Below are positions 1-64,000 of a stretch of 64,000 bases of DNA, in pieces. This DNA is from Malacoraja senta (lineage: Eukaryota). Under the pieces are notes generated by a model. That model had not been told where the DNA came from. It made no database searches and saw only the letters and a list, made by a program, of their open reading frames with translations. The stretch is from contig CM075993.1 of assembly GCA_038087875.1 (NCBI GenBank), positions 4,466,001 to 4,530,000 on the forward strand. Direction: 5' to 3'. The translations under genes and the position numbers were made by a program. How positions within the stretch are numbered: the first letter of the stretch is position 1; each line of letters opens with the position of its first letter.

Positions 1-3000
1 CACGGCCACAGTTGGAGTAGTGTATTCAGCTTTGCTCTCTCCATAATAGGATAGATGCCATTATGCTGGAAAGAAGATTTGAGGATGTTGCCAAGATTCG
101 AGGGCCTGAGCTATCGGGAGAGGCTTGGCAGGCTAGGACATTTCCCTTGGAGCACAAAAGGCTGAGGGGTGATATTACAGAGGTGTATAAAATCATGAGG
201 GGAATAGATAGGGTGATTAAACACTTTTTTTCCCCAGCGCAGGTCAATCAAGAACCAAAGGGCATAGGTTTAACGTGAGAGGCGAATGATTTAATAGGAA
301 CCCAAGATGTAATCTTGTCCAACAGAGGGTGCTGGGTTAGGACATATTTGAAACATATAAGATTGTTAAGGGCTTGGACACGCTAGAGGCAGGAAACATG
401 TTCCTGATGTTGGGGGAGTCCAGAACCAGGGGCCACAGTTTAAGAGTAAGGAGTAGGCCATTGAGAACGGAGACGAGGAAAACACTTTTTCTCACAGAGA
501 GTGGTGAGTCTGTGGAATTCTCTGCCTCAGAGGGCGGTGGAGGCAGGTTCTCTGGATGCTTTCAAGAGAGAGCTGGATAGGGCTCTTTAAAATAGCAGCG
601 TCAGGGGATATGGGGAGAAGGCAGGAACGGGGTACTGATTGGGGATGATCAGCCATGATCACATTGAATGGTGGTGCTGGTTCGAAGGGCCAAATGGCCT
701 ACTCCTGCACCTATTGTCTATTGTCTACGGAACAAGCTGCTGGAGGAGGTAGTTGAAGCAGGTACGATAACAACATTCCAAAGACATTGGACAGGTAGAA
801 GAAGAGGAAACATTTTTAGGGATATGGGCCAATTGCAGGTAAATGGGACTAGTCTAGATGGGGCATCTTGGTCAGCATGGACCTGTTGGGACGAAGGGAC
901 CATTTCGGTGCCATCCGACTTTATAACCCAGAACAGAACTGTCAGGAAATGAAGGACACTATAGATCCTAAAGATCATGATTAAAAATAAAAGAAACATT
1001 GGTCTATTCAATAAGTCTATCGCTGTCAGGAAGGAACAATACTGCACCCTTTTAAATGAAGCCTAATTTAATGGACTGAGACACAAAGACCGCTTGAATT
1101 ATGAACTAATTCTCAAGCGACAACACGGACCCCACAAAATGTGGACAAAAATAGTGATGTGCATTTAAAGATGGGGAGGGGGTTGGGGGGAGGGGGAGGG
1201 GGGGGGAAGGGCGCTTGGTGGAGGGATGGGGGCCAAATACATGGACTATTGCCAATTGCCAGCAGGACACCCCTGTACTGATCTGCTGCATTGTCCCACA
1301 TTGCCTGGGGACCAGGTGATTTCAGACGCCAACTCTACAAGAGATTTAAGGCTTTAACTCTGGGGAACTGAGATGATCTGATGTTTGCACCCTGCATGTG
1401 AACTATATGCAGTACATACAACCTTGCGTTCGTAACTTTGAAATGCTTCATTTATAACGTCTGAATTCTGTTTAAAAAAAGATTTATATCGCAACGAGAA
1501 ACTGTGGAGAACATTATTGAATCTGTTTTAACTAATAAAACAAAATCGCAAGCATTTTGACTGATTTAAGCAATCTTGTCAGTTCTTTATTTGTTCCTCT
1601 CATTCTGTCCCAACTTGCGTTCTTGTTGATGTTCTGGTGTTTTTTCCATGCAGCCAAGAGCTGGCTAATGGGATTCAACAATGAGAACATCACAGCCCAA
1701 GCTAATCCATCTCTCTACCAATCTACCTATCGTTCACTCCACCTCTGCAATCAACCAGAAGAAGGGTCCCGACTCAAAACATCGCCCATCTTCTTGATTA
1801 GTAATGGTGTGATGGGCCGAATGGCCTACTTGTGCTCCTATGGCTTATGAACTTTTTCCCCCCAATGTGAAGAATTAAAAGAACACGTTGATCTTGACTG
1901 GATTCATTCCATGGAAAAGCAAGAGGGGGAACATTCAAAGTCCAGCTCTCCAATGAGAAATGGTGAAAGTCCTGGAGAGAGGATGTTTCCACTAGTGGGA
2001 GAGTCTCGGACCAGAGGTCATATCCTCAGAATTAAAACAACGTTCCTTTAGGAAGGAGATGAGGAAGAATTTCTTTAGTCGGAGGGTGGTGAATCAGTGG
2101 AATTATTTGCCACAGAATGTTGTGGAGGCTGTAAATTGATATTTTTAAGGCAGAGATAGATAGATTCTTGATTAGTGCAGGTGTCAGGGGTTATGGGGAG
2201 AAGGCAGGAGAGGATCAGCTATGTTTTAATGGTGGAGTAGACTCGAAGGGCTATGAACTATTTCCCCCCCAATGTGAAGAATTGAAAGGAGAAGTTGAGC
2301 TTAATTGGATTCATGCCATGGAAAAGCAAGAGGGGGGACATTCAAAGTCCAGCACTCGCACAAAGAATCGAAGGAGGACACAGGACTGCACTCGTGCACA
2401 AGTTGGAACCATTAAGATACCATTGAAAGCTCAAGAACAGATCTGACTTTGCAGATATTGAAATTGTAACATGTGGGACAGGTTCAAAGGAATCTTGGGG
2501 GAGTAAAAGCGTTTGTGTGTGTTGCTCATGTTTCAACAATTGGCACTAATAGGTTAGTCAAAGCTTTTCCCGACTCGAGCACTAGAAAGAAACAAGATAA
2601 TAGCAGCGTTACAAAATTAATGAAAGGCACTTGGAGTGATTAAAGTTTAATGGTGTTGTTCAAAGCAGTGAGAAATGGGTGGACCATGTGCAGTAGCTGT
2701 AACATCAGTCCTCAATATTACACCATACACTTACGCTCATTTCATGCTTCAAAGCTGCAGAGTAACATAGATGGGTCGACTGGGCTTGTATTCACTAGAA
2801 TTTAAAAGGATGAGAGGATACCTTATGGAAACATAAAATTCTTAAGGGATTGGACAGGCTAGATGCAGGAGAAACGTTCCCCGATGTTGGGGGAGTCCAG
2901 AACCAGGGGTCACAGTTTAAGAATAAGGGGTAGGCCATTTAGGACTGAGATGAGGAAAAACTGTTTCACCCAGAGAGTTGTGAATCTGTGGAATTCTCTG

Positions 3001-6000
3001 CCACAGAAGGCAGTGGAGGCCAGTTCACTGGATGTTTTCAAGAGAGAGTTGGATTTAGCTCTTAGGGCTATTCGGAATCAAGTTTGTAAGCGTGCCATAG
3101 GCAAAGCCATACTGACCCTCCCTAATTAACCCATTCTCTTCCAAATGGGAATATATCCTCTCCTGAAGAATCCTTTCCAATATCTTCCTCAACACTGACG
3201 GGAGGCTCACCAGCCTCCAATTCCCTGGATTATCCCCTCTTCCCTTCTTAAACAAAGGAACAATATTGCCTACTCTCCAGTCCTCCGGGACCTCTACTGT
3301 GGCTGGAGAAGATAAACCACAGCTTTATATAATACAGCGTTCTTACTACTAATACAGCATAGATTTATGACACAGCACAGGGTACAATATCTGGTCGAAA
3401 TGGATGAGTTTCCCTGCACTCTGATTTATTCATGATATTTGATTTATCCATAGAAACATAGAAATTAGGTGCAGGAGTAGGCCTTTCAGCCCTTCGAGCC
3501 AGCACCACCATTCAATATGACCATGGCCGATCATCCTAAATCAGTACCCCGTTCCTGCTTTCTCCCCATATTTGTTGATTATGATAGCCCAAGAGCTATA
3601 TCAAACTCTCCATTGAAAACATCCAGTGCATTGGCCTCCACTGCCTTCTGGGGCAGAAAATTCCACAGGTTCACAACTCTCTGGGTGAAAAAGTTTTTCC
3701 TCATCTCAGTCCTCAATGGCCTACCCCTTATTCTTAAACTGTGACCCCTGGTTCTGGATTCCCCCAACATCGGGAACCTTTTTCCCGCCTTTATATAATA
3801 CAGTATTCTTACTCCCAACGCAGCAAAGATTTACGACACAGCACAGGATACAATATCTGGTCTAAATGGATGAGTTTCCCTGCACTCTGATTTATTCATG
3901 ATATTTAAAGGAAGCAAAATTTGCAGCATATTCAATTTTTGATTTGGTGGCAAGATCTTACCACACGAAACAATACTTCAAGCACCATCCTATTTATGTA
4001 CTCAAGAGAGAGTTAGATAGAGCTCTTGGAGCTATCGGAATCAAGGGATATGGGGAGAACGCAGGAACGGGGTACTGATTTTGGATGATCAGCCACGATC
4101 ATATTGAAGGGCTGAATGGCCTATTCCTGCAACTATTTTCTATGTCTCTATCTCTCTGTACCCACTAATACAAAACTCCCATTTTGTTATGAATTCCAGC
4201 AAGCACAATCTGTATTTAAACATTTGAATTCTCCGCTTGTGTTTTGCACCTGATGCTCTCAACAATATTTTCATTCAAAAACTGCAATTTCCGATTTCAT
4301 TTTTTATGAAAGAAAATGACTAAAGGGTTCAGATCTGAAACACCGTTTATCCATGTTCTCCAAAGATGCTGCCTGATCCTCGGAGTTACTCCAGCACTGT
4401 GTCTTTTTTTTGTCAACCAGCATCTGCATTTCCTGGTGTCTACAATTCCTAAACTATAATTCTGATAGTGGATGGCTAGTCATACATAATTCATTCAATG
4501 CTGGATGCCTTTTGAATTAAGGGGAATAATGAAAAAAGCAACAGGAAACAGATTTTAAACATTAAAATCATAGAAATTGATTGCACACAGGAGATGATCA
4601 CGAGGTTCACTGTATCTCAGCTGACACAAAACAGATCCAAGTACACCTCATGATTCTTCATCCAAAACCTTAAATATTCTCACACTCCACACTCTCGTCC
4701 CGAGAACTTGGTCAATGTGTTGATTCTTTTCATCCCTACCACCCTTCCTGGCACTTAGTTCAAGATTACATTCATCCTAAGGGGAAATTTCTTGATTAAT
4801 ACCAAACCAGCTTTAATCCGGCACCAACTACTGTAAAACCTTGGCTTCCAATTTTTGAAAGCACTGTGTAGGAAGGAACTGCAGATGCTGGTTTACACCG
4901 AAGATAGACACAAACTGCTGGAGTAACTCAGCGGGACATCACTCCAGCATCACTGGAGAGAAGGAATAGGTCTTCTATCATCTATCCAGAGATGCTGCCT
5001 GTCCCGCTGAGTTACTCCAGCATTTTGTGTCTATCTTTGGTTTAAACCAGCATCTGCAGTCCCTTCGTACAACATTCAATCATGGCTGATCTATCTCTCC
5101 CTCCTAACCCCATTCTCCTGCCTTCTCCCCATAACCTCTGACACCCGTATTAATCAAGAACATATCTATCTATCTCTGCCTTAAAAATATCCATTGACTT
5201 GGCCTCCACAGCCTTCTGTGGTAAAGAATTCCACAGATTCACCACCATCTGACTAAAGAAATTTGTCATCTCCTTCCTAAAGGGACATCCTTTAATTCAG
5301 AGGCTATGACCTCTAGTCCTTGACCTTCCCTCTAGTATAGTGTTCACTAATGTAGAAGCACAAATTCCAGTAAATGGACTCACCTGATAACAGGTCTTCA
5401 GCTGTCTTTGTGATTTGCCTCAAATCCTGCAGGCCTCAATGAAACACAGCCAATCCTCTTGAAGCAGAAAGTTGCCTCGTTACTCAAACGGCACAATTCA
5501 CTTAACTGATGATGTCCGAAACAGGTCTCTGTACAACAGCCGAACGGAAATCCAGAGTTTAAACCTTTCTCAAAAACGTGAGGTGTGACGGTGCCATCTT
5601 AAAATGGGTGAGGAAGAACACAGCCACATGCTACACAAAATGGGGACGGATCCCAGCTCCATCAGACCATGGTCTTTGACTTAAGTGATCGTTTAGTGAT
5701 ATCAGCTCCCGGCACATTGCCACAGGTGAAACCACTGAGTGAATCCTTAATTTGATGCACCATTTCAACCTGCTGCTTAAAAGCCCAAAAAGCAGACTGC
5801 AGTCAATCATTAGGAACGCTTGTTAATGTTCCTGCACCAATGGACACAATTGCACCTCAACCTTAAACGAGATTGTTGACTCAAAACTGACAGAAATTAC
5901 ACATGGGAGCTTCCTAAAGCTGCCTGGGTGTGGAGAGGATGTTTCCACCAGTGGGAGAGTCTAGGACTAGAGGTCATAGCCTCAGAAATAAAGGACGTTC

Positions 6001-6616
6001 TTTTAGGAAGGAGATGAGGAGACAGTTCTTTAGTCAGAGGGTGATAAATCTGTGGAATTATTTGCCACAGAAGGCTGTAGAGGCAAGTCAGTGGATATTT
6101 ATAAGGCAGATATAGATTATTGATTAGTACGGGTGTCAGAGGTTATGGGGAGAAGGCAGGAGAATGGGGGTTAGGAGGGTGAGATAGATCAGCCATGATT
6201 GAATGGTGGGGTAGACTTGATGGGCTGAATGGCCAAATTCTACCCCTACTCCTTATGACCCATCCATTTAGCTCAATAGTTGAGGAATATAAGTCCTGGA
6301 GATTCAGCTGGTTATTCATTAAATCTTCTCAAAAGCTTTGCCAATATTAGGTGGTAGACTGATGTTGGCAGGAAGATGCCTTTACTTACACAAGATGGCA
6401 GCTTTGAACAGTAGCAATTTCCAACGCTGCTTCACTCTATGTTCTGTCTATATAACCAGAGAGAAAGGAGGTTGTCTTCAAACCCTGAAAGTTGTTGTGT
6501 TCTGCAATGCACAAACTGGTAGGCAGGGAAGCAGTTTTAGAGGTGACTTACCAAGAGGAATTTAATTTTATACTGAAAAGGAAAAGCTAAGAGAAATGGT
6601 ATAACAGCACTTACAA

Positions 6617-6915
6617 AGGGTGGCACAGCTGTAGAGTTGCTGCCTTACAGTGCCAGAGACCCGGGTTTGACCCTAACTACGGATGCTGTCTGTATGCAGT
6701 CAGTACGTTCTCCCCATGACCAGCATAGGTTTTCTCCAAGTGCTCCGGTTTCCTCCCAGACTCCAAAGAAGCACAGGTTTGTAGGCTAATTGGCCTGCTA
6801 AAATTATAAATTGTCCCTAGTGTGTGTAGGATGGTGTTAGTGTGCGGGGATCGTTGGAAGGCATGGACTCAGTGGGCCGAAGGACCTGTTTGCACACTGT
6901 ATCACTAAACTAAAC
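6617..6915 (+). mobile_element. HE1-like V-SINE
   Basis: Same head, V-domain and tail. Other copies at about 7487-7660(-), 24232-24490(-), 25640-25915(+), 25920-26165(-), 31290-31420(+), 46425-46735(+), 58735-59022(-), 60507-60690(-). Confidence 0.8.
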
Positions 6916-9194
6916 CAATGGGCTGAATGGCCTCCTTCTCTGCTGTATAAATGTTGGAACCATTCAGTAGGTCTGTATCTGTGGAACGAACTGCACTTTT
7001 CCCCCTGCAGTAGGCCTGTATCTGTAGGAGGATCTGCAGAGTTAATATAGGAATGATCTTTGACGTGTAATTTTAACTGTTTCTCTTTCCAGTGGTGCTT
7101 GACCTGCTTAGTGTGTCCAGCATTGCTTTAATATCACTTTTGATTTTGACTTTCTTTTATTTCACATCTGACTTTTCCAAGCTGTACCATTCGCCCATCC
7201 ATTTTGTCTTTTGTTTCTTTATTTATGCTTCAGTATATGCTCCAACTTACAGGCCTGAAAGATTGCTTTGGCAATTGGCCAACATCGTGTCCATCTCATC
7301 TGAAGCAGCTTCACCACTCGCCGGCATAATGCCAAAGAGAAGAAACACGGCAGGGGGGGGGGGGGGGGGAAAGTGAGAGGTTTCCTACAAGAAAGTAACA
7401 GGAGGAAAATAAAATATGAAAGACAGTTGTGCCTGAGAGTTCAGGTGTACGGCTATGTCCCACCTGGCTTCAGAATTTACGCTGCGGTTTAGTTTAGAGA
7501 TACAGCGCAGAAACAGGCCCTTCGGCCCACCTAGTCCGCACCGACCAGCGATCCCCGTACACCAAGACTACCCTGCACACGCAGGTCACGGGGAGAACGT
7601 GCAAACTCCGTACAGACAGCACCTGGAGTCAGGATCGGATTCGGGTCTCTGTGAGGCAGTAGCCGTCCTGCTGTTGGAGTGCACTCTGTCAAAACAGGTA
7701 CAGCTGCCAAAATATTACTCAGCAAAACAACCTGAAGCGGGAGGATCAAGAAAGAGATCAGATTTTGCTGAGATATTTATGAGTGCATTACGTTGCCAAT
7801 AGCTGGCAATCACTGTGAGAATAATTCATCAGGTCAATAAATCAGCTCCAAACAAACCTGCCCAAATCAGATCAAATGAAAGATGTTTATCCCTGTTTGG
7901 TTTTACCCTTCCTTGCCAACTTTACAGACTCCCTGCTGCTTGGGTAGCACAGTGCCTCGGATGGGAGAGCCAAAGACAGGTTTGATACTGACCGTGAGTG
8001 AAATTTGCACATTCTTCCCGTGATCTTGTGGGTTTCCTCCAGGTGTTCCAGTTTCCTCCCACTTGGGGAGCGTTGAAGAGCACAGGGATTTAAGAGTGCA
8101 GGTACCTTTAGGAATTGTTAAAGCCGATTTTCATTATGGGAATAGCCTGTCCCAACTGGCAATTCTAACGGGAAGGCGCTCTTCAACGTCAGCAGACTAA
8201 CAATTCCAATGGGAATACACCATTCCCGCATACCTGGTTGCATTGTGCTCAGCCTTTACGAATTACATTTTGCTACCAATAAATAATCCAGGAATCCTGT
8301 AAAGTGAGGAATGGGTGCATCTTAATTTCCAGATAAACTCTTCCATTTATGGCTCCATTATCTCAAATGAGCCAATTTCATCGAGTGGCGCACACAAGCT
8401 CTAGAAGAAGTGTGTAGAATTCAATGTGAAATCTTCTGTAGCCCCTGGTCACCAACTTTGGTTGCTTCTTTCATTACTTTCTATTTAAACTTTTAGCTTA
8501 TGCTGAAACCTGGCTCATAACGAGTCCTTTTTCTGTGTCGGTGGTATTGATGTGTGTGAACACAGATACAAAAGGGTGGAGACGTGGGTTTATTTCAAGA
8601 TAGTATACAGATGGTTACCACAATCTTTATTTTTTTTAATCAATTACCAGTCAAAGAATTACTTGGGTCCCTCTCTTTTCTTCCAGAGTACATGCCACAC
8701 TATTATCTTCTTGTGTTACTGAATCTCATGCTGTCCCACATTAAGTTGTCTTGACCCTGAGCTATTCTACACTGATATGCAATTATTTTTCTTCCATTGG
8801 CAGTAACCTTCCACTGTAACCAGCAGTGTGTGTGTGTGTGTTGTAGAGGCTGATCTGGATTGCTGTTTCTTCTTCCAATGCATGAGTTTCTTAAGCATAC
8901 TGTTTCTGGAGTTCTCTCCGGGACGTACTGAACTGCGATGGGACAGCTTGCTCTTGTGACCAGAGGCACAGTGAAATAACCACAGCCTTCAGAGATCGGA
9001 GCCACAGCATAGTGTTATAAAGGAAAGACATATAAACACCATAATCCCTCTAAAAAAACATTCCTATCCACGTGCCTGTTCAAAAGCCTTTTAAATGTGG
9101 TTATAGTTTCTGCCTCAACTGCCTCCTCCAACAGGGAATGGAATGAGCTGCCGGAGGAGGTTGTTAAGGCAGAAACTGTAACATTTAGGAGTCA

Positions 9195-9462
9195 TGTGTA
9201 AGAAGGAACTGCAGATGCTGGTAAAATCGAAGGTAGACACAAAATGCTGGAGTAACTCAGCGGGTGAGGCAGCATCTATGGAGAGAAGGAATGGGCGACG
9301 TTTCGGGTCGAAACGTCACCCATTCCTTCTCTCCATAGATGCTGCCTCACCCGCTGAGTTACTCCAGCATTCTTCAGAAGGGTCTCGACCCGAAACGTCG
9401 CCCATTCCTTCTCTCCATAGATGCTGCCTCACCCGCTGAGTTACTCCAGCATTCCGTGTCTA
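9195..9462. mobile_element. PLE-terminus element with one inverted and two tandem units, inserted in a CR1 tail
   Basis: Unit gaaacgtc.cccattccttctctccatagatgctgcctcacccgctgagttactccagcatt occurs twice in direct orientation and once inverted. Flanks acattta..agtca are duplicated. Confidence 0.75.
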
Positions 9463-9802
9463 CATTTAAAAGTCACTTGGACAGCTACATGGATAGGAAA
9501 TGTTTAGAGGGGCATGGAGCAAATGCGTGTAGGTGGGACTGGTGTTGATGGGGCACTTTGGGCAAGCTGGGCCGAAGGGCCTGTTCTGTGCTGTACGACT
9601 CTATGAAGTTCTACATTCAGGACATTACCATGGCTGGAAATATCACTCACAATCGTATTGCTGGCTACAGCTCGATTTCTCAACTGAAAGTCAGTTAATG
9701 CTCTTGAAAACAACCGGAACACTTCATGGTGTCCAATCTGTCATTTTGCAAAATCTTTGCTGGAGTTTGTGAGGAAGATACTGACTTTTACCCAGAAAGG
9801 AC

Positions 9803-9808
9803 TTTAAT
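9803..9808 (-). promoter_or_regulatory. Candidate ETFA poly(A) signal (ATTAAA)
   Basis: First ATTAAA/AATAAA hexamer I found downstream of the stop codon. AATAAA alternatives lie at 8626-8631 and 8589-8594. Not verifiable without transcripts. Confidence 0.25.
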
Positions 9809-10132
9809 GGCTTTAGAAATAGCTCAAATGTACTGAAGAATTAATCTCCAAAGCAGGTTGACAGGGTTCTGGAACGAGGAAGAGTGGGCACCTACTCATT
9901 CAGCTTCTTTTTATATTGGTAATTATTTGTTACATTACCACAAGAGGTATTTGGATTCTGCAACTACAATCCATTAGGTAACAAAAGAAATCAAGTGTAA
10001 TCGATTGGTTGTATTGATAGAGACAAATATCAGGTGCATCAAAAATAACGTTCAGTATTGACGTGCACATTATAGGCAGGTTATACAGGTCCAATGCACG
10101 ATTCCATTTGACCGCACTGTAAATTCTCGGGG

Positions 10133-10168
10133 TTATTTCTCCAGAAGAGCTGTCATCTCTGGGACAAC
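10133..10168 (-). CDS. ETFA: ETFA last coding exon 12 (VVPEMTALLEK*)
   Basis: Acceptor tttcccgctgcag, then GTT GTC CCA GAG ATG ACA GCT CTT CTG GAG AAA TAA. Matches the VVPEMT C-terminus of ETFA. Confidence 0.93.
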   Translation of the reverse strand, partial: VVPEMTALLEK

Positions 10169-10344
10169 CTGCAGCGGGAAACAAGTAGAGTCAGAATAAA
10201 GCCCTCGATTGTCACACAAATCTTTCTGCAATTCATTCAAGACATACTTTATTAATTTAAAAATAAATAACAATAGATCAACACAGAATGAGCCAATGGT
10301 GCTTTCACAATCAACCTCTAAAGATTAAGATCAGGCAAGAGTTC

Positions 10345-10662
10345 AGGGCCTGTCCCACTTTCCCGAGTTACTCACGAATTCTCCCGAGTTTTCCCCTTGA
10401 TTCAAACTCGGAGAATGTCCGTAGCGAGTCCCTAGGAGCCCGTGGATATATCGTAGCGGCTCGTTATGCCAGCGGCAGGTACTCGGGGCTATTTTCTTTT
10501 ACTCGTGGACATTTTTCATCAAGCCGAAAAAACGTCCCGACTTACCTGATGCCCGAGTACCTACGGCTGGCATTACGAGCCGCTATGATATATCTACAGA
10601 CTCCTACGGACTTTCTCTGAGTTTGAATCAAGGGGAAAACTCGGGAAAGTGGGACAGGCCCT
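10345..10662. mobile_element. PIF/Harbinger-type MITE, subfamily A
   Basis: TIR AGGGCCTGTCCCACTTTCCCGAG at both ends, 3' flank TTA. A homologous copy lies at 38343-38630. Confidence 0.8.
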
Positions 10663-11213
10663 TTAGAGAACCTTCAAGATCAGGTTTTCTGAAGAACGGC
10701 CCCAAACCAAAACATTCACCTAAGATAGACACAACAAGCTGGAATAATTCAGTGGGACAGGCAGCAACTCTGGAGAAAAGGGGTGGGAGACGTTTCAAGT
10801 CGAGACCCTTCTTCAGAAACACACTGAGAAAACCCGCAAAGTCACAGGAAGAACGTACAAACGCCACACAGACAGCATCCGAGGACAGGATCTATCCACT
10901 GCCTCAAATGATTGTGGAGACTGAATAGATGTACAAAAGAGATTTGGAGAAGAAATACAGGGCGAGCTATCTAGCTTTGGCACCTTCTGCCAGACAGGTG
11001 CAGAGAGAAGGAGGAATGACCAGGGTGGGACATGTCTTTAATTGAGTTGGCTGCTTTTCCAAGGCAGCGTGAAAGTCAATGGTGGGAAGTCTGTGTGAGG
11101 GACTGGGCTACATCCACGACTTGGCCCAATATTCACTGCTAACTTTCCATGGCCGTTAACTTGTAAAATAAAATCTGCCAAGGAAAACCTTTAGCTTCAC
11201 TCCTGTGACCACC

Positions 11214-11800
11214 GGGTGGCGCCAGCAATGGCGGCCTCGCCAACAGTCTGTCTGTCCTTTCCTTCTTTGTTGTTTGTTTGTATGTGTTAAATGTATGTTT
11301 TTAGTGTTCTATAGATTGTTTTATGTGGGGGAAACTTTTTCTAATCTCTTACCTCGACGGAGATGCGATTTTTTCCCGTATCGTATCTCTGTCCGCTGGC
11401 GGCTTTTGCTGGAGACCGACCGCGGAGGCCTGCGGATTTAACATCGCAGAGCTCACGATCCCTGTCGGGTGTCGACTTTGGGACTTTGGGGTGCCTGCGG
11501 ACTTTAACATCATGGAGCTCGCGCGTCAGAGATCGACTTCGGGAACTCCAAACCGCAGGAGCTTCGACCGCCCCGAATGCGGATGGTTCGACAGTCCCGA
11601 GGGCGGGAGAATAAAAGAGTAAGAAGCTTGGACTTTATTGCCTTCCATCACAGTGAGGAACATGAGGAATCCGCTGTGGTGGATGTTTATGTTGACTTTT
11701 ATGTAGCGTGCTTCTTTTTGTGTGGCTGTATTTACTACAGGTACACTAATTCGAATTTCACGGTACCTTAATTGGCATCTGTGACAATAAACTGACCTTG
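11214..11800 (+). mobile_element. Related GC-rich non-coding retroposon with a Rex1/L2-like 3' end
   Basis: Shares gcctt(c)ca.cacagtg and gctgtggtggatgttt.tgtt with 17240-18107. Ends in gtgacaataaactgaccttg. Confidence 0.55.
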
Positions 11801-12384
11801 AAATATTAATAAAAGCAGAAAAAAACTGTCCTTCAATCAGGGCCAGAGAAATATAATTGCACAGGATGCCTGTGACACAAAATATTCAACATTAGTGCAG
11901 CAGGAACTCAAGAGACTTAAAGAAGCATCTACAAAGTATGAGGTGGTACTTTGATAGCAAGAGTAAAGTGTGAAATGGGCTTAGATTTCGGAGTGTAGGA
12001 AGACAAATCACTGCAAGAGATTTTAAAAGGATACAATCGCCGGGGAGCATCGTTTTGAGAAAGTTAGAACTGAAAAGTAGAGAAGTTGTATAGCAATATT
12101 GTTAGGTATATTGAGAGCTAAGAACCAGGGTTCATAAATATTAGATTGTTGTTTATGAATCAAACCAAAGCTCTTGAGAAACATTTTATTCCATTGGGTG
12201 ATTGTGACATGAAACTCAGCAGCATAGAGTTGTTGAGATTAAATGTGAAGATGAGCTGTTCATCATCGCAAGTGAACTCGATACATTGACTAAGAAACTC
12301 AAACTCAAACCAGTGGGGTGGGAAGGCTCCCCTGTCAAATCATCTTGAACACTCCCGTTCCAATGAGAGTTGGGAAAACCACAG

Positions 12385-12975
12385 CTGGATCACATCTGGA
12401 GTATTGTGTACAGTTTTGGTCTCCTAATTTGAGGAAGGACATCCTAATTTGAGGAAGGACATCCTTGTGATTGAGGCAGTGCAGCATAGGCTCACGAGAT
12501 TGATCCCTGGGAATGGCGGGACTGTCATATGAGGAAAGATTGAAAAGACTAGGCTTGTATTCACTGGAGTTTAGAAGGATGAGGGGGCATCTTATAGAAA
12601 CATATAAAATTATAAAAGGACTGGACAGGCTAGATGCAGGAAAAATGTTTCCAATGTTGGGCGAGTCCAGAACCAGGGGCCACAGTCTTAGAATAAAGGG
12701 GAGGCCATTTAAGACTGAGGTGAGGAAAAAAACGTTTTCACCCAGAGAGTTGTGAATTTATGGAATTCCCTGCCACAGAAGGCAGTGGAGACCAAATCAC
12801 TGGATGGATTTAAGAGAGAGTTAGATAGAGCTCTAGGGGCTAGTGGAATCAAGGGATATGGGGAGAAGGCAGGCACGGGTTATTGATTGGGGACGATCAG
12901 CCATGATCACAATGAATGGCGGTGCTGGCTCGAAGGGCCGAATGGCCTCCTCCTGCACCTATTTTCTATGTTTCT
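12385..12975 (+). mobile_element. CR1/HER1-like LINE 3' fragment
   Basis: GLSYEERLKRLGLYSLEFRRMRGHLIETYKI..ESRTRGHSLRIKGRPFK is the CR1 ORF2 C-terminus. Similar fragments at about 340-727, 2770-3075, 3450-3788(-), 5075-5335(-), 5928-6260, 23498-23920, 29575-30000, 31468-31910(-), 34883-35315(-), 61133-61530(-). Confidence 0.9.
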
Positions 12976-13649
12976 GTGCAGCACTCAGAGGCCACATTAC
13001 AGCTCCAGTGGAAAATCTAAAGATATTAAGGTGGTATTCTGGTTGGTGCTCTTCAGAGAACTAGACTCTAGAATCTTAACTCTCTCTGACCTGGCAGTGC
13101 ATGCAGAAAACAGTGGGCATTAATAATCACTGTTCTGAACATACAATTGATTTTGCTTTAAGCTAAATTGTAGTAGAAAGAATATTCATGCAGCCAATGT
13201 ATCGATTTCCTCTCGGTTAGTGTGGCTCACATTTAAACACACCAGGATTCAAATCAAGTGTGCGGCCCCATTTATTTATACAGGATCTAATTGATTCAGT
13301 AATTGCTCACTGATCAGTTTAGTCTGTGCACAATCGCACCAACAGGCAATGGAACAATAAATGGAGCCCGTTTAATCATAACAGAAAACCTGCCGAGTTT
13401 GTTTACTCTGGGGAAAAGAAACTCGACAAATTGATTCCAAAGGCAGATTTTATTTAATCAATGTGCAGGTTTGTCAGTAAAGCTTTCAGCATTTAAAAAA
13501 TATCTTGAACGTGGCCTTTACTGTCACTCCTTAACTGCATTTGAGGTGATGACAATGAACGACTGCAGTCCATTTGTTCCACAGGTACTCTCACATGCTG
13601 TTTGAGAACAGTGGGATTCTGATCTAAAAACATGCTCAGACACCCTTCT

Positions 13650-13677
13650 CTGAAGAAGGGTTTCGGCCCGAAACGTT
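13650..13677 (+). ncRNA. Candidate minimal hammerhead core, second subfamily
   Basis: CTGAAGA-A-GGGT(TTCG)GCCC-GAAA-CG-TT. Identical copies at 23953 and 52464, one-base loop variant at 56372. Confidence 0.55.
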
Positions 13678-13914
13678 GCCTATTTCCTTCGCTCCATAGA
13701 TGCTGCTGCACCCGCTGAGTTTCTCCAGCATTTTTGTGTACCAGGGAGTTATCTTTAGTTTAGTGTTCAGGAAGGAACTGCAGATGCTGGAAAATCGAAG
13801 GTAGACAAAATTGCTGGAGAAACTCAGCGGGTGCGGCAGCATCTATGGAGCAAAGGATGCTCCAAGGATGCCGCACCCGCTGAGTTTCTCCAGCAATTTT
13901 GTCAACCTTATCTT

Positions 13915-14209
13915 TAGTTTAGTTTAGAGATACAGCGCGGATACAGGCCCTTCGGCCCACCGAGTCCGCACCGACCAGCGATCCCTGTACACTAGCATTA
14001 TCCTACACATGAGGGACAATTTACGATCTTTTAACCGACAAACCTGTACGTCATTGGAGTGTGGGAGAAAACCGGAGCACCCGGGGGAAACTCTCGGGGT
14101 CACGAGGAGAACGTACAAACTCAGTACAGACAGCACCTATAGTCAGGATCGAACCTGGGTCTCTGGCGCTGTAAGGCAGCAACTCTACCATTGCGCCACC
14201 GTGCTGCCC
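13915..14209 (-). mobile_element. HE1-like tRNA-derived V-SINE, full length
   Basis: A/B boxes (GTGGCGCAATGG, GGTTCGATCC), V-domain GTACGTTCTCC..CTCCGGTTTCTCCCAC, tail GGGCCGAAGGGCCTGT shared with local CR1/HER1-like LINE ends, (CTAAA)n. Confidence 0.85.
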
Positions 14210-14321
14210 TTGAGTTCTTGACCAATCTCTCTCCCTCCCTCACCAAATAGTCCGGAAGGTTGGAAGGGAGTACATCAGTCAGTCTAGCTGCATCGCTACT
14301 CTCAGGGAACTGTACCCCAAA

Positions 14322-14547
14322 AGGGCCTGTCCCACTTGGCCGTCATTTGCACGTAAATTACGCTACATCATTTACGCGTCACAACGCACAACGCGCGCGA
14401 CGTGACACCCACGTGATGCGCGCATGGTGCACGATGACATAGGCAGTGACGCGCGGCCGTGCGCGGCGTCGCAGTATTTTGTGATGTACAAAATCTTCGC
14501 GCGCCATCTGCGTGACATGCAAATAACTGCCAAGTGGGACAGGCCCT
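14322..14547. mobile_element. PIF/Harbinger-type MITE, subfamily B (CpG-rich palindromic interior)
   Basis: AGGGCCTGTCCCACTTGGC...GCCAAGTGGGACAGGCCCT|TTA. Confidence 0.8.
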
Positions 14548-14847
14548 TTAATCTCTCTACTCTGCAACCCACTTCAGGGTTCAGCCATTTACTGTGTAAA
14601 TCCTGCCCTGATTTGACTTGCCAAAATGAAACACAGCGCATATTTCCGAATTAAACTGAGTCTGCCATTCACTGGCCCAGCTATCCAGATCCTTTTCTAA
14701 ACTTTGATAGCTTTTGATAAATTTGAAAACTTTATTGCACACTATACCATCAATGTTGGTGTCACCTGCACATTGACTACATTGTCATTCAAATTGTTAC
14801 TATAGATGACAAACAAAGTGGATCCAGCACAGATGACTGCAGTGCAC

Positions 14848-15242
14848 TTCTCCGCGGATTGTCACCTTGTCGTGGTGGAGAATCTTGTGTGGGCCTGAGA
14901 TCCTGAGAGCGATGCCGTCTGGAGCTATGCTCCTGGTAGGGCCACCCACGGCGGTAAGGTCGAGGGGGAGGTCTCTGACAAAGAGCAATCCAACCAAGAC
15001 CTCAACGGTGGAACAGGCGGAGGACGATGGCTGACTTTAGTGGAGCGTCACAACGGCTGGAAAGGCGGATGAAGGCTGCAGCAGAAAAGGGTCTCCGGTC
15101 GTCTTGGACTCCATGCCACTGGATCCTGACCCAGATCTGTCAAGGACCGTGTGGGTGGCTGTCTGTGCACCAGTCTCCCCACTGTCATGCACAGGCGTCC
15201 TCCGTGAGAGGACAGTCATACTCGTTTCGAGTGACCGCCGAT
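14848..15242 (+). mobile_element. Short RTE-clade-derived non-autonomous retroelement
   Basis: 5' blocks ccttgtcgtggtg / atgccgt / agggccaccca / tctgacaaa resemble BovB/Rex3-type RTE leaders (from memory). 16-bp TSD gatgactgcag(t/a)gcac inside an older CR1 fragment. Confidence 0.6.
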
Positions 15243-17239
15243 GATGACTGCAGAGCACCACTGGTCACGGGTCTTCAGTCAGAAAACCAACCCTCCACCA
15301 TCACCCTCCGGCTCCTTCCACCAAGCCAATTTGAGTCCAGTTGAGGTGGCATCACTGTCATCTCAATGTCGGAAGGGAGGTGTGAAGGGAGGAGCAGGGG
15401 GGGAATTTAAGAGCTCAAGACCTGGACAGCTGAACCCATGGTCAGAAATGATGCAAGTGGCTGCAGTTAGGTGTGATCGAGAGGTCAGAATAGGAAGAGC
15501 ACTTGGATGTATCGGAGCTTTGTGGAGATTGCAGAAGTAGGGAGCTTCACAGCAACATGGAGAGGGGATGTTAAAATCGAGGCTAACATTTTGAATTCAC
15601 TTGATTGTGATCACCCATCATTTATTGCGGGGAATTTACTAAAACAATGCCGCCGTCAGTCGCGCTTCAGAAGGTTAGTAAATAATTCACGAGCAAAGAA
15701 AAGCCAGTTGACAAAAAAAACAACTCGAGCTACATCAATCACACTAAACAAAGCCCCCTTATTCCAAGATCTCTTCAGCCAGGCACCCAGCAACAGTTCT
15801 AGCTCCCATTGCATTTATCATTGTTCCCTTGCTGCTAATTGCTCATCACAGGCATTCGGCCAAAGATAGAGATACAAGTCAGCTATGCATGTAAAACGTT
15901 TGTTCGAAAGTAAAGGAAAGGCAGGCAGCCTGCAAAGTAAACCCAGGCACTTGTGTTGAATATCAGTTACTGCCTCTGACGAAAGGTCCTGTGGTTGTCA
16001 CAGAACAGGAGAATCCCAGCTGAACTCACCAGCGATGAATACAGTCCCTCAATTATTCAACAGGTCTGCATTTCCATTAACTGGAAATAATGCCGTCCTA
16101 CAAAATTTATTCGGGAAATTGTCTACATGCTGTTTCTACCTCGCATCACTTTGTCTCTGGATTATTAAAAGCCACATGTTTACTGCCCAGCCAGCAGGCA
16201 TTTGAGTTGGATAAAGCTGTTAAACTTCGGCAAGGATTCTTCCAACTTGCCTTTTGGGGATGCTACTGCCCTGTGGCATCTTCCACACGCATACATGGTC
16301 TTGTACACAGCAAGCAGGAGCAACATCCCCAAGGGTAGCTGTACACATTACCTTGATGCTTCAAACAGCAAGGCAGGTTATTTCCCAGGTCAGTTTCCTT
16401 TCCATGACCGGCTGAGTACTTTTTGGCATTTTGCTGCTTGTATTCTGCAGTGAACTCTATATGTAGGAAGGAACTGCAGATGCTGGTTTACACCGAAGAT
16501 AGACACAAAATGCTGGAGTAACTCAGTGGGTCAGGCAGCATCGCTGGACAGCATGGACTTCCCGACCCGAAACGTCACCTATCCATGTTCTCCAGAGCTT
16601 GACCCACTGAGTTACGCCAGCACTGTGTCCCCTTTTGTGTAAACCAGCATCTGCAGTTCCTAGTTTCTGCACAATAGCCACAGAATGCCTTGAGGGGAGC
16701 GATGCACTCAGTGCGGTGAATGAGGTGCTGGTTTAATGGGCAGGATGGCCTCGAGTGTTGTTGAAGTTGTACTCATCCAGTTGGGTGGATGTAAAGGGTG
16801 GACAGGGCTAATTAGGAGACAATAGCAGAGACTTAGATCAATGAGGGTGAAAGATACAAGGACAGTCAACAACACAGTCCAACCCTGAGGCCTCAGAAGG
16901 ATGGGGATAATTGATTTGCAACTTCACATGTGTAGAGTATAGAGACTCAGTAGGGCATGGCTCAGTGTCCACAATAAGTGAGCAAGGTGCCAAATCACAT
17001 CTTCCTTCAAACCTGGGCTAAGGCAGCAAGAGCAAAACCAATGCCAATGAAGCCACTTTGAATTAGACAGCAGGGCTGATAATGTAGAAACAAGGAACTG
17101 CAGGTGCTTGTTTACATTTTAAAAAGGACACAAGGTACTGGGGTAACTCAGCGGCTCAGGCAATGCATCTCTGGAGAACATGAATGTTTCGGATCGGGAC
17201 ACTTCTTCAGACTGAGGAAGGGTTCCAACCCGAAATGGA

Positions 17240-18107
17240 GGGGGCGCTGCTCTGGGCAGCGGCCATGTCAGCAGCGGGTCCGTTTTTTCAACTTTTTTTA
17301 ATTTTTTAGTATGTTTTAAAGTATGTATTTTGTGTATCTTTGTGTGTCTTGTGTGGGGTGTGGTGTGGGGGGGTAAGGGGGAAACCGCTTCGGTCGCCTC
17401 CTCCATGGAGAGGCGACTTTTTCCAGGTCGCCTCCCCCGTGGCCTAACATCAAGGATCGGCGCGGCCTTTCCCGGAGACGTGCCCGGGCTTCAGCGGCGG
17501 GCGCAGCGTGGACTCTCGGCGTGGAGCGGGTGAACCCTCGCTGGGGCTCGCTGGAGGGGAGCGCTCCGTTTCGCTGGCCCGGGGCAGCCGGCAGCCTGAA
17601 GTCACAGCCTGAAGTCGCGGTCTGCAGAACTCCAGCTGGTGCGGCGTCTACAGCCCGGGATCCCCCGTGGGGGACCCGGGGGAAGAAGAAGCCATCACTG
17701 CCGGCCCGCGGCCAACTTCTACCGCGGGGCCGGCATGGACTTACCATCACCCCTGGAGGGGAGCTTCGACCGCTGGCCCTGCAGTCTACGGTGCTTCTGG
17801 CTGCAGCGGAGACTTTAAATCTCGACAGCCGGCCTTCGGCCTACAACAACTTAAAGCCGCGGTCCCCGGTGAGGAAGAGCCGATCCTGGACTGATTCTGG
17901 ACTCTGGTCCTGTTCACGGAGGGGAAATGGAGGAGGATTGGCCAAATTTTTGTGCCTTCCACCACAGTGTTGAATGCTGTGGTGGATGTTTGTGTTACAT
18001 TTTTTATTGTGGTTGTGTGTTCTTATTATTGTATCGCTGCTGACAACCCAAAATTCCACCAGCTTGGCTGTGTGGTCATTAAAATACTATACTATACTAT
18101 ACTATAC
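17240..18107 (+). mobile_element. GC/CpG-rich non-coding retroposon with an (ATACT)n tail
   Basis: Sharp GC-rich insertion splitting a PLE terminal unit, with a tandem 3' tail. Shares blocks with 11214-11800. Confidence 0.6.
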
Positions 18108-18180
18108 CTATCCTGTTCTCCAGAGATGCTGTCTGACCTGCTGAGTTACTCCAGCACTGTGTCTTCAGCAATGCTGATAA

Positions 18181-18530
18181 AGGGCGGCACAGTGGCATAG
18201 CTACTCGATCACAGACCTTTCTTTTGTTCCTTTCCTGACGCTCCAAATCTATTCATATAAATTACAGCGCCAAAGACCCGGTTCGATCCTGACTGTGGGT
18301 GCTGTCTATACGGAGTTTGTACGTTCTCTCTGTGACCCTGTGGGTTTTCTCCGGTTTCCTCCCAAATGCCCACACTCCAAAGACGTACAGTTTTGCAGGC
18401 TAATTGGCTTGGTAAAATAGTAAATTGTCCCTAGTTTGTGTAGGATAGTGTTAGTGTAGGGGGAATCGCTGGTCGACCTGAACTTGGTGTTCCGAAGGGC
18501 CTGTTTCCGTGCTGTATCTCTAAACTAAAC
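18181..18530 (+). mobile_element. HE1-like V-SINE with a 54-bp foreign insertion in its tRNA head
   Basis: SINE sequence is interrupted at 18208-18261. Confidence 0.8.
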
Positions 18531-18977
18531 GATCAGGACTGAAACCTCAGCTGATTTTACCTCTAGGCCAAATATACCAAGGCACAACTACTGCTTTCTC
18601 ACCTTCAAGAACAAATTCATAGCAAACCTGGGCCACTTCCACTCTGTAGCAATGAACCACTCACCGTCTTAAGCAGTTGAACTACAGAGTACTTTATCTC
18701 CCACTGTGATTCAGTTAGCAGAATGCCATCAATTTTCCTACGCCTCTTACTTCCTGATTTATTTAATATTAAGCAACCTCGTTCATTAAGTCTGTTATGC
18801 AAAATGTAGTAAGAACGATTTTAATTATCTATGCCAGAGCTAAAATGTTACTGCTTCAACACAAAGCAAAATAGATCATTTTATCTTCTCATTAATTAAC
18901 ACCAAAAGCTGCAAAACATCCCGCAATAATTACTACAGCAATCTGCACTATCACTATATAAAACTCAGGAAGATTAA

Positions 18978-19567
18978 AGGGCCTATCCCACTTAGGGGAT
19001 TTTTTAGGCGACTGCTGGCGACTACGACAATGGAATTCACCGAAGTCGGCACCGGCCACAACCTGCGCCATCTTGGTGACAACCTACGACTGCACCAACG
19101 TCAGGAGAAGACTCCCGGTGGCTCAGCACTTCAACTCCCCCTCCCATTCCGTATCTGACCTCTCTGTCCTGGGTCTCCTCCATGGCCACAGCGAGCAACA
19201 CCGTAAATTGGAGGAAATGCACCTCATATTCCGCTTGGGCAGTCTACATCCTGGGGGCTTGAACATTGAATTCTCCCAATTCTGCTAGCCCTTGCTGTCC
19301 ACTCTCCTTCATCAGCCCTCTGGTTGTCTCCTCGCATCCCCCAGCCCTCGGGCTCCTCCTCCGCCTTTTTCCTTTTTTCCTTTCTTCTCCCCACCCCCTA
19401 TCAGTCTGTAGAAGGGTTTTGGCCCGAAACGTTGCCTATTTCCTTCGCTCCATAGATGCTGCAGCACCCGCTGAGTTTCTCCAGCATTTTTGTGTATCTC
19501 AGGAGAAGACAAGCTACGACCAATCCCCGGCAGTCGCCTAAAAAATCGCCTAAGTGGGACAGGCCCT
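18978..19567. mobile_element. PIF/Harbinger-type MITE, subfamily C, hosting a nested PLE
   Basis: TAA|AGGGCCTATCCCACTTAGG...CCTAAGTGGGACAGGCCCT|TAA. Confidence 0.82.
19113..19498 (+). mobile_element. 5'-truncated Penelope-like element: GIY-YIG endonuclease C-terminus plus 3' pLTR with hammerhead-like core
   Basis: PVAQHFNSPSHSVSDLSVLGLLH...RKLEEMHLIFRLGSLHPGGLNIEFSQF* is typical of PLE endonuclease ends. Hammerhead-like motif at 19406. 12-bp TSD tcaggagaagac at 19101-19112 and 19499-19510. Confidence 0.85.
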
Positions 19568-20916
19568 TAAAGCTCCTAAATACACTTTCAACAGATTAAT
19601 ACCTGGAATACTAGAACCACAGTGATACACTGTACACTTTCTACTTCACACCCTTTTTACCTTTATGCGACTTTCCAAAGAGAAAGGTTTATTCTGATCC
19701 TCAATAAAAGCAAGTTTAAAAGAAAAAGGAGGAAAGTGTGAAATGCACAGAACAATTTAAAAGACAGTGTCCAAGATCAACGCATAAAAAGCACTGCAAT
19801 CAGGTCTGCAATCAATTGCGTATGTAAGTCATGTGAAGAGAAATATATGTCACGAAAGTTCAAAGATGTCATTAAAGGATTGACTAATTGCACTGGTTTG
19901 AGTTCAGCAAGTTCAGCGAGTTATGCACATTTTATTTAAATATAGAAGCCGCCAAAGAAAATTTGCCCAAATTTGCATCCAGGTTATGAACTCAATGTAG
20001 ACTCTGGAAAAGTTAAGAGGGCAAACTACATCAGATTGGTTTCGAAGGGAAATGAAAAGGTCAGCACAGACATTAGAAGATGTGACCCAAGAGGGGCAAA
20101 GTGATAACCAACATGACCATTTTTAATCAGGTTGTAACTGCTCATTAGTTTCTTCACTTGCTACACTCAATTTTTCCTTGTACCGTCATTTGACATTTTG
20201 TCATTTGATTTCCCGTTTCACTCTATCACAGACCTTTCTTTTGTTCCTTTCCTGACACTCCAAATCTATTCATATAAACTATGCAGATTTTCCAACAATT
20301 TTCAGCGCGGATAAAGTTACTGACCTGAAGCACCATCTCTGGATCTCCCCACAAAAAACATTGCCTGGCCTGCCGAATATTTCCAGCATGTTGTTTTGAT
20401 AGCAATGTATATTATTATATCTCTCCATTTCCTCGTGGATCAAGATTCTCCTCTTTATATGTGTTGTTTCCACATCTTAATGAACAGAAGAAGGATCCCA
20501 ACCCGAAATATCCTCTGTCCATTCCCTCCACAGATGCTGCCTGTCCCACTGAGTTCTTCCAACACTTTTCTTTTGCTTAAGATTCCAGCATCTGTAGTTT
20601 CGTGTACCCACACTGATTTACACCCCGAATTAACAAAGTACATCTTTTAATGTCAAGGCTACACTCCGTAAAATAATAAAATATTCAACCTTCTAGCTCG
20701 ACTGATCCACCTCCAATCCACATTCTTAGATTCTCCAGAGCTCTCCATTCTCAACATTTTTCAGTTGATTTAAGTCCAGATTCCTCTCATCAGTTTATTC
20801 TCAGCTCTCCCGGGGAAACAAAAATACGCGCGCCGCTAATGTGTAATAAAAAAAGAGAATCTGCCTCATTCTCTCATGGCGAGAGAATGTTACCTTCATT
20901 ATCACTCAACACTTTA

Positions 20917-21174
<258 letters not shown>

Positions 21175-21359
21175 CTAATGAAGACACCATAGTTACCAAC
21201 TCCAAAACTCCATGGGCTTGTTCACTTTTACGCTGCGTAAGGTTACAGCTAACAATCGCCTGTTTCCTTTATCATCGTTACATTTTTGCATATCTTTCAT
21301 TCATTTGTTCTATATCTCTCTACATCTCCGTCTAAATCTCTCGTTTCCCTTTCCCCAGT

Positions 21360-21387
21360 CTGAAGAAGGGTCTCGACCCGAAACGTC
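21360..21387 (+). ncRNA. Candidate minimal type-I hammerhead ribozyme core in a PLE terminal repeat
   Basis: CTGAAGA-A-GGGT(CTCG)ACCC-GAAA-CG-TC: conserved core boxes, 4-bp stem II, palindromic ACGT stem III, GUC triplet. Stem I is weak. Confidence 0.6.
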
Positions 21388-22539
21388 ACCCATTCCTTCT
21401 CTTCAGCGATACTGCCTGTCCCGCTGAGTTACTCCAGTATTTTAGAGCAGCATCTGCAGTTCCTTCCTACATGTTACGTTTCCTCTCTTGGGAGCGAAGC
21501 ACTCACCGTGGCTGGGCTCGGATCCACTTAGCTACAGATGGATGCATTTCTGGGAAGTCACTCACAGTACATCTGCAGTTGGCATCGTTGGAACCAGGGT
21601 CCCTGCTCAATTCCTCACCCCACAGGTCTCCCTCCCACCTCTCTCGCCAAGACCAACTAACTGGTGACAGTTTAGCTGAATAAATGGGGTCATCCTTCTG
21701 CAAGGACAACATTTTATACCTCTACATTTCAATACACATGTCAGGTGAGGAAGTAAGTTCATGAGAAACTCGCCATTTATTCTTCAGCTTATGTTTCTAT
21801 AAAGAACACACACAGTGTTTTAAATAATTAAAATGCAAAACATAGCGAACAGAAATATCAACCCACAGAGAAAGCCTTGCTTAGATTTAAGCATGTTATA
21901 GAGGAAGATATGAATTATAGATGGTGGGGACAAAAGCATTTCCAGCTTCCTTTGAAACTTCTCAGGTGCACGATAGATAGGGTGGATGGACAGTACCAGA
22001 GCAGGAGAATTAAGAACCTGAAATCATAGGTTTACAGTGAGAGGGGAAAGATTTAATAGGAACCTGAGGGGCAACCTTTTCACACAGAGGGTGGTGAGTA
22101 TATGTAACTAGTTGACAGAGGAGGTAGTTGAGGAATATACCATAAAAGCATTTAAAAGAGATTTGGACAGAGGCGTGGATAGTAAAGGTTTAGAGAGGTA
22201 TGGGCCAAATACAGGTAGGTGGGAGTAGCATAGATGGGCATCTTGGCCGGCATGGGCAAGTTGGGTTGAAGGGCCTGTTTCGCACTGTATAATTCCATCC
22301 CAAAGATGTGACGGTTTGCTGGTTTCCATGTTCTCCATGTTCTCTAGCATCTCTGGAGAGATGGAATAGGTGACGTTTCAGGTTGCGACCCGAAATTTCA
22401 CCCATTCCTTCTCTCCAGAGATGCTGCCTGACCCACTGAGTTACTCCAGCATTTTGTGTCTTGCTTGGGTAAACCAGCATCTGCAGTTTCTCGCTAATAC
22501 AAATCGAGTAAGGCTGGATTAAACAAAGCCGTATCCAAA

Positions 22540-23002
22540 TTACAAGGATGTTGCCAGGACTAGAGGGTCTGACCTATAGGGAGAGGTTGTGTAGACTGGA
22601 TCTATATTCCTTGGAGCTCAGGAGGATGAGGGCTGATCTTATTGAGGTGTATAAAATCATGAGTAATAGATCGGGTAGATGCACAGAATCGCTTGCCCAC
22701 AGCAGGGGAATCGAGGGCCAGAGGACATCGATTCAAGATGAAGGGGAAAAGATTTAATAGGAATCTGAGGGGTAACTTTTTCACACAAAGGGTGGTTGTA
22801 TGGAACATGCTGCCAGAGGAGGTACTTGAGGCTGGGACTATCCCAATGTTTAAGAAACAATTAGACAGTACATGAATAGGACAAGTTTGGAGGGATATGG
22901 ATCAAGCGCAGGCAGGTGGGACCAGTGTAGCTGGGACATGTTGGCCGGAATGGGCAAGTTGGGCCGAAGGGCCTGTTTCCACACTGTATCACTCTATGAC
23001 TA
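22540..23002 (+). mobile_element. Second CR1-like subfamily, 3' fragment (tail donor for the HE1-like SINE)
   Basis: MLPGLEGLTYRERL..YSLE.RRMRADLIEVYKIM and RNLRGNFFTQRVV, tail gggccgaagggcctgtttcc. Relatives at about 1-340, 21975-22295, 50705-51465, 60327-60510. Confidence 0.85.
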
Positions 23003-24875
23003 AATGCTTTATCCAATTATATATTCAATCTAAACCCAAACCTATCTCCATAAAAAAATATAGATTATGTCATTTCATTACATTTTTAATTTTACTATTC
23101 AGCAAAATACACAAATTCTATTTTAAAAACAGTAACATCTTCATAATGGGTTAATACTTTTTTTTTTTTAAGTACATTTCCAACCAAGAACATTAATGGA
23201 TTTAAGTAAAAAGCATTTTTTCCACTTTGGAAGATTCTGTGTATTGGTTTTATTGTTCGTTGTTATGTTTGAATGCACATGACTACATTTATTTTTAAAC
23301 AGGAATTAGCACTTAAACAGCAAGGCCTTCAGTTGCAGTAGACACAAAATGCTGGAGTAACTCAGCGGGACAGGCAGCATCTCTGGAGAGAAGGAATGGT
23401 GACGTTTTGGGTCGAGACCCTTCTTCAGAATGGTTTGGGATAAGGGAAACGAGAGATAAAGGCGATGATGTAGAGATAAAGAACAATGAATGAAAGATAC
23501 TCGCTAGAATTTAGGAGATTGAGAGGGGATCTTATAGAAACGTACAAAATTCTTATGGGGTTGGACAGGCTAGATGCAGGAAGATTGTTCCCGATGTTGG
23601 GGAAGTCCAGGACAAGGGGTCACAGCTTAAGGATAAGGGGGAAATCCTTTAAGACCGAGACCGAGAAAAAACGTTTTCACACAGAGTGTGGTGAATCTCT
23701 GGAACTCTCTGCCACAGAGGGTAGTTGAGGCCAGTTCATTGGCTATATTTAAGAGGGAGTTAGATGTGACCCTTGTGGCTAAAGGGATCAGGGGGTATGG
23801 AGAGAAGGCAGGTACGGGATACTGAGTTGGATGATCAGCCATGATCATATTGAATGGCGGTGCAGGCTCGAAGGGCCGAATGGCCTACTCCTGCACCTAT
23901 TTTCTATGTATCTATGTTTATGCAAAAAAGTAACAATGATAAAGGAAACAGTCTGAAGAAGGGTTTCGGCCCGAAACGTTGCCTATTTCCTTCGCTCCAT
24001 AGATGCTGCCTCACCTGCTGAGTTACTCCAGCATTTTGTATCTACCTTCATTTTAAACCAGCATCTGCAGTTCTTTCCTACCCATCCAAATTCAAAGTTC
24101 TCTTTCAAGCTAAAATGAATTTTAAGCAGAAATAGTCATCAAAGACAAAGGATGAGCTGCAGCACAGATTACAGTGCCAGTCACGTTCTCAGTTCAGTCG
24201 TTTAATAAAATACTAGAATTTTTGGCGGATTTGTTTAGTTTAGAGATACAGCGCGGAAACAGGGCCTTCGACTCCACGCCGACCAGCGATCCCCGCACAT
24301 TAACACCATCCTACTCACTAGGGGCAATACCAAGCCAATTAATCCACATAACTACGTCTCTGGAGCATGGGAGGAAACCGGAGCACCCGGAGAAATCCCA
24401 CGCAGGTCACGGGAGGAGGGAAACATACAAACTCTGTACAGACAGCACCCGTAGTCAAGATCAAACCTGGGTTTCTGGTGCCATAAGGCTAACTGGAGGT
24501 TGACTGGAAGATCGGGAATCTATCCTGATCTTATGAGCGGTCCATTCAAGAGTCTGATAACAGCGGGGAAGAAGCCGTTCTTGAATCTGGTGGCGTGCGC
24601 TTTCAAGCTACCACTGCGCCACCATACTGCCCTTGATTAATTTTAAAACATCAAGAATTATAAAGTCCATAAATGCAAAATTAAAATAAATGTTCGAAAA
24701 CCTTTGTGCAAACGAAGGACAAGAATTAATAAAGAGTTGGTCACAAATGTTTTTAGAAAAACCAGAACGTAAAATTGCCCTGAGCAACACAGATAAACAA
24801 GGCAACGGGTTGATGCAGAATTTGTTGCATTTAAGCAGATGAATAAAGAAAAAAATACAATAAATAATTTGTTTA

Positions 24876-25023
24876 AGAAGGAACTGCAGATGCTGGAAAA
24901 TCGAAGGTAGACAAAAGTGCTGGAGGAACTCAGCGGGTGCAGCAGCATCTATGGAGCGAAGGAAGACTTCGCTCCATAGATGCTGCTGCACCCGCTGAGT
25001 TTCTCCAGCACTTTTGTCTACCG
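24876..25023. mobile_element. Palindromic PLE-terminus-derived element
   Basis: Inverted arms with a 19-bp TSD acaataaataatttgttta at 24857-24875 and 25024-25042. Confidence 0.8.
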
Positions 25024-25299
25024 ACAATAAATAATTTGTTTATACCCAAATATTAAAAAGTAATTTTGCTTCCAAAGTGAACGAGAATCATTCCAACACG
25101 GAAATAAATGAACTCTCAACAGCTTGGCTTCTTTACCCACCATTTCTGCATATCTTTGCTGAGCTTTGATCAGTGGCATGGCAATGCCTGAGAGAATACA
25201 TCAGGCGCGTCAGTGCAAGCGTACTGAATTATTCAGAGTTGAAATGGACTTTCTTTGCACCATTACAATCAGTTGTTTGTTTCTGCTGGAATCTCGTTA

Positions 25300-25440
<141 letters not shown>

Positions 25441-26235
25441 TTAAAAGAGACAATAATATAGTATAATATAGTAGGTCAGCTCATACTCTTTACAATAATT
25501 TACAGTCATTGCCACAACACAGAATAGATTTGAACCACCCCAGGTCAATATCCACCTGCATATCTGGATTGTTTTAGTACAGTTCATTGAGAAATGCAGC
25601 ATGGAAACAGGCCCTTCAGCCCATCGACACAGAGGAACAGTGGTGCAACAGTAGATTTGCTACCTTACATCACCAGAGACTTGGGTTTGACCTGACGACA
25701 GGTGCTGCTTGTACGGAGTTTGTACGTTCTCCCTGTGACTGCGTTGGTTTTCTCCAGCACTCTAAAGACATACAGGATTGTAGGTTCATTGGTTTTGGTA
25801 AAAAGTGCAAAATTGGCTCTAATGTGCAGGATAATGCAAGTATACGGTGGATCGCTGGTCAGCGTGAACTCAGTGGCCCAAAGGACCTGATCCCGAGCTG
25901 TATCTCTAAAGTCTAAAAGCCTACCGAGTCTACATGATCACCAATCAACTGTTCACACTCGGTCTGTTGCCCCACTTTCTCATCCACTTCCTACACACAC
26001 GGAGCAATTCATAGAGACTAATTGACCTTGGGGATGTGGGAGGAAACCAGAGCACCCAGAGGAAACCCACGCGGTTATCAGGGGAATGTACAAACTCAAC
26101 ACAGACAGCGTCCGAATCTCTGGTGCTGTGAGGCAGCAGCTCTACCAGCTGCGCCACTGTGCTACCCTTTAAAGTGTATTCACATTTGTATCTGCAGCAG
26201 CTCAGAATTTCATCGTTTTTGCCAACACTCCTTAA

Positions 26236-26454
26236 AGGGCTTGTCCCACTTTCACGACCTAATTCACGAGCTCTGCCGAGTTTGCCCTTGACTCATACTC
26301 GCAGCATGGTCATCACGAGGAGGTCGTAGCAGGCCGTGATGCTAGTCGTAGGTACTCGTGGCATCAAGTAGGCCGGGGTGTTTTTCTAGCCTGATGAAAA
26401 ATGGCCACGAGTAAAAAAGGTCGTGAATTAGGTCGTGAAAGTGGGACAGGCCCT
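26236..26454. mobile_element. PIF/Harbinger-type MITE, subfamily D
   Basis: TAA|AGGGCTTGTCCCACTTTCACGACCTAATTCACGA...TCGTGAATTAGGTCGTGAAAGTGGGACAGGCCCT|TAA. Confidence 0.82.
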
Positions 26455-26726
26455 TAAGCCCCAAGCCTTTAACCACATTTTTTGTTACCTGACCGAATGT
26501 CTTCTTATGTTACTCAGAGTTTAATATTTTGTCTGTTTAATATCCCTGTGAAGTAATTGTATATATTGTACTGTTAACAGACATACTTTCTAATTGTAAG
26601 TAAGTAAGTTTATTGGCCAAGTATTCACATACAAGGAATTTGCCTTGGTGCTCTGCCCACAAGTAACAACATGACATACAGTGACAGTTACGAATGACTC
26701 AGAAAACTCTAAACATTAATAATAAT

Positions 26727-27083
26727 AAAACATTCAGCATGCAAAAAGCGACGAAAATTCAGCACGGGGAAAGCCACGAAAATTCAGCACGCGAAAAGTG
26801 ATGAACCTTCAGGACACCAAAAGCGATGAAAATTTAGCACGTGAAAAGAAACGAAAATTCAGGACGAGAAAATCGCCGGAAATTCAGGACGCGAAAGGCA
26901 ACGAAAATTCAAAATGCCAAAACGACATAAATTCAGGACCTAAAAAGCGACAAAATTACAGGACATAAAGCGATGACATTTCAGCACACGAACTAACAAA
27001 AATTCAGAAGGCGAAAAGCAACGAAAATTCAAAACACGTAAACCGACGTAAATTCAGGACGCAAAAAGCGATGGAAATTCATG
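26727..27083. repeat. Diverged 25-bp minisatellite, about 14 units
   Basis: Approximate consensus AAAATTCAGSACGCGAAAAGCGACG read by eye. Confidence 0.9.
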
Positions 27084-27583
27084 ATAAATGATTTAATGAT
27101 AAAACACCATTGATCAAGCATGCGAACCAACAAAATACCAGATCAAAGGGAGGCTACAGATTTTTGGCTGTTGAGTAGAGCAACTACTCGTGGATAAAAA
27201 CGTGCAAGTTGGTGTTAAATGATTTCTTATGTCATAAATCCAATTTTAAAAATAACTTTAGAGATGCCTTAACAATCCTGGAATCCTGAACAAAACACAA
27301 CAAAGTGGTGGAGGAACTCAGCAGGTCAGGCTGCATCTGTGGAGGGAATGGACCAGGACCCCTTTTCAGACTTTCTTCTCAAAAATGGCCACGATGACCC
27401 GATGAATCCCTCCAAAAAAAAAAACATTATATGGTGCTAATAATCTCAACATCAATAATTAATATGCACCTCAGCAAGCCTGGATTATTACAAATGCTGC
27501 AAAATATGATTATTAGTTGATAGACACAAAATGCTGGAGTAACTCAGCAGGACAGGCAGCGTCTCAGGAGAAGAGGAATGGGT

Positions 27584-27611
27584 GACGTTTCGGGTCGAGA
27601 CCCTTCTTCAG
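27584..27611 (-). ncRNA. Candidate minimal hammerhead core, sense to the ETFA pre-mRNA (intron 9)
   Basis: Reverse complement is CTGAAGAAGGGTCTCGACCCGAAACGTC. Another intact minus-strand copy lies at 56334-56361. Confidence 0.55.
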
Positions 27612-27996
27612 GCACCTCGACCCGAAACGTCACCCATTCCTTCTCTCCTGTGATGCTGCCTGTCCCGCTGAGTTACTCTAGCATTTTGTGTCTACCTGCG
27701 GTTTAAACCAGCATCTGCAGTTCCTTCGTACACGTGATTATTTAGTTGGTCATTTTCCACCAATGAAAGCAAAACAAATATTGGTTTAAAAAAGTTACAA
27801 AGTTTGTACTTGCACTACCTTAGTAAATAGAATGAGATAATCGATCAGATATACAGGTTTTTAGCAACCATGTGTAACCTGACTATTCAGACTTTGAACG
27901 TTAAAAGCTGCATTGAGGTGATTGTCAATGGAAATTTCCTACTGAATGTACAATAGAAATCTGGTCCAAATATCAGAAACCTAAACTGTAAAGACA

Positions 27997-28160
27997 TATT
28001 GTAACTCATTGTAACTCATTGTTGCACATTGTTACACATCGTAACACATTGTTGTACTTTGTTGCACATTGTTGCACATTGTTACACATCGTAACACATT
28101 GTTGTACTTTGTTGCACATTGTTACACATTGTTGCAATTTGTCGCATATCGCAGTACATC
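27997..28160. repeat. 10-bp tandem repeat (ATTGTTRCAC) with a 50-bp higher-order duplication
   Basis: Directly visible repeated decamers. Confidence 0.85.
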
Positions 28161-28165
28161 GTTAA

Positions 28166-28630
28166 AGGCCTGTCTCACGAGTCTGCGGTCATTGGCGGTG
28201 ATACAGGAAGTATCTACCGCTCGTGGACCGCCAGAGACCGCGGGTTCGGTCAAACGCCCACCGCCGAGGCCGTGCGGCGTTGGTCCCAACACCGCACGGT
28301 GCTCACAAAAAGTCAGCACTGTTGAAAAATAATTTCTTACCGCACAGCCGCCATCAGTGAGGCATGGTCACCGCCACAGCCGCCGCCAGTGCAGCACGAG
28401 CGCCGTGAGTGGAACTCTCACCGCCACAGCCTCCGCCAGTGAGGCACGTGTGCAGCACGGGCGCCGCGATCAGCACTACCGCCGCCACAGCCCCGCTTGC
28501 TTTATTTTCTATAACACCGCAAGCTCGTGGGACCGGCCATACTCGGCACTCTCGGGGTTGACGTGCGGTCCCCTCTTCCGGCGACGCCGCGCTTCACCGC
28601 CAATGACCGCAACACCGTGAGACAGAGCCT
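28166..28630. mobile_element. GC-rich MITE with related termini (AGGCCTGTCTCACG)
   Basis: Imperfect TIRs plus subterminal inverted repeat gcggtcattggcggtga/tcaccgccaatgaccgc. Confidence 0.6.
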
Positions 28631-28921
28631 ACACTGCAAACAACCGTGTTTATAAAGGCAGGGGAAAAAAGGGTTTCTTGCTTAAACAGTAACGCTGATA
28701 AACCAAAAATCCGATTCTAAATCACACAGCTCGTGCATTGTCTCTCCCAGAGGTCTTTACACGGATATACAGAGAATGAAGGAATATGGATCACGTGCAA
28801 CCAGACATTAGGTTATCTCGGCATCATGTTTGGCATGGTCATAGTGGGCCAAAGGCCATGTTCCTATGCTGCACTGTTCTATGTGTCCATATATATACAT
28901 ATACACACACATATATAATAC

Positions 28922-29325
<404 letters not shown>

Positions 29326-32300
29326 ACTTTTTTCTCTCTCTCGTTTACTATATTGTTTAAAGTGTACTATGTTTACATATTCTGCTGTGCTGCTGCAAGT
29401 AAGAATTTCATTGTTCTATCTGGGACATATGATACTCTTGACTATGTTAAGTTCTTGTCAATTAAACCCAGACATAACGCTCAAATTTCCCCCCAGTTTT
29501 TCATAAAACAAGGAAGCAAAATCCAATTCAAATCGAATTCCAATTCCAAATCAGTCTGACGGACCGTTTCTGTAGGCTTGTATTCACTGGAGTTTAGAAG
29601 GATGAGGGGGAGATCTTATAGAAACATATAAAATTATAAAAGGACTGGACAAGCTAGATGCATGAAAAATGTTCCCAATGTTGGGCGAGTCCAGAACCAG
29701 GGGACACAGTCTTAAAATAAAGGGGAGGCTATTTAAGACTGAGGTGAGAAAAAACGTTTTCACTCAATGAGAGTTGTGAATTTGTGGAATTCCCTGCCAC
29801 AGAGGGCAGTGGAGGCCAAATCACTGGATGGATTTAAGAGAGAGTTAGATAGAGCTCTAGGGACTAGTGGAATCAAGGGATAAGGGGAGAAGGCAGGCAC
29901 GGGGTATTGATTTGGGACAATCAGCCATGGTCACAATGAATGGCGGTGCTGGCTCGAAGGGCCGAATGGCCTCCTCCTGCACCTATTTTCTATGTTTCTA
30001 AGATCCCGACACAAAACATCACGTATCGACATTCTTCAGAGAGGCTGCCTGGCCCACTGAGTTACTCTAGCATTTTGTGTCTTTCTTTGGTTAAAAACTC
30101 GCATCTGCAGCTCCTTGTTATTAGAGCAAACTCCAATTCACTTTGCAAGGTTATTGGCGAATTTGCTTCCACTACTTTCTTGCGGTGATTTTGTTACGGT
30201 TACATGACTGAAAAAAATCATTCCCCACCCAGTCCTGACTCCGTCAGTGTAAACCAGATCATCCAGTCTACGTTACGATACGATAAAACGTTATTCATCC
30301 CCGGAGAAAAATTGGTCTGCCGACAGTCACAACACACGAGGTGCACAAAAACTTGAAATTAAAAGTGAAAACAAAAAGAAAAAGACAAGCGACTGTTGGT
30401 TGGCTGCCGTGTGCACAGCGCCTTCGCCAGAGCAAATGAACAAACAAACCAACACAGACTTATCCCGTGGGCAGAGGATTCCAAACACCCCCCCCCCTCC
30501 CCCCACACACTGTACCAGAAGATAATTGGTATCAAATCTCATTGTACCTCTGTGCAATGACAATAAAAAATATTATTATTATTATATTATTATTGTAAAC
30601 TCCCTTGGAACAAACATTAAATTATACCAGAGCACTGCTCTGGTGCTCAATTCATCCATTTTACTGAAATTAAAATGAAGCATGGTGTATGCTTATGAAT
30701 AGACTATAAGTGATGTAAGCATCTGGCTGGAGACCATGATATGGAACAAAATGAAATTAGAATTGCCCAGCAATGATGAAAATTTTGTCCCAAACGATTT
30801 GTAAAAATGTATTTTTCCACCTTAAAAAGGGTCCAAAATAATCAAAGCAACACCGTGTTAAGTGCTTTTGTGCTTTTAAATTAAAAGTGTATCGTGGTGA
30901 AGAAGAAAATCCATTCAATTGCAAACAGTGCTGTATTATCTGACCATCAACTGCTGGGACTGCTTTTAACCATCACCAAACAACAAAAAATCTCATAGTA
31001 CACAATTCTTCCGTCTTGTACAAGTATTCACTTTGTCCTAGACTATGCGCTTGATGGTTTAGCGTTCTGCCTTCATCTGTCCCCAGACACACACCCTGAC
31101 CACTGCATTAAATATCGATCTTTCGCATTTGTTCAAAAAGCCTAAGTGAATTTGTCCATTGCAGGGAAGGGATTGCATTCTCGCGAATAGAGAAATAAAT
31201 GCCCGACAGCGAAAATATTCAGCAGGTCACGCAGCACGTGTGGAGAAATAAATAAAAACTAACATTTCAAGTTAACGATTTACGGTTTTGGTACGGTGGC
31301 GCAGAGTTGCTGCCTCACAGCACGAGACACCCGGGATCGACCCTGACTTCGGGTGCTGTCTGTGCGGAGTTTGCACATTCTCTTTGTGAATGCGTGGGTT
31401 TTCTCCGGGTGCTCCGGTTCTATTTTTTATACCTGATCAGGGTGGTGTTAGTAAATCTCAGCTTGTAGATACATAGATACATAGACAATAGGTGCAGGAG
31501 TAGGCCATTCGGCCCTTTGAGCCAGCACCGCCATTCAATGTGATCATGGCTGATCATCCCCAATCAGTACCCCGTTCCTGCCTTCTCCCTATACCCCTTG
31601 ATTCTGCTAGCCCGAAGAGCTCTATCTAACTCTCGTTTGAATGCATCCAGTGAATCCATCGGCCTTCTGAGGCAGAAAATTACAGAAATGCACAACTCTG
31701 TGTGAAAAAGGTTTTTCTCATCTCAAATGGCCTACCCCTTATTCTTAAACTGTGGGCCCGGTTCTGGACTCCCCCAACATCAGGAACATGTCTCCTGCAT
31801 CTAGCATGACCAATCCCTTAATATTTTTATATGTTTCTATAAGATAACCTCTGATCCTTCTAAATTCCAGTGGACACAAGCCCAGTCGCTCCGTTCTTTC
31901 ATCATATGAGCATGTGGAGCATGAGGAGATAAAATTGATTTCACCATCCGAGATTAGTGAGGGATTGGGATTGGCAGGGATGGGAAGGGAAGAACAAGAA
32001 CAAGCCAGAGGTGCACATGCACAAGGAAGGGGCGAAGTCAAGTTCTCCAACGACACTCTTGTCCCCTGGAAAAACTATCAGCAAAGTTGAAAAGCGTGTC
32101 CCAACAAGCAGTTGACGGTGTGATATTTATGGCTTTCTGCCACTTGTTTGCATGCAACTGTAAAGCCAACATTGCATGCAACACCAAATCATATAGACCC
32201 GGAGGCTCCATCTTCAGTTCAGTGGGACAGGCAGCATGTCTGGAGCAAAGGAATGGGTGATGTTTCGGGTCAAGACCCTTCTTCATCCAAATGTATTCGG

Positions 32301-33589
32301 AAAACCAGTCATAGTGGGAATTACACGGTGAAACTGAGAGGGCTCCAATAATTGTATAATGGTTCTAACGGCAAGTAAAGGGTGATGCAACATGAAGACA
32401 AAACTGAATTGATCCACAATCCCGGTGCTAAAGTCAAATAGATTAGTTCAGTTTAGTTTATTCTCACGTGTAGCGAGGAACAGTGAAAATCTTTTGGTGA
32501 GTGCTAACCAGTCAGCAGAAAGACAATACATGATTACAATCGATCCATTTACAGTGTAGAGATACATGAGAAGGGAAAAACGTTTAGTGCAAGGTAAAGC
32601 CAGCAAAGTCCGATCAAGGATAGTCCAAGGGTCATCGAAGAGGTAGATAGTAGTTCAGCACTATCGAGCCCATTGCTTTGGTGTATTCTTAAGAAAGAGA
32701 TGGCAGATGGTGGCAACATTAACCTAGATAAGTAAGCACTTTCAGGGGCCAAAGTAGAAGAAATGAAAGTAATTTAAAGTGGGAATAAAAAGATCTTTAT
32801 GTGACCGACATCTCCCAGACTTCTTATGTCATCAGGACATTTCAATAAATATCCATTTACAATTTAATCAGTTTGATCCACAAAGACTCCATACATTTGC
32901 CATAAATAGGAATACTGAGATGTATTAAATACAGCCAAAGTCTCTTTAAAAGGCAGATGCAAAGATTAACTATCTACATTTGTTTAAATTTGCAACTATC
33001 TAATCACAAATGCCTTAAATCCCACATGAACGGGACAATTTAAACTTAGGAGCAGATTATATTGCAAAGCAGATATGTAATATATTGTTACAAGAAGTTC
33101 AAATAAATTTCGTTAATAATTACTTTGGACTGTTGCGATTTAATTAGATGATAGCACGGGAGTGCCTTAGGGGGCCTTCTAGCGAGTTGGAAAACGCACT
33201 GAGGGGTTAGGGTGGGGGTAGGGGTGGTGGAAAGGCACTGGTTTCTGCAATTTCAGCTCTATATTTTACACTCACAAATTATTGAAGAAAATGTCAGCTA
33301 GCCAGGCTGGGAAACCGCATTATAAACCAGGCACCTCAAAATGGAAAAACACCATTTCAGCAGAGGGCCACACGTTAATCAAAGTTACCGGCCTACAAAG
33401 TGGGACATTTTTCATTTGAGACAGACACGACCAAAATGGAATGCAAAAAGACTATTGAAACAAAGGCTGCCGCAAAACCCAGTTAGAACGTTATGTCATC
33501 CTGAAGAAGAGGAAACTGAATTGCTGCTTAGAATGCTTTGGAAAAATTGGTGAGGAATATTTGTGATGGGTGAGAACGCAAGATTAGCG

Positions 33590-33857
33590 AGAGAAAGCAC
33601 GAGAAGAGAGGGAGGGGGAGAGGGAGAGAGGGGGAGAGAGGGAGAGGGGATAGGGGAGAGGGAGAGTGGGAGAGAGGGAGAGAGAATGAGAGAGAGAATG
33701 AGAGAGAGGAAAAGAGAGAGGGAGGGAGAGGGAGGCAGGGGGAGAGGGAGGAAGAGGGAGGAAGAGAGAGGGGGAGGGGGCCGGCGATGGGGAAGGGGAG
33801 GGGGAAGGGTAGGGGGAGGGGGAGGAAGAGAGAGGGAGAGGGAGAGAATGGGAGGAT
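33590..33857. repeat. GA-rich low-complexity tract
   Basis: Directly visible purine tract. Confidence 0.95.
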
Positions 33858-35818
33858 GGGACAAAGACCCATCATTTATTTATTTGCCTCTGTACTCCAC
33901 AATTTGAGATTTGTAATAGAAAAAAATTACATGTGCTTAAAGTGCACATTGTCAGATTTTAATAAAGGCCATTTTATACATTTTGGTTTCAATGTATAAA
34001 ATGTATAAACTGCTTGTAGAAATTACAGCAGTGTTTATACATAGTGCCCCCATTTCAGGGCACCATGTTTGGGACACAGCAATGTCATGTAAATGTAAGT
34101 AGTCATGTTTAGTATTTTGTTGCATATCCTTTGCATGCAATGACTGCTTGAAGTCTGCGATTCATGGACATCACCAGTTGCTGGGTGTCTTCTCTGGTGA
34201 TGCTCAGCCAGGCCCTATTGCAGCCATCTTTAGCTTATGCTTATGCTTGTTTTGGGGGCTAGTCCCCTTCAGTTTTCTCTTCAGCATATAAAAGGCAAGC
34301 TCAATTGGGTTCAGATTGGGTGATAGACTTGGCCACTCGGGAATTTACATTTTTTTAGCTTTGAAAGACTCCTTTATTGCTTTAGCAGTATGTTTAGGAT
34401 CATTGTCTTGCTGTAGAATGAACCGCCGGCCAATGAGTTTTGAGGCATTTGTTTGAACTTGAACAGATAAGATGTGTCCATACACTTCAGAATTCATTAT
34501 GCTACTACCATCAGCAGTTGTATCATCAATGAAGATAAGTGAGTCAGTACCTTCAGAGCCATACATGCCCAGGCCATAACACCCCCACCACCGTGTTTCA
34601 CAGATGAGGTGGTATGCTTTGGATCTTGGGCAGTTCCTTCCCTCCTCCATACTTTGCTCTTGCCATCACTCTGATATAAGTTAATCTTCGTCTCATCTAT
34701 CCACAAGACTTCTTTCCAAAATTGTGGTTGCTCTTTTAAGTACTTCTTGGCAAACTGTAAACTGGCCATCCTATTTTTGCAGCTAATCAGTGGTTTGCAT
34801 CTTGCAGTGTAGCCTCTGTATTTCTGTTCATGAAGTCTTCTGTGGACAGTGGTCATTGACAAATCCACACCTGACTCCTGAAGACAATAGGTGCAGTAGG
34901 CCATTCGACTCTTCGAGCCAGCACCGCCGTTCAATGTGATCATGGCTGATCATCCCCAATCAGTACCCCGTTCCTGCCTTCTCCCCATATCCCCTATCTT
35001 TAAGAGCCCCATCTAGCTCTCTCTTGAAAGTATCCAGAGAACCGGCCTTCACCACCCTCCGAGGCAGAGAATTCCACAGACTTGCAACTCTTTGTGTGAA
35101 AAAGTGTTTCCTCATCTCCGTTCTAAATGACTTACCCCTTATTCTTAAACTGTGGCCCCTGCTTCTGGACCCCAACATTGGGAACATGTTTTCTGCCTCT
35201 AGCGTGTCCAAACCCTTTATAATCTTATATGTTTCAATAAGATACCCTCTCATCCTAAATTCCAGAGTATACAAGCCCAGCCACTCCATTCTCACAGCAT
35301 ATGACAGTCCCGCCACAGAATAAAACTGTTAGAGACATCAGCCAAACACTATGCTTACCAAAATCAACTGTTTGGAACATCATTAAGAAGAAAGAGAGCA
35401 CTGGTGAGCTTACTAATCGCAAAGGGACTGGCATAACTTTGGTCCTCATGTTGATAAACAGCAATAAAAGTTTCCAAAGGTGATGGGAAGACTGGAGGAA
35501 AGACTAGGTGCTGAGAGCTGTCTTATACCTGCATTAAGGAGGCATGTAAACACACCTGAGCAATTACAGATACCTGTGAAGCCATGAGTCTCAAACATTA
35601 TGGTGCCCTGAAATTGGGGGGGGGGGAGGCTATGTATAAATACAGCTGTTATTTCTACATGGTGAAACCAAAATGTATAAAAATGGCCTTTAATAAAATC
35701 TGACAATTTGTACTTTAACCACATGTGATTTTTTTCTATTACAAATCTCAAAATTGTGGAGAACAGAGGCAAATAAATAAATGATGGGTCTTTGTCCTAA
35801 ACATTATGGAGGGCACTG
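33858..35818 (-). mobile_element. Degenerate Tc1/mariner DNA transposon (DD34E-type), interrupted by a CR1 fragment
   Basis: Transposase remnants TTVHRRL..ARCKPLIS..NRMASLQFAK..VLWIDETKINL..VKHGGGGVMAWACM and FILQQDNDPKHTAK. Inverted repeats of about 200 bp; the right end is ...catTATGGAGGGCACTG followed by TA. The left tip is replaced by GA-rich sequence. Confidence 0.9.
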
Positions 35819-38342
35819 TAGACAGACAATTTATGGGCTTTGAGCTACTCATGCAGGTAAAGCTCGTGAGTCGCGATTTTATTACAAGCACGTTTCCGGG
35901 TAAATTTCACACTCTGTTTGTGTTCCATTGCCATTGAAAGAAAGATTGAAGAAAATGCCAGACTCAGAGGCCAGTTCTTTTGTGTAAGAAGAGGACAAAA
36001 TGCACAGATAAACTGATTCTTTTTAAATGGCTGCACTTCAGTCAATCTGTCTAAGCTTCTGTTTACATGAAAGATGATACACTAAACATATGCTTTAGTA
36101 GACGAGGTGGGGTGTCAAAGGAACACATGGTGACATATGATATGTAATGCAGACTCCTTCCTTTCTGCTGAATGTACATGGCATTGGTCATTTAATCAAG
36201 AGGAACAATAAAATCAACTTCACAAGATCTACTTACGTCAAATGCTTTAGAGTTTTGCTCGACAAAGTTTCATGAAAGGACATTTGCCATGATATTGGTA
36301 TCAAATTATCTTCCATGTGAAATTCTTCCCAATACTTCACAGAAAAGAATTGGCAATTTTGTTTTGAATCAGGGAGTTTAATGGCAAAGAATTTATTTTA
36401 AAAAACACTACATTAAACTCATCAAGATATCCCTAGATGAAATGGGACTAATTGGCTCTTTGTCATTTGAACGAGTTATTAGCAAGGAAATTGAGCTCTG
36501 GATGTATCTGCTCCACACTGGTTTCCTCCCAAGTCTATGGCTTTCTCCAGCTTCCATCAGGGAGACCATGTAATGACTCTCTCAGTGAGTGCTTAGGGTG
36601 TCTGCTGGAGTGAGAGGCCCTGCACTGCTTCCTTCTGGGCTCCAGGGAGCAGCGCATCAATTGCTCTCAGCTAAATGCACTTGCCCATGAATATTTCAGT
36701 GCAATTTAATGTTTCTGTACAAACCCCTCAGGAGCAGAGCATCAATTTGTGAACAGAGCTCTTGCAGAGTTAAAAGCCAGGCCATATACTGCAATATCAA
36801 AAAGTCCGGAAACCTGCTGGGAATTTATTTTTAGTAAAAGCAGGAGGCAGCGGTGAAGCTAGCCTTTAAGAGTTCCTGCTGCACACAAACATACTCGCAG
36901 AAGTTTCTCCTGCGGTCTACCCAACTCCCAGCACAGACAAATCATTTTGCTTTTCCAAGACAAAAAGACAACATGGAAAGCAAAGCAATTTGCAAGCCTC
37001 GACCCAAACCACCAAAGGTCCCGGCAGATGCCAGTTGTTCCACATTTCTCCATTTACAGTAACACATGAACACACATAATCTGCCGCCATGTTAAAGGAA
37101 AGGACTACAATACGCATTGCAAAAACTAACACTGCCTCCAGTGAACAATGGATTGCAACAATTTTCAAGCCACAACTAGTTACCTCACCCATTATTTCTC
37201 TCCAGAGATGCTGTCTGTCCTGCTGAGTTACTCCAGCATTTTGTGTCTATCCTCGGTGTAAACCAGCATCTGCAGTTCCTTCCTGCACTAGTTATTCGGG
37301 CTGGAGAGATGTTAACTCAGTCAGACGTGTTCACACTTTGCGGGTACATGACAATACACAAACATATGCACTCTGCCACACATGGGCTTATACTTACAGC
37401 CTGCCGTATGCCATCTCTAATTCAAACCATCACTCAGTGAACAATAACTTCGCAAACGCGCTTCGAAAAGCAATGAGAGTCCCTCCGTACTGCACAGGAG
37501 CGCCAGTGTGGTTTCATGTATTCTAGACTTGTAATGGAAACTAATTCCACAAGCTATGACAATGACGTGAAAGTGCTACAAACTTGGAGTCAGGTAGATA
37601 CCGTTTAATTAAGGATGAACAGTACAAGTCAATTCAACCTAACATTTTGCAGCTGGGAAAATCAGAAATACTTCAAAGTAACTGCCACGGACAGTTAGTA
37701 CTTATTAGCTACTGCAAAGGTTAAATATCCCATCAGCTCCTTCATCTGTGTAGAACTATTCCAACATCTTAACCTGAGCATCACTTATTGGTGTTGCAAA
37801 AATATTGTACGAGATCAGAGCTACAAAAAAAAACATTCCAGGATACAATCACAAGGCAAGGGAAAGACTTGCCTACTGGGCTTTCATGGGAACATCTTCC
37901 AATGTGCTATATAACTTTCAGCCAAAATTGAAATGGTTAAAAAGACCCAAGAGAATAATACTGGTTCGATCTATCTGCAGGATTCAAGAGTGACATGTTT
38001 TTTATATTAATGAAAGCCTGGTCAATTTCCATATTCGTGCTATATTTTATACTATTTATTTTAAGTGGTTCTGTATCTTATAAGTAGTGAGGTATAAAAG
38101 CACCTGTTGGTATGACATGTTGGGACACACGGGCTTTGATATATGCTCTAAAAGGAGCCGACAGATTTTAGATGCGAAACACCGCGTCCATTGCGGGGTT
38201 AAACTCTGAAAGTCTACTTGTATGTGGCTGCAATTAACAATATACCAAACCTCGCTCCATGAAGGAGAAATTAGCACAGACTTTCCAATAGTCTTTTAGG
38301 TTGATAATTCTGTGAGGGTTTCAAATAAAGGCTAAAGAGTTA

Positions 38343-38630
38343 AGGGCCTGTCCCATTTTCCCGAGTTACTCACGAATTCTCCCGAGTTTTCCCCTTGATT
38401 CAAACCCGGAGAATGTCCGTAGCGAGTCCGTAGATATATCTTAGCGGCTCGTTATGCCAGCCGTAGGTACTCGGGGCATCAGGTAAGTTGGGACGTTGTT
38501 TCCAGCATGTCAATAAAGTCCATGAGTGAAAAGATAGTCAGGTGGAGGAGTTCGTAGATCACAAAAAACTTGATTTCTTTTTAAGGTCCTTTCAACTTGG
38601 CAGAGGACTCGGGAAAGTGGGACAGGCCCT
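38343..38630. mobile_element. PIF/Harbinger-type MITE, subfamily A
   Basis: TTA|AGGGCCTGTCCCA...TGGGACAGGCCCT|TTA. Confidence 0.82.
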
Positions 38631-39434
38631 TTAAGGGAGAGAAATCTTTTCCAAATTGGGGGCAAACTAGCTTTGAACAATTTCTCTTTTTTCCTGCTAC
38701 CAGAAAGAAAACAATGAGAGTACTCTGATAATGCAAAGATGAGTGACCAAATAGACCACCTGGGAAGATACACCTTTCACGATTTTTGTAATTGCAAATT
38801 GCATCATTCTTCATTAAGGTTAGCCAGTGTATATCCCAACACCATCCGATAGTTTACACACAAAACTAACTGGAAAATTAAATGCGCTATTTCTGATTAG
38901 CAAGTAATGAGGAGCAACGGATATCAATATTTACCATTCATTTGATAGACAAAGAGCTAATTAAAAATTCAGAAGGATCTCGATCCGAAACGCACCCATT
39001 GCTTCTCTCCAGAGATGCTGCCTGTCCCGCTGAGTTACTCCAGCATTTTGTGTCTATTTTCAGTTTAAAGCATCTGCAGTTCCTCATTATCATTCATGTA
39101 ATATACTTAATATACACAATCTACACACCTTGTTGTGTGTTTGTTGGTAATATGCCAGGCTACATCACAAGAGTTTTACTTCTTTGGGTACCAAATGGAA
39201 TATACTTGATAACACAGAAAATATATCCACCTGGAAATCCCCGTCTCACTTCCAAGCTTTCATTGTACTGAAATGTGGGGATAAGATGGTCTCTGTATTT
39301 CAAGCCAGTACTATGCCTGATGCACCTCCCACATATGTTGAAGGTGTAGATAGGAAGTTGCGTGACAAAGGAACAAAAGGATGCACCAGCAAGGTTAGAT
39401 GAGTGATGAGTTTGACCTTCAAGCTCACCAAACT

Positions 39435-39905
39435 TAGATCAACTTTGAGAAATTGCAGTGAATTGTGGACGCAGCCCAGGCCATCACGCTAACCAACCTG
39501 CCTTCCATTAACTCCATCCACACTGCCTCGGCAAGGCCACCAGCATGAGTCTCACTCCGGACACATCCGTCTTCTCCCCTCTCCCACCAGGCAAGGGGTA
39601 CAGAAGTGTGAAAACGCACACCTCCAGATTCAGGGACAGCTTCTTCCCAGCTTTTATCAGGCAACTGAACCATCCTCACCCCAGCTTGAGAGCAGTCCTG
39701 ACCTACCATCCACTTCAAATGAGACCCTCGGACTAACTTTGATCGGACTTCACCTTGCACTAATAGTTTATTCCCTCTATCCTGTATCTGTACACTGTGG
39801 ATGGTTTGATTGTAATCATGCGTAATCATTCCGCTGACTGGATAGCATGCAACAAAAAAAAACTTTTCACTGTACCTTGATATACATGACAATAAACTAA
39901 ACTAA
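39435..39905 (+). mobile_element. Rex1/Babar-like LINE 3' fragment
   Basis: FSPLPPGKGYRSVKTHTSRFRDSFFP, with 3' end cactgtacct...tgacaataaactaaact. Relatives at about 42250-42520, 32445-32660(-), 24480-24607(-). Confidence 0.7.
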
Positions 39906-42900
39906 TCTTAAAAGCCACCACTGTGGGCTGAATGGACTATGCTAAATATTCTGAAGTTCAGAAGATTTTAAAAGGATTAAATGTTAATGTAGAACTTTCA
40001 TAGACCCTACTTAAACGGTCTTAGAATGAATAGAAGTCTGCTCAAATCTCTCAATACGCTACCAGCAGGGAGAGGAGCCCATGTCTAAGCATCCATACAC
40101 TGCCAACTTGAATCACCAGCATAAAATTCACAGCTAGACTGCATACACCAAATGCAGTCAGTTGTAAATATATCAGATTGGACGCTGCAATATAACAAAA
40201 TAATGCGTCAGAGTTAAAGCACAGCTAGCTCAGTTTCTGTTTAATTTTCTGTAAGAACAGCTTGAAATTAAAATAAGTTGCCAAATCCATTCTATGGGTG
40301 AACTCAACGTGTGAGCTACAGTCAGGGGGTTTTACCTCTCGTTGCAGATTGGTGAGGTGAGGAACAGAATCATATTCAATTTACACGCACAAATAAAGTC
40401 CATGCAGAGAACAACATTTGCAGCACTTATGCCTGCTTTGCGAGGCACTTCTGCGTTTAGAGGCTGTGTGTATTCTCAGGACACATTATTTATGTGCACT
40501 TATGGGTCTCACTAACCATTGAGAGCTTCAGCTGAGCCACAGAGAACAAATGCAATGTTCCTTAGTGAAACTCTGTAATGTCCGATACCCTTTAATGGAA
40601 CCTTAAGATGAAAGATTCTAAAAAAAAGTTCCATCAGAATTTTAAGCAATTAACCCTCTGAGTACATGTACCGTCTTACGAGTAAAGTCCACATTGAATA
40701 TTTATTTTAATTATCACAGTACTCTATGCTTAAAGATTACAAAATCCAATTCAAGTCAGTCCATTAATGTGAATGTCACAGAACCTTATACAATACAAAA
40801 CTGCTGAAATCTAACAGTACAATTTCCAACGTAAAATTCACTTTCACTATAGTTTAACAACTATTTATCTTTCACCATTTTAGGAAGTGCATTTAGAGCT
40901 CGATTGCAAAAATAAATTCCTCCATACTTCTTGTTTTATCGATCGCAGTACATTAAGCTGCTATGATTTTGTAAAACATTATTTTGAGCAAAATACTCAA
41001 AATTAATTTTATAAAAATGGCAAATAGGTCAGTCTCAGATTAAGCATGTAACCCACGAGCCCGCACACGCTCTGTCATCGCCCAAGTTCTCTTCTTTTGT
41101 TATAAGTACAATTTTAACCACATGTTATATGTTATAGAAGGAACTGCAGATGCTGGAAAATCGAAGGTAGACAAAAGTGCTGGAGAAACTCAGCGGGTGC
41201 AGCAGCATCTATGGAGCGAAGGAAATAGGCAACGTTTCGGGCCGAAACCCTTCTTCTTATGAAATTAGGAGACAGTTTTGACTTAGGAAAATAAGAAAAA
41301 ATACGCAAGTTTATGCACAGTGTTTTGTGGAATTAAAATTAAGGAAATTTCTTTTCCGAACCAGGCCATTATGCATTATGCATTATGCATTTTTTGCTCC
41401 AGATTCCAGGTGCTGGAATCTGGAGCAAAAAATTAAACTGCTGGAGGAAGTCAGTGGATCGAGCAGCATCTTTGGAAGGGAAGGGAGAGAATTGCCGTTT
41501 TTTGGATTCAGTTCCTGAATTATTCCCGATGTTGTGTCTCAGCTCGACACACTGGTAATTCCTGAGCACCTCCAGCAATTTGTTCTTTTGCTCCAACTTA
41601 AAGTTACAGTTTGACAAGATTAGCATCTCGCCAAACACAAGAAAGCGAAGAGAATTTTAAAGCAAGCACCTGACCTTGTTAGTATTCTTTGATGCACTGA
41701 TAGGATTGTGCCCAATTTCTGAATTAATGAAACTACTGCACTCTGTTTGTTGGAGTAAGACATGTTATCTTTGGGGATTTAAATTCCCAAATCAAAATAC
41801 CCAGGTGCATAAAGGCTCAATTTTCTCATTCGTTAAATGCTTTCTAACATGCACATTTATCATTAAATTAGCAAATGATGGCAGAATCCACACAACTAAT
41901 TAACTTTATGCCCCCAATACATATCCCTGTATTTGAATACAAAGGTGTAGGAAGGAACCACATATGCTGGTTTATACTGAAGATAGACAGGAAATGCTGG
42001 AGTAAGTCAGCGGCCTTTTCACGCCTCCAGTTTATTTCCCCACCCAACCCCCTCAACCTCCTCTACTTTCAGTCTGAAGAAGAGTTCCGACCCGAAACAT
42101 CACCTGCTCTTTTTCTCCAGAGATGCTGCCCGGTGGTAACCCGGTGAGTTATGCCAGTGTTTCGTGCCTATCTTTTGACTACAAAGGAATCTGTTTAGTT
42201 TATTCCCTTAAACATTATTGTTTTATCTGCGCTACTCGCAAATAAATTGACTGAATGCATAATGGCCTGGTTCGGAAACGAATGGAGGAGGGTGCAGAAA
42301 GTGACGGACATTGCCCAGTCCATCGCAGTTACTGACCTCGCCGCTGTCAAAGGAATCTACAATCACTCCTCAAGGAGGCAGCTGATAGCAGAGATCCACG
42401 CCACCCTAACTGCTTCTCTCGGGAAGATGGTATGGGAGCCTGAGAACTGTACATCTAGGTTCAAGAACAGCTTCTTCCTATCAACCATCATGTTTTTGGA
42501 GCAAGCTGCACAACTCTAACCACTATCTTACCTCAATTTTCAGAACCACTTAGTACTGTTTTGCTCCATTCACTTTGTTCTGTGCACTAAGATCTAATTT
42601 ACTTTGAATAACTGACAATTGATTGTATATTTTCTGTAGGTCGAATTGCAGTAAGAAAGAATATCACTGTTCCTGTTCACATCCAGGGCACGACACAAAT
42701 AAATGCTATAAATAATCTTTTTAAATGCACCTTTAACGTGAAGTGGAAATACAAGTTTAAAAAATCCACGATTTAAAATCCATGATTTCTATAGAGCTAA
42801 TGTTAGGAAATAAAATGTAAATCAGATGCTGGAAAAACCAGAGCGATGGTATTAACAAACAATAACAGAGAACTGAAGCAAATAACCCCATCTAAGAAAT

Positions 42901-43124
42901 GTACTACCTAGATCCTGAGAGGAAAATGCCTAAACTGAAACCAAGGATCTCATGTCTCTGGTTAAGATTATTATTTTATTCCACCTTGTCTCCTGCCACA
43001 ATTTCCGTCGACAAAATGGAACTAATTCACAACTATTTACATAGTTAAGCAGTAACTTGAGTCACAACTATCAGTTCCTACCAAGAGTTTCCAGCACTCT
43101 TTGCATCAGAGTGTCAACAAGTAA

Positions 43125-43436
43125 CACAGTAGCGCTGCGGTAGAGTTGCTGCCTTACAACACCAGAGAACCGGGTTCAATCCTAACTATGGGTGCTGTTT
43201 GTATCGAGTTTGTACGTTCGCCCTGTGACCGCGTGGGATTTGTCCGGGTGTACTGGTTTCCTCCCACATTCCAAACGACGTTGCAGGTTTGTAGGTTAAT
43301 TGGCTTCTGTAAATTGTCCCTAGTGTGTAGGATGCAAAACTGGGATAACATAGAACTAATGTATGGGTGATCGTTGGTTGGCATGGACTTAGTGGGCTGA
43401 AGGGTCTGTTTGCACACTGTATCTCTAAACTAAACT
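43125..43436 (+). mobile_element. HE1-like V-SINE
   Basis: Head, V-domain and ctaaactaaac tail. Confidence 0.8.
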
Positions 43437-43660
43437 ACCAGAGTGCCAGACGTGTCTGCCAATGTAAATGTGCTTTTGAAGCAACAAAGCCACTGTACAT
43501 ATTCAAAAAGTTTAACTTAATCAGCTGTCATTCAACAAAAGGAACTCCTGGTGTTTGTTAATGCAGCTGAGATCTCTGAATCTGATTTATATACATACTG
43601 AGAAGTAAACACACTCATTTTGGCTTTCCAGCACACCATTTGCCTCGGCAATACAATCTA

Positions 43661-43999
<339 letters not shown>

Positions 44000-45519
44000 T
44001 TACCTAGATTAATTCATGTTGGTGATATTTAGATATGTCTACTATAAATTTTGCTTTAAAATATGTAGCTCTGAAACACGCATTAACTACTAACTAATCA
44101 CGTTTGTTCATATGAATACACTAGTCAGTGATGAAGCAGAGGCAACTTAAGAAATCAAAAAGTTCAGATTACAAAAAACACATTGGCAATGTATAACTTA
44201 GAATGTATGAATATTATTGTCACCAATTTAATTGCAATTTATATTACAAACTATAAGTGTGTGCATTTTCCTTTAAAACATTTCCTTACGAATCTAAAGT
44301 GGCACACAACCCAAACAAAAATAAAACTGAATAGCTTAAACCCTAACGTCCTGGTGCAAGTTTCAAATCCAGACTTAAAGTTGTAACATAGAAATCATGA
44401 CAAGTTCATTCAATAACTTGGAATGAATTCATAGAACTCCAACATTCAAAATTAAATTATGACATAAGATGGATGGATATTCCTCTCCCAAACCTTTGAA
44501 TCTGTTGTGTTACCAAGCACTGAGCTCAAAGCAGAAGACCTGATGCAGAACTCTGTTAGCTTATTGCAGCAGGGAATGCCAGCAGCACATTTTTAAACAG
44601 AAGATAAACGCTAAATGCTGGAGTAACTCAGCAGGATAGGCAGCATCTCTGGAGAGCAGGAATGGGTGATGCTTCGGGTCGAGAGCCTTCTTCAGAGGGA
44701 CCCGAAACGTTACCCATTCCTTCTCTCCAGAGATGCTGCCTGTCCCGCTGAGTTACTCCAGCATCTTGTGTCTATCTTCGGTATAAACCAGCATCTGCAG
44801 TTCCTTCCTAACAGATGTGCTGAAATCAAAAGTTCAACCATTATTTTCCAACGGAAAATAGGGAGATAAAAACCGCACGATGTGCAGACAAAATCTAACC
44901 CTAAAGCCAAGTTGTAGCTTCAATCGTCACGTATTTGTTACAAATTCCCACGTGTACATTTACAATAGAAATTTGACACTCCAAATAGGCTCCCTCGCCG
45001 GAGATGAAACTGCAAAAACATCTGCTAATTTTGGGTACATAAATACACTCTGAAAAATTAAAATGGTAATCCACACTGTAAACAGCCTTTGTTGATAAGT
45101 GAAAATGTTGGCAAGAAATATGCGCAGAGAGAAGCCACACCATTTTCATGTCTAATAATTAAAAGTGGTGTACCTCACGGTACACGAGTTGACACGCCAA
45201 TGTCACAAAGGCTCAAGCTATGCTTACTGTCAGAGGGTGTTGCTGCAGGTCCCTTTTGCAGACCATGTCAGTACCGAAGCAGCAGCCCAAGTTTCACCAC
45301 GAGCTGGGAAATTATGCAACACACTTTTAAAAGATCTGCAAAATTACCTGATGTACTTTTCATCGAAATAACTGAGATCAGGAGGACATCACGCGAGGGA
45401 TTTTTGCCCCAATAAATGTTACAATGAAGCGATCCCCAATAATTTCAGAACAATATACTGGAGGAACAGTAAAATAAGGAGACAAATGACACTCATCTAC
45501 AAGAAAGAATAGGCTATTA

Positions 45520-45612
<93 letters not shown>

Positions 45613-47464
45613 TTAAAATAAAATAAATGATTTAAAATGAATTTACAGTGCATATAACCAATATAAACATTCAGCAAAATTTCATTTTAAATGTAATGGG
45701 CTAGATGTACAAAAAGTCCAGAAAGAATGCCTGAGAGATTCTATTATTTTCCTCAAGAAAAAAAGTTTTGTCTAATATATTTCAACAAATCATCACTGCT
45801 TAGTCGTGGAAACAAACGAACTGCAAATACTGGTTAATACACAAAAGAACAAAGTGCTGGAATAACTCAGCAGGTCAGGCAGCATCTCTGGAGAACATGG
45901 ATAGGTGATGTTTCAGGTTGAGACCCTACTTCAGACTGGAAGCACGAGTCTGAAGAAGGGTCTTATTCCGAAATGTCACCCATCCATGTTCTCCAGAGAT
46001 GCTGCCTGACCTGCTGAGTTACTCCAGCACATTGCGTCCATTCATCACCGTTTCTTTACATGCGGTTAAAGTTGGTCCATATATTGAGCTATTTAATTAG
46101 GTTTCACAACTTATCAGAGCAAATATATGACTAAGGTGGCTGTGCAGATGCCTAAGAAGGGTGTCTACCCGAAACGTCACCCATTCCTTCTCTCCAGAGA
46201 TGCTGCCTGTCCCGCTGAGTTACTCCAGCTTTTAGTGTCGATCTACATAATCATAAGGACTGACATTCCTTCATCATTGCCATATTGAATTCAAATAATC
46301 TGATACCCAGTGGCCAGGACCACAAATAACAGCCACAAAACTAGAGAGAAAAGAACAATGATTCACTTAGACCATTCAGGGAAAGGAAGCTGCTCTTTGC
46401 CTGGTTCAGCCTTTACAGCCTTTAGTAGCACAGCTGGTGGAGCTGCTGCCTCACGGAGACAGAGACCCAGCTTTGATCCTGACCTCTGTCTGTATGAACT
46501 TTGCATGTTCTCCCTGTGTCAGCATGAGTTTCCTCCGGGTGCTCTGGTTTTCTCCCACAAGCCAAAGATGTGTGGGTTTGTAGGTTAATCAGCCTCTGTA
46601 AATGCCTCCTAGCGTGTATAGAGTGGTTGCGAAAATGGGATACATAATACTCGTGTGAATGGGTGATCGATGGTAGGTGTGGAATTCAATGGGCCAAAGG
46701 GCCCATTTCCATGCTGTATCTCCAAACTAAATTAAACCCCAATACATGTGGCACAACAGAACTCAGAAGCACTGGTTTTACTGGTGACATAATACGTCGG
46801 ATTACAGGCTTACACGAACAAAAACATTGACATTTTTTAAAGCCATTAATTCCAACCTGTGTATTAATTTAACATTAAAAAACATACAAAATGCCAAGGA
46901 TACTCAAAAATCAGCCAGCAGGAAAGAGAAAGGTTAAGATGCTGGAACTTTACCTTTGTGTTTCTTGCTCCAAAGCTATACAAGATGTTGACAACATTCC
47001 CAAATTTATTACAAATTAACAACAAAACAGGATATGTTTCATTGCTCAATTATCCATATATTTTGCAGGAATAAATGAATGAAGGGAACCTACAAACTAT
47101 GGGTTACATTTAAATGCATATTTGATTAAATTTCATATTTTATTTGCTGAACTAATTTACTTTCCTAGTAACAGTATCCAAAACTATTGTCAAATCCAAA
47201 GCTATCCGACCTATGGATTTGGAATACAAGGGTCAGGTAAAAGAGGAGCAGGGAATTCGAAAAATGTACCAAAGACCAGCACCTGAGACAATATTTATAT
47301 AAAAGTGATATTTTAAGCATTTATGTGATGCAGATTTATTCATTATTCTTGTAACTGATGGAACACGGATTGCATTAAACGGCTAAAAGTTCCATTTGAG
47401 ATAATTCCCACCTCGAGTTGCGCATCTAATTACTAAAATATTAGACACTGCATCAACTACTCAC

Positions 47465-47566
47465 CCCCAGATATCACAATTTTGGCACTGGTTAATTCTG
47501 GGCGGTCACTTTTAGACAGATTTTGTTCCAACCATTCGGACAAGCCAGCTGCAGATGGAACTGATA
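47465..47566 (-). CDS. ETFA: ETFA coding exon 7 ([35 protein letters not shown])
   Basis: [18 protein letters not shown] motif, 102 nt, ttttcag/gtgagt. Confidence 0.96.
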
Positions 47567-48756
47567 CTGAAAACAAAACAGCAGGAGACCAAAGATTACT
47601 TTTTGTAAAGAAAACCAAAAATAAAACTGCAGATGTTGAAAATCTGAGATAAAAACAGCAAATGCTGGGATCACTCAGGCGTCTGGCAGCATCTGTGGGA
47701 AAAGAGACAGAGCTAATCATTTAGGATCTGACTGTCTGAAAAGGTCAATGTAGATTTTACCACTCGGTGCTAATAAGAAAAATATTTTTCACAGGAAACA
47801 ACTTTGTTTGGACAAAATTTGGTCAGGGCACAAGGGTGGCAGTGTAAAACGAATATTGCACCCTGATAACTGGTCTGGAAAGTTGTTTAGGACATTCTTT
47901 AAAAAAAATAAAAAAACATGTGGTGACATTAGTTAAATTGGTAAAGACATTATCAATGGTGCACACAGCATGATTCTAAAAACAAAGTAAGTGGCAGGGT
48001 AATATACTTTGATGGTGTTTGTTTGGGATTGGAGAATGGCCAAAGGAAGGTACAACTCCTCTTTGGCCATGTGCAGGCACAGTCTAATGTCTTCCCCTAA
48101 TGACGCAACTATCCAATAATATGGTATACTGTTAGCAGCACCCTCAGGTTGGTTGGGTTGAGAGCACAAAATTCAGACGTATTGGTTTTGTATTTAGAAT
48201 TGAGCTTTTGCCAATAAATTGAGCTTTTGCTAATAAATACCACCAAGTTTTTTCTCCCAATTTCTCCGCATATAAAGTATCTAAGAGATATGCAACTCAG
48301 AGCCCTCCGTATTGCACTGACCACAGACTGCTAACTGTGCAGATTCTTAGAAGACACCAGCTGAGCTTGCTGCTGAACTGCTTGTCCGTTAAAGCGCCAC
48401 GAGACTGATGTCATTCCTTAAAATAACTCGGTACGGAATCTCCTACATATATAAATGAATTGTCATGCTCCACAAGTCACCAAGGGTATTTAAGCTTTAC
48501 TTTCTCTATTGTTACCATTAAGCACAGTCTGGTCAGAATTGCTGTTGCTTTTGCTATTTAGAACACAACAAACAGAACAGTACAGGAACATAAGTGACTG
48601 GGTCAGACACAATGGACCCAATGGTCTGTTTAGTTCAATAACCTTTTATGACCATGTTAGAGTAATACTCTTCAGGAAACCGACTTAGTCAAACCTAAAC
48701 ACAAGTTTGCGGCCAGATGTCTGACGCCAACACTTATTAGTCTTAAGGCCGTTTAC

Positions 48757-48867
48757 CTTCTTCAGTACTTGCATCTCCTCCATCCGTAGCAGCAGCTTCA
48801 AAAGCTGTACCTCGCACAGAGAAGACTTTTACTTCATCGCTCGATTTCACCGTGCACAGAGCATTTC
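48757..48867 (-). CDS. ETFA: ETFA coding exon 6 ([37 protein letters not shown])
   Basis: GNALCTVK...VKVFSVRGT motif, 111 nt, ag/gtaaa. Confidence 0.96.
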
Positions 48868-49190
48868 CTATAAACACCCAAGAATCAAGAAAAAAAAATC
48901 TCTTACTTCAAGGTGAACATTGGAGGTCTGGATCTTCTAAAACACATTTGGCTAATTTTTTTGTTATGTTAGTCTCAAACACATGTTTTGGATTACATTG
49001 GAATATATAGTTTCCTAATCAAAAGGAGCAAGCCCACATCCTAAATCCCAACCAATGCACAAATTTAAAGCAGACTAATTTAAGCCACGAGGTATACTAC
49101 AGAAAGCAAGGCAATAATACCGCACATGGTTTCCGCTGGGTTCAAAGAGCTTTTGACATTACTTCAACTTACCAGCAATAGTTTTAGATT

Positions 49191-49539
49191 TAATAATAAT
49201 AATAATAATAATAATGGATGGGATTTATATAGCGCCTTTCTAATACTCAAGGCGCTTTACATCGCATTATTCATTCACTCCTCAGTCACACTCGGTGGTG
49301 GTGAGCTACTTCTGTAGCCACAGTTGCCCTGGGGCAGCCTGACGGAAGCGTGGCTGCTAAACTGTGCCTACGGCCCCTCCGACCACCACCAATCACTCAC
49401 ACACATTCACACGCAGGCAAAGGTGGGTGAAGTGTCTTGCCCAAGGACACAACGACAGTATGCACTCCAAGCGGGATTCGAACCGGCTACCTTCCGGTTG
49501 CCAACCGAACACTTAGCCCATTGCGCCATCTGTCGTCCC
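49191..49539 (-). mobile_element. tRNA-derived CORE-type SINE with an L2-like tail
   Basis: Pol III A box TGGCGCAATGG, B box GGTTCGAATCC, CORE-like GTGTCCTTGGGCAAGACACTTCACCC, tail AGCGCCTTGAG..AGGCGCTATATAAAT plus (ATT)n. Confidence 0.85.
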
Positions 49540-52060
49540 AAAATTTACTAACATGCAACAAATTCAACTATGGCTACTAAGCTCCAGGAGTGTGGCACTC
49601 AACACAAGCACGCACCTTCTCTCTCTCTTATAAAGGACATGTTCTTTTGATCCCTCCCACTCCAGCCCACCCGTTCGTAGCAGGGCCACCAATCAATGAA
49701 AACACAACCTCTTCACCCAATTGGAAAAAAAGGATGACTATCAAAGATCAGTGGCTGGAGGAACTCAGTGAATCAGGCAGCATCTGTGGAGGGACATGCA
49801 TGGACAATGTTTTGGGTCAGGACCTTTCTTCGTATACCATGAGCTTGACCTGCGGAGTTCCTCCAGCACTTTCAAAATTCCAGCATCTGCAGTTTCTTGC
49901 ATCTCCTTCAAAAAACCCTTCATTTCACTAGTCTCTGTTATTATGTCCCTCTCCATCGCTCACAATTTGTTGTCTTCTGGTGATATTCCAGTTGCACATA
50001 CATTCATTTTACAACAATTACAGTGCCTCAATCCAAAAACTATTATTGCAAACTAGATTTATAGATATGAATCGAGGTGGCACGGTGCCTCCTCACAGGG
50101 TTAGAGTCCAGGTTTCCAAAGGAGAGTATATTACAAAACTATGAGAAAAAGCACTGAGCTGATGACCTGATAACGAAAAGCCAAACCCATTAACATCTAT
50201 GCCAAAAGCTCTATTACGCCCAGCCACCCATCCTTCTCAGTCTGAAGAAAGATCCCGACCCAAAACATCACCAGTCCATGTTCTCCAGGGATGCTGCCCA
50301 ACCCGCTGAGTTACTCCAGCATTTTGTGTCCACCCTTCTCAATTGTCCAACTATGCACAAACTCCATTCCTATCCCAACCTTTAAGTATCTGATGGGGCT
50401 GCTCACAGAATCCACGACATCATCACCAAGGTTCAGTTCTTCGTTGCTCAAGGTTCAGTTTTTCCACCATGTACGTCACTAAACATGAAGCTCTATTAAA
50501 TTGAGACTCTTTCACCCATACCCTAAGGTACAACAAATCTGCCTAACCTGACTCTCTCAACTACATCCCATGTTGTCCCCCAACTTAATCAACTTCAACT
50601 CCACGTTCGCTAATCCATTCATCTTTGAATGTCCGCATGTTACATTCTTACTCCACTCACCCCAGCAATCTCCTTTAAGCTTGCATCCTAACTAAAATTT
50701 GTAGCGGGATCTTGATCGGTTGGGCAGGTAGGCTGAGGAATGGTTGATGGAGTTTAATACAGTGAAGTGCAAGGTGTTTCACTTTAGGAAGTCTAACATG
50801 GGCAGGACCTACCCAGTGAATGGAAGGGCTCTGGCGAGTGTTTTAGACCAGAGGTATCTAAGAGTGCAGGTATATAGTTAGATAAGGTGGTCAAGATAGC
50901 TTTTGGCACATTGGCTTTCATCAGTCAAAGAGTATTGGGTACAGATGTTGGGAGGTCATGTTGTGTTTCATTTTGGTCATCGTGTTATAGGGAAAATGTC
51001 GTTAAGCTGGAAAGGGTGCAGAGAAGATTTACGAGGATGTTTCCAGGACTCGAGGGCCTGAGTTAAAGGGAGAGGTTGAGCAGGCTAGGACTTAATTCCT
51101 TGGAGCGCAGGAGGAAGAGGTGATCTTATAGAGGTGTTTCAAGATCATGAGAGGAACAGATGGAGTAAATGCACAGTCTTTTACCCAGAGTAGGGGAATC
51201 AAGAACCAGAAGACATAGGTTTAAGGTGAGGGGGGAAGATTTAATAGGAAACTGAGGAGCAACTTTTTTTTTTTTTTACACAAATGGTGGTAGGTATATG
51301 GAACGAGCTGCCGGAAGAGATAGTTGAGCCAGTTTGGACAGGTACATGGTTTAGAGGGTTATGTGCCAAACTCAGGCAGGTGGGACAAGTGCAGATGGGG
51401 CATGTTGATTGATGTAGGCAAGTTGGGCTGAAGGAATTATTTCCAGTCTGCATGACTCTATGACTAACTCTGTCTGCCTTTTTTTTGTTGTAAAATCTGC
51501 CCACGAGCCACTTTCACACACCTATCATCCCTGGAACCATCTTCAGGTTATTCACCCAAATATCCTGAAGCTGCCGCCCTTTCTGTATCCCTTCTCATGC
51601 TCAAGCGCCTACTCAAAATCCTACAACCTTGGCTTCAGCTCTGTCTCCTAAAATCGCAGTTCTTGATCTGGCATCCCCAAATACTTCCGGCTGATAGAAT
51701 GCCTTTGAATAGTCACTGCATTCGGGTGCAAGTTGTTGCAGCAAATGAGATATGTGACACATCTGCCTGTTTTGAACAATGGAAGTAACCACTGACAACA
51801 GCTTGCGTGTTCTATACAGGGCATCAGAAGGGAAATAAAAGATTTAGTGCAGCAGATGGAAGAAATGTAACAATAAAACCTTAAGTGGACTCTTCTTTCG
51901 TTCCAAGCCAGATTCTAGTGAATTATAGAAAAGAATACAAATGGCTCAAAGAGTACTTTAAGAAACAAGTTAGGCTTACATTCAACGAAATGGCAAATTA
52001 AGTCAAGCCACTAATTTTCTTATACCATCAATCTAGCGTCAGGCTCCATCTTATTCCTAC

Positions 52061-52160
52061 CTGCGTAAATGGTTCTGACAAATGTGTCTGGAGCTTTAAT
52101 TTCAATGATATCGGAGATGGCAGCAACATCAAGCTTTGCAGCTATTCTGGGCAGAAGATT
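52061..52160 (-). CDS. ETFA: ETFA coding exon 5 ([33 protein letters not shown])
   Basis: Close match to NLLPRVAAKL...ISDII...[11 protein letters not shown], 100 nt, tttgcag/gtagg. Confidence 0.96.
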
Positions 52161-52347
52161 CTGCAAACAAATGGAAAGCCACAAATAAACTATTTTCTAC
52201 AAAGTGTGAATGTTTACATATTTTTTTTAAAGAAGTAACACCAATTTGTTATTTTCACGTTGCTTTATGTTCAGCTACTTTGATTGGATTCACCAGCATT
52301 ATAATTTCCCAGGAATCTAGGCGATGAAAGAACCAGATACTAATGCA

Positions 52348-52557
52348 TTTAAGAAGGAACTGCAGATGCTGGAAAATCGAAGGTAGACAAAAGTGCTGGA
52401 GAAACTCAGCGGGTGCAGCAGCATCTATGGAGCGAAGGAAATAGGCAAAGTTTTGGGCCAAGTCTGAAGAAGGGTTTCGGCCCGAAACGTTCCCTATTTC
52501 CTTCGCTCCTTAGTTGCTGCTGCACCCGCTGAGTTTCTCCAGCACTTTTGACTACCT
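52348..52557. mobile_element. Palindromic PLE-terminus-derived element
   Basis: Inverted arms, hammerhead core at 52464, 14-bp TSD cagatac(t/g)aatgca. Confidence 0.8.
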
Positions 52558-52869
52558 CAGATACGAATGCAAGTCTCGAACAATCTGAGGATAACAATGA
52601 GGATCTGATTCAAGGAAAGGACGACAGCTGGAGGAACTTTGCGGCTCAGGCAGCCTCCGTGGAGGAAAATGGACAGTCAAATATTTCAGGTCGAGACCCT
52701 TCATCTAGACCGGTGGAGGTAGCCCGTACAGTATAAAGAGGTGAGGGGAAGGATGGGGCAAGAGCTAGCGACTGAGAGGTGGATACAGGTGAGGAGGGAT
52801 TGATTGACAGATAATGTTTGAGGAAACAAGAGGAACACTTCACTTGGGTATACTATCATCCAACGATAT

Positions 52870-53172
52870 TAGTTTAGTTTACTTTAGTTTAGAGATACAG
52901 CGCGGAAACAGACCCGTCAGCCCACCGGGTCCACGCCGACCAATGATCCCCGCACATTAACACTACCCTACACACACTAGAGACAATATTATATTTACCA
53001 AGCCAATTTACCCACAAACCTGTACATCTTTGTAGCGCAAGAGGAAACCGAAGATCTCGAGAAAACTCACACAGGTCACGGGAAGAATGTACAAACTCCA
53101 TACAGACAGCAGCCATAGTCGGGATCGAACCCGGGTCTCCGGCGCTGTAAGGCAGCAACTCTACCACTGCGT
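52870..53172 (-). mobile_element. HE1-like V-SINE
   Basis: Reverse-complement head, V-domain and tail. Confidence 0.8.
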
Positions 53173-53353
53173 CACCTTACCGCTGCTCTCCCTTCATTCT
53201 GCAGTCTCTTGTGCGTCCATCATCAGATTTAGTTTTATATCCCACTACTCTGTCCCGGAAGTACCCTTAATGATAATACATTAGCTGGGAATACGTTGTA
53301 TGCTTTAAATGGACCTTGCAGCTCAGTATTTTTTCGTCTCTCTATAAATATTC

Positions 53354-53832
53354 ATAGATACATAGATACATAGAAAATAGGTGCAGGAGTAGGCCATTCG
53401 GCCCTTCGAGCCTGCACCGCCATTCAATATGATCATGGCTGATCATCCAACTCAGTATCCCGTACCTGCCTTCTCTCCATACCCCCTGATCCCCTTAGCC
53501 ACAAGGGCCACATCTAACTCCCTCTTAAATATAGCCAATGAACTGGCCTCAACTACCCTCTGTGGCAGAGAGTTCCAGAGATTCACCACTCTCTGTGTGA
53601 AAACGTTTTTCCTCATCTCGGTCTTAAAGGATTTCCCCCTTATCCTTAAGCTGTGACCCCTTGTCCTGGACTTCCCCAACGTCGGGAACAATTTTCCTGC
53701 ATCTAGCCTGTCCAACCCCATAAGAATTTTGTACGTTTCTATAAGATCCCCTCTCAATCTCCTAAATTCTAGCGAGTATAAGCCAAGTCTATCCAGTCTT
53801 TCTTCATATGAAAGTCCTGACATCCCAGGAAT
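53354..53832 (-). mobile_element. Young CR1/HER1-like LINE 3' fragment
   Basis: Uninterrupted frame IPGMSGLSYEERLDRLGLYSLEFRRLRGDLIETYKI...FTQRVVNLWNSLPQ...GIRGYGEKAGTGY*, followed by a (CTATGTAT)-type tail. Confidence 0.92.
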
Positions 53833-53867
53833 TCGGTTGCTTCTCGATGCTAAAACACTTCTGGTAT

Positions 53868-54245
53868 TAGACATAAAATGCTGGAGTAACTCAGCGGGGC
53901 AGGCAGCATCAGGGGAGAGAAGGAATGGGTGACGTTTCGGGTCGAGACATTTCTTCAGACTGAGAATCAGGGGAGAGGGAGGCACAGAGATAAGGAAGTG
54001 AAAGGTATGAAAAACAAGACATCAAAAGGGATGCAGCTCAAGGAAAATGTTGAATACATCAGTGTTAGATAGGAGTAGGTTACAACAAAGCAAACAGAAG
54101 TAAAAATGTAATCAGGGGGACAGTTAGACTGGTTGGAGAATTGGCAATGGAGAGGGATGGAGAGAGAGGGAAAGCAAGGGTTACTTGAAGTTAGAGAAGT
54201 CAATATTCATACCGCTGGGGTGTAACCTGCCCAAGCTAAATATCC
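53868..54245 (-). mobile_element. Penelope-like element 3' end
   Basis: Minus strand reads IFSLGRLHPSGMNIDFSNFK*, followed by a pyrimidine-rich UTR and a degenerate hammerhead-like unit at about 53931-53958. Confidence 0.8.
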
Positions 54246-55139
54246 ACCGCTTGTAAGTTGTTTTAAATTATCCCTTTCACTTTCCATAGCTGCTTTTTGA
54301 AACTCTAAAGAAGGGTTGGTGTATGAACATCCAAAATGATACCACAAACATTTGATATTTTTATTTACATTAACTATATCCACAAAAGTTGGCACATTCT
54401 TTTTTTTTCCCCTGATGATCATTTGGTTCTTTTTTTAATAATTCTCAGAGAAAGTATGTTCTGTTCCCCTTCGCTTCTACGCGTTAAAGTAGGAATGTCA
54501 GTCAAAAAGCAACAAATAGTGGGTAAAGTCAGATGATTACAATCTAGCTGGGAATCACAGAAAATAGTAGAATTCAGCCCAGAGAAAAGAGCAGAACTAA
54601 TTAAATAAAACAGAACTTAAGATATAAAATGTACTGTTTAATGCACAGTAATTCAATTGAGATGCCATTAAGCCATTGACCTGACAGCTCCAAAACAATA
54701 TGAAGGATTGCAAGGGAAGCTGCAGGAAGTGTTATTGCAATTTGGGTCTCTGTTGAAGGACTAGAGAGCATTATCAACCACTTACAGCATTAAACTTCTC
54801 GTCAAAGCGCAAGTGGACACTTTCCAGCAGATTCTGTTTCAAATATTTTCAGAATCACAATGAAACTCCAACAAGGTTGTTATTTGGACCATCTCCCCTG
54901 TGCTAGCTGTTCGATAGAGCTCCATAAATAATCCTATTCCTCTGCTCTTTACCTTTTGTCCTTTTTATTCCACCCTTTCAGGCATTACATAAACGGCTCT
55001 CTTGAAATCACTATTGAATCCACTTCGATCGCCCTCTCAAGCTGTGCATTCCGAATCACTTATAAATCGTGTTAATCAAATTCAAACCTGGTGTCCTATC
55101 TAACTCTGTAATGGGCACATGGCACTGGGTAAAACTTAC

Positions 55140-55222
55140 CTTTCCAAAGGCAGAGGCCCCAGCACATATGTGTGTGAATTTAAACTGTTTGTGTGAAACC
55201 AGGACCAGTGGTGTCAGTTCCT
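55140..55222 (-). CDS. ETFA: ETFA coding exon 4 ([28 protein letters not shown])
   Basis: [12 protein letters not shown] motif, 83 nt, ag/gtaag boundaries. Confidence 0.96.
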
Positions 55223-55848
55223 CTGTCAACGATAGAGAAAAGGAAACATTAAGGATAGAAATGAAGTGTCTGAAAACATCTATATTAGTCCAAAGAATAA
55301 TATTGAACCCCAGGGTACATAAATCACAATGTGAAACATGAAATTAGAGGCTTGCACATGCCTGTACATCTTCAATGTCCTTCTTTTTTTTGGGTTCCTA
55401 TCCCTTTACCGATTGCTGTTATAAAGGTATCCCCATATACCTACTCTAGACTTAGTGGGGAGATTTATTACTTACATCCACGGCATGTGTTATCGCTAGT
55501 TTGTTTTTAATTATGTCACTTAACATTCCACAATAAATGTTAGGGACAGTGTTTGAAGCTATAAAAACATATGTTAGTCATAGAGTTAGAGTATAAACAG
55601 TTAAGAGCACAAGAAAGCAGTAGAATGACAAATGTCCTCTCAGAGGAACAATAGCGAAAGGCCATTTATAATAAACTGCAAAAATAAAACTCTTGCCTCG
55701 GGAATAGCACGTTTAAAATCTACTAGCATTATTTTAGTACTTAAACACCATAACCTACAACACCAATAGCTTAGCGCAGAGAACATCAGCCTAGTCAGAT
55801 AAAAATGTAAACAAAAACAGGAGGCGAGAGAAGAGATCACTGGAACTA

Positions 55849-56801
55849 CAGTGCCCTCCATAATGTTTGGGGCAAAGACCCGTCATTTATTTATTTGCCT
55901 CTATACTCTACAATTTGAGATTTGTAATAGAAAAAAAAAATCACATGTGGTTTGTGCACATTGGCAGATTTTAATAAAGGCCATTTTTATACATTTTGGT
56001 TTCACTATGTAGAAATTACAGCAGTGTTGATACATAGTCCCTCCATTTCAGGGCACCATGTTTGGGACACAGCAATGTCATGTAAATGAAAGTAGTCATG
56101 TTTAGTATTTTGTTACATATCCTTTGACATACAATGACTGCTTGAAGTCTGCGATTCACGGATATCACCAGTTGCTGGGTGTCTTCTCTGGTGATGCTGT
56201 CAGGCCTGTATCACAGCCATCTTTAGCTTATGTGTTAAAGAAGGAACTGCAGATGCTGGAAAATCGAAGGTACACAAAAATGCTGGAGAAACTCAGCGGG
56301 TGCAGCAGCATCTATGGAGCGAAGGAAATAGGCAACGTTTCGGGCCGAAACCCTTCTTCAGACGAAGGGTTCTGAAGAAGGGTCTCGGCCCGAAACGTTG
56401 CCTATTTCCTTCGCTCCATAGATGCTGCTGCACCCGCTGCGTTTCTCCAGCATTTTTGTGTACCATCTTTAGCTTATGCTTGTTTTGGGGGCTATTCCCC
56501 TTCAGTTTTCTCTTCAGCATATAAAAGGCATGCTCAGTTGGGTTCAGATCGGGTGATTGACTTGGCCACAAGAATTGACAATTTTTTTGCTTTGAAAAAC
56601 TCCTTTGGTGCTTTAGCAGAATGTTTGGGATCATTGTCTTGCTGTAGAATGAACAACCGGCCAATTGAGTTTTGAGGCATTTGTTTGAACTTGAGCAGAT
56701 AGGATGTGTCTATACCTTTCACAATTCATTATGCTACTGCCATCAGCAGTTGTATCATCAATGAAGACAAGTCTTTGACCCAAACATTATGGAGGACACT
56801 G
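55849..56801 (-). mobile_element. Internally deleted copy of the same Tc1 family
   Basis: TA|CAGTGCCCTCCATAATGTTTGGG ... CCCAAACATTATGGAGGACACTG|TA. Retains QQDNDPKH and WPSQSPDLNPTEH fragments. Confidence 0.92.
56233..56462. mobile_element. Palindromic PLE-terminus-derived element inserted in Tc1
   Basis: Two inverted pLTR units, each with a hammerhead core. 16-bp TSD ccatctttagcttatg at 56217-56232 and 56463-56478. Confidence 0.85.
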
Positions 56802-56899
56802 TAGTTGAGATTTTTACATCTTTGTTGGCCATAAGCAAGCTACCAAATGTCGGAGGAAGGCAAATGCTGCCCCCCCACCCCCCATTCCGCACCACCCCT

Positions 56900-57710
56900 T
56901 TTCAAGAAATGTAGCGGGCGAAGACTGGTAATGACGGACCTGTGTGCCGATTGTCAGCAGTGGGGAAGTTATTGGAAAAAAATCTGAGGGACAGAATTAA
57001 TGATTACGTGGAGAGACTAGCCAGGATTAGCTTTGCCAAGATCAGATTTTAGTCTAATTGAATGTTTTGAGTACATTGATGAGGGCAATTCTGTGGAATT
57101 CTCTGTCTCAGAGGGCGGTGGAGGCCGGTTCTCTGGATACTTTCAAGAGAGAGCCAGATAGGGCTCTTATAGATAGCGGAGTCAGGGGATATGGGGAGAA
57201 GGCAGGAATGGGGTACTGATTGGGGATGATCAGCCATGATCACGTTGAATGGCGGTGCTGGCTCGAAGGGCCGAATGGCCTACTCCTGCACCTGTTGTCT
57301 ATTGGCAGTTTACACTGGACTTCGCTGAGGCGTTCAACAAAGTACCAAAGGGAGACTAGTCCTAAAGATTAAGGCCTGGGGGATCCAGGGCAAGTTGACA
57401 AACTGGATCTAAAAATGGCTGAGCAAGAGGAGACACGAGGGTTATGGTAGAAGAGTATTTTGGGGATTGGATGCCAGTGTCTAGTGGTTTTCCACATGGA
57501 TCAGTGCTGTTTACAACATACGTGATTGATTTGTATATGGACGCAGGTGACATGATCAGCAAGTTCCAAGTTGATACAAAGTATGGTGGAGTTGTTGTCA
57601 GTGTGGATGGTGGTCTTAGGCAACAGGGTGATATCGGTGTGATAGTGAAATGGGCTGAAACATGGCAGTTGGAGTTTAGTCCAAATAAATACGAGGTGAT
57701 GCACTCTGCA
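56900..57710 (+). mobile_element. Degenerate CR1 reverse-transcriptase fragment with a younger CR1 tail nested at about 57087-57305
   Basis: DW.PVSSGFPHGSVL..YVIDL...ISKFQVDTKYGGVV...WAETWQLEFSPNKYEVMH (decayed FADD region). Confidence 0.8.
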
Positions 57711-57987
57711 ATTGCAATTCATTGACTCCACACCGATCGATACTAACCTTAATTTACGTACTTGCCCGCTAGCCTTGTGTGACATTTCATGTACTAATTT
57801 CAATACTTATTAAAATGTCAATTAAACCTACACTAAGTGACAAAAGAAGCAAGGAGGACCTGGTGCAGAGGTACAGGAAAATATGGAGACGAGGGATGAG
57901 ATTGCTCTTCTGAGAAATAGCATGGACCTAATTAACAAAATGACCTCCCTCTGTATCCCAGTGAGTAAGTAAATCAAACTTGCCCAC

Positions 57988-58068
57988 CTGGCAGCAAACC
58001 TTTGAATATGTCACTCTGTGCCACTAAATCGTCTTCACTCCTTGCACTTTACTGACTTCTTTCACCAC
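57988..58068 (-). CDS. ETFA: ETFA coding exon 3, apparently frameshifted (VVKEVSKVQGVKTI/[L]VAQSDIFKGLLP)
   Basis: Acceptor ttcttgcag, donor CAG|gtggg. Length is 81 nt where phase continuity with exon 4 needs 82. The 5' part reads in one frame, the 3' part (VAQSDIFKGLLP) in another, with an in-frame TAG at 58024-58026. Confidence 0.9.
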
Positions 58069-58412
58069 CTGCAAGAATTAAGTCATCAATAGCTTTGAAC
58101 AAATCTCAAGAGAAATAATGACCACACGAGAGGCAGCCAAGAAAAATCTCTGTGTTATATCAACTGCATCACTAAGGTGCAGAAATACGCTCCATTTTTC
58201 CACCGAGCCTTTTTAAAAAATATATAGTCAAAGACCTTTGGTTCAGTGCCAGTTTTCATTGAGGCACCATGAAATGTTTTATTAAACATGCAATATAAAA
58301 TGCATTTTGCAATGAAGGTTAAGAAAGCCCTATAGACATGTGCATACAATACCACAATGATTTTGAATCAGAAATTTCTTTTAAAATTTCCAGGAATGGC
58401 AACACTTCTTAC

Positions 58413-58562
58413 CTTGCTGCAATCTGTTCCAGCGACCAAGCAGGTTACATCTCCACCCAGCTGTTTAGCAGCTGTAATGGCATTGAGGGTAATTGGAGTC
58501 AATTTCTTATTATCATGTTCTGCGAGAACAAGGGTGCTCTGAAGTCGTCGCAGATAGCAAAT
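58413..58562 (-). CDS. ETFA: ETFA coding exon 2 ([50 protein letters not shown])
   Basis: Manual translation matches the vertebrate ETF-alpha N-terminus (QSTLVIAEH...PITLNTITAA...LGGEVSCLVAGT). Acceptor tcttttgtag, donor AAG|gtaag, 150 nt. Confidence 0.95.
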
Positions 58563-61559
58563 CTACAAAAGACAATAATCTATTACAACTGTGCTACCAG
58601 CAAAACCAACCCTGATCACCTATTCCTAAATACTCTTAAGATAATGGTGAGTCACCTTCTTGAATTTCCACACTACTTTTTGGTACAGTTCTAGATGTTT
58701 GACTACACGATGAAGGAATGTAATACATGCCAAGACTTTAGACTTTTAGACTTTAGAGATAAAGCGTGAAAACGGGCCCTTCGGCCCATCGAGTCCACGC
58801 CAACCAGTGATCACCACATACTATCCTACACACTAGGGACAATTTAAAATTTGCAGATGCCAATTACAAACCTGCACATCTTCGGAGTGTGGGAGGAAAC
58901 CGGAGTAGCCGGAGAAAACACACAGTCACAGGGAGAACTCCATACAGACAGCACCCGGAGTCAGGATTGAACCCAGGTCTCTGGCACTGTAAGGCAGCAG
59001 CCTACCGCTGCCCACTGTGCCGCATCAAGTCTGGATGGTTTGTGACCATGAGGCAACCTCAATTAATGGTAACCCCATGCACCTCCTGTACATCCTCCAG
59101 CTTGCTAGAGATTGTAGACTTCAGAGTTCCTGCACTGTGATATGCAGTTGGTGTCATTTCTGGCATTTTTATGATTATTACTGTGCACCCCAACTTCTGA
59201 CATGATCAATGATGAATGACATTCATGAATGTCAAGACAGTCTGAAGATGGGTTTCGGCCCGAAATGTTGCCTATTTCCTTCGCTCCATAGATGCTGTTG
59301 CACCCGCTGAGTTTCCCCAGCACTTTTGTCTACCTTCGATTTCCAGCATCTGCAGTTCCTTCTTAAACACATTCATGAATCAACCAGGGTTGTTTGCGAA
59401 CAGTACATTGCTTCTGCAAAAGCTCTGGGGCTGAAATAATGAACCTCCAACAGCCACAAACACTTTAATAAATCCACGCAAAGAGGTGATTTCCCTTTTA
59501 TTTCAATTGACGTTAACGTGACAGGTAACCAAACTTGGTCAATGCTGCTTTGATATCACTCCTTTCAAACCTCTGGAATAAGGCCTTTCAGTGCATAGTA
59601 TAATTTGACAGGATAGCGTATAAACAACACTTTTCACTATATCTTGCACATGTGGCAATAATGTACCAAATACCAATGCCAAGGTTGGTACAAAGGTTGG
59701 AATGACGTCTGGGTTCAATGGTCACAGTGAAACTTAAATTATCAGTTTCTCAAAGCTGAGGTTTGAAGATGTTAGTGTATTTTCCATAAAAGATACAATA
59801 AAAAAAGTATCATTTTTTGTAAGTGAAAAATATTGGTCAGGACACTACAAAAAAAATCTTCTATTCTTAACAAAATAGTGCCATGGAATATTTTCCAGCT
59901 ATTTTGAAGGACCTGTGCGACATCCCATACAAATTGCAGGTATTCAAGGTCAGAATATGAGTAAACATTAGCTCTCATTGTCAACATCAAGTTTCAGATG
60001 TTGTTGAGACAGTAGTTTATGGCATTGTCCACACAAAGTCTTAGTATGTTAATCCACAAGAACATTCAGGATAAATGATTAAATGTTCATACTAAATCAT
60101 TACTGTAGTCGGAAATATGTGTAATTAATTACTTCAGCGTTTCCCGATAATTAACTAATGAGCAATCCTTCCCAAATCAAAGACGGTGTACAATTACCCC
60201 ACGACATTTAATTGTGCAAACAGAACTGCAAGTCAAATTTCACCCAATACAGCGACAACAGTTCAAATGATAGAATTGATTGTGGGGCTCCGCAGCTCAT
60301 TATTATCACACTACAGCACACAAAAGCTTTACAAGGATGTTGCCAGGACTCGAGGGTCTGAGCTATAGAGAGAGGTTGAGTAGGCTGGGACTCTATTCCT
60401 TGGAGCATAAGAGGGTGAGGGGTGATCTTGTAGAGGTGTATAAAATCATGAGAGGAACAGATCGGGTAGATGCGCAGAGTCTTTTGCCTAGAGTAGGTTT
60501 AAGGTGAAGGCCAATTAACCTCCAAACCTGCACGTTTTTTGGCCTGTGGGAGAAAACCGAAGATCTCGGAGAAAACCCACACAGGATACGGAGAGAACAT
60601 ACAAACTCCGTGCAGACAAGCACCCACAGTCTGGATCGAACTCGGGTCTCTGGCGCTATAAGGCAGCAGCTCTACCACTGTGCCACCCGTTGGGTTGACA
60701 GTGAAGCAGCTATGGGAAGATGGGTGACAGAGAGGGGATAGCAGGATAGCTTACAAAATTGCAGCAGTTTTCAATATGGTTTATGGCGTTACTCTTAAAA
60801 TAACAGCAAGTTCATTCAACTCTGTTTTCAGAACATGCCATGTCATTATTTAACAAGCGACCCCTAGACTTCCAGCCCAGGACCAAAAATAATGTTCCAC
60901 TTTACTCATGTTACATGAACAAAAATAAGGGTTATCTCATATTTACATTGATGCCTATAATTATAAATAGTATAAACTCTGATCATCTATCTACATGACC
61001 CATGTTTTATTCAGTTCAGTTATATGGTTTACAATTGCGCCATTTGTTTTTCTTCTAACGCATCTGCCCTTGGGAACATTGACATGTCACCAGACAGGGC
61101 TTTCCATTTTGATTTGATGTTCTTAAATCCGAGGAGCAGAATTGGGCTATTCGGCCCAACAAATCTACTCCACCATTCAATCATGGCTGATCTATTCTTT
61201 CCCTTTCTACCCCATTCTCCTGCCTTCGCCCTATGACCCATGACAACTGTACTAGAATCAAGAATCTGTCAAACTCTGCCTTAAAAATATTGACTTGGCC
61301 TTCACTTCCATCTGTGGCAATGAATTCCACAGATTCACCACCCTCTGACTAAATAAATTCCATCTCACCTTCTCTAAAGGTACATCCTTTTATTCTAAGG
61401 CTATGGCCTCTGGTCCTAGACTCTCCCACTAGTGGAAACATCCTCTCCACATCCACTCTATCCAGGCCTTTCACTATTCGGTGTTTCAATAATATCCCCC
61501 CCGATCCTTTGAAACTCCAGTGAGTGCAGGCTCAGTGCCTTCAATAGAAAAATTGAGGG

Positions 61560-61850
61560 ATTGAGGGCCTGGAAAACTGACGTCATTGAAGAGACGAAGG
61601 GCGTGTGAAAATGTCTTGGACATAGGTTGGGAGGGATTGAACCGGGGGAGGGGGATAGGATGGAGTCGAGGAATGTGAATGACAGGAGCAGGCGGAAACA
61701 ATGGGTCTGCCAGGGCAGTTCTGTTTATGGATTTTGAGAAGGTAAAACCGGACTGAGCAGGGCTGGGGAACGATAAGGTTGGAAGCTGTAGAGGCCAGAC
61801 AGCCAGAAGTGATAAAATCAGAGATAGTCTGTGAAACGATGTCCTGGTGG
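61560..61850 (-). mobile_element. Degenerate Penelope-like reverse transcriptase fragment
   Basis: Minus strand reads HQDIVSQTISDFITSG..ASNLIVPQP..RFYLL-KIHKQNCPGRPIVSACSC, then TFSHALRLFNDVSFPGP after a frameshift. An inverted pLTR unit abuts it at 61869. Confidence 0.8.
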
Positions 61851-62072
61851 TGTCATGGGCCATGGAGTCTGAAGAAGGGTCTCGACCCAAAACATCAAGC
61901 CATTCCTTCTCCCCTGAGATGCACACTGTTCGCTCAGTTACCCAGTATTTTGCATCTATCCACAATCTAAATAGGAAGCAGACTAGACTATTGTTATGGA
62001 GACACGTAAAACTGACGTGTCAGGGACAGTTTCTTCCCAGCTGTTACCAAGGTCCCTTCTTCAGACCGCAAC

Positions 62073-62370
62073 TTCCCTCCACAGATGCTGCCTGACCCGC
62101 TGTCTATCTTTATTGAGGATCACACCTTGACCTCTAGCAGCCAGTCCTGGCACAAAATGTCATCTATATATATTCCCGCCACAGATGCTGCCTGACCCAC
62201 TGTCTATTTTAACGAGTGTTACACCATACCCACAACAGCCAGTCCTGGCCCAAATGTAGTCCATATATTTCCCTCCACACAGATGCTGCTTATCTTTGAC
62301 AACATGTCCACCAGCAGCCAGTCCTGGCCCACAATATCTATATATATTTCCCTCCACCCGATGCTGCTGT
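62073..62370. repeat. Diverged tandem repeat of about 80-100 bp, 3-4 units
   Basis: Recurring ccacagatgctgc...cagccagtcctggc.caaa...atatattt.cc. Confidence 0.75.
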
Positions 62371-62498
62371 TTAATGAGGGTCAGACCATGACCTTCAGCA
62401 CAGCCCTGGAGTCAGGACCATTGCAATGCGCTCGGTGTGAAATAAGTTCGGGGAGCAGCGCTCTCCCGCTCGCTTCCAGGCTGCATTGTGGCCGGTGC

Positions 62499-62698
62499 NN
62501 NNNNNNNNNNNNNNNNNNNNNNNNNNNNNNNNNNNNNNNNNNNNNNNNNNNNNNNNNNNNNNNNNNNNNNNNNNNNNNNNNNNNNNNNNNNNNNNNNNNN
62601 NNNNNNNNNNNNNNNNNNNNNNNNNNNNNNNNNNNNNNNNNNNNNNNNNNNNNNNNNNNNNNNNNNNNNNNNNNNNNNNNNNNNNNNNNNNNNNNNNN
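62499..62698. other. Assembly gap (200 N), probable location of ETFA exon 1
   Basis: Run of N. The left flank is CpG-rich and no exon-1 candidate was seen between 58563 and 62498. Confidence 0.9.
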
Positions 62699-63447
62699 TA
62701 AGCGGAAACCGGGTTAACTGGATATTTAAACAAAATGTTACATTTCTTAATCTAATAAAGAAAACGAGTTCCTGTTTTTTTTTAATCATTCCACACAACC
62801 GCAACGGAAGGTCACTTGTTTATTGAAAGAGATTTTTTTTTTAAAAGGGGAGAGAAAACTAGACGGAGACACATTGGGCCCAAGTAGAAAGTCAATAATA
62901 TTTCCATCGCTGCGGACTGTGTAGAGACAAGAGTGGCAGGGCCTCGGGGTGAGGGGACAAAAAACAGGAGGGGGGAGGGAGAATTTCTGTGAGTCCATCA
63001 CAGATTTCTTTACAGTCCTTGGATTGCGTGTAGTAATCCCAACACCTTGCGGCGGAGATTACACCGGTGCGTGCGGTTAGTTTAGAATGAATATCAGGGA
63101 AATGCAAGCAATCTTTAGCAGAGCTTGTTCATTTATTAGCGGGTGGAAAAGGGCATAAACAAAGATGTCGTTCTAGTTAAGACTTGAACGAAGTACTCTG
63201 CTGAAATAACACTTGATTCGTTGGGTCCCTGCTGCAAATATATATTCTGTTATTTTAAATATACGAGCAATGGTGCATCTGGGGGCAAATGAGGCAGCAA
63301 TTTAGCGAGCGGCAGAGATTCAGCCAGGAATCAGCTTTACCGGAGCTAATACAGTAACAGGAAATATCTCGGGGACTCAAAGCCCCGTGAACAGCAGTAT
63401 GTTGCAAATATGTGATATGATCAGATGGAGCCCGGTTGAAAGGCGTT

Positions 63448-63616
63448 CTCGCTCGCTCTCTCCCTCTCCCTCTCTCCCTCTCTCCTCTCCCTCTCCACCC
63501 CCCCCCTCTCTCTCGCTCTCTCCCTCTCCCTCTCTCCCTCCCTCTCTCCTCTCCCTCTCCACCCCCCCCCTCTCTCTCGCTCTCTCCCTCTCCCTCTCAC
63601 TCCCCGTCTCCTCCCT

Positions 63617-63682
<66 letters not shown>
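63448..63682. repeat. CT-rich tract ending in (CT)n
   Basis: Directly visible pyrimidine tract. Confidence 0.95.
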
Positions 63683-63683
<1 letters not shown>

Positions 63684-64000
63684 TTATAATCCATTAAAAA
63701 GGAGCGGCGTGCGTTTAGTGCAGGAGAGGTGGTTTTATTGGGAATAAACAGTTTATTTAGACGGGCGTCACACAGAGGAGAAAGGGGCCACGATTGTTAT
63801 CCTCCATTCAACACGCTGTATTATGTAACACCATGCTTCCCTATCAGTCTGGGGAGCGGTTATCCTGGAATAGCTGCTAAATATATTTTCAGGGGTTTTA
63901 TGAAATAATATTCAGCGCCTGTGAGTTGGGCTCTGTTTATATTGCAACAATAACAAGTCTGTCACTGCAGTGTTGCTGGTGACCTCTATGTATCTAGAAT

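Follow-up and report, generated by a model that had tools for sequence, protein, structure and literature searches.

Hammerheads in Penelope-like elements

Minimal type-I hammerhead ribozymes are known from the pseudo-LTRs of metazoan Penelope-like elements (PLEs; Cervera & De la Pena 2014, PMC4209133). According to the accessible part of that study, these motifs consist of a CUGANGA box with an extra base, a stem II starting with G and a GAAA-N-N-U-H box with a palindromic CG; they follow U-rich sequence, are mostly single truncated copies and include opposite-strand pairs lying close together. We observed the same properties in a repeat scattered through a 64-kb stretch of skate DNA (the whole stretch analyzed, hereafter the window) that contains the metabolic gene ETFA, and the minimal type-I anatomy originally predicted for this repeat fits the consensus given there. 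The repeat differs from the published motifs in its stem I, which is 2 bp long whereas the published descriptor needs 3 bp, and in its density, which is far above the published counts (about 4,000 in coelacanth and 9,000 in Xenopus). No chondrichthyan appears among the 56 motifs listed in the accessible text.

The repeat also resembles the Neptune-clade EN+ PLEs, for which the accessible sections of Craig et al. (2021, PMC8557442) describe a C-terminal GIY-YIG with CCHH, 5′ truncation, an inverted 5′-truncated copy and a tail of 30-40 bp at one end. Relatives of the skate element carry the CX2-5CxxC linker and the DKG motif, whereas the window itself preserves no more than the final 58 and ~21 codons, without RT. 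Poseidon of Anolis (PAc; Frangieh et al. 2024, PMC11167929) likewise combines a pair of fixed 3′ ends separated by one tail with a hammerhead upstream of them, and shows no sign of ends at the cleavage site. It differs in being without the Neptune-linker clade assignment and in its ORF, which starts inside the hammerhead; the in vitro data are those of PAc. Finally, non-LTR retrozymes (Cervera & De la Pena 2020, PMC7229834; Li et al. 2026, bioRxiv 10.64898/2026.07.22.740005) share, in the accessible portions of these reports, a type-I hammerhead, a short non-coding unit, a relationship to PLEs and a very high copy number. In contrast to them, the window presents no tandem with two intact hammerheads, and its copies are dispersed, inverted and accompanied by duplications and PLE ORF remnants.

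Among the papers listed by our literature search, none describes this skate family; because the search did not extend to Repbase and Dfam, to subscription papers or to the supplement of Li et al. (2026), the family may already be in print. The class of element is already known and its identity is ordinary. Our results suggest that the motifs are very probably minimal type-I hammerheads heading the 5′-truncated 3′ ends of Penelope-like retrotransposons, each end consisting of the pseudo-LTR with or without a 36-nt tail. The elements are likely of Neptune type, and the copies in the ETFA introns are likely inert.

Copies and origin of the repeat

The pattern CTGANGA-N(8-30)-GAAA has 19 matches in the 64-kb window against 5.45 expected, and none of 100 shuffles reached 19. 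The predicted recurrence of a hammerhead-like motif on both strands is real but was undercounted: the estimate of about 20 cores, or roughly one unit per 3 kb, is too low, since 30 of the 57 profile hits reach the core (one per ~2.1 kb) and the hits fall into 38 loci (one per ~1.7 kb). The motif heads a repeat unit of ~100 nt, or ~135 nt with the optional tail, and this unit has two fixed 3′ ends 36 nt apart. The whole set of 57 arms extends over 1755..62202 on both strands, comprises at least four subfamilies and covers 5536 bases (8.6% of the window). A full core is kept in 10 copies (core descriptor, 64 kb) versus 0.05 per shuffle, and the catalytic boxes CUGANGA and GAAANNUH are present in all 10. 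More than 10^5 contigs pile up on three copies of the repeat; this pile-up and the window counts both support the very high-copy, ribozyme-bearing family that had been proposed. A metagenome scan for the motif yielded 2 contigs only, and a tandem-repeat search (TRF) of the window found no array with consecutive complete hammerheads.

The Penelope origin of the repeat is borne out in the window by GIY-YIG remnants upstream of two copies, target-site duplications, inverted pairs and the optional tail. The longest subfamily-B insertion (19101..19510, plus strand) contains an ORF end, a pyrimidine-rich 3′ UTR, a hammerhead whose core carries a private mutation at 19409 and a short 3′ end, and presents a 12-bp target-site duplication (19101-19112 and 19499-19510). 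Its coding part (19113..19288, plus strand) corresponds to the C-terminal 58 codons and stop of a 5′-truncated Penelope-like GIY-YIG endonuclease, which matches a Leucoraja protein at 86% and four proteins with CxxxxCxxC and CCHH at 61-68%. A long subfamily-A insertion (53860..54246, minus strand) carries the last ~21 endonuclease codons (54246-54181; a weak match, E 0.005), a 3′ UTR, the hammerhead 53958 with a broken stem II and a short end. The remnants lie directly upstream of hammerheads 19406 and -53958, placing these two in a terminal repeat that follows a PLE ORF. Both His of the C-terminal part of the endonuclease are present in the window, and homologues carry the remainder.

Pfam returned 0 matches for the 58-aa fragment alone and only weak, unrelated families for the four homologues. 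The homologue P0004 finds proteins of 800-950 aa; among the seven that were scanned, six match RVT_1 and all match GIY-YIG, with most GIY-YIG scores falling below the Pfam cut-off. The RT is seen in these long relatives, two search steps away. The Neptune-type zinc-finger linker (CX2-5CxxC) was found in 4 close homologues outside the window, and this motif of the relatives, which is also present in Nematis, rather than a tree, suggests that the element is likely of Neptune type. The window contains no full-length element, so the continuation from the terminus to the ORF start is one that we infer. The RVT_1 domain of the top match (P0001) was rejected as the RT of the element: this protein looks like a chimeric gene model, with an RT portion that corresponds to LINE-type fragments located at 57438 and 14733. 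We also rejected the possibility that copies 21360 and 23953, 2.6 kb apart on the same strand, flank a full-length element, as there is no PLE protein match between them and they belong to different subfamilies.

Target-site duplications of 12-19 bp exceeded the 95th percentile of the null in 7 of 25 loci, and the remaining 18 loci had no duplication above the null. Manual reading yielded 15 head-to-head pairs, and 11 of the 13 classifiable ones join a tailed arm to a short one (P = 0.009), as described by Craig et al. (2021, PMC8557442) and Arkhipova (2013) in the accessible parts of these papers. The insertion 56217..56478 is a model of this arrangement: a tailed arm (core -56361), a 10-nt spacer, a short arm (core +56372) and a 16-bp target-site duplication, the whole predicted to fold as a single ~97-pair hairpin. 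The head-to-head pair 27509-27736 (91-pair predicted fold) holds an intact subfamily-A core without stem I (27584..27611, minus strand), and the pair 52341-52568 (14-bp duplication, 1 mismatch) an intact subfamily-B core without stem I (52464..52491, plus strand). Further head-to-head pairs include an older subfamily-C pair (45805..46042; cores -45934 and +45950), a pair truncated downstream of the hammerhead with a 19-bp exact target-site duplication (24857..25042) and a pair without core with a 16-bp duplication (13749..13925). The inverted pair 23325-24083 is interrupted by another repeat, and its right arm contains an intact B-type core with a 2-bp stem I (23953..23980, plus strand). Its arms, starting at 23325 and 23949, are 86% alike, yet the first arm is 97% like another copy, and fold-back therefore does not account for all of the pairs.

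Other copies include a solo tailed subfamily-B copy (59219..59380, plus strand; 12-bp duplication) whose core 59242 has UG instead of CG in stem III, and two intact cores on the plus strand: a subfamily-B core with a 1-bp stem I (13650..13677, core descriptor) and a subfamily-A core with a 2-bp stem I (21360..21387), antisense to ETFA and preceded by ~120 nt of element UTR. Just downstream of ETFA, the locus 9195..9476 combines an inverted tailed arm with the sole same-strand tandem (9300-9373 and 9369-9476). Neither unit of this tandem has an intact CUGA, and the window contains no intact same-strand tandem.

Insertion ends and the unit of transposition

The 5′ ends of the insertions are concentrated: 22 of 30 core-reaching arms start within a 9-nt interval at the 5′ edge of the ribozyme, and the top positions of loose 5′ ends genome-wide are 21356-21359. 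Starts no more than 2 nt from the cleavage site were found in just 2 of 57 arms, and this site is also absent from the best 12 of about 2100 loose-end rows; templates cut by the ribozyme are thus not supported. These ends may be explained by the way in which PLEs insert. The GIY-YIG/RT protein of the element would nick the target and start reverse transcription at the tail end or at the short end; initiation at either of two internal sites has been shown in vitro for the Anolis element (PMC11167929). cDNA synthesis would then usually end or switch strand right after the hammerhead is copied, probably with the help of a TCA-GTC-TGA micro-palindrome that overlaps the CUGA box, leaving solo or head-to-head inserts of ~100-135 nt.

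Alternatively, the ~100-135-nt unit could be a non-autonomous, retrozyme- or SINE-like element derived from the pseudo-LTR and copied in trans by a Penelope-like protein, the shared 5′ end being its own RNA 5′ end or a run-off at a start in the 5′ pseudo-LTR. The concentrated ends fit this reading, as do tail-to-head joints from 21471 to 21356 in 50 and 58 contigs, the one short tandem in the window and the non-LTR retrozymes found in one chondrichthyan according to the accessible part of Li et al. (2026). We nevertheless consider it unlikely. Monomers cut by the ribozyme should start at the cleavage site, as so few arms do; the loose ends at 21357-21359 have no common upstream sequence (agreement of 0.31-0.33); and 6 arms run upstream to different lengths. 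Moreover, depth summed over the bins that code for GIY-YIG likewise reaches about 10^5 times the single-copy level, so long truncated copies are very common. A common spliced exon completing stem I was rejected from the DNA, as the loose ends share no upstream sequence. Truncated 3′ ends of Penelope-like retrotransposons remain our preferred explanation.

The hammerhead core and the probable inertness of the ETFA copies

The seven copies originally called intact all present CUGAAGA, 4/4 stem II pairs, GAAA, CG and UH at the coordinates first given. All 11 copies listed as decayed exist, with 10789, 23400 and 53931 lying on the minus strand, and the core descriptor still accepts three of them (10789, i.e., -10816, 45950 and 59242); the core at 10789..10816 (minus strand), in ETFA sense in the last intron, has two G-U pairs in stem II and no stem I. 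Stem II is 4 bp long, within the 3-7 bp of PLE minimal hammerheads, with a G-C closing pair (G10.1-C11.1) and an extra A between positions 9 and 10.1, and the stem III palindrome (positions 15.2-16.2, without loop 3) is ACGU in 8 of 10 cores and AUGU in 45950 and 59242. A stem I of about 2 bp was confirmed for three of the seven intact copies (21360, 23953 and -56361), whereas 13650 and 56372 have 1 bp and 52464 and -27611 none. Because stem I is one base pair short, the published search descriptor gives 0 matches in the window at 3 bp, against 5 at 2 bp; a 3-bp stem I is absent from every copy in the window, and L001 and L002 pass the descriptor with a 3-bp stem I. The Rfam covariance models gave 0 hammerhead matches at the gathering threshold in 64 kb and no hammerhead family at E up to 10 in 21200-27800. 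The original prediction had counted the lack of any model hit against itself, and, technically, neither Rfam nor the published descriptor gives one. Below-threshold miRNA-like matches (E up to 10) were rejected as hairpin artefacts of inverted pairs: one repeat makes up ~9% of intronic DNA here, and its long hairpins score as false miRNA-like matches.

These missing matches and the 2-bp stem I leave room for a sequence that merely resembles a hammerhead, never cleaves and is kept because it serves the element in another way, as a splice acceptor, a promoter signal or a site for protein binding. The core is directly preceded by a pyrimidine tract and AG, and hammerhead mutants were without effect on insertion in vitro in the Anolis element (PMC11167929). 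The covariation score, from 7 sequences only, was matched or beaten by 143 of 500 shuffles. We consider this reading improbable: the repeat agrees with the published consensus at 11/11 catalytic positions, in the extra base that precedes stem II, in the G-C pair closing this stem and in the palindrome of stem III, and a 2-bp helix I is listed among manually found variants from Drosophila, Culex and Oikopleura in the accessible part of PMC4209133. Stem II is also 100% paired in 7/7 alignment rows, including one two-sided change (C-G), which was found only in two metagenome contigs outside the window. The stem II difference between subfamilies A and B is a one-sided change from U-A to U-G and not compensatory, and the subfamilies number more than the two proposed.

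The original prediction would also have been weakened by core bases no more conserved than their flanks across subfamilies. Comparing subfamily majorities, we found 0/11 differences in the core versus 8-15 of 57-58 downstream. When all mismatches are counted, the core is again more conserved (4/225 versus 97/1291; P = 0.0007), but we set this test aside as biased, attributing the result to lumped source lineages and to arms picked by their core. Private mutations gave 3/218 in the core versus 40/1154 downstream (P = 0.14), or 5/238 (P = 0.42), with low power; this test, though not significant, points the same way as the all-mismatch test. Selection on source elements would keep the core; there it may cut weakly, in dimers joined by the ACGU palindrome, probably with the help of protein. 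Copies would decay after insertion.

ETFA was confirmed as the host gene on the minus strand. We located 10 exons, from exon 2 to the last exon (10133..58562), with Pfam ETF/ETF_alpha above cut-off in two of the three exon pieces tested; neither exon 1 nor exon 3 was found, which makes intron 1 no more than the presumed location of copies 59242 and 61869. The arms inside ETFA split into 24 on the plus and 22 on the minus strand, and 7 of the 10 intact cores are antisense to the gene (two-sided P of about 0.34, by hand). Of the three ETFA-sense cores, two are without stem I and the third lies inside the 97-pair hairpin, and the predicted probability of stem II in context is 0.00 for all three. 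Copies in the ETFA introns are likely inert fossils rather than working ribozymes, as suggested by the absence of a 3-bp stem I, a stem II predicted to misfold on the sense strand, the absence of an intact tandem, a core not significantly spared after insertion and an even strand split. That some copies cut ETFA pre-mRNA or other host introns, co-opted or selected against, is very improbable: 10 cores do pass the descriptor with stem I left out, and the antisense lean and lower number of core mutations are mild and not significant, but only those three intact cores are on the ETFA strand, their nearest same-strand intact partners are 17-29 kb apart, a forced double-hammerhead fold lies 16-18 kcal/mol above the cofold minimum (nearest-neighbour energies that ignore tertiary contacts) and monomers of published minimal motifs do not cleave. 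The original caveat that activity is unproven holds, and these genomic copies are unlikely to be active.

What hammerheads do in PLEs is called unclear in the accessible part of Craig et al. (2021, PMC8557442). Tentatively, hammerhead motifs may number several hundred thousand in skate genomes, which would rank with the highest known loads, and be missed by Rfam and the published descriptor owing to the 2-bp stem I, and the pile-up of 5′ ends at the ribozyme's 5′ edge may mark the hammerhead region as a signal for RT stop or strand switch (or as a mark of the RNA 5′ end). If true, this would give the Penelope hammerhead a function besides template cutting. With insertions of the order of 10^5 or more, such a genome offers the statistics to test the role of the hammerhead in PLEs: end positions would reveal which RNA had been copied, and the ratio of sense to antisense copies in introns would reveal whether the motifs ever cut.

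A repeat unit headed by a hammerhead-like core

The pattern CTGANGA-N(8-30)-GAAA was found 19 times in the window relative to 5.45 expected, and none of 100 shuffles reached 19. All 18 positions named in the original prediction as hammerhead-like cores carry the motif or a decayed copy (18/18). A profile search of the window revealed that the motif heads a longer repeat unit of about 100 nt, or about 135 nt with an optional tail. The profile, made from 17 copies in the window, matched 57 arms (single profile matches) merging into 38 loci and covering 5536 bases (8.6% of the window), and 30 of these arms reach the core region. A very decayed core-like remnant at about 10685-10720 (plus strand), adjoining copy -10816 (copies are named by core position, with a minus sign for the minus strand), was missed by the profile. 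Diagnostic letters downstream of the core distinguish a minimum of four subfamilies, A to D.

The motif fits the minimal hammerhead consensus of Penelope-like elements (PLEs) taken from Cervera and De la Pena 2014 (PMC4209133): U-rich upstream, CUGANGA plus one base, a stem II starting with G, GAAA, a palindromic pair and UH. The subfamily majorities present no difference at 11 core positions, and 8-15 of 57-58 downstream positions differ (three non-independent comparisons). Ten cores satisfy the published descriptor in its catalytic boxes and stem II (0.05 per block shuffle; n = 20), with a stem I of 2 bp in five and of 3 bp in none. The full descriptor, which requires a 3-bp stem I, gave no match in the window, and neither did an Rfam search for hammerheads. 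Two metagenome contigs present the same core (L001:1112-1182 and L002:3500-3527) with a 3-bp stem I and with C-G in stem II in place of the window's U-A or U-G; no homology to the window was found downstream of their cores. L001 also has an inverted partial copy upstream of its core. Stem II is paired in 7/7 aligned rows, with a covariation score not beyond that of shuffles (143/500 shuffles). A helix I of 2 bp is among the published variants (Cervera and De la Pena 2014, PMC4209133). Because of this consensus anatomy and the location in a PLE, we classify the motif as a putative minimal PLE hammerhead, one stem I pair short of the formal descriptor.

Contigs from two DNA runs of one study were aligned to 19040-21480 (137,854 and 226,876 records). 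Most unique bins had a summed contig depth of 5-9 and 27-64 in the two runs, compared with 3.2 and 23.9 million at copy 21360 and with 0.9 and 3.1 million across the GIY-YIG codons; such depth is not a copy number and informs on order of magnitude only. At position 19409, the T of copy 19406 is private: A represents 99.8% and 97% of contig depth, restoring CUGAAGA. We estimate the abundance of the family, to an order of magnitude, at 10^5-10^6. A skate genome is about 2.3 Gb, and extrapolating from 5-10 intact cores per 64 kb, in a window that may be atypical, would yield 2-4 x 10^5 intact cores per genome. For comparison, 126,247 type-I hammerhead motifs are reported in axolotl, and minimal motifs number about 4,000 in coelacanth and about 9,000 in Xenopus (Cervera and De la Pena 2014, PMC4209133). 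A Penelope-like expansion in shark introns has already been reported in the available part of a whale shark preprint.

Endonuclease remnants and anatomy of the insertions

An ORF remnant (19113-19288) consisting of 58 open codons plus a stop precedes copy 19406, separated from it by a pyrimidine-rich spacer, and an exact 12-bp duplication encloses remnant, spacer and copy. The peptide matched 5 of 33 candidate proteins, and the element fragment finds its best protein match in a Leucoraja erinacea model (86% identity), which makes a skate or a close relative the likely host. In four of the five matched proteins, C-x4-C-x2-C precedes a GIY-YIG region that has two Cys and two His; a search with one of these four among 1.84 billion representatives returned 4478 proteins at E up to 0.001. 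Seven long relatives were scanned: RVT_1 was found in six and a GIY-YIG at the C-terminal end in all seven (above the GIY-YIG cut-off only in three), and the DKG motif is present in those whose sequence was read. The window fragment is 37% identical to the C-terminus of one long relative over 51 residues. Copy -53958 is preceded by the terminal ~21 codons of a related ORF, a match that is weak alone (E 0.005). The available part of Craig et al. 2021 (PMC8557442) describes the CX2-5CxxC linker between RT and endonuclease as a mark of Neptune and Nematis, absent in Penelope/Poseidon. Its presence in the relatives suggests that the element may belong to the Neptune clade.

Arms present two fixed ends, of which the short one lies ~92 nt past C3 (the C of the CUGA box) and the long one 36 nt beyond. 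Manual reading identified 15 head-to-head pairs: 11 combining a tailed and a short arm (two with imperfect short ends), two tail-tail and two unclear (17088/17207 and 22346/22381). With the unclear pairs left out, the tailed-short combination (11/13) exceeds independent choice (P = 0.009). Arms are 86% identical in pair 23325/23949, indicating that two different templates were joined, and 99% identical in pair 9195/9369, indicating one template. Among 25 loci examined, 7 are surrounded by direct repeats of 12-19 bp that exceed the 95th percentile of a null of mismatched flank pairs; the other 18 do not exceed it. Truncation, inverted copies and one-sided tails are shared with PLE insertions, for which 5' truncation, an inverted 5'-truncated copy and a tail of 30-40 bp that is often one-sided are described in the available parts of Craig 2021 (PMC8557442) and Arkhipova 2013. 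Two start sites of reverse transcription were shown to account for the two ends of the Anolis element (Frangieh 2024, PMC11167929).

The window also contains many LINE 3' ends (12335-12757, 23500-23900, 34940-35328 and 53452-53840), of which one interrupts the inverted pair 23325-24083, and a tandem array of a 25-bp unit (26732-27081; 14 copies, 67% matches). We take the LINE ends to be CR1-like, and the minus-strand frames at 34497-34949 and 56293-56709 resemble Tc1-type transposase fragments.

Where the insertions begin

Among the core-reaching arms, 22 start within about 9 nt around C3, six extend upstream (an ORF remnant or shared UTR shows this in four, a pyrimidine-rich look alone in two) and two are uncertain. 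For fourteen of the 22, a neighbouring inverted or tandem arm or a duplication anchors the start, and these represent about 12 independent junctions; the other eight could be artefacts, because the profile starts 6 nt ahead of C3 and UTR sequence upstream diverges quickly. Relative to a background loss of 0.095 per 9 nt further downstream, and with the 9-nt window picked post hoc, this gives P = 8e-17 (22 arms) and P = 2e-7 (14 arms). A start no more than 2 nt from the cleavage site is seen in only 2 of the 57 arms. In the contigs, the loose 5' ends with the best support fall at 21356-21359 (best 12 of about 2100, from an incomplete count), and those at 21357-21359 carry unrelated A/T-rich flanks. 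Since starts lie at the C3 edge and not at the cleavage site, the RNA copied into insertions was mostly not ribozyme-cut.

Reverse transcription would stop or switch strand just beyond the hammerhead, and the micro-palindrome TCA-GTC-TGA, the exact centre of pair 17210/17212, may aid this step; palindromes at inverted PLE junctions were noted before in the available part of Arkhipova 2013. The same peak of 5' ends would be obtained if transcription started at the C3 edge, or if the arms derived from a non-autonomous short element.

One base ahead of the CUGA box, a pyrimidine tract with a terminal CAG occurs at 19400-19405, 21354-21359, 42068-42073 and 53959-53964 (minus strand), and all four subfamilies present a second tract ending in YAG, then ATG, about 45-50 nt past C3. 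In subfamily B, this ATG starts a frame extending through the tail. Either tract could be a candidate acceptor site for splicing of the 5' intron in this element; in D. virilis, the end of the intron has been mapped to helix I.

Activity in the host gene and significance of the family

Ten exons of the host gene ETFA were identified on the minus strand, from 58562 to a stop at 10133; Pfam ETF and ETF_alpha were above cut-off in two of three exon pieces tested, the third being probably out of frame. Exons 1 and 3 are missing from this set. A 200-N gap at 62499-62698, beside GC-rich sequence, may contain exon 1. Within ETFA, 24 arms are on the plus strand and 22 on the minus strand (14 vs 12 with the core region), and intact cores tend to be antisense to the gene (7/10, not significant).

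The window copies are probably not active as ribozymes. Published minimal motifs did not cleave as monomers and were weak as dimers (Cervera and De la Pena 2014, PMC4209133), and the Anolis motif required the protein (Frangieh 2024, PMC11167929). Adjoining cores sit on opposite strands, and the lone same-strand tandem in the window lacks an intact CUGA. Only three of ten intact cores are on the ETFA strand: stem I is absent in -10816 and -27611, -56361 is inside a 97-pair hairpin, and all three have a predicted stem II probability of 0.00 when folded in a 200-nt context. Among nine cores folded, this probability exceeds 0.3 only for +23953 and +59242. Forcing a double hammerhead on two 40-mers gave -6 to -7 kcal/mol vs a cofold minimum of -22 to -25, ignoring tertiary contacts. 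Counting against inertness, mismatches to the subfamily majority are rarer in the core (4/225) than in the flank (97/1291; P = 0.0007), in arms picked by their core. This significance disappears when the count is limited to private non-CpG changes (3/218 vs 40/1154 in 24 arms; P = 0.14); private changes without skipping cut ends give 5/238 in the core (P = 0.42).

Copy 23953, antisense to ETFA, has the top stem II probability (0.7 locally) and a predicted stem I that is extended by accident; at 23938-23995 (plus strand), a purine-rich strand from the inverted UTR arm pairs with pyrimidines past the cleavage site. The head-to-head pairs 24917-25011, 27538-27676 and 22346-22425 form long predicted hairpins with sub-threshold miRNA-family matches in Rfam, and such hairpins are potential double-stranded RNA in ETFA pre-mRNA.

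Our literature search found no description of this skate family, which Repbase, Dfam, subscription papers or the supplement of Li et al. 2026 may include; the available part of that preprint (bioRxiv 10.64898/2026.07.22.740005) covers one chondrichthyan. The family represents minimal hammerheads in Penelope-like termini, a kind already known. Its identity is thus ordinary and its scale unusual, and its 5' ends constitute one testable clue to the role of Penelope hammerheads.

Follow-up and report, generated by a model that had tools for sequence, protein, structure and literature searches.

Head-to-head 3' ends of a Penelope-like element as short palindromic inserts: probable single integration products

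Results

A palindromic insert inside a Tc1-type transposon

In the 64-kb stretch of DNA analysed here (the window), a Tc1-type transposon is interrupted by a 230-bp insert at 56233-56462, which lies between exact 16-bp direct repeats. Its minus-strand arm is 131 nt long and its plus-strand arm 92 nt, with a junction of 7 nt between them. The insert thus contains two head-to-head copies of a ~130-nt unit with a predicted minimal hammerhead motif, and a ~36-nt tail is present on one arm only. The predicted fold of the whole insert is a hairpin of -184 kcal/mol. The features of the locus are as follows (PLE, Penelope-like element); statements on cited papers, here and below, refer to the available parts of their text.

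55868-56772, minus strand: host Tc1-type DNA transposon copy (aligned extent), broken by the insert; 87-89% identity to the copy near 33857-34540
56217-56232, plus strand: left copy of the 16-bp target-site duplication; identical to 56463-56478, while the other Tc1 copy has the 16-mer once
56233-56363, minus strand: long arm, PLE 3' terminal unit with tail
56233-56268, minus strand: ~36-nt tail, long arm only; fits the 30-40 bp PLE tail of PMC8557442
56334-56361, minus strand: predicted hammerhead motif (minimal, type I) in the long arm, with the core, a helix II of 4 bp and stem III as a palindromic stub
56364-56370, plus strand: 7-nt junction insert, identical to unit positions 8-14 and apparently templated; unique in the window
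56371-56462, plus strand: short arm, tail-less unit; hammerhead motif at 56372-56399; 97.8% identity to the long arm over 92 columns
56463-56478, plus strand: right target-site duplication, exact repeat of 56217-56232
34224-34239, plus strand: paralogous empty site in the second Tc1 copy; 16-mer present once

The host copy matched DDE_3 with E=2e-4, below the curated cut-off, and the second Tc1 copy matched HTH_Tnp_Tc3_2 with E=4e-9. A preliminary description of this DNA had reported 16-bp repeats around the insert and an empty site near 34224. Both were recovered, the 16-mer being exact at 56217 and 56463 and occurring once at 34224-34239. Note that in the second Tc1 copy the 16-mer is followed by a separate 6-bp micro-duplication of that copy's own, and the empty site is therefore paralogous and not perfectly clean.

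In a predicted fold of the single tailed unit (56231-56363, minus strand), the first ~12 nt pair with the end of the tail (z=-1.9). This pairing was not predicted for the copy at 23951.

Head-to-head pairs and their target-site duplications

To count the units we used BLAST with four queries taken from the window; all counts given here come from this one 64-kb window. We obtained 52 unit matches, half of them (26) arranged in 13 head-to-head pairs and the other 26 single. The pairs measure 145-268 bp, in agreement with the preliminary description of ORF-less inverted-unit elements of 150-270 bp. The pairs other than the insert in the Tc1 copy, together with one single unit in a duplication, are (strand given for the single unit only):

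13749-13923: head-to-head pair in a 16-bp duplication, exact at 13749/13908; both arms share a variant absent from all other arms
24857-25042: head-to-head pair in a 19-bp duplication, exact at 24857/25024
52334-52571: head-to-head pair in a 14-bp duplication with 1 mismatch (13 of 14 at 52334/52558)
9181-9475: head-to-head pair with a further arm in tandem; 14-bp duplication (2 mismatches); absent from the preliminary description
27507-27748: older head-to-head pair; ~14-bp duplication with a 1-nt gap
41932-42187: older head-to-head pair; 14-bp duplication with 1 mismatch
4865-5074: older pair, both arms tailed; no duplication found
16462-16666: older pair, both arms tailed; no convincing duplication
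22346-22501: older pair; no duplication found
44595-44813: older pair; no convincing duplication
45806-46043: older pair; repeat of 7-9 bp at most
49754-49898: decayed older pair; no duplication found
59219-59380, plus strand: single tailed unit (59237-59371) in a 12-bp duplication, exact at 59219/59369

Arms lying next to each other are oriented 5'-to-5' in 13 of 15 cases (p=9e-7 against an expectation of 25%). A tandem, head-to-tail arrangement was found in 1 of the 15 adjacent pairs, and one neighbouring pair is tail-to-tail (13649/13763). A further head-to-head junction, with a very short left arm (~16 nt), is present at 62050-62109 and lies outside the 13 pairs.

We compared the flanks of each pair in a controlled test. 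Five of the 13 pairs have a flanking repeat of at least 14 bp with at most 1 mismatch. None of 156 mismatched combinations of left and right flanks reached 14 bp (longest 13), and 0.8% of 1500 random sites had such a repeat. Gapped alignment of the nine remaining or doubtful pairs, done without a control of its own, added two duplications (9195 and 27524), giving 7 of 13 pairs with duplications of ~14-19 bp, namely all five young pairs and two of the eight older ones. Neither the flank comparison nor the gapped alignment gave a convincing duplication for the other six, all of which are older. Taking units and pairs together, the duplications vary in length from ~11 to 19 bp. They overlap the element ends by ~2-6 nt, and the exact element boundaries are ambiguous for this reason. 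All four further direct repeats of the preliminary description are present; those at 24857, 13749 and 59219 are exact, whereas the one at 52334/52558 has a mismatch that had not been reported.

The window contains other repeats. A 25-bp unit is repeated in tandem at 26704-27092 and a 10-bp unit near 27974-28173. Extended tracts of CA/GT type or rich in GA are present near 28850-29400, 33600-33870 and 63440-63700. A LINE-like family has left many 3' fragments (311-730, 2872-3119, 12510-12978, 23497-23917, 29582-30002, 31472-31909, 34865-35204, 53358-53826 and 57060-57311), several of which abut PLE units. A run of N at ~62500-62700 marks an assembly gap.

Identification of the unit as a Penelope-like 3' end

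Two copies in the window connect the unit to coding sequence:

19113-19499, plus strand: 5'-truncated PLE copy of the subfamily of the unit in the Tc1 copy; endonuclease C-terminus at 19115-19285, pyrimidine-rich 3' UTR and tail-less unit; 11-12-bp duplication at 19101/19499
53868-54264, minus strand: older-subfamily copy, also tied to an endonuclease C-terminal fragment (tblastn E=8e-6)

The unit in the first copy (at 19404) is ~96% identical to the arm in the Tc1 transposon, and is preceded by a pyrimidine-rich stretch and, further upstream, by the end of an ORF of 57 codons. The 57-aa peptide has 86% identity to a little-skate protein and 378 relatives at E<=0.001. Judging from the little-skate match, the DNA probably comes from a skate or ray. 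Of eight long relatives scanned, six match GIY-YIG and two match reverse transcriptase (RT) plus GIY-YIG (P0090 and P0145). A Pfam search with the 57-aa fragment alone gave no match; the fragment corresponds to the C-terminus of proteins that match GIY-YIG, and RT followed up by GIY-YIG in one protein, as in two of the relatives, is PLE architecture. An RT domain in P0002 was set aside as evidence for RT linkage, since by eye it resembles a LINE-type piece in a chimeric gene model. We further compared 19090-19520 with contigs of 4 of 24 sequencing runs, from three organisms (31,738-56,783 contigs per run). In all four runs, contigs with loose ends carry the ORF on beyond 19112 on the upstream side and add the tail beyond 19493 on the downstream side. 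Thus, the unit is the 3' end of a PLE and is linked to a GIY-YIG endonuclease ORF.

By eye, a Cys-rich linker is present in relatives P0003, P0090, P0110 and P0145. Such a linker is assigned to Neptune and Nematis (PMC8557442), and the parent PLE probably belongs to the Neptune clade, judging from these protein sequences. The 64-kb window holds no full-length PLE, and motif scans of viral and metagenome contigs gave no matches. A decayed internal fragment of a PLE RT region was found on the minus strand at 61697-61837 (tblastn E=2.7e-4; within 61570-61971). A plus-strand terminal unit at 61866 abuts this fragment head-to-head, the inversion partner in this case being internal coding sequence. 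The coding-linked copy itself sits in a small element with ~50-bp inverted ends (18971-19568), apparently a true MITE-like DNA element.

These data bear on whether the palindromes are MITEs moved by a cut-and-paste transposase, as their short, non-coding, palindromic and high-copy nature might suggest. The duplications vary from ~11 to 19 bp without a shared sequence, the two ends of an insert are not symmetric, and a GIY-YIG ORF is linked to the unit. The varying duplication length and the asymmetry of the ends refute MITE identity, and we give this reading practically no credence. The view of the preliminary description that the hairpins are retroposed PLE termini with variable duplications was borne out.

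The unit carries a minimal hammerhead motif

A hammerhead-core pattern matched 10 times in the window, compared to 0.07 matches expected by chance. Helix II (4 bp) was 90.5% paired across 21 distinct copies; none of its four pairs was altered on both sides in these copies, and hence no compensatory change was seen. Helix I has only ~2 bp (by eye). Helix II formed in one of five minimum free energy folds. Stem III is only a palindromic stub that has no loop, a feature shared with the minimal hammerheads described in PMC4209133. A search of Rfam returned no hammerhead match, only generic hairpin matches below the gathering score. On the basis of its sequence, the element carries a minimal type I hammerhead motif, a putative ribozyme.

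No arm 3' end and only ~2 of 52 5' ends (4865 and 18107) coincide with the predicted cleavage site. Hammerhead cleavage as the source of the ends was rejected for this reason, and the position of the ends away from this site suggests that the templates were uncleaved RNA.

At 19410-19447 the contigs of all four runs (2-3 contigs each, with several insert variants) contain a recurrent joint that goes back ~34 nt, corresponding to a direct duplication of the hammerhead core segment. This duplication could permit dimeric hammerhead folding in cis.

Junctions differ between pairs

The preliminary description had raised the possibility of a new system, in which the whole palindrome would be copied as one piece and spread by itself, as a non-autonomous retroelement with a ribozyme. 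Such an element would leave behind many palindromes without an ORF and with clean duplications, as are present here. In the window, however, all 13 junctions differ in the end points of the arms and in the intervening letters, and the junction of the insert in the Tc1 copy occurs once, with no second occurrence in the window at up to 3 mismatches. A family making up 33% of the palindromes would appear twice with a probability of 0.96, and one with a 10% share with a probability of only 0.38; a sample of 13 junctions thus makes unlikely only a family of about a third or more of the palindromes. Among the joints listed from the contigs of the four runs (15 of 26 joints and 12 of 174 insert-bearing joints), no strand-change joint was seen. 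Since contigs break at repeats, these joints neither support nor refute shared junctions.

One further copy gives the only hint of a shared origin of junctions. Just upstream of the tail-less unit in the copy at 13633-13742, short antisense-derived pieces (13633-13648) resemble the insert at the junction in the Tc1 copy (minus strand). The likeness requires 2 indels within a stretch of 14 nt, although the neighbouring arm is free of differences over 94 nt. A convergent templated insertion fits this combination better and is probably its origin. In addition, the ends lie off the predicted cleavage site, the units are not head-to-tail as in retrozymes, and a hairpin of -184 kcal/mol would presumably be a poor RT template. 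The self-propagating family was not borne out, and we consider copying of the whole palindrome as a unit very unlikely.

Arm ends cluster at defined positions

The 3' ends of the arms cluster near unit positions 92-98 and 122-133, corresponding to the absence or presence of a tail of ~36-38 nt. Exactly one arm is tailed in 11 of the 13 pairs, both in two and neither in none (p=0.011 against the 50% maximum for independent choice, in a post hoc comparison). The arm asymmetry noted in the preliminary description therefore holds for these 11 pairs, whereas the two with both arms tailed (4865 and 16467) had gone unreported. In three of the 11 one-tailed pairs the tail-less arm ends off the usual position (at 57, 82 and 103).

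The palindromes might also have formed only after insertion, either because two elements happened to land side by side or because a single unit underwent recombination or a template switch during replication; the arm ends bear on this possibility. PLEs may home to their own pLTR (PMC11167929), and the tail-to-tail neighbours at 13649/13763 would be compatible with independent landings. Against such an origin, one duplication brackets both arms, 13 of 15 orientations are head-to-head, and tail-less arms end at 92-98, the same positions as single copies. We regard it as highly improbable.

At the other end of the unit, 11 of 13 pairs have both 5' ends inside the self-complementary hammerhead segment (positions 1-46), and two pairs have arm overlaps of 11-15 nt in helix II. 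Among all 52 arms, 27 reach position 7 or less, and only 5 of these 27 continue into the pyrimidine-rich UTR; of the eight young-subfamily arms among the 27, seven stop between about -3 and +5. The 5' ends thus pile up at the 5' edge of the hammerhead, at an initiator-like sequence, the upstream context of which we take to fit the vertebrate initiator consensus. The preliminary description had offered extreme 5' truncation with an inverted end as its other reading. Truncation and inversion stand, and are a published PLE pattern, but 'extreme random truncation' is not quite right because the 5' ends pile up at one place. The same context is also similar to a splice acceptor; spliced RNA as the cause of the pile-up was disfavoured, as the upstream sequences lack a common exon and several copies retain 1-4 nt of the would-be intron. 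Note that UTR upstream of the arms was recognised from its composition and from all-against-all BLAST, an approach that may miss divergent old UTRs.

The pile-up is also what would be expected if the single unit of ~95 or 133 nt were a SINE-like, non-autonomous parasite of the PLE, with an internal promoter at the initiator-like 5' edge. It would be copied in trans by the PLE protein, and palindromes would be built at insertion from a short RNA. In Drosophila, Penelope contains an internal promoter (PMC2377424), pLTR sequences can suffice to support integration in trans (PMC3846280), and non-autonomous PLE derivatives have been described (PMC8557442; bioRxiv 10.64898/2026.07.22.740005). However, the short units are ~96% identical to the coding-linked copy at 19404, without a separate lineage. 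An RT stop would yield an equal pile-up, as would transcription of a full element that starts within its upstream pLTR, and the low number of arms with UTR may in part reflect divergent old UTRs that escaped the comparison. We judge this reading unlikely. A more elaborate form of it is improbable too, though it deserves to be stated: the ~133-nt hammerhead-plus-tail unit might now be a free SINE-like element, one RNA of which is copied twice by a PLE protein dimer, from two start sites at two nicks. Each landing would then give a fresh palindrome, and a minority might re-amplify.

We also asked how similar partner arms are to each other. After one pair with fewer than 25 shared columns was dropped, the partner was strictly the closest sequence for 5 of 24 arms, tied for 3 and not the best match for 16. 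Two-copy variants fell in partner arms in 2 of 25 cases, compared to 0.25 expected. A template common to both arms is only weakly indicated by these figures, and gene conversion could mimic one.

A model of palindrome formation at integration

In our interpretation, each hairpin is very probably one integration product of a protein-coding, endonuclease-bearing PLE, assembled at insertion and not copied as a unit. The GIY-YIG endonuclease would nick both strands ~11-19 nt apart, and the 3' ends at both nicks would prime reverse transcription on uncleaved RNA. One cDNA would usually be primed at a distal start site, ~+133 from the 5' edge of the hammerhead, giving rise to the tail, and the other at a proximal site at ~+95. 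Both cDNAs would stop inside the hammerhead segment or at its 5' edge, and the self-complementarity of this segment may allow their joining by microhomology or short templated fill-in. The short, fixed length would best be explained if cDNA synthesis ran off a transcript whose 5' end lies close to the initiator-like sequence that immediately precedes the hammerhead core.

The 5'-to-5' arrangement of the arms is the geometry expected if the 3' end of each duplication primed a cDNA. For Poseidon PAc in vitro, both strands are cut and extended and a dimer is predicted; two internal RT start sites delimit the tail, and hammerhead cleavage is dispensable (PMC11167929). Self-priming on an antisense template has been proposed for the head-to-head pattern (PMC3846280). 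We lean towards priming at both nicks, because the tail-less ends are precise and common to single copies and because two pairs have both arms tailed; the window data lean this way without separating the two routes firmly. Within the integration reading, priming at both nicks is somewhat favoured at a little above even chances, fold-back self-priming is a possible but distinctly weaker candidate, and other routes together take up a small remainder.

Discussion

As objects, the inserts are minimal PLE insertions with inverted ends, that is, ordinary PLE debris. Their value lies in displaying both ends, the duplication and the junction within ~250 bp and at high density, which makes them data on the mechanism of PLE integration. 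Tabulated across a whole genome, such inserts could discriminate between priming at both nicks and fold-back synthesis, and could show whether the 5' ends represent transcription starts. In annotation, these hairpins belong under PLE, not under MITEs or microRNA precursors.

In L1 twin priming, an inverted 5' segment is made at insertion within one duplication, and the two segments copy different parts of the RNA. In the inserts described here, by contrast, the arms overlap and copy the same part of the RNA.

The non-LTR retrozymes of animals (Cervera and de la Pena 2020, PMC7229834; Li, Clavereau and Pollet 2026 preprint) resemble the inserts in being non-coding, with a type I hammerhead and an origin from PLE pLTRs. 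They differ, in the available descriptions, in being head-to-tail tandem repeats that are processed by cleavage to monomers and circles, whereas the inserts are head-to-head with ends off the predicted cleavage site. Membership in this group fails on the tandem arrangement, found in 1 of 15 adjacent pairs.

The candidate motif agrees with the minimal type I hammerheads of metazoan PLEs (Cervera and de la Pena 2014, PMC4209133) in its conserved core, the bulged base before helix II, the G-C closing pair and the palindromic 15.2-16.2 without a loop 3. Those hammerheads, too, are mostly solo or in opposite-strand pairs, 100-700 bp apart, which were attributed to truncated PLEs. Compared to the Schistosoma hammerheads of the same paper, with 7-8 and 4-5 bp, the predicted helices II and I are shorter (4 and ~2 bp).

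PAc, a Poseidon element of Anolis (Frangieh et al. 2024, PMC11167929), shares with the inserts the two tail-bounding RT start sites downstream of the hammerhead, and with the proposed model the cutting and extension of both strands and the use of uncleaved RNA. It belongs to another clade and host, and the available account reconstructs no head-to-head products for PAc. There is an overlap of a few nucleotides between target and element here, whereas PAc is described as initiating without homology.

The closest likeness in structure is to known insertions of endonuclease-bearing (EN+) PLEs (Arkhipova et al. 2013, PMC3846280; Craig et al. 2021, PMC8557442), with a head-to-head inverted 5'-truncated copy, a 30-40-bp tail at one end, a variable duplication and a GIY-YIG endonuclease upstream of the terminal unit. 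Inverted 5'-truncated copies with a one-sided 30-40-bp tail are characteristic of PLEs (PMC8557442; likewise PMC8969392). Examples include an inverted pLTR with a 31-bp tail and 8-10-bp duplications (PMC3846280) and Drosophila Penelope with a 34-37-bp terminal repeat and inverted ends (PMC2377424); PMC8557442 treats the way in which PLEs come by such ends and tails as an unsettled question. We found no description of such minimal palindromes in cartilaginous fish in the literature searched, the scope of which did not extend to Repbase, Dfam and most subscription journals. Relative to the EN+ PLE insertions in these accounts, both arms here comprise the last 50-133 nt of the element with no ORF between them, the duplications are longer (~11-19 compared to 8-10 bp), and the pairs reach a density of 13 in 64 kb.
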